From the IMG/VR virus record IMGVR_UViG_3300019871_000003, positions 1 through 51,219 of that record: 51,219 bases of DNA, one strand, 5' to 3'. The stretch is from a virus (lineage: Duplodnaviria; Caudoviricetes). This document shows, piece after piece, positions 1-51,219 of the stretch. Within the stretch, counting starts at the first letter, position 1, and each line of letters opens with the position of its first letter. Under the pieces are notes generated by a model, which worked only from the letters and a program-made list of their open reading frames with translations, ran no database searches and had not been told where the DNA came from. A program made the position numbers and the translations under genes.

Positions 1-1
1 T

Positions 2-433
2 GCAACGACATCCGGTTATCAAGGCGCTGCAACGGCATCCGGTTATCAAGGCGCTGCAACGGCATCCGGTTATCAAGGCGCTGCAACGGCATCCGGTTAT
101 CAAGGCGCTGCAACGGCATCCGGTAACAGAGGCGCTGCAACGGCATCCGGTGATCAAGGCGCTGCAACGGCATCCGGTTATCAAGGCGCTGCAACGGCAT
201 CCGGTTATCAAGGCGCTGCAACGACATCCGGTTATCAAGGCGCTGCAACGGCATCCGGTTATCAAGGCGCTGCAACGGCATCCGGTTATCAAGGCGCTGC
301 AACGGCATCCGGTTATCAAGGCGCTGCAACGGCATCCGGTTATAAAGGCGCTGCAACGACATCCGGTTATCAAGGCGCTGCAACGGCATCCGGTTATCAA
401 GGCGCTGCAACGGCATCCGGTGATCAAGGCGCT
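2..433 (+). repeat. 27-bp tandem repeat, 16 units (gcaacggcatccggttatcaaggcgct)
   Basis: Read directly; variants encode YQ/NR/DQ/YK at positions 6-7 and A/T at position 3. Confidence 0.97.
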
Positions 434-622
434 GCCGTTTCGCTAGGTATAGATGCAAAAGCAAGAGGCATTATAGGGATGTGGTTGACTATAGCCGAAT
501 GGAAAAACGATTCTAAAGGTAATTGGCAGCGTATTGATATTCAAACAATAAAAGTTGATGGAGAAAATACCAAAGAAAATACCTGGTATCGCCTGGTTGA
601 CGGTAAGTTTCAGGAAGCATAA
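2..622 (+). CDS. 3' part of repeat-containing phage protein (DUF7666-like), continuing from the gene starting at 50688 across the circular join
   Basis: Frame starting at nt 2 reads (ATASGYQGA)x16 then AVSLGIDAKARGIIGMWLTIAEW...VDGENTKENTWYRLVDGKFQEA*, stop TAA 620-622; not in the ORF track. Confidence 0.85.
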   Translation, partial: ATTSGYQGAATASGYQGAATASGYQGAATASGYQGAATASGNRGAATASGDQGAATASGYQGAATASGYQGAATTSGYQGAATASGYQGAATASGYQGAATASGYQGAATASGYKGAATTSGYQGAATASGYQGAATASGDQGAAVSLGIDAKARGIIGMWLTIAEWKNDSKGNWQRIDIQTIKVDGENTKENTWYRLVDGKFQEA

Positions 623-737
623 ATAGATACTCAATAAAAGCAGTTGTAGACATCGCGCTACACTCGCCAACCCTAACGCTTTTCGAGGCTTAGGTAGATC
701 CCGCACTTATTTAAAAAAGCAATCAAAAATTAAAAAA

Positions 738-1250
738 ATGGCTAAAAGTAAAACAGAACACGTAGTTATCAGAAATCAAAAGCTTTTTTGTTCTAATTGC
801 GGCAGAGAGCAAACAGTTCCTTACCCAATTGAAATACCTGTTTTTGTAGCAATGGGTAAAGCATTTTCAAAAAGTCATGCCAATTGCCCCAAAACATGGT
901 CTGAGCCAGTTGTTAATCCAAGCTTATCCGAACGTCAAAGAGCTGTATTTTGGTTGCAACATGGTGAACATGGGAGTAGCTCTGAATTTATGTATAGTGT
1001 TCTATCTGGTGCTAGATCTATTCACAGTGGTTCATTTCCTTACGATCCATCTGATTTTAAAAGGTGTCACGGCCTACTGGAAATGGTGCCTGAATGGCGA
1101 AACAAACTTGATATGTTAAAGCCGGCTTCTAAAACTTGGAGCAAGTTAGTTGATAACTGGGACAAGCTTACAGAAATGCTCAAAGAGCAAATGATCACTG
1201 GTAAATCCAATGGCATGTATGAATTTATGCATTCACTTAGATCTGAATAA
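738..1250 (+). CDS. Hypothetical phage protein with N-terminal CxxC
   Basis: 170-aa ORF, A-rich start context, CSNC and PYDPSDFKRC motifs. Confidence 0.7.
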   Translation: MAKSKTEHVVIRNQKLFCSNCGREQTVPYPIEIPVFVAMGKAFSKSHANCPKTWSEPVVNPSLSERQRAVFWLQHGEHGSSSEFMYSVLSGARSIHSGSFPYDPSDFKRCHGLLEMVPEWRNKLDMLKPASKTWSKLVDNWDKLTEMLKEQMITGKSNGMYEFMHSLRSE

Positions 1251-1255
1251 TAGCT

Positions 1256-1570
1256 ATGCAAACATCCCTACAAATAACCACCGAAAGCCCCGAAGAAGCT
1301 ACACTGCTGATAGAAATATTAGCGGAGTTAAGAAGCGCCAAAAAACAATATCCTATATGGCCTAAAGACCCTGTTAAAAGAGCCGCTATTGTAATGGAAG
1401 AAGCGGGCGAAGTAGTTCGTGAAGCAAACCACATTGATGAAGGTAAAGGCAATCCTAAAGCCTTAAGAATGGAACTTATCCAAACCGCAGCAATGTGTAT
1501 CAGGATGGCAAACTTAATGGATGCCGAAAAGCAAAACTGCAGAATGGCTGGTGTAGTAGTAACCGATTAA
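1256..1570 (+). CDS. MazG-like / all-alpha NTP pyrophosphatase-fold protein
   Basis: EEAGEV...ELIQTAAM pattern. Confidence 0.6.
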   Translation: MQTSLQITTESPEEATLLIEILAELRSAKKQYPIWPKDPVKRAAIVMEEAGEVVREANHIDEGKGNPKALRMELIQTAAMCIRMANLMDAEKQNCRMAGVVVTD

Positions 1571-1582
1571 AATTATCACAAG

Positions 1583-1816
1583 ATGGAAAAGTCTATAGAT
1601 CATTCAACCAATTTAAAAGCGATTAGAGAGCAGCTTATTCGCGGGTGGCGTATCACTGTGCAAAGTGTACTTCAATCAGTAGGCACGCAGGAAGCTCGTA
1701 CTTATATAGCGATTTTGCGAAAGGATCCTGAGTTGAAAATTAAAGATCGATGGATTTCCAAAAACGGAAAGCATTTCAAAGAATATTTCCTTGATGTTCA
1801 TCAAAAAGTAGCATAA
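1583..1816 (+). CDS. Small winged-helix-like phage protein
   Basis: 77 aa; pattern G..IT...I..LRK...I...W......HFKEY. Confidence 0.5.
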   Translation: MEKSIDHSTNLKAIREQLIRGWRITVQSVLQSVGTQEARTYIAILRKDPELKIKDRWISKNGKHFKEYFLDVHQKVA

Positions 1817-1969
1817 ACCATAAAGCCATGATAGCACTAATCATTATCGCAGTTTTAGATGTAGCCTGTGCTTGGATTGCTTATAAACGGGCTATTCCTG
1901 ATCCGGATGAAAAGGATTAACGCCGAATAAAATAACTATTGATAACCCTTTTAAAATAATAATTGAGTA

Positions 1970-2647
1970 ATGGTAAGTGAAGCTAAAAATATTGATAATA
2001 TGGCTTTCATGGCTAAATATCCGGATGGGTTTTTTGATCTCGTTTTAGATGATCCACCCTATGGCGGGTCAATAATGGCTAAGAATAAATTTCAGCGTCA
2101 TAAGACCAAAGCAACATCATACAGGAATAAATCAATACCTAACCCTGAATACTACGACGAATTGTATCGGGTTAGTAAAGAGCAAATAATTTGGGGATGC
2201 CAATATCAAATGTCCTTTTTAAAGCCACATGGATCATTTATAGTTTGGGATAAAAAAGCAGACCCGGACTTGCATAATATGTCCAGCTGTGATATTGCAT
2301 GGTATTCAAAGCGTAAGCAGATTAAAACATTTAACGGCCATTGGTGCGGTGCTGTTAAGTTTGAAAATGAACCGACAATACATATACATCAAAAGCCTGT
2401 AGGTCTTTATGTATGGCTTTTAAATAACTATGCCGAGCCTGGAATGAAAATATTTGATCCACATATGGGAAGCGGAAGCAGTAGAATAGCTGCTTATGAT
2501 TTGGGGTTTGATTATTATGGTTGTGAACTCGACCCAATTAACTTTCAAAACCAACAGGATAGATTTAATAGGCATACAGCACAGCAAAAGTTATTCGCGC
2601 CCGAAACTGTTAAACAAAATTTTATACAAACTTCAATTCTTGACTAA
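1970..2647 (+). CDS. DNA N6-adenine/N4-cytosine methyltransferase (beta class)
   Basis: DPPY catalytic motif N-terminal; HIHQKP; FDPHMGSGS SAM-binding motif. Confidence 0.9.
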   Translation: MVSEAKNIDNMAFMAKYPDGFFDLVLDDPPYGGSIMAKNKFQRHKTKATSYRNKSIPNPEYYDELYRVSKEQIIWGCQYQMSFLKPHGSFIVWDKKADPDLHNMSSCDIAWYSKRKQIKTFNGHWCGAVKFENEPTIHIHQKPVGLYVWLLNNYAEPGMKIFDPHMGSGSSRIAAYDLGFDYYGCELDPINFQNQQDRFNRHTAQQKLFAPETVKQNFIQTSILD

Positions 2648-3468
2648 TGATAGACGATATAGCCATAAGCGGTCAAAGCAAAGTTAATAAGCGCGAAATA
2701 GATCATAACGCTTATATCCCGCATCTTTTTAATGACCATTTCCAAAACTATAAACCATATAACATTCCAAAGGCTCAACTGATCATTGCAGATATACCTT
2801 ATAATATTGGTAAAAACGCATACGGTTCAAATCCAAGTTGGTATATTGATGGGGACAATAAAAACGGTGAAAGTAAACTGGCGGGTAAAGAGTTCTTTGA
2901 TACGGATAAGGATTTTAGAATTACAGAGTTTCTTCACTTCTGTTCAACCATGTTGATTAAAGAGCCAAAGGAAAGTGGTAAGGCACCATGTATGATAGTA
3001 TTCTGCGCTTTTGAGCAGCAATTTGAGCTTATTGAAAAAGCTAAAAAGTATGGCCTCAATAATTACATCAACCTGGTTTTTAAAAAGAATTTCTCTGCCC
3101 AGGTATTAAAAGCAAACATGCGCATTGTTGGGAATTGTGAGTATACAATTTTGCTTTACCGGGATAAGTTGCCAAAGTTTAACAATCGTGGCAAAATGAT
3201 CTTTAATTGCTTTGATTGGGCAAGAGATACGGCGGTAGAAAAAATACACCCTACGCAGAAACCATTAAAAGTATTGGAACAACTGATCGATGTTTTTACG
3301 GACCCCGGTGACGTTGTTATTGATCCTGTTGCTGGAAGTGGATCTACATTATTAGCCGCCATTCTTTCAGGGAGAAAAGCCTATGGGTTTGAGATTAAAA
3401 AAGATTTCTTCAAACTGGCCAATGAGAAAATGCTATCTAAATATCAACGTAAATTATTCGTGTCATGA
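2647..3468 (+). CDS. Second DNA N6-adenine/N4-cytosine methyltransferase (DIPY variant)
   Basis: ADIPYN, HPTQKP, IDPVAGSGST; TAATG coupling to the previous MTase. Confidence 0.9.
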   Translation: MIDDIAISGQSKVNKREIDHNAYIPHLFNDHFQNYKPYNIPKAQLIIADIPYNIGKNAYGSNPSWYIDGDNKNGESKLAGKEFFDTDKDFRITEFLHFCSTMLIKEPKESGKAPCMIVFCAFEQQFELIEKAKKYGLNNYINLVFKKNFSAQVLKANMRIVGNCEYTILLYRDKLPKFNNRGKMIFNCFDWARDTAVEKIHPTQKPLKVLEQLIDVFTDPGDVVIDPVAGSGSTLLAAILSGRKAYGFEIKKDFFKLANEKMLSKYQRKLFVS

Positions 3469-3821
3469 TCAAACAAACTATGACCCCCGAAAAGAAAGCC
3501 AGGATATATAAGTCTGTTCAGTTCTTAGCTGTCATGGCTGAAGTAATTAAGATGGAACATTTAACAGACCTGATAGATACTGATTTTAAGAACCCGCAAG
3601 CGAACCAATTCGCTAAACGGATAAAAGCAGATGCCGAGGCTATTCAATTTCATTTAAAGTGCAACGACCGTGTTAAAATCGAATTTAAAGACCTTGAATT
3701 CATTCAGGAGTATGCCGGGGAGTTATACCGTGTTTTCCATTTCTTTATCGGACTTGGAATAACGCAAATCAAAGAGGTGATGGATAATATAGAGCAGATA
3801 GCTGAGGGGGTTGAAGCGTGA
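3465..3821 (+). CDS. Hypothetical protein
   Basis: 118-aa ORF with ATGA overlap. Confidence 0.6.
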   Translation: MIKQTMTPEKKARIYKSVQFLAVMAEVIKMEHLTDLIDTDFKNPQANQFAKRIKADAEAIQFHLKCNDRVKIEFKDLEFIQEYAGELYRVFHFFIGLGITQIKEVMDNIEQIAEGVEA

Positions 3822-4090
3822 CAAACAAAGATGTTTTATATCTCCAGAATGCCAGTAAATGCCGAAGCATGGGCCATTGTCTGGAATTACTGGTCGAGGA
3901 AATGAAGTATTACGAAACTACCCTGGATGTATATAATAAAGAGCTTACACTAATTAAAATCAATGATGTAAAGCAAGAGTACAACCAGTTATTCGATCAG
4001 CAGCTTGATCTATTCTTTGAAATAAAAGAGCATAATACAAAAAGAAGCCGGGATGTAATGTTAGAAATAAACCGGCCGCATAAAGTGTGA
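3818..4090 (+). CDS. Hypothetical protein
   Basis: 90-aa ORF, GTGA overlap. Confidence 0.55.
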   Translation: MTNKDVLYLQNASKCRSMGHCLELLVEEMKYYETTLDVYNKELTLIKINDVKQEYNQLFDQQLDLFFEIKEHNTKRSRDVMLEINRPHKV

Positions 4091-4119
4091 TTTAAACTAA
4101 CCCTAATTATAATTATATA

Positions 4120-4518
4120 ATGGCTAACTACACTAATCTTCTTAAAGACCCTCGCTGGCAAAAGAAACGTCTGGAAATAATGGATAGGGATAGTTTTACC
4201 TGTACCATGTGTGGTGATACAAAGGAAACTTTGAACGTTCATCACAAGGATTATGAAAATAAGAAATTCCCTTGGGATGTTTCGAACGAAAATTTAATAA
4301 CAGTTTGCGAAACCTGTCATCAAATAATAGAAGGTTGTAAAAAATCTGGATTTATCGTTTTTTCAACGGCCAAAAATGATGATCAGTTATTAGCATTCGG
4401 AGTATTTAAGAACGAAAAATGCATTGCAATAGCGAATATGGATGATCAATCATCCTCATCTTATTCTATTGATACGCTCGAAAAATGGGTAGAAAAATTA
4501 AAAAAAATTACTGTTTAA
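4120..4518 (+). CDS. HNH endonuclease
   Basis: LKDPRWQKKR..RD.F.CTMCG...LNVHH...LITVCETCH. Confidence 0.85.
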   Translation: MANYTNLLKDPRWQKKRLEIMDRDSFTCTMCGDTKETLNVHHKDYENKKFPWDVSNENLITVCETCHQIIEGCKKSGFIVFSTAKNDDQLLAFGVFKNEKCIAIANMDDQSSSSYSIDTLEKWVEKLKKITV

Positions 4519-4519
4519 T

Positions 4520-5362
4520 ATGGCAAAACAACCTTACATACCGCTATATATTGGTGACTGGGAAAAGGACACAAATTGCCTTACACCGATGGCAGAATTT
4601 GCTTTATTAAAATTGACTTTTAAGCTATTTAATGCTGAAAAAAGAGGTGTTTTTGAGGCAAATTTTCGCACACTTTCTGTGCTTTTTAAGTGTAGTTTGG
4701 ACGAAACCAAAGAGATTTTTAAGGAATTAATAGAAAATAAAATTTTAGATATTTCTGACATTCAAGATGGTAAATTTTGCATAAAAAGCCGCCGTATGTT
4801 ACGGGAAACGGAAATTTCTGAAAAGCGCGCAACGTCTGGTAGAAAAGGTGGCGAAAGTAAAACTAAAGCAAAACCTAAGCAAACTAAAAGCAAAAGCGAA
4901 GCAAAACAACAGCAAAACCCTGATAATGATATTGATAATAATAATGTAATTAATGAAGCAGTATATAAAAAAATAATAGGTGTCGAAAATTCTGATTTTG
5001 ATGAAATACTTGACGAGTACTGCGAATCATTAACCGAAAATATAAAAACTGATCCGGAAGAAATAATTCCTTCGATCAACATGGCCATTGAACATCTTTC
5101 TGAAATGTCCTATTGGAGAACAGTAGTTGAGCATCACAAAATTTCTGAAACTGAACGCCTTGATTATTTCAAAATATTCTATGAGCAAAATCAAGACTCT
5201 TACCTGGTAAGATATCCAACATGGCTTGATATGGCTAAGCATTTTTACAACTGGGTGCCAGTTTATAAAGCCAAGAATAGACCAATCGCCACGTTGGGAA
5301 AGGGCCCTACTGTAGTGATTGAAGCCGGACAAATTGAAATTAAAAGAATGCCAAGAATATGA
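4520..5362 (+). CDS. Phage replication initiator (YdaU/DUF1376-like N-terminus)
   Basis: PYIPLYIGDW N-terminus, SRRM..E..KR..SGRKGG, low-complexity linker that carries DNA repeats. Confidence 0.7.
   Translation: MAKQPYIPLYIGDWEKDTNCLTPMAEFALLKLTFKLFNAEKRGVFEANFRTLSVLFKCSLDETKEIFKELIENKILDISDIQDGKFCIKSRRMLRETEISEKRATSGRKGGESKTKAKPKQTKSKSEAKQQQNPDNDIDNNNVINEAVYKKIIGVENSDFDEILDEYCESLTENIKTDPEEIIPSINMAIEHLSEMSYWRTVVEHHKISETERLDYFKIFYEQNQDSYLVRYPTWLDMAKHFYNWVPVYKAKNRPIATLGKGPTVVIEAGQIEIKRMPRI
4856..4955. repeat. Putative replication origin: AGCAAA iterons at 11-bp period followed by an AT-rich tract
   Basis: AGCAAA at 4867, 4878, 4889, 4900 and 4911; AGTAAA at 4856; then tgataatgatattgataataataatgtaattaat. 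Confidence 0.6.
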
Positions 5363-6183
5363 ATGAATTACAAAAAACTCAAAGCAATTTGCCTGTAAAA
5401 ATCATAGGCGTTTTTTCGAAGCCCAACGCATTGCAGGAAGCTGAGCAAACTCTAATTAATGCGATTGATAAAGCGGTTTTGACGTGTTATTTTGAACTCA
5501 ATCAAAATGTGCCTAACCAAACTGATCGTACCGTCCTGGTTAATAAAATTCTTGATAGTATCCTTGATAGGTATACTTCAATAAGAGCTGATGAGATCGC
5601 GGAGGCTTTTTCAAATGGTGTAAGAAAACATTACGGCGAATACTTTGGACTCTGTTTAATTTCATTTGAGCAATTTATTAAAGGCTATCTCGAAAGCGAA
5701 AAGCGCAAATGTATGGCTAAGGAATATATCAAGTCTCAATCCGAAACCAAAAACGAGCCCTCTATTGACGAAAAATTCACAACTGCAAAAGGCCTTTGCC
5801 TGGAAGCTTTTGAAAAGGTTAAACAGGGTAAATCTATTGGATTAACAGCTGTAGCGGTTTATACTTTCCTGAACGATATTCAACTCATTGACCCGGATTA
5901 TAAAAAAGGAATCATGCCGCAAGCCCTGGAAGAACTGGTAAAAGAAAAAGAGGCCGAAGCTATCAACTGCTTTGAACTTTTAAAGCGCCGGCGATTAAAC
6001 GCTGATCTGGAATTATTGAAGTTAAACATTCAGGCAGACGGTATTACCTCGGGTCAGTACAACGAATGCAAGCGGGTAGGCAAAAGGATCATCTTAAATA
6101 ACTGGATGCGTGATATAATTCTCAATGAAGATAATCTGTCAGAGCTTATTGATGGTAAAAGGTTATTCTATAAATCAAAGTAA
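5359..6183 (+). CDS. Replication-associated protein (possible helicase loader)
   Basis: Follows the initiator with ATGA overlap; EI.EAF..G....YGE.FG motif; function inferred from position. Confidence 0.5.
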   Translation: MNELQKTQSNLPVKIIGVFSKPNALQEAEQTLINAIDKAVLTCYFELNQNVPNQTDRTVLVNKILDSILDRYTSIRADEIAEAFSNGVRKHYGEYFGLCLISFEQFIKGYLESEKRKCMAKEYIKSQSETKNEPSIDEKFTTAKGLCLEAFEKVKQGKSIGLTAVAVYTFLNDIQLIDPDYKKGIMPQALEELVKEKEAEAINCFELLKRRRLNADLELLKLNIQADGITSGQYNECKRVGKRIILNNWMRDIILNEDNLSELIDGKRLFYKSK

Positions 6184-6185
6184 CC

Positions 6186-6653
6186 ATGCAAGTAAAACTT
6201 AAAATATGTTCTGTCTGCAACGATCCCTGCGTCTTATGGGTAAGTACCCCAAAGATGTGCCGTAACTGCGCTGTCCTTTCTAAAGCAAAGGAGAAACAGC
6301 AACAAGCAAGGTTAACACAAACCGAAGACGGAGCAGAAGCAAAAGTGTTTCCAGTCAAGAAATACCAGACGGTTCAGATTAAAAAGGTTTCGACCAGGCA
6401 ACAAAGATTAAACACGGCTTATAATGTTCAGGCCAAGGTTTATAAAAAGAACAATCCAGTTTGTAAGGCCCGGGTAAAGTGTATAGGGTCACAGACTACC
6501 GATGTTCACCATAAAAAAGGCCGGGGCGAATATCTACTTGATGAAAGTACCTGGTTACCGGTTTGCCGGGAATGCCATAACTGGATTAACGAAAATAATA
6601 AACAAGCTATGGCTTTAGGGCTGTGTGAATCAAGATTATCAAAAGCAATATGA
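6186..6653 (+). CDS. HNH-family (Nin-region-like) nuclease with N-terminal zinc ribbon
   Basis: CSVC...CRNC; C...C....TDVHHKKGR...VCRECHNWI. Confidence 0.7.
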   Translation: MQVKLKICSVCNDPCVLWVSTPKMCRNCAVLSKAKEKQQQARLTQTEDGAEAKVFPVKKYQTVQIKKVSTRQQRLNTAYNVQAKVYKKNNPVCKARVKCIGSQTTDVHHKKGRGEYLLDESTWLPVCRECHNWINENNKQAMALGLCESRLSKAI

Positions 6654-7501
6654 AGCACGGATCATTATTTTCAGGTATTGGCGGCTTTGATCTTGCTGCT
6701 GAATGGATGGGGTGGGATAATGTGTTTCATTGCGAATGGAACGAGTTCGGACAAAAAGTATTAAAATATTACTGGCCTAAAGCTATAAGTTATGCAGACA
6801 TTACAAAAACAGACTTCACTATTCACAGAGCAACAATTGATATACTTAGTGGAGGATTCCCTTGCCAACCCTATTCAGCCGCGGGAAAGCGAAAAGGGAC
6901 AGAAGATGAACGCCATCTATGGCCGGAAATGCTTAGAGCAATTGGAGAAATTCAGCCAAGTTGGGTCGTTGGTGAGAATGTTCCCGGCCTTGTTAATTGG
7001 TCAAATGGGTTGGTATTCGAACAGGTGCAAATTGACCTGGAGGCTAAGGGCTACGAAGTCACACCGTTTTTACTTCCAGCTGCGGGTGTCAACGCTCCGC
7101 ACACAAGAGATCGCATCTGGTTTATTGCACACTCCGAGAGCAATTCACGGAACAATGAATTTAGAAATGAAAGACCACAATCACATACGGTTTCGGAAAA
7201 ACGACCTGATGAATATTTCCCTTTTGCCAACTCCAACGAAAAGCGATTATGTGACCAGGAACAAATCGGACAATTGGGAAGGTGGGGACATAGTTTCGAC
7301 GGTATCGGAAATCTATGGGAGGAATTCCCGACTCAATCACCGGTTTGTATTGGAAATGATGGGCTTTCCGGTGAACTGGACGGAATTACCTTTTCTAAAT
7401 GGCGAAACGAATCAATCAAAGCAGGAGGAAACGCAATAGTCCCGCAGGTCGCTTTACAAATATTCAAGTCAATTGAACAATACAATAACCTGACCCCATG
7501 A
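6650..7501 (+). CDS. C5-cytosine DNA methyltransferase, alpha-like polypeptide (motifs I-VIII and X)
   Basis: LFSGIGG, GGFPCQ, ENV, HTRDRIW, GNAIVPQV; motif IX absent from this frame. Confidence 0.9.
   Translation: MKHGSLFSGIGGFDLAAEWMGWDNVFHCEWNEFGQKVLKYYWPKAISYADITKTDFTIHRATIDILSGGFPCQPYSAAGKRKGTEDERHLWPEMLRAIGEIQPSWVVGENVPGLVNWSNGLVFEQVQIDLEAKGYEVTPFLLPAAGVNAPHTRDRIWFIAHSESNSRNNEFRNERPQSHTVSEKRPDEYFPFANSNEKRLCDQEQIGQLGRWGHSFDGIGNLWEEFPTQSPVCIGNDGLSGELDGITFSKWRNESIKAGGNAIVPQVALQIFKSIEQYNNLTP
6792..7439 (+). CDS. Nested +1-frame beta-like polypeptide of the C5 MTase (carries motif IX)
   Basis: 215 codons open inside the MTase gene; LLPTP and RLNHRFVLEMMGFPVNWT; true start uncertain. Confidence 0.7.
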   Translation: MQTLQKQTSLFTEQQLIYLVEDSLANPIQPRESEKGQKMNAIYGRKCLEQLEKFSQVGSLVRMFPALLIGQMGWYSNRCKLTWRLRATKSHRFYFQLRVSTLRTQEIASGLLHTPRAIHGTMNLEMKDHNHIRFRKNDLMNISLLPTPTKSDYVTRNKSDNWEGGDIVSTVSEIYGRNSRLNHRFVLEMMGFPVNWTELPFLNGETNQSKQEETQ

Positions 7502-7586
7502 AACATTACCTACGCTACTTCACCCTACCTACTTTAATAATACTATTAACTACTTCTATTTACTATACACTTAAAGATAAATTGAA

Positions 7587-8057
7587 ATGAATAAGAAAGC
7601 TTATCAATGGCAAGGAGAGCCAGTAGAAACAAGATTCGGCTATGTATTACAGCAAGAAAATAAAGAAAAGCCAATGTACTGGTATAACTTCGAATGCTTC
7701 AATAAACAGAAGATTGATGATTCTTTCGAGCCGGATCATTTCGTTAGAGATAATGGCAATCATTTTTCTTTAATATCTGCCATTGAAGTAACTCAACACG
7801 GGCAAACTTTCTTACTTGCGAACCATTGCGGCATAGGTGTTCATAAGCTTTTAAATGGCGGCTGGCCTAACTATGCTCATTTCTCATTAAGTGGCAAATT
7901 CGAAGAAGATCCGGCACCATACTTTGCTATCAAAAAGTTCAACCTTGAAGAATATGAGTCGCATGAAAGTGAGCGTAGGAAGTGGCAGAAGAAAGAATAT
8001 CCAGAGCAATTTGAAAAGATGGAGCGGTTACGAAATTCATTTATTAAAAGGCTTTAA
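7587..8057 (+). CDS. Hypothetical protein
   Basis: 156-aa ORF. Confidence 0.65.
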   Translation: MNKKAYQWQGEPVETRFGYVLQQENKEKPMYWYNFECFNKQKIDDSFEPDHFVRDNGNHFSLISAIEVTQHGQTFLLANHCGIGVHKLLNGGWPNYAHFSLSGKFEEDPAPYFAIKKFNLEEYESHESERRKWQKKEYPEQFEKMERLRNSFIKRL

Positions 8058-8091
8058 CCTATGTATATAAGCATAGTGAGATTAAAGGGGA

Positions 8092-8256
8092 TTAGTGTTT
8101 CGCATCCGGTTTAATTCCGCGAGAATCGGCTTCCTTTTTAATAAGGTATTCAATGAGATTAGCCATACTTCTACCCTCGATAGTGCATAGCTTGTCGAGT
8201 AGTTGTTTAGAAGTCTCAGAGAGGCGTATAGCGGTTTGCTTAACTTTTTTTTCCAT
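8092..8256 (-). CDS. Ribbon-helix-helix DNA-binding protein (54 aa)
   Basis: Hand translation MEKKVKQTAIRLSETSKQLLDKLCTIEGRSMANLIEYLIKKEADSRGIKPDAKH; below the ORF-track cutoff. Confidence 0.75.
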   Translation of the reverse strand: MEKKVKQTAIRLSETSKQLLDKLCTIEGRSMANLIEYLIKKEADSRGIKPDAKH

Positions 8257-8271
8257 TTCCCTTGTTTATAT

Positions 8272-8323
8272 GTTATACATTGTATAACTTAGAGCATTAA
8301 TTACAATAACACAAAGTTATACA
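8272..8323. promoter_or_regulatory. Putative operator: palindrome GTTATACA-T-TGTATAAC plus an extra half-site
   Basis: Perfect inverted repeat at 8272-8288 and GTTATACA at 8316-8323, between divergent genes. Confidence 0.6.
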
Positions 8324-8328
8324 AAAAT

Positions 8329-8538
8329 ATGAAAAATTTGAAACTGCCACGAAAATTTAAAAAAGGCTTGAAAAAAGCCGTGAAAGCCAAATTTCCTAAC
8401 TGGAATACCAGGTTTATAGGAATTTGCCAAATATCAAATACGCAAAGATGCTTGAGTAATCGATCTGCGATTACATTTAATGGATATGCTGTGACAGCTC
8501 ATTCAATGGGTGTAAATCCCGTAGGTGCTTACAAATAA
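8329..8538 (+). CDS. Basic hypothetical protein
   Basis: 69 aa, KLPRKFKK N-terminus. Confidence 0.55.
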   Translation: MKNLKLPRKFKKGLKKAVKAKFPNWNTRFIGICQISNTQRCLSNRSAITFNGYAVTAHSMGVNPVGAYK

Positions 8539-8556
8539 CTACAAACAGTTATCCTC

Positions 8557-8580
8557 AGCCTGCCTAACACGCGGGCTTTT
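8557..8580 (+). terminator. Small hairpin with short U tract
   Basis: AGCCTGC-ctaacac-GCGGGCT-TTT. Confidence 0.4.
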
Positions 8581-8601
8581 GGTGGCAAAAGCAAATCTAT
8601 T

Positions 8602-8802
8602 ATGACATACGATTTCGATTATTACGGCAACATGGTTAAGTACAGCATCGAAGGCGATGTTGACGGCCATATAGTAACTATAGAAAGTACTCAGTTCCCA
8701 ATAGAAGATTCTGACGAAGAAGAAGATATTAAATTCCATTGCGGGATGGATTACGCAGACAAGGCCCATCAGCACTATTTAAAAACTGGCGAACCGCTGT
8801 AA
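8602..8802 (+). CDS. Acidic hypothetical protein
   Basis: 66 aa, D/E rich. Confidence 0.55.
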   Translation: MTYDFDYYGNMVKYSIEGDVDGHIVTIESTQFPIEDSDEEEDIKFHCGMDYADKAHQHYLKTGEPL

Positions 8803-8884
8803 GAACTAATGAGCCAACCCCACATAGCACCCCCTACCAGGTATTAAACCAGTAGGCTTATAATAGAAAACTAAAATAAACGAT

Positions 8885-9145
8885 ATGAAAAAAGGAATTG
8901 ATCAAATCACGGTCAGGATAACATCTGAGATTGCTAACTGCTTTGAAGATAATGATAACGGCAGTTCATTGTTGGATGAAGACAACTACGAGGAAAGCGT
9001 AAAAGACTTCATGTACGGCTTGATATTGGCGACAGGAGTAATACTTGATAAGTTGACAGGCAATAGCGGTGATAATATTGATACTATTTCCATGCTCACC
9101 CGTATTGTTTTTGAGTACTCAAATAAAGAAGTTGATAGCGAGTAA
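8885..9145 (+). CDS. Acidic hypothetical protein
   Basis: 86-aa ORF. Confidence 0.55.
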   Translation: MKKGIDQITVRITSEIANCFEDNDNGSSLLDEDNYEESVKDFMYGLILATGVILDKLTGNSGDNIDTISMLTRIVFEYSNKEVDSE

Positions 9146-9328
9146 TGTCCACCATACCCCACATAATAACCTACCGGGCGAATCATTACAGGATCGGCGA
9201 TAAGAGACTATCAGAAGCCGGAGAGAGCGCAAAGCTGGCTCTTAAAATGCCGCTCTGGTGGAAGCTTCAAAGCTTCAGGTGGAGAGGTAAGCCGGTAAAG
9301 AGATTTGAATTTATTTAATTAACGAGAT

Positions 9329-9625
9329 ATGAAAGCACAAATTGATAAATTAAACGATTGGGTTGACTATGCCGATAATTTCGGTGATCATAAATTAGTC
9401 GTGCCTATTGACAGGGCTATTGAAGCCATTAATATGATTTGGCAGCCAGCCGAAACAGCGCCAAAAGATGGAACAGAAATAATAATCTATGACACCGATA
9501 CGGAAAGCCAATATATGGCTTCATGGTGTAAATCAATGGGTAATGGATGCTGGAATATTGGCATGATACCATATATACCAATGGGTGTTACTCACTGGCA
9601 CCATAAACAAGAAAACCCCAAATAA
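9329..9625 (+). CDS. DUF551-like domain protein
   Basis: WQPAETAPKDGTEII...VTHW. Confidence 0.65.
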   Translation: MKAQIDKLNDWVDYADNFGDHKLVVPIDRAIEAINMIWQPAETAPKDGTEIIIYDTDTESQYMASWCKSMGNGCWNIGMIPYIPMGVTHWHHKQENPK

Positions 9626-9876
9626 TGAAAGATTGGTCAACTGAGCTAATCCAACAGGAAGATGGGAAGCTTTATTTTAATACCGAAGATGGCCTTATTG
9701 AGGCATCATTAACAGATGTATGTAAGCATTATAGGAACATGCAGTATAATCTTATTACGACGTTGGGTAATTGGGCAACCGATTGTATCAATGAAGTTGA
9801 ACCGAATTTAAAGGAACGGGCATTTTGGAAGCTTGAATATTGTGAGCAGCCGGATTGCTGTATTAGGATTAAATAA
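9625..9876 (+). CDS. Hypothetical protein
   Basis: 83 aa, TAATG coupling. Confidence 0.55.
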   Translation: MKDWSTELIQQEDGKLYFNTEDGLIEASLTDVCKHYRNMQYNLITTLGNWATDCINEVEPNLKERAFWKLEYCEQPDCCIRIK

Positions 9877-9946
9877 TTCACTGGACAGATTTAAGATATT
9901 AACCCACTTACCCATTTAGGGTGCTAAAACAATAGGAAAAGAGAAA

Positions 9947-10159
9947 ATGGCATTAAAAGTAAAATTTACAGGAGTTGGAGTAGACGATCAATTTAAGGGC
10001 AGAGTTTGCCTCACTGGCTGTATTCACGATTATACATTATGCGGTATAACATTGGATGGTGATACAGCAACCGCCGGAGATTACGAGGCTACAAATGAAA
10101 AAGTTAATTGCTCTGACTGTATTGCAATTGTAAAATACAGTAAAACTATTAAGCTTTAA
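9947..10159 (+). CDS. Small Cys-rich hypothetical protein
   Basis: TLCG...VNCSDC. Confidence 0.55.
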   Translation: MALKVKFTGVGVDDQFKGRVCLTGCIHDYTLCGITLDGDTATAGDYEATNEKVNCSDCIAIVKYSKTIKL

Positions 10160-10361
10160 TTAACTCCCCTAAATAACAATAAGTAAAATAAGATATGGAA
10201 AAGCGAATCGGGATATTTATCTACAGGATAAATATATACACTGTTCAATACAGGTACTATGATATCTCTAATGTACGTACTAGGTATTATTTGGGAATGT
10301 GTGAGACTTTTTTAGATGGTAAAACGTGGTACCCGGCTTAATAAGTAAAACAACCAAAATT

Positions 10362-10613
10362 ATGAAAACTGAAACCAAAGAAGCTACGCCATATCAAAAA
10401 TGGCTATTCATGCAAAGTAAAGGCCATCCGGTTGCACTGGCACAATTAATAGTCAACGAAGTTATGCAGCAAAATCACGCTGCCTTTGAGATACTGGAAA
10501 TGACCGGGGACAAGGAATATACAGCCGAAACAATGATTAAAGCTGCTAAAATACTTTGTGATCTGTGCGGGGAGTGGACACCTAATTATACCATATTTCC
10601 ACAGGGGAAGTAA
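10362..10613 (+). CDS. Hypothetical protein
   Basis: Likely ATG at MKTETK within the track ORF 10326..10613. Confidence 0.55.
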   Translation: MKTETKEATPYQKWLFMQSKGHPVALAQLIVNEVMQQNHAAFEILEMTGDKEYTAETMIKAAKILCDLCGEWTPNYTIFPQGK

Positions 10614-10639
10614 AAACAACCAATTAATATATAAGGACA

Positions 10640-10933
10640 ATGGAAAACCTGAAATTGAGACACGAGCTAACAAAAAAAGACGTAGCATGGGCTATATTCG
10701 ATAATTTTGATGGTTCGTATACCATGCATCATCTGCTGTATAATGTTGAACGCAAAGAAGGGTGGACTGGAACTCCATACATATCTAACGCTTTTATATG
10801 TAATAAAAAATGTCGGGTACTGGACGAAAACGAAAATGCATCCCCAATTGAAACATGCGAGGCTTTAACTCACTTGCGCGAAAATATGGCCTGTAAAAAG
10901 TGTCTTAAATTCTATAATATTTTACCTGAATAA
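10640..10933 (+). CDS. Hypothetical protein (possible zinc binding)
   Basis: H..., IC...C, CKKC. Confidence 0.55.
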   Translation: MENLKLRHELTKKDVAWAIFDNFDGSYTMHHLLYNVERKEGWTGTPYISNAFICNKKCRVLDENENASPIETCEALTHLRENMACKKCLKFYNILPE

Positions 10934-10942
10934 ACTTTAACC

Positions 10943-11506
10943 ATGCAACAAAACCCAACTCTAATAACAATATCAGATCATGTAGGGAGAGAGTGCAACC
11001 CGCATTGGGATGCGCCAGTAGACGAAAGTGACCCTGAAAACATTTACGATGCTGTTAGTTCGAATAGGTATCGAAAGTTTGAAGAATCCGTTCAATCATA
11101 CCAATGCCCAGAACTAAAAGATACAACTGAACCAGTTGAGGCGGTGTTAGTAAATCAATATCAAGTTACTTTAGGCATAAGAAAAGGTGAATGGAATGAT
11201 TTCTTAGAGCAAAATGAATCAGAGCATTTTAATAATTCAGGTACACCTACCCGCCAAATATGGAAAATTTGCCCCTCATCAGAAAAACAGATTGAACCTA
11301 AGTTTGGAGAATGGGTGGATGTGAAAGTACCTCCTAAGCAAGAAGGTAGATATTTATGCTATTTCAATACACGTCAAGATAAAACATTTCATATTTCAAT
11401 ATTATCTTATAAAAATATATTAGGTTTTAACGGACAATTTTTAGTCACCCACTGGATGCCATTGCCGCCATTACCCACCTCACCAAATAAAGGAGAAAAG
11501 AAATGA
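10943..11506 (+). CDS. Hypothetical protein with C-terminal DUF551-like domain
   Basis: WVDVKVPP...YLC...VTHWMPLPPLP. Confidence 0.65.
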   Translation: MQQNPTLITISDHVGRECNPHWDAPVDESDPENIYDAVSSNRYRKFEESVQSYQCPELKDTTEPVEAVLVNQYQVTLGIRKGEWNDFLEQNESEHFNNSGTPTRQIWKICPSSEKQIEPKFGEWVDVKVPPKQEGRYLCYFNTRQDKTFHISILSYKNILGFNGQFLVTHWMPLPPLPTSPNKGEKK

Positions 11507-11808
11507 TAAACAATAACAGGCCAACGGACGATCAATCAGAAGCAATTGCTTTTACTGAAGCTCAAAATAAAGCTATTAAGGCAATTGATATCGCTATGCG
11601 AAAATGTGATAAGTTAGGAGTTGCGTTTTGGGATAATTACGGTAGTCTCACAGCTTATAATGCTAAAAAAATAACTTGTCCAGACGTTACAGAAACTGGC
11701 GAATTTGGGTATGAAAGCATTGATTACTATGAGTATATTACCGAAGTATATTCACGTAATTTCCACGCAGGAAATGCAGATGACCCCCTATCTTTTGATA
11801 TTAAATAA
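11503..11808 (+). CDS. Hypothetical protein
   Basis: 101 aa, ATGA overlap. Confidence 0.55.
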   Translation: MINNNRPTDDQSEAIAFTEAQNKAIKAIDIAMRKCDKLGVAFWDNYGSLTAYNAKKITCPDVTETGEFGYESIDYYEYITEVYSRNFHAGNADDPLSFDIK

Positions 11809-11851
11809 CCAATCAGACAACCAATAATGGAAACACTTGAATTGAAACAAA

Positions 11852-12397
11852 ATGATGAATAGTATAAAAGACTTATTGGATTATATTCTGAATGTATTTA
11901 AATTTTGGATAATTATACAACCATGGGAACAGGCAGTAAGAACACGTTTTGGTAAAAACAAAAAAGTTATATATGCCGGTACTCATTTTAGAATACCATT
12001 TATGGATAATTTTTATATCCAATGCGTTAGACTTAGGGTGGCTAATTTACCAATGCAAAACCTAACTACAAAAGACCTTAAAACAATTACACTTAATGGG
12101 TCTATAGGTTATGAAATAAAAGACATTGGAGTATTGTATAGCACAATGTACGAGCCTGAAGCCACTATATCAAGTATAGCAATGGGCGCAATAGCTGATT
12201 ATATATACGCTCATTCAAGTGAGAATATAGATATACTTGATATAGAAAAAAGTGTACTTAAAAGTCTTGATCTAGACAAGTACGGGATATTTGTGTCTTA
12301 TTATAAACTCATAAATTTTGCGGTAGTTAAAACATACAGACTGATACAGGATCAGTCACAAATTTATAGAAGCGAGACTTTAAACAATTCAAAATAG
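11852..12397 (+). CDS. SPFH/Band 7 domain protein
   Basis: IQPWEQAVRTRFGK...G.HFRIPF.D...QNLTTKD. Confidence 0.8.
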   Translation: MMNSIKDLLDYILNVFKFWIIIQPWEQAVRTRFGKNKKVIYAGTHFRIPFMDNFYIQCVRLRVANLPMQNLTTKDLKTITLNGSIGYEIKDIGVLYSTMYEPEATISSIAMGAIADYIYAHSSENIDILDIEKSVLKSLDLDKYGIFVSYYKLINFAVVKTYRLIQDQSQIYRSETLNNSK

Positions 12398-12403
12398 AAA
12401 TCA

Positions 12404-12913
12404 ATGGAAACACTGCAACTAAAACAAATATTGCCATTTGCCGAGTATAATCTTACAGGCATTTGGAAAGATAATAAGAAATACATTTGGCGTGTAACCA
12501 ATGTATGTGTTGCAAACGAAGGCAATATTTCAATAGGACGGTCAACTAAAACCAGGTATCACCATGAGATACATAGGCCGTTAAATGAGTTCAAGCCCCT
12601 ACTCATCCCCTTATCCCAATTAACAGAAGATCAGTGGAGAGAGGTGTTTAAGGCGGGATTTGCAGGAACGATTAATGGTGGATGGAAAAATATTGATCAG
12701 TTCTATTTTGAAAGGCACGATGATAAAGCAATCGAATTGGGGCTTAGGGAAATTTCATTAGTTTTTGAATTTGATAATCAACAGTTCGGAACGGGGCCTT
12801 ACGCCTTTAATCAACTTCGAGCCTTCGAAAAGATATACGAACTACACGGGGATGTTGACGGGCTGATTAAGCGGGGACTGGCCTTGAATAAATTAGACTA
12901 TATCAAACAATAA
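12404..12913 (+). CDS. Conserved phage hypothetical protein
   Basis: FKPLLIPLSQLT ... HGDVDGLIKRGLA pattern. Confidence 0.65.
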   Translation: METLQLKQILPFAEYNLTGIWKDNKKYIWRVTNVCVANEGNISIGRSTKTRYHHEIHRPLNEFKPLLIPLSQLTEDQWREVFKAGFAGTINGGWKNIDQFYFERHDDKAIELGLREISLVFEFDNQQFGTGPYAFNQLRAFEKIYELHGDVDGLIKRGLALNKLDYIKQ

Positions 12914-12919
12914 ATAGCA

Positions 12920-13315
12920 ATGGAAGCAAGAGAACTGAGAAGCGGAAACCTTTTACAGGGCAAACCATTTAGTCATCCGCGTATGGGAATGTGGAGCAAT
13001 GGCATAACCCGTATAACAGCTTACGGCATAGCTGAGATCGAAATCGGTAACATACCCAAAGATCATTACTCACCCATCCCTCTTTCGCCTGAAATACTTG
13101 AGAAAGCAGGGTTTAAATATGTGGATGGTGAGGAAGATGGCATGTACTGGTATGAAACCGAATGGCCTATAGTTGGCGAACTGATTACATGCGATAAGGA
13201 ACGAGGCAACTATGTTTTTGATGCGGACACCGATACATTACGGATAACGTCTTTACATCAGCTTATGAACCTCTATTTCGCCCTTACAGGCAACGAATTA
13301 AATATTAACCTTTAA
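12920..13315 (+). CDS. Conserved phage hypothetical protein
   Basis: ELRSGN...PIPLSPEILEKAGF...LHQLMNLYFALTG. Confidence 0.7.
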   Translation: MEARELRSGNLLQGKPFSHPRMGMWSNGITRITAYGIAEIEIGNIPKDHYSPIPLSPEILEKAGFKYVDGEEDGMYWYETEWPIVGELITCDKERGNYVFDADTDTLRITSLHQLMNLYFALTGNELNINL

Positions 13316-13340
13316 AAGCACAATCAAAACAATAGATAAA

Positions 13341-13589
13341 ATGAAAACAGCAGAAACTTTAAGGATTAATGAGGGCGATCTATTTGTAGCGGATATAATA
13401 GGCCCAGGCATTTACGAAATGGTTAAGCATGGTGTTAATAACTCTAATGAATACTTTGCAAATGTCCGGCTTAAGAAACTATTCTGTCAGGGATTTAAGT
13501 GGATTGGACATATTACAAACTGCCATCCCGTAAATATCAGCCAATGGAATAATCTTAAAGTTATCAAAAAATATGCGATCAATTCATAA
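13341..13589 (+). CDS. Hypothetical protein
   Basis: 82-aa ORF. Confidence 0.5.
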   Translation: MKTAETLRINEGDLFVADIIGPGIYEMVKHGVNNSNEYFANVRLKKLFCQGFKWIGHITNCHPVNISQWNNLKVIKKYAINS

Positions 13590-13623
13590 AGTAACTCACC
13601 CCCTATATAAAACAAGTAAAAAG

Positions 13624-13845
13624 ATGAAAACAGTCCAACAGATAGCAGAAGGAAATAAATTTTTACAGGGTTACGCCTGTTGCCTTGCCTGCTTTATTAA
13701 TTATGAAGGTGGCATTCAGGCTATACATAAAGAGGCTTACGGTGCATGTTTTGGAAATATGACAGAACACCAATTAATAAAAACAGGAATAGAACAGAGT
13801 GATATAGATTTGTTTAAGGAGCATAAGCTTTTAACCAATAAATAA
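13624..13845 (+). CDS. Hypothetical protein
   Basis: Likely start MKTVQQ inside the track ORF 13573..13845. Confidence 0.5.
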   Translation: MKTVQQIAEGNKFLQGYACCLACFINYEGGIQAIHKEAYGACFGNMTEHQLIKTGIEQSDIDLFKEHKLLTNK

Positions 13846-13850
13846 CCCCC

Positions 13851-14024
13851 ATGAACGAAAACAAACCACCAATAGGAATGCAATGCGAGTACGGAAATTG
13901 TAAACGTAAAGGCGCAGATTACATAAAGCCAAAACACCTTAAAGAAAAAGGATGGGAAGATGAGCCTATTTATCTATGTGAATATCATGCAAATGAATTA
14001 AAATGCACCGAATTAGTAAAATGA
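13851..14024 (+). CDS. Small putative zinc-binding protein (57 aa)
   Basis: Hand translation MNENKPPIGMQCEYGNC...YLCEYHANELKCTELVK; fills the gap. Confidence 0.5.
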   Translation: MNENKPPIGMQCEYGNCKRKGADYIKPKHLKEKGWEDEPIYLCEYHANELKCTELVK

Positions 14025-14026
14025 TT

Positions 14027-14356
14027 ATGAAAGAAAATACAGAAGACACTCCTGAATTGAATGCTGAAAGGTATGTAGTCAATGCATACGGATTCAATTG
14101 CGCTAATCCTAATTATAAGCAAATTATTAATGCCGAACAGAAAGCATTCATAGCTGGCGCTAATTGGCAATCCCAACAATCCATAGAACATATAGTAGAA
14201 GAAACTTTAAACGCCATAGTCAACATGAAAAATGCTAAACGGATAAATTTTGGCGAAGATACATTGTTAGAAGATGGTGGGCCCGTTTTAATTGTCGTTG
14301 TTGAGGAAATTCTATCCATGAAACAATCAATTATAGATAAACTTAAAAACAAATGA
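14027..14356 (+). CDS. Hypothetical protein
   Basis: AFIAGANWQ motif typical of small phage proteins; start uncertain. Confidence 0.55.
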   Translation: MKENTEDTPELNAERYVVNAYGFNCANPNYKQIINAEQKAFIAGANWQSQQSIEHIVEETLNAIVNMKNAKRINFGEDTLLEDGGPVLIVVVEEILSMKQSIIDKLKNK

Positions 14357-14679
14357 AAAATAGCATGTATGAAATAACAAGGAATATACCATTGGGGCCA
14401 AGTGAACATAACCCACCAATATCAGAAGAAATAAAGCAATTCAGCCATCAAAAAGTTGATCCTATTTGTTGGTATACTATAATTGCTACAGTTCATGACA
14501 TTCCATCTAAGCTAAAAGAGTGGCGACTTTGTAGAGATTTTACATTGCGAATGGTGGAAGAAAAAACAAGTATTTCCAATGCTTATTTATCCCAACTGGA
14601 AACAGGTAAAGTTAAAAAGCCATCATTTGACGTGGTGGTAAAGCTTTGTAATCTATATCAGGTAAAAGTCATTATTTAA
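14353..14679 (+). CDS. XRE-family HTH protein
   Basis: LKEWR...TLR.VEEKTSISNAYLSQLETGKVKKPS. Confidence 0.8.
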   Translation: MKNSMYEITRNIPLGPSEHNPPISEEIKQFSHQKVDPICWYTIIATVHDIPSKLKEWRLCRDFTLRMVEEKTSISNAYLSQLETGKVKKPSFDVVVKLCNLYQVKVII

Positions 14680-14720
14680 CCCCCATATTCAAAAGTGAGT
14701 AACACCTAAAGAGAAAAAGT

Positions 14721-15266
14721 ATGACACAATCACAATATATCGATCTAAAGTTTGCCATCATTGATGCAGGCTACGAGCATGAAATTACTTGGATAGAAAA
14801 TATTCAGCCGTGCATGAGTTCGGACGACTTCTTCGGAGAAGCAGTATGGGTAATTCTAAATTCAGGCATGAAAGAGCAAATTGCACGGCAAATTTGGAAT
14901 CGTATACAAAAGGCATGGGGCGACAGTAAACCTACTTCATCAGCATTTAGGCATGAGGGGAAAGTTAAAGCTATAGACTTTATCCGTAAAAACAAACAGG
15001 ATATTTTCGATCAATATTTTGGATGTGCCGAGCCTTTGATATTTTTAGAAAGCCTACCATTTATCGGCTCAATCACAAAATACCACCTTGCCAAAAACTT
15101 AGGCATTGATTGCGTGAAACCAGATAGGCATTTAGTCAGAATAGCAAAAGAGTATAACTTCAAAGACTGTTTCGAAATGTGCAACTTGATAAGTTCAATT
15201 ACAGGGGATAAAGTTTCTCTTATTGATATGGTACTTTGGAGAGCGGCCAACTTAGGAATGATTTAA
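14721..15266 (+). CDS. HhH-GPD-like DNA glycosylase/lyase-fold protein
   Basis: LESLPFIGSITKYHLAKNLG (HhH) followed by KPDRHLVR. Confidence 0.65.
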   Translation: MTQSQYIDLKFAIIDAGYEHEITWIENIQPCMSSDDFFGEAVWVILNSGMKEQIARQIWNRIQKAWGDSKPTSSAFRHEGKVKAIDFIRKNKQDIFDQYFGCAEPLIFLESLPFIGSITKYHLAKNLGIDCVKPDRHLVRIAKEYNFKDCFEMCNLISSITGDKVSLIDMVLWRAANLGMI

Positions 15267-15297
15267 CCAATTAAGTAACACCTAATAGTAAACAAAC

Positions 15298-15525
15298 ATG
15301 AAAACAACACACGAAGGAATCGAAATCGATTTTGATGACATGGAATTCAGGAAACTGGACTCCGTAGATCATAGCACGTTTTACGAGTGCCGAGGCGAAG
15401 ATAAAGACGGCAATCTATATTCAGGCACCGTTGAAAAATGCTGTGGCGAATATGATAGCATCCAAGATATTGATTTGATTATAAAATCTACCGATAGACC
15501 GTCTTTTAACTTTGACCCTTACTAA
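15298..15525 (+). CDS. Acidic hypothetical protein
   Basis: 75 aa, D/E rich. Confidence 0.55.
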   Translation: MKTTHEGIEIDFDDMEFRKLDSVDHSTFYECRGEDKDGNLYSGTVEKCCGEYDSIQDIDLIIKSTDRPSFNFDPY

Positions 15526-15615
15526 CCCTTTAATCCCTCATTGAATGATACTTAACTTAATAGCTTTAACCATTGTATTATGTGGTTATCTTAACCCATT
15601 TAAAAATAAAACACC

Positions 15616-16032
15616 ATGACTATAAACAACGATCTAAAAAGCAAGTATTTTGCAATGTACTTAGGGCAAAAAGTATACTGTAAAACCAAAGAATCGCAGC
15701 GTAAGTTTGAACTTACGCCTATTTATCTATCTTCTGAATATGTTTGGATGGGTATTCTCGAATTAAGATCAATAGAAAGCCTAACATCAATCGAGTTACA
15801 AAAAACATCCGAAATAGTTGGACAATCGCAAATAGGCGAACAGCAAACTAAAATATTGCTCGATAAATACATGGATAGCCGTCATTGCAACCTCACAGCG
15901 TGGGAGTGGTATCAGGTATTTGAATATCTTAAATCCATCAGCATCGCCCTCCCTCTTTTCGACCAATCCACAAACACCCTCATCTCAGTCGACGAGTTAA
16001 TTAAAGAGGGGATAGTAAAAATAACCAGGTAA
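15616..16032 (+). CDS. Conserved phage hypothetical protein
   Basis: KYFAMYLGQKV...LELRSIESLT...YLKS. Confidence 0.6.
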   Translation: MTINNDLKSKYFAMYLGQKVYCKTKESQRKFELTPIYLSSEYVWMGILELRSIESLTSIELQKTSEIVGQSQIGEQQTKILLDKYMDSRHCNLTAWEWYQVFEYLKSISIALPLFDQSTNTLISVDELIKEGIVKITR

Positions 16033-16073
16033 ATGTTTGGTTTTTAAGTATAAAATGATTATTTTTAAGTATA

Positions 16074-16442
16074 ATGCCAGTAAGAATTCAGAGACGAAGG
16101 GTTAAGGGTTGGACAAAGCCAGTCGGTGCGGTTAATTGTACCAGGCCAAGTAAATACGGTAATCCGTTTTCAGTAGAAAAATATGGATTAGATCGGTCAT
16201 TGAAGTTATTTCAACAAATGATCGATGAGTTTACATCTATAAAACAATTCTCGATAGATGCCCAAGAAGATGCTTTAAACAGCCCACTTTTTAAGGCGTT
16301 CAGAAAAAGCAATGAATTATCGCTTAGGGATATGATAAAAAGCGATTTACGGGGCAAGGATTTAATGTGCTTTTGTGAATTTGATAAACCATGTCATGCA
16401 AATATTCTTTTATGCATAGCTAATCAACCAAATGACCAGTAA
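16074..16442 (+). CDS. DUF4326-like protein
   Basis: RIQRRR.KGW, RPSKYGNPF, LRGKDLMCFC..PCHA. Confidence 0.85.
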   Translation: MPVRIQRRRVKGWTKPVGAVNCTRPSKYGNPFSVEKYGLDRSLKLFQQMIDEFTSIKQFSIDAQEDALNSPLFKAFRKSNELSLRDMIKSDLRGKDLMCFCEFDKPCHANILLCIANQPNDQ

Positions 16443-16944
16443 TGAGGGTCGCGCCCTAATAAACAAATTAATCGATAAGGGGCATGTTATGAGCGGCAAC
16501 CGACTCTACACCCCAACCGAAGCAAAACTATTAAACCTAAGCCCTGAAAAGAAGCCACGAGCCAAAAGACAGACAAGAACCTATGACACTAACGATCATT
16601 TAAACATAGCTAATAAAGCTAAACACTGTGATCAGTTTACCAGGTTGTTAGAAATAGAGATAGGTGTAGCAGTTTGGCCAGAATATCGGTTTAGCGCTGA
16701 GAAAGGTTATAAGTTGGATTACGCCATCCCGGAATATCGAATAGGAGTAGAATGTGACGGTGGCATCCATAAGAAAGGCAAAAGCGGGCATAGCTCTGGC
16801 ACTGGTATTCAAAGGGATATAAACAAAGCAAGTTGCCTAGCCGCAAACGGGTGGTTACTAATAAGGCGTACCCCTCAGCAATTAATAACATCTGAGACTA
16901 TTGAATTGATTAAAAGAGCTATACAAAATACTAAATTCGTATAA
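16432..16944 (+). CDS. PD-(D/E)XK endonuclease (DUF559-like; possible resolvase)
   Basis: PEYRF....YKLDYA.P...IGVECDGG...RD..K...A..GW. Confidence 0.75.
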   Translation: MTSNEGRALINKLIDKGHVMSGNRLYTPTEAKLLNLSPEKKPRAKRQTRTYDTNDHLNIANKAKHCDQFTRLLEIEIGVAVWPEYRFSAEKGYKLDYAIPEYRIGVECDGGIHKKGKSGHSSGTGIQRDINKASCLAANGWLLIRRTPQQLITSETIELIKRAIQNTKFV

Positions 16945-17108
16945 TGGAAAAAGTTGATTGCATAAAAATTATATCATCAGGGGTTATTTATTTCATAATT
17001 GATCCCACTGAACCACTCCCTATTCTGGTTACCATGACTATGAATACGGTCAAGTCCGAAGTAAAAACCAGAAAGGAAATACAGGAATTGCTTACAGCAT
17101 TGAATTAA
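16944..17108 (+). CDS. Small hypothetical protein (54 aa)
   Basis: TAATG-coupled; MEKVDCIKII...ELLTALN. Confidence 0.45.
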   Translation: MEKVDCIKIISSGVIYFIIDPTEPLPILVTMTMNTVKSEVKTRKEIQELLTALN

Positions 17109-17126
17109 TAAAGAAAGCTATACAAG

Positions 17127-17423
17127 ATGCCATTCGATAAGAAATATTATAAACAGATAAAAGCTTTTGTAGCCGAGCAACTTCAGCAGCCCTCATTTCT
17201 ATATACAGGTAAATGCCCCTTTGAATGGGCTAAAACGTTTTTACCTTTGGTTAAGGATTGCGAACACCGGGAAGATTACGAAGCGGCACAGGCCACAAGT
17301 GATGCCATAATGGAGTTTTTAAATCAGTTCTTACCAGCCGATCAGCAATTAACCAAGGAAAAGGATATATTAAAGCTGCCGGAATATAAAGAAATTATAA
17401 TATACGGGCATATTAGTTATTAA
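17127..17423 (+). CDS. Hypothetical protein
   Basis: 98 aa; EDYEAA segment resembles a UVR motif. Confidence 0.55.
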   Translation: MPFDKKYYKQIKAFVAEQLQQPSFLYTGKCPFEWAKTFLPLVKDCEHREDYEAAQATSDAIMEFLNQFLPADQQLTKEKDILKLPEYKEIIIYGHISY

Positions 17424-17466
17424 ATATGCAAGGCCGTTCGGGATTAAATTATAATTATCGCAAAAT

Positions 17467-17835
17467 ATGAACTCAATAACCACCTTAATCAAAAAATACC
17501 AGGATCTGATCAAAAAGGAAACTGATTATTTAGCCAGCCCGGAAGGACAGGCAGCCCCGGAAGCTCAGCGTTTATTCGCTACTCAGAAAATAATGGACTG
17601 GAAGGGGTTTGTGGATAATCTGGAGAAAGTGGATAATTGGATTGATGTAATAGACGAGCCGCCGGAATATTATAAAATCTTTCTATGTCTAAATAAACAC
17701 CATAATTTACAATGCGTGGCATGGCGGGCATCTGATGGGGATAACGACATTTACACTATATACCAAACAAATATAATTGTAAGAGATATCACCCATTGGC
17801 GTCCACTACCAGTAAATAATTTTGAAGAATTTTAA
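17467..17835 (+). CDS. Hypothetical protein with C-terminal DUF551-like domain
   Basis: WIDVIDEPP...ITHWRPLP. Confidence 0.6.
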   Translation: MNSITTLIKKYQDLIKKETDYLASPEGQAAPEAQRLFATQKIMDWKGFVDNLEKVDNWIDVIDEPPEYYKIFLCLNKHHNLQCVAWRASDGDNDIYTIYQTNIIVRDITHWRPLPVNNFEEF

Positions 17836-18112
17836 AAACCAATAAGGGGGATAGAACAACATGGTAGCTAATCCTAAAATAGAATCATTGATCTTCATGT
17901 TTAGGCATTATGAAGCATTAGCAAAGAAATGCTTTGAAATTTATCCCGATATTGTAGACGCTTACTTTATGTACGATTATTATATTGGAAAGGCTGAAAT
18001 GTACGAGGATATTTTATTAAGAGTTTTATGATACCAAGCCCTAATATTTAATCAACTACAGTTTATCAAGTTTACAAATCAAAACATAGTTTCAAATAAA
18101 AATGAATATTTA

Positions 18113-18154
18113 GTAAACTATAGTTGACAGAGTTTACAACATTACTTATATTTG
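18113..18154 (+). promoter_or_regulatory. Putative late promoter: palindrome GTAAACTATAGTTGAC plus TATATTTG -7 box
   Basis: Near-perfect palindrome at 18113-18128 and a TAnnTTTG box just upstream of terS. Confidence 0.6.
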
Positions 18155-18170
18155 GGTATAATATTTAATT

Positions 18171-18629
18171 ATGCCAGCCGCTAAAGGAAATAAGCACGCC
18201 AAGGGGAATACCGGAGGCAGGCCAACGCTTTACAAACAAGAGTACAATCAGTATGCTTATAAGCTTTGCTTACTTGGGGCTATGGATGCCGAATTGGCTG
18301 ATTTTTTCAATGTAGAAGAAAGTACTATTAATAATTGGAAAAAGGATCATAAAGAGTTTTTGGAGTCCATAAAAAGAGGCAAGATCCAGGCAGACGCAGA
18401 AGTAGCCTCTAAGCTATTTCATCGCGCCAAAGGATACGATCATCCGGAGGATAAAATATTTAATGATCAAGGATTCCCCCTTATTATACCTACAACAAAA
18501 CATTACCCGCCTGATACTACAGCTGCTATATTTTGGCTTAAAAACAGACAGCCGTCTAAATGGCGAGATAAAACAGAAATAGACTTGAAAGCTAATGTTA
18601 GCCTTTCTGATTTGGATGTTGAGTTTTAA
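18171..18629 (+). CDS. terS: Terminase small subunit
   Basis: GRPTLY, ELADFFNV..STI.NWK, PPDTTAAIFWLKNRQP..WRDK; directly upstream of terL. Confidence 0.9.
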   Translation: MPAAKGNKHAKGNTGGRPTLYKQEYNQYAYKLCLLGAMDAELADFFNVEESTINNWKKDHKEFLESIKRGKIQADAEVASKLFHRAKGYDHPEDKIFNDQGFPLIIPTTKHYPPDTTAAIFWLKNRQPSKWRDKTEIDLKANVSLSDLDVEF

Positions 18630-18632
18630 AAT

Positions 18633-19979
18633 ATGGAAGTTGCTGAGCCACTAAAAAAACGTAAGGTGCTACCCAATGCGGAACCTGAATATAAAATACT
18701 ATATGAAGAAAACAGGCCGCCTGAAATAAATCTTTATATATGTATTGGCGGCCGAGGCGGCAAGAAAACTTTCGAGGTGTCAAAGTTTGCGGCTTATTCA
18801 GCATCGATAAAAAAGAAAAGAATTGTTATCCTTCGAGATGAAAAAGCCCTTATCAAAGAATCTATACTTAATGAAATATGGTCACGGTACGATAAGGCCA
18901 ATATTAACGGTGCACTGGATGCTGAATGCGTAAAGAATGAAACCGAGCTAAAGGACATTAAAACCGGCAAAACATTAATATACACAAAGGGGTTCAGGGC
19001 GTCTGATCTGCAAAAGAAAGCTAATCTAAAAGGTCCATCTGATATTGATATTGCAATAATTGAAGAGGGTGAAGATATCCGCGACAAAACCAAATATGAT
19101 ACTTTCGTTGATGGGTTAAGAAAAGAAGGTTGCATAGTGATCATCATGCTAAACACCCCAGATATTCAACACTTCTTAGTAAAGCGGTTTTTTAACCTGG
19201 AGCAAGTTGAAGACGGTTATTTTAAACTGATCCCTAAAAACATACCTGGCTTTATAGCTATACAAACCTCATACAAAGATAACCCACACTTACCTGCTCA
19301 TATCATTTCAAGGTATGAAGGATATGGCGACCCAAACCACCACCTTTACGATAAACATTATTATCTGACTTCTATCTTGGGTTATGCCAGTACCGGGCGC
19401 AAAGGGCAGATATTTTCAAAAGTTAAGCCTATCAGCAGATCAGAATATATGTCGCTGCAACTTATAGAGCATTACGGGCAGGATTTTGGCACTGCATCAC
19501 CTGCGGCTTTAGTGGGAGTTAAATTAGATGGCAACCGGGCATATGTAAGGCTTTTAAATTATAAACCATTAGAGGCATTGGAATTAGGTAAGCTTTATTG
19601 CACGTTAGGATTTGGGCCAAATGATGAGATAATATGCGATTACGCAGAGCCGATAACAATTGCAAAACTATCTAACGGGTGGCATGATCTTTCGCCGGAT
19701 GAATATTTAAAGTACCCGCAGTTAGCCACTGGCTTTTATGCTGTACCATGTGCATCAAAAGATATACCAGCCCGTATAGGACTAATGAAGGGCATGGAGC
19801 TTTACGCCGTAGAAGAGGATATTGAGCTATGGGAAGAGATAAATAATTTTGCCTATGAGCAAAATAAATACATGGAATATACCAATTACCCTGAGGACAA
19901 ATGGAACCATGCTTTTTTTGATGCTGCGGGGTACGTTATCGTTGCAAAAAGAGGTTATAGTGATTCGCGCGCTTATTAG
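18633..19979 (+). CDS. terL: Terminase large subunit (PBSX/SPP1-like)
   Basis: GGRGGKKT Walker A, IAIIEE Walker B, TSYKDNPHL, GQDFG, DYAEP, NH..DA nuclease motifs. Confidence 0.9.
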   Translation: MEVAEPLKKRKVLPNAEPEYKILYEENRPPEINLYICIGGRGGKKTFEVSKFAAYSASIKKKRIVILRDEKALIKESILNEIWSRYDKANINGALDAECVKNETELKDIKTGKTLIYTKGFRASDLQKKANLKGPSDIDIAIIEEGEDIRDKTKYDTFVDGLRKEGCIVIIMLNTPDIQHFLVKRFFNLEQVEDGYFKLIPKNIPGFIAIQTSYKDNPHLPAHIISRYEGYGDPNHHLYDKHYYLTSILGYASTGRKGQIFSKVKPISRSEYMSLQLIEHYGQDFGTASPAALVGVKLDGNRAYVRLLNYKPLEALELGKLYCTLGFGPNDEIICDYAEPITIAKLSNGWHDLSPDEYLKYPQLATGFYAVPCASKDIPARIGLMKGMELYAVEEDIELWEEINNFAYEQNKYMEYTNYPEDKWNHAFFDAAGYVIVAKRGYSDSRAY

Positions 19980-20013
19980 TTAGATTTTTAAAATAGTATA
20001 GTTATAAAACATT

Positions 20014-21786
20014 ATGGCGGTAGTTCAATTTCCAAAAATACAGGAAATAATACTGAGTAACCCAAACAAGGCAATTATAGCCGAGGCAAGAATTATCGCC
20101 GATAAGCTCATGCTTCATGTTTTTGGGAAAGGGCTTAGTAGCGCCCTTCAGCGTTCAGATTATTTCGAGAATGAAGATGTGTTTAAAGTTCGTAACAAAG
20201 ATGCAGTATCTAACAGAGATCTTTTTACCCGCATACTACAGCGGGAGGAAATGGTATTTACCGCCAAGGGTGGATCATCTTACTACAAAGGGCTATCGCC
20301 TGAGCAAACCATTCAAATGGATGCCACACTTGACCAGATACGGTTTAATATGACTATTCGCAAATGGGTAAAAGAATTTGCACTTAAAGCTTATAGGGTG
20401 GATCCAATGTCGGTATTATTCATTGAGGTAGATAATATCGGTAATATTTATCCAACGTACAAATCCATTGATTCTGTTTACGACTATAAGACAAATGGCA
20501 GGAAGCTTGAATATGTATGTTTCCGGCTAAAGGCTCAAGAAGTAAGACAGTTTTATCAAGACATGAACCTGTCTATCCCAACGGATATAGCCGATATACC
20601 AGGAACAAAGTACACGCAGTATTACCGCTTTGTTGATGACGCTGAGGATAGGATATGTAAGTCAAACGGAGTAACTGTTACCGAGGAAAACTCTATTAAA
20701 ATAGCATTCAGTGCGCTGCCTGCAATTATTGCATCGGATATTATAGATTTTAACAATACGCAGTGTTTCCTATCGCCTATTGAGCCAACTATAGAATTAG
20801 CGCACACTTATTTAAACGATCGGTCAATACGGGATCTATCAAAGAAATATAGTGGGTTTCCAAAAGGGTATGAGCCGCTACTGACATGCTCTACATGCTT
20901 AGGAACAGGGCTATTAGCAGCTAAAGCATGCCCTGAATGCTCTGAGGCCGGAGCCACAAGGGGCACGGGTTATAAATTGCGTACAAAGGTGTCTGACGTC
21001 GCACGATTCCCATTGCCTAAAGAAGGGCAAACAGGTGGTGTAAGCGATCCATCTAAGTTTTTCGGGTATATATCACCAGATATAAAGACATGGGATAAGC
21101 AGGACACCTCATTAGTAGATATTGAGAACTTAATGCAGGATGTTTATTGGGGCACCGTAAATAAACAATCTACTACCGGCCCGACTACAAGCCAGGGCAA
21201 TACCGGATCATTCCAAGAGACGGCAACAAAAACTCTTGCCGACTTGCAGCCGATATATGCCAGACTAAACGAAACAGCGGATTGGGCTGAGGGTACTGAA
21301 AATGCATTATGTCAGTTTATTGGCGAGTATTTATTTCCGGGATCATTCAAGAAATCAACAAGGACATACGGCAGGTATTACATACTGGAGACGCCGGATG
21401 AGTTGATTGAAGAATACCTTGACATGAAAACAAAAGGTGCACCACAGGCAACATTATTCGATACGTTAAGGAAATATTACCATTCTGTGTACGCTAATGA
21501 TCCTGTTCAATTAGCAATTAAGCTAAAACTAATCAACATAGAGCCTTTTGTGCATCAAACAGTTGTACAGGTACAGGCGGCCAATCCATCGCGGATTGAC
21601 TTTTTTATGAAGATGTATTTTTCTGAATGGCTGGCTACCAAAGATGATAATTACTTGCTTGCTTCATCTGAAGAAGCATTGCTTGCCGATTTAACATTAT
21701 TTGCAACTAGTAAGATGGTAGAACCGGCTGAGCTATTAGTACCGCCTACCGTTGGAATAAGCGAAACAGTAAGAAATATAAATTAA
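20014..21786 (+). CDS. Portal protein with CxxCxGxG insertion
   Basis: 590 aa directly after terL; synteny and size. Confidence 0.75.
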   Translation: MAVVQFPKIQEIILSNPNKAIIAEARIIADKLMLHVFGKGLSSALQRSDYFENEDVFKVRNKDAVSNRDLFTRILQREEMVFTAKGGSSYYKGLSPEQTIQMDATLDQIRFNMTIRKWVKEFALKAYRVDPMSVLFIEVDNIGNIYPTYKSIDSVYDYKTNGRKLEYVCFRLKAQEVRQFYQDMNLSIPTDIADIPGTKYTQYYRFVDDAEDRICKSNGVTVTEENSIKIAFSALPAIIASDIIDFNNTQCFLSPIEPTIELAHTYLNDRSIRDLSKKYSGFPKGYEPLLTCSTCLGTGLLAAKACPECSEAGATRGTGYKLRTKVSDVARFPLPKEGQTGGVSDPSKFFGYISPDIKTWDKQDTSLVDIENLMQDVYWGTVNKQSTTGPTTSQGNTGSFQETATKTLADLQPIYARLNETADWAEGTENALCQFIGEYLFPGSFKKSTRTYGRYYILETPDELIEEYLDMKTKGAPQATLFDTLRKYYHSVYANDPVQLAIKLKLINIEPFVHQTVVQVQAANPSRIDFFMKMYFSEWLATKDDNYLLASSEEALLADLTLFATSKMVEPAELLVPPTVGISETVRNIN

Positions 21787-21798
21787 AAACAAACTATA

Positions 21799-22209
21799 AT
21801 GTCAAGACAAAAACAAACAACCAGGCCCGATGTAAGCCAATTTGATTATTCAAAGATGGCGGCACAATCAACCAATGATGCTATTTACGAAAAGGAAAAA
21901 CTACATTTTGCAAGTTACCAGGAAGTAGTTCAATCGCTTATGAACAACGAAAAGTATGATTATGAAATGTGGCTTGCCTCTGCAACATTCGAAGAGGTAA
22001 TGGTACGCCAAAACGGCAAACAGGTAAAGGCTATTAAACTTGTTGGTGTACGCCTGAACGGCAACAAGCCGATACAGCTAACAAGGATGACGAAGATACA
22101 GGCTGACGAAATCAATAAGCATGTTAGTATCGACGGTCATACTTCAAAGTATCTGTTCTTAGCTAAAGAAGTAGTTAAAGTAAAAGAAAGTGAGGCTGTA
22201 AATGTATAA
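21799..22209 (+). CDS. Hypothetical head-module protein
   Basis: 136-aa ORF. Confidence 0.6.
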   Translation: MSRQKQTTRPDVSQFDYSKMAAQSTNDAIYEKEKLHFASYQEVVQSLMNNEKYDYEMWLASATFEEVMVRQNGKQVKAIKLVGVRLNGNKPIQLTRMTKIQADEINKHVSIDGHTSKYLFLAKEVVKVKESEAVNV

Positions 22210-22377
22210 CTGGATAGCGATGGGGCCGGGAGCGATTACATATCAAATATCAGCTGATGCAATATCAATAGAAAGTGATTGTTCTGTTTTCTGGCTTAAC
22301 AATGAAATGGTCGCAATATTGCCTTTGTCAATCCCTGTTTTACGTCAGGGTAAATCTGAAAGCGAGGCTACATAATA

Positions 22378-22659
22378 ATGATACTGCCATACTTAGAACT
22401 GCCCCTTGCTATAGGATACGCCGGGCAGGAAGATAAAATAGTTGTAGGTAAATTTCAGCCTTCACGAATAACAGCATACCATGAAGGTTTTAACTCCGAT
22501 ATAGGCATGTTTATTTACCAGGACGGGCAACCATTCCAAATTGCTTTAAGTTTAGCTCAATACGAAAGTAAAATAAATGCTTACTGGGATATATTATCAA
22601 AGCAACAAGCGAAACAGGCCGCGAATCAAACAATTAAACAAAGACTTAAAATAAACTAA
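22378..22659 (+). CDS. Hypothetical protein
   Basis: 93-aa ORF. Confidence 0.6.
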   Translation: MILPYLELPLAIGYAGQEDKIVVGKFQPSRITAYHEGFNSDIGMFIYQDGQPFQIALSLAQYESKINAYWDILSKQQAKQAANQTIKQRLKIN

Positions 22660-22661
22660 CC

Positions 22662-23477
22662 ATGTTAAAATCAGATATTAAAAAGAAGTTCAAAGACTTG
22701 GGCTTTGATATTGATAAACTTGTAGCAGCCGCAACCCACGCCGAAGAGCAGGACTTTACATTCCCAGAAATAAACAACCTCAGTGACGAGCAGCTAGCCG
22801 AGCGTGATAAGCAAGTAATTGCCACCGCGAAGCCTGAAATATTAAAAGAGGGCAAGCAAACAGGTATTGAGATCGCCAATAAAGCCATCGCAAAGAAGTT
22901 CAACCTGGCTGATGTTGACACCAAAGATCCTGATAAAATAATTGCAGCATTAGAAGGTAGCGTGGCAAAAGGTGATCTTGGACTAAAAGAACAAATATCG
23001 CTGTTGCAAAAAGATAAGACACGCCTAGAGGCTGATATCGAACAAGAACGCACTATTGGTAAACAAGCCAAGCAAGATACCGACCTGATCAGTTACTTCC
23101 CTGCAAAGCGTACAGGGATGACAGATAAAGAGTTCCTGGCACTTACCCGTATGAACCTATCTATTGAGGACCTTGACGGAGTGACAGTTGTTAAAAAAGA
23201 TGGCGCTGTTTTAAGGGACAGTAAAACACAATCTCCTGTTCCAGTAAAAGACGCTATAGCTAATCTGTTTACTGAAAAGAAATGGATTGCGGCAGAAGGT
23301 AAAGGCGGCAGAGGTGGTGATGACCAGCAAAGCAGCGCTTCAGGATTAAAGAAGTTTAGCCAGGTACAGGAGCAATATATTAAGGATAACCCAAAAGGCA
23401 GTGTTATTTCGCCTGAGTTTCAAACCCATGTTGCCGAAGTAGCAAAAGCGACAACAGACTTTGATTGGGATAATTAA
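22662..23477 (+). CDS. Capsid scaffolding protein
   Basis: Charged coiled-coil, GKGGRGG linker, upstream of the capsid gene. Confidence 0.7.
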   Translation: MLKSDIKKKFKDLGFDIDKLVAAATHAEEQDFTFPEINNLSDEQLAERDKQVIATAKPEILKEGKQTGIEIANKAIAKKFNLADVDTKDPDKIIAALEGSVAKGDLGLKEQISLLQKDKTRLEADIEQERTIGKQAKQDTDLISYFPAKRTGMTDKEFLALTRMNLSIEDLDGVTVVKKDGAVLRDSKTQSPVPVKDAIANLFTEKKWIAAEGKGGRGGDDQQSSASGLKKFSQVQEQYIKDNPKGSVISPEFQTHVAEVAKATTDFDWDN

Positions 23478-23631
23478 AAATTATGGTAATGATATTCTTA
23501 TATGCTAACGTAATTAGTAAAAAGCATAGTATGAATGTCATTACCGTTAATGATTTTTACCTTTGGGACGGATACACAGTAGCTTATCAGCATACTTTTA
23601 TATCAGCAAATTAACTATTCCTTTTCAGTTG

Positions 23632-23808
23632 TTAATTAGCGCAAATCTCATTAGAATAGTAGTATTTGCCTTTAATGTACACTTTAAGACATTCACGAGC
23701 CGAGATCGTACCCTGATGTAAAAAGGCTTCAGGCATTAGCCTTACAGGGATAAATCGGGCGTGCTTTTTTGTTATGTCGCCCCTGTAACGTGGGTTTAGT
23801 CCGTACAT
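23632..23808 (-). CDS. Small antisense ORF (58 aa)
   Basis: Hand translation MYGLNPRYRGDITKKHARFIPVRLMPEAF...YYYSNEICAN. Confidence 0.4.
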   Translation of the reverse strand: MYGLNPRYRGDITKKHARFIPVRLMPEAFLHQGTISARECLKVYIKGKYYYSNEICAN

Positions 23809-23883
23809 ATTTAGTTGGGTGTAAGATAAAATTACTAAATTAATTCGGTCTGTAAAATAAATTACTAAATTATTTGGTAATGT

Positions 23884-23899
23884 GTAAACTATAGTTTAC
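23884..23899. promoter_or_regulatory. Perfect 16-bp palindrome GTAAACTATAGTTTAC upstream of the capsid gene
   Basis: Read directly; related copies at 18113, 35112 and 41068. Confidence 0.65.
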
Positions 23900-24000
23900 A
23901 TTTATAGTCATTAGCGTCGTACGTTAATCAACGGTTGTACCGCCATTCCGAGCAGTGCTCAAATAATCAAATTTTTCACGTTTATTAAAGCACAAGCAGC

Positions 24001-25053
24001 ATGGCAAATTACGCCGCTTCGGTTTTGGCTAAAGGTCAGGCCAAGATTTCAGCAAAATTTAATGCCCCTGAATTAAGGGCGCAGATGCCTACCGTTATGG
24101 GTATGGCATTGAAAAATCAATCTATTTCAATACCAAATGCGCAGGATTTACGTGTATCGCCATTAAGGCCGGTTGACGTTAACTTCTTCACTAATATTGC
24201 TCCTGGCAATGCAACAGCAAAAACAGCACTACATACAGGTACTATAGCAGATTCATCTGTAATTAACCTTACTTATGTTTCCGTTGTTGAAACCTTTTCG
24301 CTTCCTGCAAAATTAGCAGATAATAATATATATGCTTATCAGGAGCTGTTCAACAACCAGTATGAGCAGAAATGGCGCAACCTGCGTACACGTCAGGATA
24401 ACGCAGCATTAGCATTCTTATTTGCCAACCGCTGCCAGTTATCAGCCGCAGTTGTAAATGCACGTGCCGCATCTGCAAACGCAGGCGCATGGTCTGACGC
24501 TAACCTGGCTTTGGAAATAGCGCAAGGTAACCAGAAGCTATTTATGCAGTATGCTAAATCATTCATGGCTGCTCAGTTTTACACTGGCCCATATGATATG
24601 CTTGCCGATCTTCAAATTGCGCGTGGTTTCGAGTTTGAAAAGAACCAGGGATCAAGCAACGCTAATAACTTCTCATTTCAGTTTGGTGATGCCTCTGTTT
24701 ATCAGACTCAAAGCATCATTGATCCTGCCTACACTCAGGGAGTATCATTGATTATGCCACAGGGTATATTTGCAGGTTTAAACTGGAACGAAGCATTGAA
24801 CCGTAGAGGATGGGGTAACGATCCTAATACTTCTTTGGGTATGGTTGGAACAACAGCGGATCCTTTGGGTTCGGGTGCAGTAGCGGATATTTCTATCTAC
24901 TCACAGCGTGCTGATACTTCAGCAAACGCAACTGGTGGTTCAACTCAGGATTTTGTTGATCAGTACGAATTGACTTTAACAATTGGATATGCTACTCCAC
25001 CGCTTTCATTAGTAGGTGACAGTGCAATATTCGAAATAGCACAATCAGTATAA
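24001..25053 (+). CDS. Major capsid protein
   Basis: 350 aa, Ala/Asn-rich, downstream of the scaffold; inferred from synteny. Confidence 0.75.
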   Translation: MANYAASVLAKGQAKISAKFNAPELRAQMPTVMGMALKNQSISIPNAQDLRVSPLRPVDVNFFTNIAPGNATAKTALHTGTIADSSVINLTYVSVVETFSLPAKLADNNIYAYQELFNNQYEQKWRNLRTRQDNAALAFLFANRCQLSAAVVNARAASANAGAWSDANLALEIAQGNQKLFMQYAKSFMAAQFYTGPYDMLADLQIARGFEFEKNQGSSNANNFSFQFGDASVYQTQSIIDPAYTQGVSLIMPQGIFAGLNWNEALNRRGWGNDPNTSLGMVGTTADPLGSGAVADISIYSQRADTSANATGGSTQDFVDQYELTLTIGYATPPLSLVGDSAIFEIAQSV

Positions 25054-25472
25054 TGAAAAGTTTAATTATAGCAATAGCATTGTGCATCGTTGGTACGGTA
25101 GCACATGCGCAGTTCAGCACAGGGGTAAAGATGCCTCTTGCCATTGGTGATACTATTTTGAATACTACCACAGTAAGCAAGGTTATAAACGCAACTGCGG
25201 GGTATCCGGGTTCTATCATTCAGGTTTTGGCAACATCGCAAACAGGAACGGTTGCCGGGGTAGCGAGATTATTCGGCTCTACCGATGGCGGCACCACATA
25301 CGACCGCATTAACCCGACTGACAGTGTTATTTTGAGCGCAACAACCTTACACTATAGCTTTAAAGTATTGGGGCCTTTGCCGCCAAAGATTAAGGTAGCC
25401 GTAGTTGGGTCAGGCACACAGCACACGCTTATAAAAGTTTGGTACGTATTACGAAAAAGCATCACTGAGTAA
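25053..25472 (+). CDS. Signal-peptide-bearing beta-rich protein (possible capsid decoration)
   Basis: MKSLIIAIALCIVGTVAHA/Q; L.GS.DG..Y motif; TAATG-coupled on both sides. Confidence 0.7.
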   Translation: MKSLIIAIALCIVGTVAHAQFSTGVKMPLAIGDTILNTTTVSKVINATAGYPGSIIQVLATSQTGTVAGVARLFGSTDGGTTYDRINPTDSVILSATTLHYSFKVLGPLPPKIKVAVVGSGTQHTLIKVWYVLRKSITE

Positions 25473-26632
25473 TGAACTATTCGAACGGGTTTGATATTGA
25501 CCAGGTATTGCCAGCTTTACAGCAGCGGTTAGGATGGATGCAGCCAACATTGGCAGGCAGTCCAACCTTAAGCCAGGATAATATTACGTCAAAATCAAGC
25601 CGGTTCTTTAATGATGGTTCATTTCATGCCCTTTGTACGATAGAAAATATAAAGGCTACTCAGGAAGACCCCGCAATAAGCGAAGAGGATTTTAATACCT
25701 ACCTGTTCAAATTGCAATCCGCATTAATTATGCGGTCGCTTAACGAGGTATTTCGCAAGCCTGAACTAATTGAACAGGTACTGCTATATACCCGGTATGG
25801 ATGGAATGATATTGCGGTAGCTAATGCCGGTCAGTGGATCGGGTGGATGATAAACGTTGGCAATGACCAGTCAATCAGCACACAGCTAAGCTTTGCCACT
25901 CTGTATTTCGATACTGATGTAGATTTCAATCTGTATTTATTTCAGGACGGCGTACGCGAGCCGCTAAAGACTATACCAGTGATAGTATCAGCCTTTGCCC
26001 ATACTGAGGTTGATTTAAACCTGGTTCTGCCATTTAAAACAGGTAGTAAATATTATCTGGTTTATGATCAGTCAGAATTGGGAGACGCAAAAGCCATTCG
26101 TGAACAGGTAGAAACCTATGCCATGACACGTTGTTTTGAAGCGATTATGTTTCAGGCAGCAGCCATAGATGACGGGACATTTTTCAACCATAATCAAAAG
26201 CAGTATCCTGGATTACCGCAGGGTATCAATTTGGAAGTGGTAACGTTCAGGGATCATACACAAAGAATACTTCGCAAGGCTAATCTATTTGATGAGGTGC
26301 AGGGGCTACAGATGGCGGTTATGGCTATTGAGGGAATAAATAACTCAAACAGGGCTAATTTAACGCAAAGAAATGCCGAGCAGCACTCACAGCAGATGTA
26401 TGCCGATTTAAATCAGGCATACGCTACTAAAGAAGTTCCTATTTCACCCGGGCTAAAGTCGCGTGTGTATTCAGAATTTAAACGATTGCGCGAAACATTC
26501 TTTCCTAAGGACGTACCAATATCATCTGATATGTCACAGAATTGCGGCGGGTTAGACGCTTACGAACAGCAATGGGCTAAAATAAACTGGAATACAATGA
26601 ATAATCCCGGTATGTTGGTAACTACCGAATAG
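25472..26632 (+). CDS. Putative head-tail connector/adaptor
   Basis: 386 aa; position after the capsid gene. Confidence 0.5.
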   Translation: MNYSNGFDIDQVLPALQQRLGWMQPTLAGSPTLSQDNITSKSSRFFNDGSFHALCTIENIKATQEDPAISEEDFNTYLFKLQSALIMRSLNEVFRKPELIEQVLLYTRYGWNDIAVANAGQWIGWMINVGNDQSISTQLSFATLYFDTDVDFNLYLFQDGVREPLKTIPVIVSAFAHTEVDLNLVLPFKTGSKYYLVYDQSELGDAKAIREQVETYAMTRCFEAIMFQAAAIDDGTFFNHNQKQYPGLPQGINLEVVTFRDHTQRILRKANLFDEVQGLQMAVMAIEGINNSNRANLTQRNAEQHSQQMYADLNQAYATKEVPISPGLKSRVYSEFKRLRETFFPKDVPISSDMSQNCGGLDAYEQQWAKINWNTMNNPGMLVTTE

Positions 26633-26634
26633 GT

Positions 26635-27186
26635 ATGAATATAGCAAAAGATAATGTTACTGGCGTTGACATACCGATAAAAAGATTACAGGACGTGTTA
26701 TATCCTGCACTTATAAAAAAGTGGAATCTAACAGATAGTTCTTTTAATATGTATAGCCGGGCTTACCGCAACCAAACTAAAGACGGGTATACGCCTGAAA
26801 TATATACTGGCAATAATGAATATAAAGAGGTTTACTTCGATGACTCATTATCGGCAAGTGCATTTTTTGGGCTAGGTGATGATACTAAGATAGTACAATC
26901 CAGTTCAACTACCGCACAAGTATACCTGATATTCATGATTGACCTGAATAAGATAAAGCCTGGTGATACCCGGAATGACGAAGAGGCAAGGAACGACGTA
27001 GAGCGGATATGCTTATCGGCAGGGTTCGGATTTACCATGACGGATATTATCATAGGCATCGACAAGGTGTTTAGCGAGTATTCAGGCTGGAAGCAGACAG
27101 ACGGTATTAAGTATCTGGATACACATCCGCTGCATTGCTTCAGGTTAAATTTTAAATTATTATACAGTGTTTACGCATGTAACTAA
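26635..27186 (+). CDS. Putative tail terminator/completion protein
   Basis: Directly before the tail tube gene; HP.HCFRLNF C-terminus. Confidence 0.55.
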   Translation: MNIAKDNVTGVDIPIKRLQDVLYPALIKKWNLTDSSFNMYSRAYRNQTKDGYTPEIYTGNNEYKEVYFDDSLSASAFFGLGDDTKIVQSSSTTAQVYLIFMIDLNKIKPGDTRNDEEARNDVERICLSAGFGFTMTDIIIGIDKVFSEYSGWKQTDGIKYLDTHPLHCFRLNFKLLYSVYACN

Positions 27187-27223
27187 CATGTATTTGTTTC
27201 AAAAAAAGTAAAAATTAAATAAA

Positions 27224-28183
27224 ATGGGAATTAAAAATGTACTAACGAGCTGCCTTGCAAGCTCTGGTAACACCGGATTCGGCCAATGCTTCACTGATAT
27301 AGGTATGCCAAGAGGTGTGCTGTTTGTACCGAAAGGCGCAGTATATAGCACTTCTGATATCCCTACTCTAAAAGCTACAATCCAAGCTGCTATTATGGCT
27401 GATTCAAAAAGTCAGCGTATATATCCCCTAAATAACATTATCAATATTACCGATAGCACTGAGGCCCCGGTTATCCAAACGTTCAATACCGGCGCTAAGT
27501 CAGTTGTTCGTAACGGGTTTTATGATCTTACGCTGCAATGGGAAAACGGTGGTTTCTGCGTGTTATATGCACTATTGAAATCACAAGGCCAAAATAGCCC
27601 GTTCCTGATCTATACCGATAAGGGGTTACTAATCGGTACTGATGCCGGTACTGCTGAAGAGCCTGAACAATTTAAGGGCATCAACCCGAACCTTGTTTAT
27701 GTTAACATGTTCAAATTCTCTGACGGATCAAAGGTGACCGAGTATAGCGTAACGCTGAACTTCGAGCCTACACAGATCAATCAGGGTATTGCATTTGTTG
27801 ACTTTAACCAGGATGGCGGTTTGGCTTATCTATCTGGATTGAGTGGGTTACAAAACGTAACGCTGTCACAGCTTGTTGCGCCAACATCGACCGTAGTTAA
27901 GATCGGTGCAACAACCGCTTGCGGATCGGTAAACCTTCACGATGTTTTCGCTTCTGAACTAGCTAAACCTGGAGCGTGGGTAGTTAAAAACGCTGCCACA
28001 GGTGGAACGATCACCGTTAGTGCGGTTGCCGATGATCCGACAGATGGCGGTTGGGCATTGACATTAACCGCGGCTACTGGTTTAACAGTAAATGTTTCAT
28101 TGGCCGGGCCTACTGAGTTAGCCGGATTAACTCCACCAGTTGCTGGGTACGAATCAAACTTATTATCACAAATCATACCGTAA
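27224..28183 (+). CDS. Major tail (tube) protein with C-terminal Ig-like extension
   Basis: 319 aa, synteny, A/T/V-rich C-terminal beta domain. Confidence 0.65.
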   Translation: MGIKNVLTSCLASSGNTGFGQCFTDIGMPRGVLFVPKGAVYSTSDIPTLKATIQAAIMADSKSQRIYPLNNIINITDSTEAPVIQTFNTGAKSVVRNGFYDLTLQWENGGFCVLYALLKSQGQNSPFLIYTDKGLLIGTDAGTAEEPEQFKGINPNLVYVNMFKFSDGSKVTEYSVTLNFEPTQINQGIAFVDFNQDGGLAYLSGLSGLQNVTLSQLVAPTSTVVKIGATTACGSVNLHDVFASELAKPGAWVVKNAATGGTITVSAVADDPTDGGWALTLTAATGLTVNVSLAGPTELAGLTPPVAGYESNLLSQIIP

Positions 28184-28350
28184 TGGTTGGGTTTAATAAA
28201 GAATACGCACAATGTGTATCTAAAGAACAGTGGATAAAAGAGCATTCGCACATTGAATGTGATTTATCTGCTGAGTACGATAAGATGGTGCCAAAGAAAA
28301 AGACCGAAGCCAAACCGAAAGAAGAGGCTGAGATTAAAGAGCAGGGTTAA
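28183..28350 (+). CDS. Small charged protein (55 aa), possible tail chaperone
   Basis: TAATG-coupled; MVGFNKEYAQCVSKEQWIKEH...KEQG. Confidence 0.55.
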   Translation: MVGFNKEYAQCVSKEQWIKEHSHIECDLSAEYDKMVPKKKTEAKPKEEAEIKEQG

Positions 28351-28381
28351 TAATTGTGTTCATGGTTTAGTTTGTTAGTTG

Positions 28382-28421
28382 AGGCCGTATGGATTCGCAA
28401 ATGCAGCCATACGGCTTTTTT
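28382..28421 (+). terminator. Rho-independent terminator
   Basis: GCCGTATGG / CCATACGGC stem followed by TTTTTT. Confidence 0.75.
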
Positions 28422-28432
28422 AATATTATCAA

Positions 28433-28849
28433 ATGAGTACGATAGCTGATTTCAACAGAAGGATTCAGGCGGTAGAAATAGAGCAGGTGATCAGGGTTAG
28501 TATAGATGAAACCAGCGAAGACGCAGCGCAATATAATAGGGACGATCTGTCAGAGGGGCTACTAGCAACATCAAACCCAATTGTCCCTGGATATTCGCCG
28601 GCATACGCAAAGAAAAAGGGCTTTTTAACCCCTGATTTATATGTGACAGGTGATTTTTACCGGGGAATATTCGCAAAGGTAAAAGACAAGACAATAGAAT
28701 TTGACAGCACGGACCCCAAAGCTGGGGCATTAAAGGCAAAATATGGCAAATTTATTTACGGCATCACACAGGAGTCAAAGTCTGCGTATGCTAAGGGCTC
28801 GCTCAGACCAGTCCTTAACAAAAATCTCAGAACCGCCATTGGTATATAA
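28433..28849 (+). CDS. Putative neck/tail completion protein
   Basis: YSPAYAKKKG..PDLYVTGDFY motif; position. Confidence 0.6.
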   Translation: MSTIADFNRRIQAVEIEQVIRVSIDETSEDAAQYNRDDLSEGLLATSNPIVPGYSPAYAKKKGFLTPDLYVTGDFYRGIFAKVKDKTIEFDSTDPKAGALKAKYGKFIYGITQESKSAYAKGSLRPVLNKNLRTAIGI

Positions 28850-29396
28850 ATCTGTGTATGAGTTGCCATTATACAACTTTATACAGATTTCATTAACTGG
28901 TGACACTGAAAAATGGGGTGTAATGCCTGATATATGGAATACCATTACTGAACAGTATGCTGAGTTGTCCGGCGATAAATCAATGGGCAGGGCATTTGTG
29001 TTAACCAGGCAAATCACATACCTGAAAAACCGCCTAAACATTATACAATTGGTTGTAAATCAATTATCAGTAACCCGAAATGAAGAACTAATTAAAATAC
29101 TACAGAACGATCTTGGTTTTAGGCTAAAATTCGATGACCTGCAAGGTGATTTGGTGCGTGTTGTTTCACTGGCAAAGCCGGATTTTGTAAAGCTAAAGCA
29201 GGCTGAAGCCCAATATAATGATCTTAAAAAAGATGAAAAAGCGGCAACAGAAGCAGATTGGGATGACGAGTTAACGCATTTGGGGAAGTTCCAGGCGTTT
29301 AAGATCGATAAAAAACAAACCACAGTAAGCGAATATCTATCCATAAAAAAAGCATTCAAGGCACACGTTGATTATATGAACCGTAATGGGAAATGA
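28743..29396 (+). CDS. Pre-tape-measure protein (start uncertain, possibly TTG at 28839)
   Basis: Helical ORF before the tape measure gene; 107-nt overlap with the upstream gene if the ATG is used. Confidence 0.6.
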   Translation: MANLFTASHRSQSLRMLRARSDQSLTKISEPPLVYKSVYELPLYNFIQISLTGDTEKWGVMPDIWNTITEQYAELSGDKSMGRAFVLTRQITYLKNRLNIIQLVVNQLSVTRNEELIKILQNDLGFRLKFDDLQGDLVRVVSLAKPDFVKLKQAEAQYNDLKKDEKAATEADWDDELTHLGKFQAFKIDKKQTTVSEYLSIKKAFKAHVDYMNRNGK

Positions 29397-32300
29397 AGAA
29401 ATAATTGATTCCGTTGTTGACCCTATAGCCATTAAGCAGTTTAATGACTTAAAAGCTGTTGCCGCTTCTGCTACAGAACAAATGGTAATTGCTACTAAGG
29501 CAGCTATCGCTTTAAATAATGCTACTGGTGGATCGCAATCATTTACTGTATTTAAGAAAAACGCCGATGCTGCTAATGACGCTGTTAATACCATTATAGT
29601 CAATTCCAACAAAGCACAGCAAGCGCAGGATAAAGCCAGAGCATATAAAGCTGATATGGACGAAAAAGCGATGAATAAATATCTCGTTTTATTGTCCAAA
29701 CAAGAGGCTTACCGTCAGGCACAGGATGATAAAGAAATTGCAGCAGCGAAAGTAAAGGCTGATAAGCTTGCTCAGATACAAGACCAGGTCGCAGCTAAAC
29801 AATCTGCAATAGATGCTAGAAAAGCAAATGCTAAATTCCAGCCAATAGACCCATCTAATCCACATAACCTAAGTAACCCATCTATAACCGAAGAGCCATC
29901 TCAGCCAGTAGTAAGACATGAACCTATTATTACTGGCAATGAGAATATGAGCCTATCGGCCAAAAATGCGACCGTATCCATTAAGGAAGAAACAGAAGCT
30001 TTAACAGAACAACAGCGTGTTTTAAATAGCGTTGCAGGAACATTTGAGCAAAATGTATCCCTTCAACTAACGCTACAGTCAGAGCTTGCAGCCGTTCGCG
30101 CTGAAATGAAGCTAACAACAGGTGATGATGCAAAAAGCATAGCTACTAAAGAAAGGTTGACAGCCGAAGAAATACGGCTTAAATCTGCTATACAGGCAAA
30201 TGGAACTACATTAAGGCAACAGGCCAAGGATCAACTAAATGCCGATGGCAGTGCAACACAGCTTAACGCAAGGTTGACACAGCTACGGGCAGCCTATGAT
30301 TCACTATCTGCAGCAGAGCAAAAGAACGTGGCTACGGGCGGGGTATTGCTTACTGAAATTAAAGCGTTGGACGCTGAAACAAAAAAACTTGCGGCTGATC
30401 AGGGAGTACATAATAAAGAGGTTGGAAATTATGGCAATGCAATTACAAAATCGGTGGGAGGAGCTTTTTCAGTACTTAGGAAAATAGCATATGTACTACC
30501 AGGAGTTGGATTAGCTGGATTAATTGGGTTTGCTGTTGATCCTATAATAGAGTATATAAGTAAACTGGACATTGTTAAAAAACTTTTAGAAACACTTACT
30601 ACTGCTCAAAAGGATTATTCTATCGCATTTCAGGATACCGGATATCAAAAAGCGATTTCCAATATAGCTGAACTGACCGAAAATATAACACTTGCTAAGG
30701 AAGGGTTTTTGGATAAAACAAAGGTTTTAAGAGAGTATAACACTGCGCTTGGAGCTTCAATAGGCTATGCAGATGATTTAGACCAGGCAGAAAGGAATAT
30801 AATCAGGAATGGGAAAGATTATATTCAGATAACGCTATTAAAGGCTGCAGCTCAAATAGCCTTGAACGATTCGGCTAAAAAGCTAGCAGAATCTGCTCAG
30901 GTTGCTGCTAAGCCGACCAATACGTTTGTATCAACAAAGAGCGAATCTTTACAGGCATTAAATCTATTAGCACAGGGTCGATTTACTAAACAGGTTGCAG
31001 CTGCTCAAAAGGAAGACCAGGATAAACAGGTTAAAGACTTAAAAGATTCCGCTGATTCGCAATTGAAGATATTTGATGATTTCCAAAAAAGGGCTGCTGA
31101 AATTGCGAAGAAAAATGGGCAAATAGACTTTTTTGATGGCACACAGGATGCTAAAGGATCAAAAGGTAAAAAACCAGATGATCATGCCAATACAGATTTG
31201 TTGGAGTATTACAGACTGCAATTAGAACAGGTTAAAAAAACCTCAAAAATAGTATTAGATGACGAGACGCAAAGCTACGAAGCAAGAAAGGCAGCGTTAA
31301 ATATATACCTTAAGTCAAGTGCAGACTTAGTAAAAAACGCACAAGATATTGCCTTGACCGACACTAACCTACGCGGGCAGCAACGTAAAAATATTGTGTT
31401 GAAATTTAACAATGAATTACTCGATGTTCAGCGCGATGGAATAAATGAAACTGAAAAATTACAAAACTCAGTCAGTGCAAAACTAAAAAAGAATCTCGAG
31501 GATATTTTAAAAGCCAATGAAGATGCTGAAAAGTTAGCGATAGAGGGATTAACCCAAAGCAGAGATGAGCAGGTATCATTAATACAGGATGCAGCAGATA
31601 AAGAACTTGCTATAGTAGCTGATAAGTATGCTAAAGGTAAGATCAATGAAAAGCAATATCAGAAAGAAATAACAGCTATTCAGGATCAGGCAAATATTGA
31701 CCGGTTGGGGCAAGAGGCTTTTTATGCACAATCGGTATTGGCGATCAAGGAAGCTGCTGAAAATAACGCGATAAACCAGAATGGGCCAAAAACGCCGGAA
31801 CAGATAGCTACTATAAAAGCACATAGCGGAGTTAGTGAGGCTAAAACAGCCGTTTCAAAAGCAGGGAATGCCTTACAGAAGGCTTTAAATGAGCAGACGC
31901 AACATGAGTCAAAGCCAGATAAAGACATATCAGATTTTGAAAAAAAGGCAGCTGAAGAAGCTATACAAGCTATTGACTTGGTTACAAAGGCCCGCGATGC
32001 AGCATATGAGCGCAATATAGAGCAATTGCAAAAACAATCAGACATGGTTGATGAAAATGCTAAGAATGAAATAAGCGCAGTAAACAGCTCCATTCTGTCA
32101 AGTGCAGATAAGCAGCGCAAAATAAATATTATTGATGCTCAGGCGGCCCAGCAAAAAGAAGCTTTATTGGCACGCGAGAATCAGTTAAAAACTAAGCAGG
32201 CAAAGGCAGACAAGGAGGCTAATATAGCAAAGCTAACTATACAAGGCGCATTGGCAGTAGTTACCGCTTTGACTGGGGGCCCAATATTAGGCGAGATACT

Positions 32301-32682
32301 AGCAATAGGCGCGGCTGCATTGGTAGCGACTGAATTAGCGATTGCCATTGCAACCCCATTGCCTAAATATGCAAAAGGTACAGGTAATCACCCAGGCGGC
32401 ATGTTCATATGGGGTGAAAAAGGTACAGAAATGGCAATAGAGCCAAGCGGTAAAACTTATATGTCACCCGACCATGCGTCTTTAGGTATGGCACCGGCAG
32501 GGACAAAGATCATACCTAACCATATGATCAGGCCCGATAAGTTAAACTATTCAGGAGGCCAGCAAGTGCCATGGAAAGAAGTAATATCTGCTATAAACAA
32601 AAGTAAGCCGGAGCCACAAAAGAGGCCAAATGTTAAGGTCACTGTAAATAATGATTCATACTACCAAAAGTTTTATAGGTAA
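29386..32682 (+). CDS. Tail tape measure protein
   Basis: 1098 aa, Ala/Lys/Gln coiled-coil, two hydrophobic segments, LPKYAKGT..GEKGTE C-terminal motif. Confidence 0.9.
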   Translation: MGNEEIIDSVVDPIAIKQFNDLKAVAASATEQMVIATKAAIALNNATGGSQSFTVFKKNADAANDAVNTIIVNSNKAQQAQDKARAYKADMDEKAMNKYLVLLSKQEAYRQAQDDKEIAAAKVKADKLAQIQDQVAAKQSAIDARKANAKFQPIDPSNPHNLSNPSITEEPSQPVVRHEPIITGNENMSLSAKNATVSIKEETEALTEQQRVLNSVAGTFEQNVSLQLTLQSELAAVRAEMKLTTGDDAKSIATKERLTAEEIRLKSAIQANGTTLRQQAKDQLNADGSATQLNARLTQLRAAYDSLSAAEQKNVATGGVLLTEIKALDAETKKLAADQGVHNKEVGNYGNAITKSVGGAFSVLRKIAYVLPGVGLAGLIGFAVDPIIEYISKLDIVKKLLETLTTAQKDYSIAFQDTGYQKAISNIAELTENITLAKEGFLDKTKVLREYNTALGASIGYADDLDQAERNIIRNGKDYIQITLLKAAAQIALNDSAKKLAESAQVAAKPTNTFVSTKSESLQALNLLAQGRFTKQVAAAQKEDQDKQVKDLKDSADSQLKIFDDFQKRAAEIAKKNGQIDFFDGTQDAKGSKGKKPDDHANTDLLEYYRLQLEQVKKTSKIVLDDETQSYEARKAALNIYLKSSADLVKNAQDIALTDTNLRGQQRKNIVLKFNNELLDVQRDGINETEKLQNSVSAKLKKNLEDILKANEDAEKLAIEGLTQSRDEQVSLIQDAADKELAIVADKYAKGKINEKQYQKEITAIQDQANIDRLGQEAFYAQSVLAIKEAAENNAINQNGPKTPEQIATIKAHSGVSEAKTAVSKAGNALQKALNEQTQHESKPDKDISDFEKKAAEEAIQAIDLVTKARDAAYERNIEQLQKQSDMVDENAKNEISAVNSSILSSADKQRKINIIDAQAAQQKEALLARENQLKTKQAKADKEANIAKLTIQGALAVVTALTGGPILGEILAIGAAALVATELAIAIATPLPKYAKGTGNHPGGMFIWGEKGTEMAIEPSGKTYMSPDHASLGMAPAGTKIIPNHMIRPDKLNYSGGQQVPWKEVISAINKSKPEPQKRPNVKVTVNNDSYYQKFYR

Positions 32683-35099
32683 TGTCGCAACTATCATTCA
32701 AACGTTTCAAATGGTTTCTTAACCCGCGTGGTACTGGTGATGTTGAGTTAGAAAACTCACCTGACGGGTGGATGGATACTAATATCACTTATACCAGGTC
32801 GCAAAAGTATTCAGGTTTACTGCGTTCGTTCACCATACCGTTAAAGTTAGTTAGGCAAGGGGCGTTCATAGCCAGGTTAGAGTTTTATGTTCATATACTT
32901 ACCTCAAACGTGACATTCACAGTCACGCGGCTTGTTGATGGTATTACCAACTACAAAACGATGTTCACTGGCAAACTTGATTTCTCAAAGGCGGTTGATA
33001 ATCTCACAACTTTTGATGTTCCTGCAATACCGAATGATTTTAGCGTCAATATAGACGCTTATGATGGTGTGCAATATGCTATTCCATTAAATGTAGATAA
33101 TGCGATTAACCTGGAGCTTACACCAATAACTTTAGATGAAATCGCCAATCTATTACCCGGTCTACCATCAGACGGCAACAGGCATTCGGATTACTTTCCC
33201 CCTATACAGGTTGTCAATAATCAGCAGAATAGTATTAATACCTCTGTAAAAACGGTGCCTTATGGACAGTTGCGTAATCCTGATTTTTCAACTTTTGATA
33301 ACTGGTTCTATAAATGCAGGATTTCAGGTAAATTATTAATATCTGGTAGTCTTAGCCTTACTATTTTCGACGGAGGCGGCGGCCATCATTTACAACTGGC
33401 AATATTTAACCAGACCGGAGCCATTGTTTACGCTTTTTATGATGATACGCCCTCATCGGAGACAACCATTAATGTAAATGTAAACATAGCGTTAACCGTA
33501 ACTGTTGGCGATCGTTTGTTTTTATACATGAGGCAGGTTGATTCTGAGACAAGCAATACCGGCATTCAAATAAACGGCGGTGAGATTGATTTGTCTTATA
33601 AAACCATTACGCCAGCTTCAATGTGTAAGGCATTACGAGGGCATAATCTGTTCGCAGCAATCTTACAAGCGATGAACGTAAATAATGATTCAGCGCCTAA
33701 TCTTCCTGTTCCTAATCAATCATTTTTACTCGATAAGATGAAGCAGGTAGTTTATACAAGTGCGGATTCTATAAGAGCGGCAACGGGTAGTATTTACAGG
33801 GAAACTGACCCTTTAGCCCCCGGCATATTCACGGTATTATCGGGAACTGCGAACTACGATAGCGGCGTTTTTACAATAGGCGAAAAGTTTACTTATGTTA
33901 ATGGTGTAGAAAACTTTATGGGTGACGGTGTGGTACAAAAGACCGCAAGTATAGCGGTAGGGTCTGTTTATAATGCGGGTGATCCATTGCAGCCAGGTGG
34001 CGTTTATTTAGTTCATGGACCTGACGGTGAGTCTGCTAATTATAATGGGGTCACTGTGCCTGTGGGTGATGAATTTAAATTTGTCTTAGGGCAAAGTTCG
34101 TTTACTGGCAGTACTGATTCTGTTTTCGTTACGCAGATATCAGAAGATCCGCAAATAATTATTTCATTGTCGGACTTCTTTCAAGATGTTTTGTCTCAGC
34201 AAGGTGGCCAGGCGGCATTAGGTGTTGAAAATGGTAAAGTGTTCCTGGAAGATTTAAACTATGTATATCGTAAAGGAATCAATAATGTGTCGTTGGGATT
34301 GGTAGATAACACCACTAAGTTTGAGCCGGCTATTGATTTGATGTATAACTCTATAAAGGCTGGGTACAATGATCCGCAGTTAGATTCAATAAACGCCTTT
34401 AAAGAGGTTAATTCTACTCAAAACTACACTACAGTCTTATTAAACCCTCAAAAAGAGCTTAATTTAATATCTCCGTTTTCCGCTGCGCCATATTATATTG
34501 AGTGCATAAGAATCACTCAAAATGATTCTGTTGCCAGCAGATCAAATAATGACACGATAAAGGTTTATATCAAAGACGGACCTGAACCTGCCATAGGTGG
34601 CACTGGTATTTTCGCCGGGTTTAAATACTGGCATCCATTGCGTACAGAGGGGTATATATCATTAACAGGGGTCGATTCATCATATTATAATTATTTATTA
34701 AGCCCTAAACAATGCCTGTTACGTGGCGGCGCTTACCTGTCAAGTATATTTTACAACATGAAAGGTTTCCACATCAACATGACTTCTGCTTTAAAGAACA
34801 GCAGCATGGTGTACGTGGGTTTGGATGGTAAACGGGTTGCAGAAAGCGATCCTATATCTATTTCGGATTTACCAGCACCATTATTTTGCCCGATTTATGC
34901 CACTGTTGTACCCGGACTAAGTAATAATGTACTGGATATGATCGATTCAACCCCGTACGCCGATCTGAACTTTGACTTTAATGGTGTGAATACAAAAGCA
35001 TTTATAAATAAGTTTTCAGTACAGGTAGGCAACGACAAACCAACGGAGACAAAATTATTATTAACGCCTGATAATGATTTGACTAAAATGATAAGATAA
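32682..35099 (+). CDS. Tail tip/baseplate protein
   Basis: 805 aa beta-rich, TAATG-coupled to the tape measure gene. Confidence 0.7.
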   Translation: MSQLSFKRFKWFLNPRGTGDVELENSPDGWMDTNITYTRSQKYSGLLRSFTIPLKLVRQGAFIARLEFYVHILTSNVTFTVTRLVDGITNYKTMFTGKLDFSKAVDNLTTFDVPAIPNDFSVNIDAYDGVQYAIPLNVDNAINLELTPITLDEIANLLPGLPSDGNRHSDYFPPIQVVNNQQNSINTSVKTVPYGQLRNPDFSTFDNWFYKCRISGKLLISGSLSLTIFDGGGGHHLQLAIFNQTGAIVYAFYDDTPSSETTINVNVNIALTVTVGDRLFLYMRQVDSETSNTGIQINGGEIDLSYKTITPASMCKALRGHNLFAAILQAMNVNNDSAPNLPVPNQSFLLDKMKQVVYTSADSIRAATGSIYRETDPLAPGIFTVLSGTANYDSGVFTIGEKFTYVNGVENFMGDGVVQKTASIAVGSVYNAGDPLQPGGVYLVHGPDGESANYNGVTVPVGDEFKFVLGQSSFTGSTDSVFVTQISEDPQIIISLSDFFQDVLSQQGGQAALGVENGKVFLEDLNYVYRKGINNVSLGLVDNTTKFEPAIDLMYNSIKAGYNDPQLDSINAFKEVNSTQNYTTVLLNPQKELNLISPFSAAPYYIECIRITQNDSVASRSNNDTIKVYIKDGPEPAIGGTGIFAGFKYWHPLRTEGYISLTGVDSSYYNYLLSPKQCLLRGGAYLSSIFYNMKGFHINMTSALKNSSMVYVGLDGKRVAESDPISISDLPAPLFCPIYATVVPGLSNNVLDMIDSTPYADLNFDFNGVNTKAFINKFSVQVGNDKPTETKLLLTPDNDLTKMIR

Positions 35100-35111
35100 A
35101 TCGTATATTTA

Positions 35112-35127
35112 GTCAACTGTAGTTTAC
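35112..35127. promoter_or_regulatory. Copy of the late-module palindrome (GTCAACTGTAGTTTAC)
   Basis: Exact reverse complement of the copy at 41068. Confidence 0.55.
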
Positions 35128-35144
35128 TAAGTTTACAATACAAA

Positions 35145-35309
35145 ATGAAGCATTGTTTATGTATCTGTGGCGCTATAAAAGGTATTTGTTTATGCCATAA
35201 GCCGGAAAAAACATGCGAGCAAAATGCTGATTTAAAAGAGATTAAAGAAATAAGTAGTAAAAATTTGGCAAAGATAAAACCAAATATTGCGCTACCGATA
35301 AATAAATAG
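35145..35309 (+). CDS. Cys-rich microprotein (54 aa)
   Basis: MKHCLCICGAIKGICLCHKPEKTC...; stop abuts the next ATG. Confidence 0.5.
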   Translation: MKHCLCICGAIKGICLCHKPEKTCEQNADLKEIKEISSKNLAKIKPNIALPINK

Positions 35310-37025
35310 ATGGCAACAACTGTATTCCAGATAACACCATATTCATCATTTAATCTGATGCGTGACGGCTTTACCATCGACGACAGGTATCACACTGTGC
35401 CGTTCGCTGATAGGCAAGACCCGACTAATTACTTTCAGAAGATTCAAAAAGATGATAATAATTTCAGGGTGCAAGTATTATCTGATTTTACGCCAACACT
35501 AAGGCTTTATGACTGCAGCGATGTATTTATTAAGAATGTGCCATTTGTCAGCCGTGTAATTTTAAATGCTTCATTCCTGGTATATGATGCTGTGCCGGAC
35601 TTTTCAGATGTTAGCGAGGGTGCTTATTATCTTAAGCTTACCTATACTGATGAAAGCGATACCGTGCAAACATATAGGACATTTATGCTTAACGTGGCAG
35701 AAGATTGGCCCGAAACTTTGCTTTTAGAATACACGAATACTTTTAATGATAAAGGAGTACTATTTGTTAATGATGATAATTCATTAATGGTATTTGGCTT
35801 CAGGATAGAATCAAGCTTTGACGAGTACCAGCCACTAAGCGCCGACATAGATTATATCGATCAGGTATATGATACTGAAGTACTGAACAACACGCCTTAT
35901 GATAATGAAAAGCTTTATATAGGAACTGACCAGGTAACAGGCGGGGCGCCTGATTGGGCTATCAAAAAGATGAACCTGATTTTTACCCTGAATAAGGTAG
36001 CTATTGATAATCAGTTTTACAACCGGGTTGAGGGCAGCAAGTTCACACCACAAAGGCCGGATCATGGGGTATTGATAGACGGACTAAATGTAAGGCCGAC
36101 CTATTGGAGCATCGATATTATCCCTAATCAGAATTTCAATTTACAGCAATTTCAAACGGGCGTAATCCCAACAGGAGATATAATTGTGATAAAAAAAGCC
36201 AAAATATACGATAGCATCGCGGCAGATTTTACGGCTACGGGGCTTTTTACAGTTAATTCAAACCTGATCAGGCTTGCTGTAACCAACAAAAACTTTGATG
36301 TTTTTACAATAAAGCTGGGCACAACTGCCGGAGATGATGATATAGCAAACATTGAAATAGTAAACAATCCCGAAACCGGCACGCCTGATTTAACAGGATC
36401 ATATGATATAGGGCATACTTTTACTGTGCCTACAGATGTATTTGTTTCAGGGATAGACGGTACAAACTTAAAGATCACATTCGATTGGAACCAATATGAT
36501 GCACCTGCAATAACACCTGTAACACCCGGTGGTGGAGTGCCAAAAGGAACAGTTACAGTGTATGAAGAGCCTACGCCAGGTGATTTTGTTTTGGATTGGG
36601 ATATAGGCACAGGGTTAGGTTTACGTGCGTGGGTTGGATGGTGTTTGTCAGGCACAAACGGGACAAAAGACAGGGCAGGTAAATATTCACAGGGTTGGAA
36701 TAAAGATGAAGTAGGACCTTCAACGCGTGGAACTGAAACTGGTAACGCAAATAACCTTGCAACTATTGAGCGGTCTAATTTGCCAGCAGTTGGAATTCAC
36801 TTATTTGATGATGCTGTAAATAACACAGCCGGGGATACGATCACGCCAACATCTAATGTTGCGCGAAATAGATCGGCGGGTGGCTCAAGTAATTACGACA
36901 TGCTTAAAGGTCGTCCCGGAGTTGAGCCAGGTATGGGGTTGTCAGAAAAATTAGGTGACGGCGATCCTATTTCAATAGAGCCAGATTCATTGATTGATGT
37001 ATGGGTAGTTAAAATTACAGACTAA
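35310..37025 (+). CDS. Minor tail protein with C-terminal collar-like domain
   Basis: VPKGTV...GW.L..GTNGT.D..GK collar-like pattern. Confidence 0.7.
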   Translation: MATTVFQITPYSSFNLMRDGFTIDDRYHTVPFADRQDPTNYFQKIQKDDNNFRVQVLSDFTPTLRLYDCSDVFIKNVPFVSRVILNASFLVYDAVPDFSDVSEGAYYLKLTYTDESDTVQTYRTFMLNVAEDWPETLLLEYTNTFNDKGVLFVNDDNSLMVFGFRIESSFDEYQPLSADIDYIDQVYDTEVLNNTPYDNEKLYIGTDQVTGGAPDWAIKKMNLIFTLNKVAIDNQFYNRVEGSKFTPQRPDHGVLIDGLNVRPTYWSIDIIPNQNFNLQQFQTGVIPTGDIIVIKKAKIYDSIAADFTATGLFTVNSNLIRLAVTNKNFDVFTIKLGTTAGDDDIANIEIVNNPETGTPDLTGSYDIGHTFTVPTDVFVSGIDGTNLKITFDWNQYDAPAITPVTPGGGVPKGTVTVYEEPTPGDFVLDWDIGTGLGLRAWVGWCLSGTNGTKDRAGKYSQGWNKDEVGPSTRGTETGNANNLATIERSNLPAVGIHLFDDAVNNTAGDTITPTSNVARNRSAGGSSNYDMLKGRPGVEPGMGLSEKLGDGDPISIEPDSLIDVWVVKITD

Positions 37026-37483
37026 TGGCTTGGAAAGGAATATTAACCGACGGTATAAAAGCCAAACTTAGTGGTGGAATGATTGGTCATGAAAGCATAT
37101 CTACCTATGTGCCATTTTTGGGGCTGTTGGATTTTACATCCGATGACGATATTCCCAATTTAAGGGCAGTTAAATCATTGGTATTTACCCCACCATCTGA
37201 AACAATAAAGTTTGCTGCCGGCAGTGCGTTATCCGCAGGTATAATAGACATGACACTAGGTACGCGTGATTTATTCGGCCTGTATCCAACGATAATAAGA
37301 GAAATTAATAAAGTAGTTGACGGGGTAACGGATGATACCATTTTGCAGCCAGCTGACGATATAACCTATTACAAACAGTATACAGATAACACGTACGCAG
37401 TGCTTAACACAATTCAAATAAACGGGCATGATGACGGCTCAGGAAATTTTGCAGAAGATACATATATAACATTAAAGGCATAA
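37025..37483 (+). CDS. Hypothetical tail-module protein
   Basis: 152 aa, TAATG-coupled on both sides. Confidence 0.6.
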   Translation: MAWKGILTDGIKAKLSGGMIGHESISTYVPFLGLLDFTSDDDIPNLRAVKSLVFTPPSETIKFAAGSALSAGIIDMTLGTRDLFGLYPTIIREINKVVDGVTDDTILQPADDITYYKQYTDNTYAVLNTIQINGHDDGSGNFAEDTYITLKA

Positions 37484-38994
37484 TGAGAAAACTACTTATT
37501 ATAATATTATTATTCGTATCAGGAGCTTCATTTGCTCAGGTATCAACTGTTACACTACAGGTTAAAGGCGGCAATGGAGTTAATTACATGCCTATCACAT
37601 GGACGGGTAAAACAAGCCCCGACACGTTAGGAAACTTAAAGTATAATCGTGCAAATTACTTGCAACTTAGAAACTTCATAGATAGCCTGAACGCTCATGC
37701 AAGTTTCTTTTCAAATGACTTTATAGATCCTGGAACATCTACACATCCTATAAGGTTATCAACTGATACCATAGGAACAGGGCCTTTCATAGTAAGAGGT
37801 ACTACTGGTTTAAGGAAAGATACTAATCATTATGTAACTACAGGTACAACTTTAAAGAACATCTATAATGTTAACGGAAGCCTGACATCCAACCGGACAG
37901 TCAATCTAAATGGCTTTACTTTAGGATTTTCCGGCAATATTAATGTAAATGGCGCTACGTTAGGACGGGGCGCTGGTGCGGATACTTCAAGCTTTGGGTA
38001 TAATGCTTTTAGTGCTTCAGGTTATCCGGCAGGAAAATTTAATGTTTATTTTGGGGGTAGGGTATTGCAATCAAATACTACCGGAACACAAAATACAGGA
38101 ATTGGTATCAGTGCTTTGGCAGCTAATACAACAGGAGGATTAAATGTAGCGGTAGGAACATCTGCATTAACCTCTAATATTGGTGGAAGCAGCAATGTCG
38201 CTATAGGTGTAGGTTCATTAACTTCAAATACTACCGGGACATTTAATGTAGCGGTTGGGAGAAATGCTTTGAATGCAGCCACAACAGCAAGTTTCAATAA
38301 TGCATTTGGTTTTAATGCATTGGAACTAACTACAACAGGCATTCGAAATAATGCATTTGGTTCAAGTAGTCTCTTTAAAAATACAACTGGTCATAATAAC
38401 ACAGGCTTTGGGGACTCTACACTATTGAGTGTAGTTACAGGAATTAACAATACGGCACTTGGCAGTAGAGCCGGGGCGACGACTACAGGGAGTGGGAATC
38501 TTTTCTTAGGATACAATGCTGGACTTAATGAAACAGGAAGTAATAAATTATATATCGCAAATAGCCCTACTTCCACTCCGCTAATAAAGGGCGATTTCTC
38601 TGCTGAAAACCTACAAATATTCGGAACCCTACAATCATGGACGCCGACCGGAACACCTGGAGCAGATAGCTTGGTAGTAAAACATGCAGGTTTATTTTAC
38701 GCCATCGCTCCTACCACTGTAATCATATCGGCCCAAACCGTTGTGAATGGAAGCACAAGTGGTACGGCTACTTACTCAGAACCCTTTCAGGATAGCGGCT
38801 ATAAAAAAGTAATAGTTTATTGCAGTTCTTTATCAGGAACTGCAACCTATACTTTCCCTGTAGCATTCACTAACACACCGGTTGTTATTACAACAAGTGG
38901 CCCAGCGTCTAGTGTAGTTACTTCATTGAGTACCACCGCAATTACAATTACAGGTGCCACTACAACAGGCAATGTTATAATAGAAGGATTTTAA
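37483..38994 (+). CDS. Signal-peptide-bearing fibre/adhesin with N.A.G..AL..NTTG repeats
   Basis: MRKLLIIILLFVSGASFA/Q; ~14-aa YadA-head-like repeats; FPVAFTNTPVV fibre-tip-like C-terminus. Confidence 0.75.
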   Translation: MRKLLIIILLFVSGASFAQVSTVTLQVKGGNGVNYMPITWTGKTSPDTLGNLKYNRANYLQLRNFIDSLNAHASFFSNDFIDPGTSTHPIRLSTDTIGTGPFIVRGTTGLRKDTNHYVTTGTTLKNIYNVNGSLTSNRTVNLNGFTLGFSGNINVNGATLGRGAGADTSSFGYNAFSASGYPAGKFNVYFGGRVLQSNTTGTQNTGIGISALAANTTGGLNVAVGTSALTSNIGGSSNVAIGVGSLTSNTTGTFNVAVGRNALNAATTASFNNAFGFNALELTTTGIRNNAFGSSSLFKNTTGHNNTGFGDSTLLSVVTGINNTALGSRAGATTTGSGNLFLGYNAGLNETGSNKLYIANSPTSTPLIKGDFSAENLQIFGTLQSWTPTGTPGADSLVVKHAGLFYAIAPTTVIISAQTVVNGSTSGTATYSEPFQDSGYKKVIVYCSSLSGTATYTFPVAFTNTPVVITTSGPASSVVTSLSTTAITITGATTTGNVIIEGF

Positions 38995-38996
38995 GA

Positions 38997-39116
38997 TGAG
39001 ACTACCACTGTTTATCTATCCAGTCCCGATCATAATCGCCCTTACGTGGTTTGGATTCAAACATGCTGTTAAGGATACGCTTGATGAATTTTATAAATTT
39101 CTTAAGCATAAGTAAG
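38997..39116 (+). CDS. Small single-TM protein (39 aa)
   Basis: MRLPLFIYPVPIIIALTWFGFKHAVKDTLDEFYKFLKHK. Confidence 0.4.
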
Positions 39117-39147
39117 GTTTAATTGGTAACGAAATTAAAAAATAAAA

Positions 39148-40674
39148 ATGAAAAAGCTAATCTTATTACTACTATTATCAGTTAGTGCATTACTGGCTAA
39201 GGCTCAGTTCTGCGGGCCGTATACCTTTATCAATCACTTGTCCTATTCGGGGATGAGCAACTTAACGATCAGTTTTGATTCGTTACAGTACATCTCTTTA
39301 ACATCCTGTCATAACATTCACATTACCCATTGCAAGGTAGCAGGCAATGTTTTTGGCATAGGGATCGAACTTAACTCATGTACTGGCATTACGATTGATT
39401 CAACCGAGATAACTAATTGCGGACAGGGAATTATAATGACGAATGTATCATCTTATAATATTTCGCATAATTATTTTTTAAATATCATAGGCACTCCGGG
39501 CGACACATGGCATCCGTTTCAAGCGAGAAGTTGCACCGGTTCCCCTCAGATATTTAATTTTAATAAGATCGAAGAAATTGGTGTGCCGTTTTCGCACGAT
39601 CAGATTAGTTTCTTTCAATGCCATGGTTCATCCGGGCACCTTATTCAATGCTATGGTAACACTATAAGAGGCGGTCAAACGCAAATGAATGGTACTGGCC
39701 CGGGTGGCAGGGTTGCTATTCCTGGTAAAGCCCTGAATGGTGCTTGTGGTATAGGAGTAGATATAGGAACAACTTACATTTTAGTAAGGCAAAACAAAGG
39801 AATTAATACAGGTTATGCCGGTATTCAAATTATAGGCTCAGGCATTGATCATGTTACAGTAGATTCAAACTCCTTTTATAGTTCAGCTACTAATATATCA
39901 TTGATAGGTCTGTCTTACCAGGTAAGCGGCGCAACGGATGTTTTCATAGGGCATAACTATTTGAATTGGCTCACTTTTAACAACACAAGGCAAAACCTAT
40001 TTTCATCTGTAACCGCACCTCCGGGATGGACAACTAATACTGCAAATACCGTTGCAGATCCATTAGCCACATCGACCATGATCCCTAACCCTCAGGTCGC
40101 ATCATGCTTAGTGCCGCCGATAATTAATATATCCGGATCGCCTTTTGCTTATGTTTATGGTTCAACTATTGCAAATATCACTCCGGTTAATACTGGCGGG
40201 GCTGCGACCTCTTATTCACTAATTGGTACGTTGCCATCAGGTTTAAGCTTCAATACTGCCACGGGCGTTATTTCAGGAACAAACACAGGTATTAAATCAA
40301 TCACAAGTTACCAGGTCATAGCTATTAATGGATCAGGCCGCGATACTGCGACTATTTCAATAACGGTCAACAAGGCTGTTTTAACAATAGTTCCAAACCT
40401 TGCCTTTAAATTTCAAGGTCAGGTTAATCCAACTTTTACAGCCAGTTACGCAGATTTTCAATTAAGTGATAGTGTAGGATCATTAACCACGCCTGCAACA
40501 GTATCAACCACTGCCACGACAGTATCGGCAGCCGGGACTTATCGATTAACAGCATCAGGAGCAGCTGCTACAAATTACACGTTTAATTACGTTTCGGCAC
40601 CGTTTAGTTTTGTGATCCTCCCAAATACTATAGGCGTAGTAATACATACACCAGTAATAGTTTTAACACACTAA
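39148..40674 (+). CDS. Signal-peptide-bearing beta-helix + putative Ig (He_PIG-like) + MBG-like protein
   Basis: MKKLILLLLLSVSALLAKA/Q; parallel beta-helix repeats; LPSGLSFNTATGVISGT; VNKAVLTI...GQ.NP.FTASY...AGTY. Confidence 0.75.
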   Translation: MKKLILLLLLSVSALLAKAQFCGPYTFINHLSYSGMSNLTISFDSLQYISLTSCHNIHITHCKVAGNVFGIGIELNSCTGITIDSTEITNCGQGIIMTNVSSYNISHNYFLNIIGTPGDTWHPFQARSCTGSPQIFNFNKIEEIGVPFSHDQISFFQCHGSSGHLIQCYGNTIRGGQTQMNGTGPGGRVAIPGKALNGACGIGVDIGTTYILVRQNKGINTGYAGIQIIGSGIDHVTVDSNSFYSSATNISLIGLSYQVSGATDVFIGHNYLNWLTFNNTRQNLFSSVTAPPGWTTNTANTVADPLATSTMIPNPQVASCLVPPIINISGSPFAYVYGSTIANITPVNTGGAATSYSLIGTLPSGLSFNTATGVISGTNTGIKSITSYQVIAINGSGRDTATISITVNKAVLTIVPNLAFKFQGQVNPTFTASYADFQLSDSVGSLTTPATVSTTATTVSAAGTYRLTASGAAATNYTFNYVSAPFSFVILPNTIGVVIHTPVIVLTH

Positions 40675-40702
40675 TTTTTTTATTATATATTTTATAAATG
40701 TC

Positions 40703-41056
40703 ATGACGTTTAAGGTTGGTAAAAATGATGTTCACATAGGATTTTGGGAAGCATTCTCAATTATTTCAAGCGTAGTAATTTGCACATGGGGGGTTAGCGA
40801 ATGGAATAATTTCCGTAACAACCGGGAAGAGAAAAGGATCGAAGAGCAACACGTAATGTATCAAAAGATTAACTGGATAGCCAAACAGGATACTTTGCTA
40901 ATAGGATATAAAAATCGCCAAGACTCAATATTAACGGTAATAACGCGTAAACAGGCAGTGTTTGAGAACGTGTTTATAAAAGGGTCAAAAGAAAAATTGC
41001 AATATGTTACTGAGCAATATGATCAGAATGGCCTTCATTTTAATGTTGTAAAATAA
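40703..41056 (+). CDS. Single-TM protein of the lysis region
   Basis: One N-terminal hydrophobic helix followed by a helical soluble domain. Confidence 0.55.
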   Translation: MTFKVGKNDVHIGFWEAFSIISSVVICTWGVSEWNNFRNNREEKRIEEQHVMYQKINWIAKQDTLLIGYKNRQDSILTVITRKQAVFENVFIKGSKEKLQYVTEQYDQNGLHFNVVK

Positions 41057-41067
41057 ATCGAATAAAA

Positions 41068-41109
41068 GTAAACTACAGTTGACAGAGTGTACACTTTTAT
41101 TTACCTTTA
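41068..41109 (+). promoter_or_regulatory. Late-module palindrome GTAAACTACAGTTGAC plus TACCTTTA -7-like box
   Basis: 24/26 nt identical to the site at 18113. Confidence 0.6.
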
Positions 41110-41131
41110 ATTATTGAAATCTTAAGTTATT

Positions 41132-41434
41132 ATGTCTGATCAAACAGCCGAACCCGGCAAAGAGCCAAATACAGTTACAGTAAAGGACGCGCAGGTAACA
41201 GCGCCAACAAAAACAACTTTCGGGCTTGGCTCATTTAGCTTGCCTACGCCTGAAAGTGCGCGACAGGGATTTAAACTATTCCTTTTGTTCAATAGTATCA
41301 TAGTGCTTACTGTAAATGGATTTCCGCAGATCCCATTAGATGCAAGGAACTTAATTTTGCAGTTCTCTACTGTTGCAAATTTGGTAGCTAATAAGATTGA
41401 AGATTTTTACGGGCTATCAACTGACCTAAAATAA
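41132..41434 (+). CDS. Putative holin
   Basis: 100 aa with hydrophobic helices, immediately upstream of the endolysin. Confidence 0.55.
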   Translation: MSDQTAEPGKEPNTVTVKDAQVTAPTKTTFGLGSFSLPTPESARQGFKLFLLFNSIIVLTVNGFPQIPLDARNLILQFSTVANLVANKIEDFYGLSTDLK

Positions 41435-41444
41435 ACAAACCGTA

Positions 41445-41912
41445 ATGGATATAAGATCAGAAACGGCACTACTTACTTTGCACCCAAAATTCAGGCCATC
41501 AGCAATCGCGGCGTGGGCAGAAGCACAAGCGGCCATGCCATCTAATGTAAAAATAGTTGTTGTGCAGGGATTGAGATCGTTTTCGGAATCAGAAGCCTTG
41601 TATGCACAGGGTAGAACCAAGCCGGGACCTATTGTCACCAAAGCAACAGCAGGGCAAAGTTATCACAATTATGGGCTCGCTTTTGATTTTGCAATGATAA
41701 CGGACGGAAAGGATGATGATCAGGTAGGGCCGAATTGGTTAAAGGTTGTTTCAATAATGCAATTACACGGTATGTTTTGGGGCGGCAACTTCCCTGAAGG
41801 GTTTCATGATAACCCACATTTTGAAAATAGATATGGGCTTAACTGGCGTTTAATGCTCGCCAAACACAATGCAAAAGATTTTATTCCTGGAACTACTTAT
41901 ATAAACATATAG
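41445..41912 (+). CDS. Endolysin, M15 family L-Ala-D-Glu peptidase-like
   Basis: GLRS...LYAQGRT.PG..VT.A..GQSYHNYGLAFD...WGG...DNPHFE. Confidence 0.92.
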   Translation: MDIRSETALLTLHPKFRPSAIAAWAEAQAAMPSNVKIVVVQGLRSFSESEALYAQGRTKPGPIVTKATAGQSYHNYGLAFDFAMITDGKDDDQVGPNWLKVVSIMQLHGMFWGGNFPEGFHDNPHFENRYGLNWRLMLAKHNAKDFIPGTTYINI

Positions 41913-41921
41913 CAGAGTAAC

Positions 41922-42104
41922 ATGCAACCCGGCGATAAATGCACCGTCAATAAACATTACGGCCATGCCAATACTGAAAAGGTAATGCGCATTGTAAGGA
42001 TTGAACATGCCCCGGGTTACAGATCTGGAACTAAAGTAACAGTTGACGGCCTTGATCTTGCTGTTGATAGTGGATTGATAGTAATTATTCAAACGGGCAA
42101 ATAG
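41922..42104 (+). CDS. Small hypothetical protein (SH3/KOW-like)
   Basis: MQPGDKCTV... 60 aa, beta-rich. Confidence 0.45.
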   Translation: MQPGDKCTVNKHYGHANTEKVMRIVRIEHAPGYRSGTKVTVDGLDLAVDSGLIVIIQTGK

Positions 42105-42147
42105 AGTGTAACTAATTTTTAAAAACAAATATTAAATCAAACAATTT

Positions 42148-42642
42148 ATGAGCAACAACCCATTTCAAGACTTAGGAAGCTTCCTATCGAATTTATTCAA
42201 AAAAATAGTTTCTTGGATAACCGCAGCAGAGCACGTTTTAGGTCCAGTTATTACAATAGCTGAGACACTGTTAAACGGGCTAAAATCTTTCGACAATTCA
42301 GTGGTAGGGCAAACAGTAGAAGGGCTTATAGAGCAATATATTCCTGCATCTACCGGACTGATTAACGCGTTTAAATTACAGCTACCTGTTTGGCTTATTG
42401 ATTTAGGCTGGATACAAAATGAAGCGACTAAAACACTAGATCAGCAATGGCAGGATGCATTGGCTTACCTGGCTACTATTAAAGACCCAAATGTTAAAGC
42501 GACACAACTTGCAGCCCTTAAATCATTATTCCTGCATTTCTTTGGAACTAATTCCGGGACTGTAGTTAATGGCAAGCCGTTGACCATTCAGCAAATGATC
42601 ACGTTATCGCAACCAACACACGACCCGAATATAGTGGCTTAA
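42148..42642 (+). CDS. Amphipathic helical protein of the lysis region
   Basis: N-terminal amphipathic helix FLSNLFKKIVSWI. Confidence 0.6.
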   Translation: MSNNPFQDLGSFLSNLFKKIVSWITAAEHVLGPVITIAETLLNGLKSFDNSVVGQTVEGLIEQYIPASTGLINAFKLQLPVWLIDLGWIQNEATKTLDQQWQDALAYLATIKDPNVKATQLAALKSLFLHFFGTNSGTVVNGKPLTIQQMITLSQPTHDPNIVA

Positions 42643-42844
42643 TATTTAAAAGCCCGGCCTGAAAAAAACCGAATGCCTGATCGCTACGGAGAAATAAGTA
42701 AGAAAGGGCTTTTAACTTCAACGCAATGGAAGATAACGGATGGTTTATCATAGGAATAGTACTCATACGAATGGGAGTACTTGCTGTCCTTTGGGATGAT
42801 ATCTATCCGCTTATTAAGTTTATTAAACGACTAACTAGACGAAA

Positions 42845-43036
42845 ATGACAATAGGCCAACTTCGAGAACATCTAAATAATAGTCCTGCACCTGATGGTTT
42901 TATTATTAAGGTTGAGATAGCGGATGAGTTGTTTGACATTGATAAGATTATCTCTACAGTATACATGCAATTGCCAATCGGTGATGATGCTTTTGAAGTT
43001 ATATCGCTTAAAAACGAAAACTCAATTAAACTATGA
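42845..43036 (+). CDS. Hypothetical protein
   Basis: MTIGQLREHL..P 63 aa. Confidence 0.5.
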   Translation: MTIGQLREHLNNSPAPDGFIIKVEIADELFDIDKIISTVYMQLPIGDDAFEVISLKNENSIKL

Positions 43037-43221
43037 AAAGATTATTACCCATATACGTTTTACTGTTATTAGTATGCGTATCTATTAGTTTTACCGTAAA
43101 AGCTCAGGCAAAAAAAGACACCACAAAAGTAAAAGACACTTACAATTACTTTGTTACTATCCCGGCAGAAGATTATATGAAAATGTCGGGGGCGATCAAT
43201 GATTGGCTTCCCTTCTGTTAA
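43033..43221 (+). CDS. Short signal-peptide protein (possibly truncated)
   Basis: MKRLLPIYVLLLLVCVSISFTVKA/QAKKDTTK. Confidence 0.5.
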   Translation: MKRLLPIYVLLLLVCVSISFTVKAQAKKDTTKVKDTYNYFVTIPAEDYMKMSGAINDWLPFC

Positions 43222-43476
43222 TAAAAACTAAAGAGCGTTCTGCTTTTTTTGTATCAAATTTTTTACAAACAATCCTATTTTAATACATAGTTAAGTGTTA
43301 CAGGCACTTATGAGACTAATAATGTTATACAAAGTATTTTTATTGTATTATAACTTACATTTATTAATTATGCATTAATTAATGAGTAACATTATCGTTA
43401 ATACATCGTAAAAATATTAACCTTGTTTTAAAAAGCATACCAATAAAATGAAACCAATTTAGATCGCCTTTTTACT

Positions 43477-43484
43477 TACCTTTG
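43477..43484 (+). promoter_or_regulatory. Bacteroidota -7 promoter box TACCTTTG
   Basis: Matches TAnnTTTG, upstream of the structured leader and radC. Confidence 0.5.
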
Positions 43485-43509
43485 AAGGGTAAAAAATATT
43501 GTACACCGA

Positions 43510-43625
43510 GTGCTGCAGCTCCAAATTACGAAAAATAAAAATCCGCAGCACTGCACAGCAGTACGCCAGCAAATGGCGTAGTTGGTATTGTTTGTGCTGC
43601 GGTAGGGCTTCGTAACCCTGGAGTT
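43510..43625 (+). other. Long nested hairpin (structured leader) upstream of radC
   Basis: CTCCA/TGGAG, TTACGAA/TTCGTAA, CCGCAGCAC/GTGCTGCGG, TACGCCA-gcaaa-TGGCGTA. Confidence 0.7.
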
Positions 43626-43665
43626 GACCATCAGTCCACTACGTCATTTTTTTTTACGCAAGACG

Positions 43666-44100
43666 TTGAAGCATTCTCAGGTAAAGGTTACCTATAACCC
43701 TAAAATCTTATCACCGCCGATCTGTTCATCATCGGAAACCTACCGTTTTTTAAATAAAATATGGGATAAGGGACTTATTAACCTACAGGAACAAGTTGTA
43801 TTTTTATTTTTGAACGGAAATAACCAGGTGATCACATGGCGCTGTATCAATACCGGAACTGATAATCAATCTCTATTCGATTTAAAATTAGCTTTATGTA
43901 TCGCTCTTAACTGCGCAGCCAGTAAAATGATTATTTCGCACAATCATCCATCGGGGCCGCTTTATCCCTCAAGAGACGATATAAATATTACTAAACGAAT
44001 GAAAAGCGCGGGCAATTTAATTGACATACCTGTGGTGGACCATATAATAGTAAACCGGGCTAATTACTTTTCATTTTTGGATAACGATTTGATGGATTAG
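43666..44100 (+). CDS. radC: RadC-family JAB/MPN domain protein
   Basis: SHNHPSGPLYPSRDD...VVDHII; likely TTG start at 43666 (track start 43624). Confidence 0.9.
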   Translation: MKHSQVKVTYNPKILSPPICSSSETYRFLNKIWDKGLINLQEQVVFLFLNGNNQVITWRCINTGTDNQSLFDLKLALCIALNCAASKMIISHNHPSGPLYPSRDDINITKRMKSAGNLIDIPVVDHIIVNRANYFSFLDNDLMD

Positions 44101-45251
44101 ATTTTACGTCCCTTGTCCAAGACACGCCCACGCTCAACACGGCCAAGGCTTTTTAAATATTCCATAGTGATCAGAGGTGTAGCGTGTCTGAATAACAACT
44201 GAATGTCCCTTACAGGCGCGCCATCATCAAATAAATGACAGGCCCTTGTTGACTTAAAGCAATAGAGCCCGTAATCATCCCCTAATTTAAAATGCTTTTT
44301 AACTGGCCTGAACCGCCTTGCAAAGTTATCTGTGCCAACGCGAACGGGTCCTGGTTTGTCTTTTCTGCCAAATAAATACCAGTGAGCAGGGTATTGGCCT
44401 AAATCGAGTTCTAATAATAATTCTTCAAACTCCGGGTAAATAGGCACTGGCTGCCGCACCTTGTTTTTTGCTACCCATGCATCAACAAAGAAAAGTTTGT
44501 TTTTAAAGTCGAAGTCACCACACCTTAGTTCTAAAGCTTCAGCCTCATTTCGCAAGCCGGTATAATAAATAACCTGGCAGACAAACCAAAGATATTTATC
44601 AGTTTCAATGGTATTTTTTTTAATAGCTTCAAACTCTTCGTCTGTATAAGCAATATTCCCTCTCGATTCCACTATATCGCGCGTTATTTTTGTCGCAGGG
44701 TTTCTTTCTAAATAATCGTCATAGTTATCTATGTAGTGATTGAAGAATCGCCTGAGATCATTTAAATAGTGGTTGACAGTTTTACCAGATGTAACCTTTG
44801 ATCTTTTCTTTACATATTCTATAAATTCAAAAATATGCTGCTTCTTTATTTGTCCGATGAGTAAATGAGTAAGATTGACTGATTCCAGCCAGCGTTTAAA
44901 CACATTCATTTCCAGTTCATATTTTCGCCGGGTATTTTTACGAAGCTTTGAATCTTGAATATATTGGATAAACTTATCCAGGCAGGCAATAATATTTTGC
45001 TGATCATTATCGCTGTCGGGTGATAATTCATCATGTGGAGAACCGCCTTTTTCGAGCCACATATTTACCATGTTACAATAGGTCATGGCTAACTCAAAGC
45101 GTTCTGATTTTGTTTTACGGGTATTTATGTCTTTAAAAATCTTATACCTTCGAAACTTTTTTGTCTGTTTATCTCTAAAAGAGTAGAATATAAACCACTG
45201 CTTTTTTATACTGCCGCCAGCGTCATATATTTCAGCTTTTTTATAGTTCAT
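44097..45251 (-). CDS. int: Tyrosine recombinase/integrase
   Basis: YTGLR, VAKN, LYCFKST, LFRH...TMEY; likely ATG at 45251, but the ORF stays open to 45389. Confidence 0.9.
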   Translation of the reverse strand: MNYKKAEIYDAGGSIKKQWFIFYSFRDKQTKKFRRYKIFKDINTRKTKSERFELAMTYCNMVNMWLEKGGSPHDELSPDSDNDQQNIIACLDKFIQYIQDSKLRKNTRRKYELEMNVFKRWLESVNLTHLLIGQIKKQHIFEFIEYVKKRSKVTSGKTVNHYLNDLRRFFNHYIDNYDDYLERNPATKITRDIVESRGNIAYTDEEFEAIKKNTIETDKYLWFVCQVIYYTGLRNEAEALELRCGDFDFKNKLFFVDAWVAKNKVRQPVPIYPEFEELLLELDLGQYPAHWYLFGRKDKPGPVRVGTDNFARRFRPVKKHFKLGDDYGLYCFKSTRACHLFDDGAPVRDIQLLFRHATPLITMEYLKSLGRVERGRVLDKGRKI

Positions 45252-45273
45252 TGTTGTCAGTAGTTTGTCAGTG

Positions 45274-45306
45274 AACGGCACTAACTTGTTGATTGTCAGT
45301 GCCGTT
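45274..45306 (-). terminator. Hairpin directly after the att core
   Basis: AACGGCACT / AGTGCCGTT inverted repeat. Confidence 0.55.
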
Positions 45307-45309
45307 TTC

Positions 45310-45330
45310 GTGGAGCCGGAGGGATTCGAA
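45310..45330 (-). other. attP core: duplicated 3' end of tmRNA (ssrA) or a tRNA-Ala-like RNA
   Basis: Minus strand TTCGAATCCCTCCGGCTCCAC = T-loop, T-stem, acceptor strand CGGCTCC with U70, discriminator A. Confidence 0.8.
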
Positions 45331-45424
45331 AAATCGTCTACCCCTAAAACAGGCTCAAAAGGGCATTTTTTGAGTGAATTTGATGGCATATTGAGGCTAA
45401 AAAATGGATTTTGTCAGTGGTTTG

Positions 45425-45898
45425 TCAGTGAGATTTGTAATGTATTTTATTATGGGCAAGCGTTTTTTGCATGTCCTTTAGTTCATTTTTCAATAAATCA
45501 ATTTGCTTTTGCATGCCGGACATGATCACGTCTTTTAACTGTAATTGTGCTTTTACCTCAGCTATATCGGTTATAGAAAGTCTCGTCTTTTTTGATTTCA
45601 ACATATATCCAGTCCCGAACGTAATCCATTCTGAAGAGTAACCCAATTTATCGCAGGCATCAATAAACCTTTTGCTTACGGGTACTTTTCCCTGAATGAT
45701 CTTATAAATACCCATCCGGCTAAATTTAGTATCCTTTGCAAACTTCGCAAGGCCGCCAGTTGTACCTTCGCTATAATCCTGGTATACTGCTATAGCCCGT
45801 AATGTTTCCGCCGATATCCCAGGCCCCCCTTCAGCTTTTTTAAGAACAGGGCCCGTTCGTCCAGTAACAGCCAGTTCTTTAGTTTGTTGTGCCATCAT
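45425..45898 (-). CDS. HTH transcriptional regulator with C-terminal coiled coil
   Basis: KFAKDTKFSRMGIYKIIQGK...GYSSEWITFGTGYM (CI-like HTH signature). Confidence 0.7.
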   Translation of the reverse strand: MMAQQTKELAVTGRTGPVLKKAEGGPGISAETLRAIAVYQDYSEGTTGGLAKFAKDTKFSRMGIYKIIQGKVPVSKRFIDACDKLGYSSEWITFGTGYMLKSKKTRLSITDIAEVKAQLQLKDVIMSGMQKQIDLLKNELKDMQKTLAHNKIHYKSH

Positions 45899-45943
45899 AT
45901 TTAGTTTGTTGTTAAATTTTATACACTCTAGTTAATAAAATGT

Positions 45944-46324
45944 TTATTCTTTTTGATAAATATCTGTTATATTATATATCGTATACCCATCTGGAGATAT
46001 AAGTTGACTTTGTAAAGAAAACTCGGTATCGCTCTTTTTTACGAGAGGGCAATTACCACCGTAAATATTTATATAACTATTGGCCCCCAATTTGTACAAA
46101 TATCCAACAGTTGAACCGCCGCTATAAACTGCATCAGAAGTGAAGGTAAATTCATTTGAAAACACCACCGTATCTGTTTTTTGTGTGGTTTCGTTATGTT
46201 CGAATCGGGCAATGTTTTTCCATTTCCCTATAATCCAGTTTTCAGGCGCTGCGGGCTGTTGGGTTTCTTTTTTTGAACATCCAAATACCGTTAAAGTAAA
46301 AGCAATAAGTAATAATTTTTTCAT
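45944..46324 (-). CDS. Lipoprotein (lipocalin-like), possible superinfection exclusion
   Basis: MKKLLLIAFTLTVFG/CSKK lipobox; IIGKWK. Confidence 0.75.
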   Translation of the reverse strand: MKKLLLIAFTLTVFGCSKKETQQPAAPENWIIGKWKNIARFEHNETTQKTDTVVFSNEFTFTSDAVYSGGSTVGYLYKLGANSYINIYGGNCPLVKKSDTEFSLQSQLISPDGYTIYNITDIYQKE

Positions 46325-46344
46325 TTTGATTAGGGTTTAATTGT

Positions 46345-47112
46345 TTAAGTTCTTTTATCCAGCCATCCTTCGATCAGCCAGATGTTGTTTATTTTAGATT
46401 TTGGGATAGTAAAATCATCATAGTTCTCATTTTCGCTTTTTAATAGAAAATGTTTATCGTCTTTATCTTTCCTGATGTACTTCAAGTATCGCCTGCCATC
46501 TGTACAGGTAATACCATATATCTGCCCGTATTCTAAATGGCTACGCCAGTCATTTATCTTTATGCCAAATAGAATATTTCCGGATCTGATCTTTGATTCC
46601 ATGCTATCCGAATAGGCCCTGAAAGCAGTGCACCCATAAAACTCAGGCACGTCCATATAGTATTCAGGATATATAGTTGCATCTTCATAATACATCTCAG
46701 CAGCCCCCGCCATAAAATCAGCATTGTAAAAAGGAATTAAGGCGTCAGATTTGCGTTTGTTTACATGGTGATTAGTAATAATTCCATCGGGCGTAATGAT
46801 ATCGCTGATTGCGGGTTTTAAGTAATCCTTACCCGGTGCTGATACTTGATTTTTACTTGAATTAGTTCTATCAATATTATCGACTACATGGGTATTAGTT
46901 TCCCCGATTGGGGAATTTGATTTTCTATTTTCCACTTGTAAAATATTGGCATATGATTTGAATAGTTTCTCTCTGAAATCCCGATCCAATACATCTTTTC
47001 TAAAATGATACCCAAGGTTCTGCCTAGTCATATTCAAGGTTTTAGCCACCTCGTTTATTTCTATACCAGCCCCCTTTAGTTGATTCTTAAGCTTTTCGCC
47101 CTCTTTTTGCAT
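46345..47112 (-). CDS. cI: CI-like repressor (HTH + S24 autopeptidase)
   Basis: N-terminal HTH; MAG cleavage-site-like sequence; DSME serine and YLKYI lysine motifs. Confidence 0.85.
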   Translation of the reverse strand: MQKEGEKLKNQLKGAGIEINEVAKTLNMTRQNLGYHFRKDVLDRDFREKLFKSYANILQVENRKSNSPIGETNTHVVDNIDRTNSSKNQVSAPGKDYLKPAISDIITPDGIITNHHVNKRKSDALIPFYNADFMAGAAEMYYEDATIYPEYYMDVPEFYGCTAFRAYSDSMESKIRSGNILFGIKINDWRSHLEYGQIYGITCTDGRRYLKYIRKDKDDKHFLLKSENENYDDFTIPKSKINNIWLIEGWLDKRT

Positions 47113-47133
47113 GTAAAATGGATGTGGAAAACT

Positions 47134-47190
47134 TTTTTACAAATTATTTTACTTTTTATTTTGCATTTGTAAAATAAGATGTTACATTTG
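47134..47190 (+). promoter_or_regulatory. Lysis/lysogeny switch: rightward promoter and operator-like inverted repeat
   Basis: TTTG (47160-63), 19-nt spacer, TACATTTG (47183-90); TTTTACAAAT / ATTTGTAAAA inverted repeat. Confidence 0.7.
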
Positions 47191-47229
47191 TACTATACTA
47201 TAATCAAATATACTAAAACAATATATACA

Positions 47230-47436
47230 ATGTCAACAATAGAAATGCCAAAGACCTATAAAGAGGAACTCGAAGAACTCGGGGTAGGGGAAAGTATTGC
47301 GATTGAAAAAGACAAAAGACAGACTTGGTCTAATGCTATTTATACCGCTCAGGGTAAAACAAACAAGCAGTTTTGCATAAGAACAATCAGGGCTACAGGA
47401 GAAATAAGGGTTTGGAGGCTCGCTGATGCAGAGTAG
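47230..47436 (+). CDS. Small DNA-binding protein in the cro position
   Basis: Divergent from cI; L.VGESI...F..RT...IRVWR; start MSTIEM. Confidence 0.65.
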   Translation: MSTIEMPKTYKEELEELGVGESIAIEKDKRQTWSNAIYTAQGKTNKQFCIRTIRATGEIRVWRLADAE

Positions 47437-47774
47437 TGTTAAGCGAGAAACTATGAATTCGCTTATGCAGGAAAATGTTAATCTGATCTTATGGGTTACT
47501 CAACTGCAAACCGAAAATGACAAACTAAAGGCCGAAAATGAATTATTGATCAGCCTGATAAAAATAGAAGACATATAAAAATGCATATCGCTCATTCAAA
47601 TATCGAAAAGCCGGAAGTAAAAGCTAAAAAGCGGGTGCCTCTTTATAAAGATCAGGCGGTTTTAAATAGCATGTTAAAGGCGTTCACATTAGAAATGAAC
47701 GAGAAAATAAGAAAATCAAAAATCAAATAAACAAAAAAGGCTACGGCTGGACCCGTAACCCATTAAACTAAAAT

Positions 47775-48065
47775 ATGATGGAAGCAAATTTAACACAATC
47801 AATTAACAAAAGCAAACTGACCTTAAAGAAAGGTGATGCTTGCTTAACCAGAAGTTACCTGGAGCTTTTTTATAAAGGCTTCAAGCACTTCTACAAAATG
47901 AATATGGGTGAGAACTTCATTGTATTCATTATACCATCGCCAGCAACAGTAAACGGAGCGGTTGAAGCGGCACAAAAAAGAATAGCCGAAAATGGATACC
48001 CATTGCAGGTTGTCAGAGTTGGTCATTATCTGACCTCTAATACATTTATCGTAAAAGCAGCATAA
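47775..48065 (+). CDS. Hypothetical protein
   Basis: 96-aa ORF. Confidence 0.55.
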   Translation: MMEANLTQSINKSKLTLKKGDACLTRSYLELFYKGFKHFYKMNMGENFIVFIIPSPATVNGAVEAAQKRIAENGYPLQVVRVGHYLTSNTFIVKAA

Positions 48066-48067
48066 CC

Positions 48068-48241
48068 ATGAAAAACGTAATAATGTTCTTCGCTATAGTT
48101 GCCGCCTGTACGGTGGTAATTATACTTCAACAAAAGGGTTATTTCAATAGTGCAGTTGCTGAGATAATAACGCTTGCAATATTTATCGGCGGTGCTACAA
48201 TTGTGGCTAAGCGTTTCGAGAAAGGCAGGAAAGACGCATGA
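48068..48241 (+). CDS. Small two-TM protein (57 aa)
   Basis: MKNVIMFFAIVAACTVVIILQQKG...IITLAIFIGGATIVAKRFEKGRKDA; ATGA overlap with the next gene. Confidence 0.5.
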   Translation: MKNVIMFFAIVAACTVVIILQQKGYFNSAVAEIITLAIFIGGATIVAKRFEKGRKDA

Positions 48242-48468
48242 GAACTCCACTATGTCAATCACCTGAACAGGCACTTGCTGGCTTAAAAAAGTTTCAAGCA
48301 GAATTACAAGCCCTTCAAACAAAGTATTTCTTTACTGAAATGCACTCGGCAGACGAAGATTTTAAAACAGGCGTAATGCAGCCACTTTATGAGGCCGAAA
48401 AGGCTTCAATGGCGCTACTGGACAGATTGGTATTAGTTACTACAGAAAGCAGAGGTGTACAATGCTAA
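48238..48468 (+). CDS. Hypothetical protein
   Basis: 76-aa ORF in a coupled chain. Confidence 0.55.
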   Translation: MRTPLCQSPEQALAGLKKFQAELQALQTKYFFTEMHSADEDFKTGVMQPLYEAEKASMALLDRLVLVTTESRGVQC

Positions 48469-48746
48469 GCACCAACGAAATCGCCATTGTCTGGAAAACA
48501 GCTTTTAACGAATACCAGAACAATGAAGACGACCCACGTAAAATTCATGATGTGGTGATAGATTTTACTTCAGAGGTTTTAAAATCCGAAGTCAATCCGC
48601 TGATCACAGCATTAAAGAATAACTGCAGGTTGTTTGTGGTGCAGCTTAACGATCCGCTGATTCCTAAAGATCATAAAAATTATATCCGTGAATGCCTGGA
48701 TAAAACACAGGCTTTAATAAAGGGAACGGAGGCGGTTAAATGCTAA
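48462..48746 (+). CDS. Hypothetical protein
   Basis: 94-aa ORF in a coupled chain. Confidence 0.55.
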   Translation: MLSTNEIAIVWKTAFNEYQNNEDDPRKIHDVVIDFTSEVLKSEVNPLITALKNNCRLFVVQLNDPLIPKDHKNYIRECLDKTQALIKGTEAVKC

Positions 48747-48982
48747 ATCAGGGCAACATAGTTGTGGTCTGGTATCCTGAACACGGATTACGTACCCGCA
48801 ACTGTCAGACAACAGTATATCCACCGAAATATGTAAAACGTCCATCAGTTGATGCCGAAACACAGGTTAAAAATTACAATAAGTGGTCTATGTATATCAG
48901 GCGCGAAGTAGTTCTGATGGCCGGTGATGGTAACAGCCAGGTAGATGAAGCAAAACGCATCCTGGAAAAACAAATTAAATAA
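48740..48982 (+). CDS. Hypothetical protein
   Basis: 80-aa ORF in a coupled chain. Confidence 0.55.
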   Translation: MLNQGNIVVVWYPEHGLRTRNCQTTVYPPKYVKRPSVDAETQVKNYNKWSMYIRREVVLMAGDGNSQVDEAKRILEKQIK

Positions 48983-49002
48983 CCTAATCAAACTTAAATA
49001 CA

Positions 49003-49593
49003 ATGGAAAAATCTCAATCTATTACAAATATCGCCAAAGCACTGATCAAGTTTCAGGGCAATGTCGATAAAATTAAGAAGGATAGTAATAATCCTTTCTT
49101 TAAATCAAAATACGCGAGCCTTTCAACTATACAGGACGAAATACAACTGCCGCTTGCTGAAAGTGGGTTAATATATACACAGCACCCTGAAAGTAATGAT
49201 AGCTTAACTACGCTACTTATTCACGGTGAAAGCGGGGAGTTCTTTCAATCGACTTATGATATGCACCCCTCTAAATCAGATCCGCAATCTTTAGGCTCAG
49301 CCATTACTTATGCCAAGCGTTATGCATTGGTTGCAATACTGGGGTTAAATATTGACGATGATGATGACGGTAACCATGCAAGCGGTAAATCCGAAAGCAA
49401 GCCAGAAGCTAAGAACGAAGCTCAGGCAGATACCCGCGAATGGCTTAATCCAAAAACTGATAACTGGACAAAGGCTATTGAATTTTTACAAAGTGAAGGC
49501 GGTTCACTGGCTAAGATCGAAAAGAAGTACAAACTATCTAAAGTAAATAAAGAACTATTAATTGAACAAGCGCAGGAGGCTTTAACAGCATGA
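49003..49593 (+). CDS. erf: ERF-family single-strand annealing protein
   Basis: NPFFKSKYASL, LIHGESGEF, PQSLGSAITYAKRYAL, DDDGN. Confidence 0.92.
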   Translation: MEKSQSITNIAKALIKFQGNVDKIKKDSNNPFFKSKYASLSTIQDEIQLPLAESGLIYTQHPESNDSLTTLLIHGESGEFFQSTYDMHPSKSDPQSLGSAITYAKRYALVAILGLNIDDDDDGNHASGKSESKPEAKNEAQADTREWLNPKTDNWTKAIEFLQSEGGSLAKIEKKYKLSKVNKELLIEQAQEALTA

Positions 49594-50108
49594 GTAAATA
49601 TTTAGCAATGGATATGGCTGAACAAGAAACAGCCAGCCACGAAACAGGTTTAAGCCTGGAGCTACAGGACTGGAAAGGCTTAAATAAAGCCTCTATAAAA
49701 GAAAAGGTTGATGCAGTAGTAACAACCATTCAGGAAGGCTGGGTTGATCCTGTAGAGGCTTTAATCTTCGCCAAAAAAGGAGTTGAATTATTTGGCTCAC
49801 TTGAAAAGAATGTACGCGAACTGGCTGAGGCCAAAGGCGTAGGCAAAGCAGGACTAGAGCAATTCAATGTCAAAGTAAGCGAGGCTATGACCGGTGTAAA
49901 ATTTGATTACTCAGGATGTGGTGATTTAACGCTGGACACTTTAACTAAGCAAGCTTCAGAACTTGACGCGCAAATCAAGTCGCGCCAAAAGTTTTTGCAA
50001 ACGGTAACGAGTAAGCAGATCACAGGCGATAGTAACACGGGTGAAGCATGGGAGGTTGTTGCACCTATCAAGTCTGGTAAATTAGGTTTAAAGTGTGAGG
50101 TACAATAA
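49590..50108 (+). CDS. Hypothetical recombination-module protein
   Basis: 172 aa coupled to erf; G.KFDYS.C.D motif. Confidence 0.65.
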   Translation: MSKYLAMDMAEQETASHETGLSLELQDWKGLNKASIKEKVDAVVTTIQEGWVDPVEALIFAKKGVELFGSLEKNVRELAEAKGVGKAGLEQFNVKVSEAMTGVKFDYSGCGDLTLDTLTKQASELDAQIKSRQKFLQTVTSKQITGDSNTGEAWEVVAPIKSGKLGLKCEVQ

Positions 50109-50110
50109 CC

Positions 50111-50491
50111 ATGGATAGCACACAAGAAAACTTAATAGCCATCTGTGATCAAATCGGCAATGCCCTGGCCCTGCCGATAGACCAAAGTAACCCGGCTGAG
50201 ATACTTGGGAAGTTAAACGACCTTACTAACCTGTTATCAACTTCAAGCCATGCAGTGGCCCTATCTCAGCAGATATACGCTAATAAGATAATGACCTTGA
50301 CAGAAGATAGTCAGTATTTAAAACTATCGGCTACGGACAAGAAAAACATCTTTGCGGGCCGGGCTAAACAAGAGGGCTATTATGTTGACTTGTGCGAAAG
50401 GCAATCAAGATCCATTTCTCACGCTATAGACGCTTTAAGGTCAATGCTGAGTTATTTAAAATCTGAAATGCAATATCTACCAACTAATTAA
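50111..50491 (+). CDS. Helical hypothetical protein
   Basis: 126 aa; IDALRSMLSYLKSEM C-terminus. Confidence 0.6.
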   Translation: MDSTQENLIAICDQIGNALALPIDQSNPAEILGKLNDLTNLLSTSSHAVALSQQIYANKIMTLTEDSQYLKLSATDKKNIFAGRAKQEGYYVDLCERQSRSISHAIDALRSMLSYLKSEMQYLPTN

Positions 50492-50529
50492 TGCGTGGTA
50501 AGATTCCAGGCTTATTATAAAGCATAATC

Positions 50530-50655
50530 ATGGAAAATCAGAAAGCGAAAGTTTTAACAAAATGCCCGGTCTGTGATGGCGAATTGAAAATATTAGCCGA
50601 TAACTGGCTGAAATGCAAGTCTTGTAAATCTAAATACAAGTTAGGCGCTAAATAA
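50530..50655 (+). CDS. Small zinc-ribbon protein (41 aa)
   Basis: MENQKAKVLTKCPVCDGELKILADNWLKCKSCKSKYKLGAK. Confidence 0.5.
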   Translation: MENQKAKVLTKCPVCDGELKILADNWLKCKSCKSKYKLGAK

Positions 50656-50687
50656 AGCATAACCATAAACCAATTAAACACAATAAA

Positions 50688-51219
50688 ATGTCCAAGAAAA
50701 AACCTCAGCCTGAACAACAGGAAGTAATACATGGCTTTAAGGGCTATGATAAAGATTTAAAATGCAGGGATCATCAATACGAAACAGGGAAAGATTATGA
50801 ACTAGATGGAGATATAAAAGCCTGTGAACGCGGATTTCATTTTTGTGAGCATCCTTTAGATGTGTTCAGTTACTATCCGCCTTCAGGTAATAGATTCACA
50901 ACAGTTCAAGGATCGGGAAAAATTTCTAAACATGACTACGATACAAAAGTTGCTTGCTCAAAAATTCATATAGGCGCAGAAATTACTCTTGAAAGCTTGA
51001 CAAAAGCTGCCGTTAAGTTTGTTTTCGACCGTGCTAAATGGTCAAAAGAGCCACAATTTTATGTTACTGGCGACAATGAAGCTGCAACGGCATCCGGTTA
51101 TCAAGGCGCTGCAACGGCATCCGGTAACAGAGGCGCTGCAACGGCATCCGGTTATCAAGGCGCTGCAACGGCATCCGGTTATCAAGGCGCTGCAACGGCA
51201 TCCGGTAACAGAGGCGCTG
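50688..51219 (+). CDS. 5' part of the DUF7666-like repeat protein (runs off the end and rejoins at nt 2)
   Basis: MSKKK...GFKGYDKDLKCRDHQYETGKDYE...CERGFHFCEHPLDVFSYY...RF; then ATASGYQGA repeats. Confidence 0.85.
   Translation, partial: MSKKKPQPEQQEVIHGFKGYDKDLKCRDHQYETGKDYELDGDIKACERGFHFCEHPLDVFSYYPPSGNRFTTVQGSGKISKHDYDTKVACSKIHIGAEITLESLTKAAVKFVFDRAKWSKEPQFYVTGDNEAATASGYQGAATASGNRGAATASGYQGAATASGYQGAATASGNRGA
51084..51219 (+). repeat. 27-bp tandem repeat, 5 units, in phase with the array at 2-433
   Basis: Same unit; the last TG matches nt 1-2. Confidence 0.95.

Follow-up and report, generated by a model that had tools for sequence, protein, structure and literature searches.

The window analysed here is a 51,219-nucleotide stretch that makes up viral record IMGVR_UViG_3300019871_000003 (Duplodnaviria; Caudoviricetes). 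It spans the complete genome of a temperate siphovirus, whose host we infer to be a soil Bacteroidota, probably close to Mucilaginibacter. The terminase, portal, HK97-type capsid lineage and tape measure are those of an ordinary tailed phage. The phage is temperate, encoding an integrase and an S24 repressor and carrying a lipoprotein gene in its lysogeny module. The features relevant to this work are listed below; genes are named by their first nucleotide.

24001..25053, plus strand: encodes the 350-aa major capsid protein, matched to phrog_7231 ('virion structural protein') at E 8.3e-27; its stop overlaps the 25053 start (TAATG).
25053..25472, plus strand: 139-aa protein with a signal at residues 1-19 (AHA/Q) and a ~120-aa jelly-roll domain, as judged from family, signal and model.
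25472..26632, plus strand: 386-aa gene overlapping the 25053 stop; 37% identity to Pan5_08; phrog_8189, with no function assigned.
37025..37483, plus strand: signal-less tail-module gene of 152 aa, ending in an overlap with the 37483 start.
37483..38994, plus strand: 503-aa fibre-like protein with a signal at residues 1-18 (SFA/Q) and PHROG matches; mosaic.
38996..39115, plus strand: ORF of 39 aa that separates the fibre gene from 39148 and contains a single hydrophobic segment.
39148..40674, plus strand: 508-aa protein with a signal at residues 1-19 (AKA/Q), 10 cysteines, a probable right-handed beta-helix, a He_PIG Ig domain and an MBG_2 domain.
40703..41056, plus strand: 117-aa protein with an N-terminal membrane segment; starts the likely lysis cassette.
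41445..41912, plus strand: endolysin-like peptidase, 155 aa, without a signal (Peptidase_M15_4 6.1e-11, VanY 1.7e-7).
43033..43221, plus strand: 62-aa protein with a signal at residues 1-24 (VKA/Q), a ~38-aa Lys-rich mature peptide and a Cys end; last gene of the late operon.
45944-46324, minus strand: lipoprotein of the lysogeny module (cleavage site VFG/C), the only lipobox gene and unrelated to the four signal-bearing late genes.

The original prediction held that four late genes encode a signal peptide followed by Gln. All four ORFs are present, each with an A/Q site. The N-termini, with a slash at the predicted cleavage site, are MKSLIIAIALCIVGTVAHA/QFS for 25053-25472, MRKLLIIILLFVSGASFA/QVS for 37483-38994, MKKLILLLLLSVSALLAKA/QFC for 39148-40674 and MKRLLPIYVLLLLVCVSISFTVKA/QAK for 43033-43221. 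Signals were called with a home-made filter rather than SignalP. When applied to the 401 ORFs of at least 30 aa in six frames, the filter passed 13, including the 39-aa ORF upstream of 39148. Gln at +1 was found only in 25053, 37483, 39148 and 43033, and a fifth real signal is that of the minus-strand lipoprotein. By the same filter, all four have a basic n-region, a hydrophobic h-region (mean hydropathy 3.3-4.0) and small residues at -3 and -1, so that the full n-h-c layout is present. This confirms four predicted Bacteroidota-type Sec/signal peptidase I signals with Gln at +1. Cleavage by signal peptidase I ahead of Gln (the Q-rule) and a glutaminyl cyclase have been described for Bacteroidetes (excerpts of PMC5837995 and PMC10653852).

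The predicted TAATG coupling was also found. One TAATG (25051-25055) joins the capsid gene to 25053, another, at 25472, joins 25053 to the next gene, and a third (37481-37485) joins 37483 to the preceding tail-module gene. An ATGA overlap links 43033 to its upstream ORF. A short, AT-rich spacer of 33 nt precedes 39148, with the 39-aa membrane ORF upstream of the spacer. We searched for TAnnTTTG, which we take to be the Bacteroidota -7 promoter motif. None was present within 150 nt upstream of the four genes, with the proviso that phage late promoters may differ. Neither promoter-like sites (77, compared with 63.3 +/- 8.0 in shuffled sequence) nor terminator-like sites (21, compared with 17.0 +/- 4.0) exceeded background. 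The four genes lie inside the late operon, in keeping with the view that they are built into it.

The 25053 product is predicted to fold as a jelly roll (pLDDT 93). The match is generic; cement proteins matched no better than GOLD domains or carbohydrate-binding modules. Fold neighbours of the model include carbohydrate-binding modules and PBSX XepA, and a profile search of solved sequences gave weak CBM32-like matches (E 0.0025 and weaker) that would suit a free lectin no less than a decoration protein. The family comprises 293 representative clusters at E<=0.001. Among the best 150 of these, 125 passed the signal filter and 113 of the 125 have Gln at +1. Most of the remaining 25 are calls cut short at the 5' end; by eye, these still have the small-x-small/Q ending. 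In nine sequences, identity is 37% across the signal columns and 66% across the mature part, which is consistent with conservation of the export function rather than of the signal sequence. A near-invariant D-T-[LIV], the Bacteroidota O-glycosylation sequon, occurs in the family; 25053 itself carries the family motif G-D33-T34-I35-x-N, and in 129 of 141 members the aligned site shows a complete D-[ST]-[AILVMT]. The Atlas clusters nearest 25053 are 91-100% viral. The family is phage-restricted, almost purely viral and not host-derived.

A small signal-bearing gene lies directly 3' of the capsid gene in 10 of the 11 relatives examined, namely six viral loci, two MAG loci, the phage Pan5 and phage LS06-2018-MD05. 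Capsid identity between our phage and its relatives, among them Pan5_06 ('major capsid protein'), is 28-83%, and the adjacency, often with overlap, persists across this range. The gene position noted in the original prediction is conserved. The sole exception is Polaribacter P12002L, which has no signal-bearing gene after its capsid gene. Since Polaribacter phages of the same capsid lineage do without it, a 25053-type gene is dispensable. Pan5 is an isolated, CsCl-purified siphophage with the same layout as here and no integrase among the 71 features listed in its record. Its 25053 homologue, Pan5_07, was deposited as 'cement protein', the depositor's label, and Pan5_08, the homologue of the 25472..26632 product, is annotated 'adaptor protein'. 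Large proteins with a signal and Gln close the tail module in Pan5 and in complete relatives too; Pan5_19, a polysaccharide lyase, carries a signal and a PKD domain. 25053 is a head-module gene adjoining the major capsid gene, the position expected of a cement or decoration gene.

Behind its signal, the 37483 product has a conserved N-terminal module (up to roughly residue 124), followed by Asn/Gly/Thr-rich repeats and, at the C-terminus, a tip that forms a module of its own. Its PHROG matches, among them phrog_4636 'tail spike' (7.7e-21) and phrog_6002 (9.1e-25), are to 'tail spike' and 'virion structural' repeats. Identity to P0053 is 84% over residues 13-124, and the tip module recurs in P0035. 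This arrangement is that of a mosaic fibre, with the N-terminal anchor and exchangeable tip typical of fibres. No homologue of 37483 was detected in any of five related phage records. About half of the homologues of the repeats are signal-bearing Bacteroidota proteins, some encoded on megabase-size bacterial contigs, and some of the cellular homologues carry the T9SS sorting domain PF18962. Pfam and PHROG searches with the preceding 37025..37483 product gave no match.

For 39148, Pfam detects MBG_2 (5e-15) and He_PIG (1e-9). The Beta_helix match (E 9e-4, 19.3 bits) is under the 25.9 cut-off; close homologues are recorded with PF13229. In the closest 24 homologues inspected, a signal is present in 20 and Gln at +1 in 17. 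The mature N-terminus QFCGPY is kept in homologues, and the 24 have 0-14 cysteines per protein, mostly 4-13. Signals are thus kept in both the 25053 and 39148 families, further than had been proposed, and because they are kept in relatives the signals of the four genes are not chance. We found no N-terminal particle-binding domain in 39148. The helix match begins at residue 49, so only ~30 residues lie between the cleavage site and the helix, leaving no room for such a domain. Its proposed role as a fibre or decoration protein is for this reason doubtful, and it is more likely a free polysaccharide-degrading or -binding enzyme, released at lysis.

The operon ends with the likely lysis cassette. 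The 40703..41056 product has no Pfam match, and the endolysin-like peptidase (41445..41912) is 42% identical to Pan5_25. For 43033, Pfam, PHROG and NCBIfam searches gave no credible match. We considered and rejected a spanin for 43033; its VKA/Q site is of the signal peptidase I type, and the 62 residues contain neither a lipobox nor a second hydrophobic segment.

Glycosylation sequons of the form D-(S/T)-(A/I/L/V/M/T) are enriched in the four signal proteins, with 12 occurrences compared with 3.09 expected (Poisson P ~9e-5); 37483 alone has 5 compared with 1.25 expected. The 20 other late proteins contain 24 compared with 22.3 expected, and the 40703..41056 product contains 2 compared with 0.14 expected. 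Apart from the signal proteins, enrichment was seen in one membrane protein only. In Bacteroidota, the sequon itself, its modification in the periplasm and the glycosylation of engineered motifs have been described (excerpt of PMC12871550). No T9SS C-terminal sorting domain was detected in the four proteins with Por_Secre_tail (Pfam E<=0.01) or the NCBIfam T9SS models (E<=0.05). No lipobox with Cys at +1 was present either; all four sites are A/Q. Lacking both features, the proteins have no known route past the periplasm. This weakens the suggestion, offered as the alternative in the original prediction, that they remodel the surface of the infected cell.

Canonical signals, family-wide Gln at +1, sequon enrichment and the Cys-rich 39148 strongly support the predicted export to the periplasm. 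On this evidence, the four proteins would very probably be exported and held in the periplasm until lysis, and maturation outside the cytoplasm is most likely for these late proteins. The genes would be transcribed together with the virion genes. Their products would be exported by the host Sec system and presumably cut by signal peptidase I, and the new Gln N-terminus would be cyclised by host glutaminyl cyclase. In the periplasm, D-(S/T)-(hydrophobic) sites would be O-glycosylated and the disulphides of 39148 formed. Without a lipobox or a T9SS sorting domain, the proteins would wait there until the lysis proteins breach first the inner membrane and later the whole cell. When cytoplasm and periplasm mix, the 25053 jelly-roll glycoprotein could bind finished capsids as an accessory decoration, translational coupling having raised its output to that of the capsid protein. 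The fibre encoded by 37483 might dock on the tail via its conserved N-terminal module. More likely, 39148 would stay a free polysaccharide-degrading or -binding enzyme after lysis, and 43033 would be a small periplasmic protein of the operon's lysis end. Particle attachment is plausible; for 25053 it is favoured only by the conserved capsid adjacency, the generic jelly roll and the Pan5 'cement protein' label. We put attachment of 25053 at lysis at slightly under an even chance.

The odds are nearly equal that the proteins are exported and never bind particles, all four acting as free factors in the periplasm or after release by lysis. The features in favour of export are all compatible with this reading too. 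In this case 25053 would supply an abundant, lectin-like glycoprotein to cover envelope glycans or debris, perhaps stopping progeny from re-adsorbing, or to aid lysis; the roles left for 37483, 39148 and 43033 would be those of a soluble receptor-binding copy, a free depolymerase and a lysis accessory, respectively. The fold neighbours of 25053, which include carbohydrate-binding modules and a lysis-cassette protein, PBSX XepA (excerpt of PMC6834076), point in this direction, as do its weak CBM32-like matches and its dispensability in Polaribacter phages. So do the enzyme-like 39148 and Pan5_19, neither with a particle-binding domain, and the Q-rule genes of Porphyromonas gingivalis prophages, which are read as envelope modifiers (excerpt of PMC10367356). 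However, free factors give no evident reason for the lasting lock behind the capsid gene from 83% to 28% capsid identity, when genes for lysis or exclusion normally lie in lysis or early modules. Nor do they sit easily with a 25053 family that is almost purely viral, or with a 37483 protein that keeps its N-terminal module and exchanges its distal parts, as proteins docking on a particle do.

We consider it unlikely that these are lysogenic-conversion (moron) genes, expressed from their own promoters in the lysogen to alter the envelope or exclude phages. Such a role would suit a temperate phage with an integrase, S24 repressor and lysogeny-module lipoprotein gene; the short AT-rich spacer before 39148 and the occurrence of the 37483 repeat region in many cellular Bacteroidota proteins would suit it too. 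Yet 25053 overlaps the genes on either side of it and 37483 the gene before it, the -7 motif is absent within 150 nt upstream of the four, and promoter- and terminator-like sites stay at shuffled background. Moreover, the 25053 family is viral rather than host-derived, and Pan5 has the same layout with no integrase among its 71 features. Least probable of all is that the signal serves as a membrane tether, or as an assembly pro-peptide removed by a phage protease, and not for export. This would preserve textbook assembly in the cytoplasm, the normal site for tailed phage particles. 'Signal peptides' predicted elsewhere on capsid proteins are probably prohead-protease substrates (excerpt of PMC10367356). 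Conversely, selection for Gln at +1 (113 of 125) makes sense only if signal peptidase I exposes the residue to a periplasmic cyclase. The full n-h-c layout, the Cys-rich 39148 family and the confinement of sequon enrichment likewise argue against non-export.

Taken together, in this phage and its relatives, capsid-linked jelly-roll, tail-fibre-like and sugar-cutting-enzyme-like proteins share host-style export signals. No virion protein of a tailed phage is known to carry a cleaved Sec signal, and a literature search found no case. The want of a precedent sets the prior against particle attachment. In filamentous and membrane-containing phages, virion proteins do pass host export or insertion machinery before assembly. 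However, those particles assemble at or with a membrane, whereas the phage described here is an ordinary tailed phage. Lom and Bor of lambda, Cor of phi80, N15 and T1, and Llp of T5 are encoded by export-signal genes among or beside structural genes and act in the envelope. As outer-membrane proteins or lipoproteins, they have a route to the outer membrane; expression is early or in the lysogen, and adjacency to the capsid gene is not conserved. A lipobox, a barrel-like feature and a T9SS feature are all absent from the four proteins of the present phage.

Cement proteins described so far are not known to have a signal peptide, and they bind the capsid in the cytoplasm. In the 25053 family, by contrast, the signal, Gln at +1 and the glycosylation sequon are family-wide, and the jelly-roll cement proteins of Bordetella BPP-1 (PDB 3j4u chain H) and Helicobacter KHP40 (PDB 7dou) have no detectable sequence relation to 25053. 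XepA of PBSX and YomS of SPbeta (PDB 6i56, 6i5o; excerpt of PMC6834076) are pentameric dumb-bells from phages of Gram-positive hosts, encoded in the lysis cassette and not next to the capsid gene. We found no sequence relation between these proteins and 25053, and the XepA alignment, over model residues 4-139, includes the signal helix. As described in the accessible part of Matrishin et al. (2023; PMC10367356), five P. gingivalis prophage genes with function unassigned are read as modifiers of the host outer membrane. Capsid linkage, a conserved-sequon family and fibre or enzyme architecture are features of the present genes that go unmentioned there, and the likeness is one of description. 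Like the present genes, those of the P. gingivalis prophages encode signal peptidase I substrates in which Gln occupies +1, and both sets show adaptation to the secretion system of the host.

The original prediction was that four late genes, starting at positions 25053, 37483, 39148 and 43033, encode proteins with a Sec signal peptide followed by Gln. Reading of the sequence bore out all four genes and their N-termini, and likewise the TAATG overlaps at 25053, 25472 and 37483. Each protein is named here by its start coordinate, Gln+1 denotes Gln immediately after the signal peptidase I cleavage site, and a slash marks that site. Signals were scored with a home-made filter that asked for a basic residue close to the start, a hydrophobic window of 9 residues, small residues at −3 and −1 and no acidic residue ahead of the site. 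Thirteen of 401 ORFs (at least 30 aa, six frames) passed, and Gln+1 was found only in 25053, 37483, 39148 and 43033. The only other convincing signal among the ORFs that passed belongs to a lipoprotein (VFG/C) of the lysogeny module. This 126-aa protein (45944-46324, − strand; signal MKKLLLIAFTLTVFG followed by C) is encoded between the integrase region and the S24 repressor gene, has no family match and is a candidate lysogen-expressed envelope or exclusion protein. Lipoprotein-like genes are present in two relatives (G002 and G004) too. Internal starts that would also yield signal-less isoforms were considered and rejected; Met27 of 25053 occurs in just 15 of 141 family members, and Met36 of 37483 is Leu in the protein P0053.

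The 51,219-bp window comprises an entire virus record and is no fragment of a bacterial genome. The gene content, as annotated, is that of a temperate siphovirus-like phage. The principal features are as follows.

50688-51218 and 2-622, + strand, tandem nine-residue repeat gene (GAATASGYQ and variants), off both ends of the record
18633-19979, large terminase
20014-21786, portal (assigned), no Pfam match
24001-25053, major capsid protein, phrog_7231
29386-32682, 1098-aa protein, probably tape measure, homologue of the 1065-aa Pan5_14
41445-41912, M15 endolysin-like peptidase
44097-45389, − strand, tyrosine integrase
46345-47112, − strand, S24 repressor

The portal was assigned because it is 33% identical to Pan5_02, annotated as portal in the isolated, CsCl-purified siphophage Pan5. 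No exact terminal repeat was found in the window record. Both contig ends fall inside the GAATASGYQ-type repeat gene. Hence, the genome is probably circular or permuted and the contig cut inside the repeat. Two overlapping ORFs (28433-28849 and 28743-29396, + strand) lie directly upstream of the tape-measure-like gene; a tail assembly chaperone pair, with its programmed frameshift, is usually located just upstream of the tape-measure gene. A RadC-like JAB-domain gene (43624-44100, + strand; E 2.4e-33; TTG start) lies just beyond the end of the late operon, convergent with the integrase gene. The nearest capsid genes in genome collections come from two MAGs, one of Mucilaginibacter (72% identity, on a contig of 50.9 kb) and one of Bacteroidota (58%). 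The sequencing runs listed with window DNA are two soil-metagenome DNA runs, possibly the source, and no RNA run. Together, the capsid matches and the soil runs point to a soil Bacteroidota host. Since the Mucilaginibacter contig is phage-sized, this link may stem from binning alone.

The 139-aa protein 25053, encoded behind the capsid gene, has no family in Pfam, PHROGs or NCBIfam. A word-indexed search identified 11 proteins of its family. In their alignment the signal sequence is variable, with its character and the A-x-A/Q site kept; mean pairwise identity (nine full-length sequences) is 37% across the signal columns and 66% across the mature part. When 1.84 billion representatives were searched with a profile, 293 members were returned at E ≤ 0.001, 60 of them at E ≤ 1e-10. 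Among the best 150 of the 293, 125 passed our filter, 113 had Gln+1 and no signal-less member was seen. The 25 misses mostly had internal-Met starts or one acidic residue and, by eye, carried a hydrophobic stretch and small-x-small/Q. The nearest Atlas clusters are 91-100% viral and have no Pfam family.

We also examined the position of the gene. Searching for related loci with the 25053 sequence alone found none, and alignment A1 retrieved one viral locus and no contig from the genome collections. A signal-bearing gene for 136-187 aa starts 3-57 nt behind the capsid gene in 10 of 11 relatives examined. The six related viral loci (capsid identity 53-83%) all have it, as do both MAG loci, 'Rhodobacteraceae phage LS06-2018-MD05' and Pseudanabaena phage Pan5, where the capsid is 28-29% identical and the 25053 homologue (Pan5_07, deposited as 'cement protein') 33%. 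In Polaribacter phage P12002L, which shares this distant capsid lineage, no signal gene lies there, and the capsid gene leads directly to an adaptor-like gene. For the 25053 family, the signal peptide and the place behind the capsid gene are kept in relatives, and the signal-peptide observation is real, conserved and broader than first described. In two related loci (L006 8124-9539 and L007 11692-13077) the homologue of the 386-aa adaptor-like gene is ~80 residues longer N-terminally, and the extra stretch resembles a bacterial Ig-like domain of the Big_2 type. This would be odd for a head-tail adaptor, and it hints that the adaptor-like protein is surface-exposed.

A MAFFT alignment of 141 family members was used to locate the best-conserved motif after the cleavage site. 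This comprises D33 (131/141), T/S34 (136/141) and L/I/V/A35 (136/141), and the full D-[ST]-[AILVMT] is found at the aligned site in 129/141. The motif is the sequon described for the Bacteroidota general O-glycosylation system (PMC12871550; PMC8550257). A 2025 review describes this O-glycosylation as acting on non-cytoplasmic proteins, once the glycan has been flipped to the periplasm; most sequon sites are modified nearly fully, and engineered sites are modified as well (PMC12871550). The four signal proteins contain 12 sequons, against 3.09 expected from own-composition shuffles (Poisson P ~9e-5), and the 20 other late proteins contain 24 against 22.3. The single other outlier is a membrane protein (40703-41056, + strand), with 2 sequons against 0.14 expected (P 0.006). 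It has 117 aa and an N-terminal membrane segment, and opens the lysis region; its two sequons suggest that the C-terminal part faces the periplasm. Gln+1 accords with the Q-rule outlined for Bacteroidota signal peptidase I substrates (PMC5837995, PMC10653852). Taken together, sequon enrichment and the Q-rule give the four proteins the look of ordinary periplasm-exposed Bacteroidota proteins. Hence, chance resemblance, or a signal that is present and unused, is very unlikely.

Signals of the same style were seen in phages named for other hosts. Pan5 (ON968456; 5945-6346 and 18042-22086) and OP947161 (5038-5451), named for a cyanobacterial and a Rhodobacteraceae host respectively, carry Bacteroidota-style signals with Gln+1 (TQA/Q, ALS/Q, TTA/Q and ANA/Q) and the D-T-L sequon, and have head and tail gene order in common with the window phage. 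Other bacteria were reported to co-exist with the host in the Pan5 culture. Both host assignments may deserve a second look.

We next consider destination and expression. None of 25053, 37483, 39148 and 43033 has a lipobox, and searches of Pfam and NCBIfam gave no T9SS C-terminal domain for any of them. To our knowledge, there is no route to the Bacteroidota cell surface without one or the other. The simplest reading is therefore that the proteins build up in the periplasm until lysis releases them, and remodelling of the infected-cell surface, the alternative raised originally, is weakened. Genes 25053 and 37483 overlap their neighbours in the late operon. Taking TAnnTTTG as the promoter consensus, we found no copy within 150 nt upstream of any of the four genes; one is present 24 nt before 18171, where the packaging genes begin. 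Scans of the window for generic promoters and terminators did not rise above background. Thus, the case for separately promoted genes (morons) is weak, and lysogenic conversion by the four proteins is unlikely.

An AlphaFold2 model of 25053 built from 110 family sequences (pLDDT 93.0, pTM 0.79) superseded an earlier model from 11 sequences (pLDDT 65.8). It predicts a jelly roll of eight to nine strands, together with a signal helix. Foldseek comparison of the newer model with the PDB gave generic jelly rolls only (best E 2.4e-4), including GOLD domains, Cry domain III, picornavirus capsid proteins and carbohydrate-binding modules, with no phage cement protein among the best 50 matches listed; phage cement proteins appeared as neighbours only in a VIA-align search. 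The BFVD fold search returned many small uncharacterised phage proteins (best E 4.9e-8). One BFVD lead, a 115-aa neighbour from Pseudomonas phage PPpW-3, was dropped, as it was not matched to a gene. Against solved sequences, the family profile gave weak CBM32-like matches only (E 0.0025 and 0.027). Given these generic and weak matches, the modelled fold is compatible with a cement or decoration protein or, equally, with a free lectin-like protein. A predicted complex of the capsid protein with mature 25053 (residues 20-139) scored 0.18 against a mark of 0.32, which counts neither way.

The repeats of 37483 match 'tail spike' and 'virion structural protein' families in PHROGs. A signal is present in 59 of its best 120 repeat homologues, in 53 of them together with Gln+1, and the remaining homologues begin like ordinary phage fibres. 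In one Bacteroidota MAG (G007, e.g. L027-L031), 23 matches to the Asn/Gly/Thr-rich repeat fall within cellular ORFs of great length (up to 1251 aa), so this type of repeat is common to cellular proteins and phage fibres. Residues 13-124 of 37483, a segment that takes in the signal, share 84% identity with the otherwise different protein P0053, and the last ~90 residues are far closer to P0035 than the overall 34% identity would suggest. By these comparisons 37483 is a mosaic protein. Fibres that dock on particles evolve by keeping a conserved N-module and swapping distal parts. Relatives of the 37483 N-module were not found in viral or metagenome contigs, and an Atlas search gave only noise-level scores (≤0.81). 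None of five related phage records has a 37483 homologue; the same five phages encode one to three large proteins with signal and Gln between the tail-tip and lysis genes, and Pan5 likewise has Pan5_18 and Pan5_19 at the matching place. Phmmer searches of solved structures with 37483 and 39148 gave nothing at E ≤ 0.01.

Protein 39148 comprises a beta-helix (a weak Pfam match here, recorded in homologues), then He_PIG, then MBG_2. Its closest 24 homologues, mostly on phage-sized contigs, keep the mature end QFCGPY; 20 have a signal, 17 have Gln+1 and cysteines number 0-14, mostly 4-13. The beta-helix starts ~30 residues past the cleavage site, leaving no room for a particle-binding domain. The Pan5 counterpart is a predicted signal-bearing polysaccharide lyase with a PKD domain. 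Mature 43033 is a peptide of 38 residues for which no relatives were found. Two small, packed ORFs (38996-39115, + strand, after the fibre gene; 42726-42848, + strand, before the last two late genes), each of ~40 aa with one hydrophobic segment, may encode small membrane components of the machinery for lysis or assembly. In a relative, a 266-aa signal and Gln protein (AMG/Q; L010 6352-7152, G001 46352-47152) has a weak DNA/RNA non-specific endonuclease match (E 0.0016, below cut-off) and is possibly an exported nuclease.

Our proposed route has two parts. Late co-expression, Sec export, signal peptidase I cleavage, pyroglutamate formation, probable O-glycosylation, periplasmic staging and release at lysis form the core, which is very probable. 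Once the holin merges the compartments, 25053 would bind finished capsids and the 37483 fibre would dock on the particle via its N-module; we rate this second part a little short of an even prospect. Thus, of the original export-then-assemble claim, export is well supported and particle attachment stays a proposal. Attachment is favoured because gene order is kept across very distant capsids, translation is coupled at capsid level and the family is virus-restricted. A further point in its favour is that, in model phages, finished particles are bound in vitro by fibres and by accessory decoration proteins. The main rival, in which all four proteins are exported and stay free, never joining the particle, fits the fold neighbours of 25053 and the lack of any precedent for attachment. 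We consider it a serious, though doubtful, possibility overall, and probably right for 39148. A bolder version of our proposal is that, in a lineage of Bacteroidota siphoviruses, part of the particle surface is made outside the cytoplasm: the capsid-gene-coupled jelly-roll protein and at least some fibres, passed through Sec, capped with pyroglutamate and given the phylum-specific O-glycan by periplasmic enzymes of the host at a nearly invariant D-T-[LIV] site, would snap onto finished capsids and tails only when the holin merges the compartments. This is rather unlikely; if true, the virion would be coated with host glycan without any phage glycosyltransferase.

Tailed phage particles are taken to assemble wholly in the cytoplasm, and annotators routinely take a signal peptide as the sign of a non-structural gene. 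Here, a large, virus-restricted family has the build of a host periplasmic glycoprotein even though its genes stay tied to the capsid gene. Should the proteins join the particle, this would be a new assembly route for tailed phages with borrowed host periplasmic chemistry (pyroglutamate, O-glycans and disulphides), bearing on virion stability, recognition by hosts or predators and virion-proteome searching. If they do not, Bacteroidota phages have a late function that has gone unrecognised, an exported lectin-like protein made in capsid stoichiometry. Either way the question is directly testable, as purified Pan5 with mass-spectrometry data exists. In the literature outside subscription journals, we came across no account of signal-bearing genes tied as a family to the capsid gene, of a glycosylation sequon conserved among late proteins of phages or of tailed phages exporting proteins ahead of assembly. 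On virion or decoration proteins that bear a signal, and on glycosylated particles of Bacteroidota phages, the only report found there concerns P. gingivalis prophages; it describes Q-rule phage genes and interprets them as possible host outer-membrane modifiers (PMC10367356). There is a realistic chance that attachment represents a new assembly route for tailed phages. Exported phage proteins and capsid accessory proteins are both already known, and the present finding is a variant of these.
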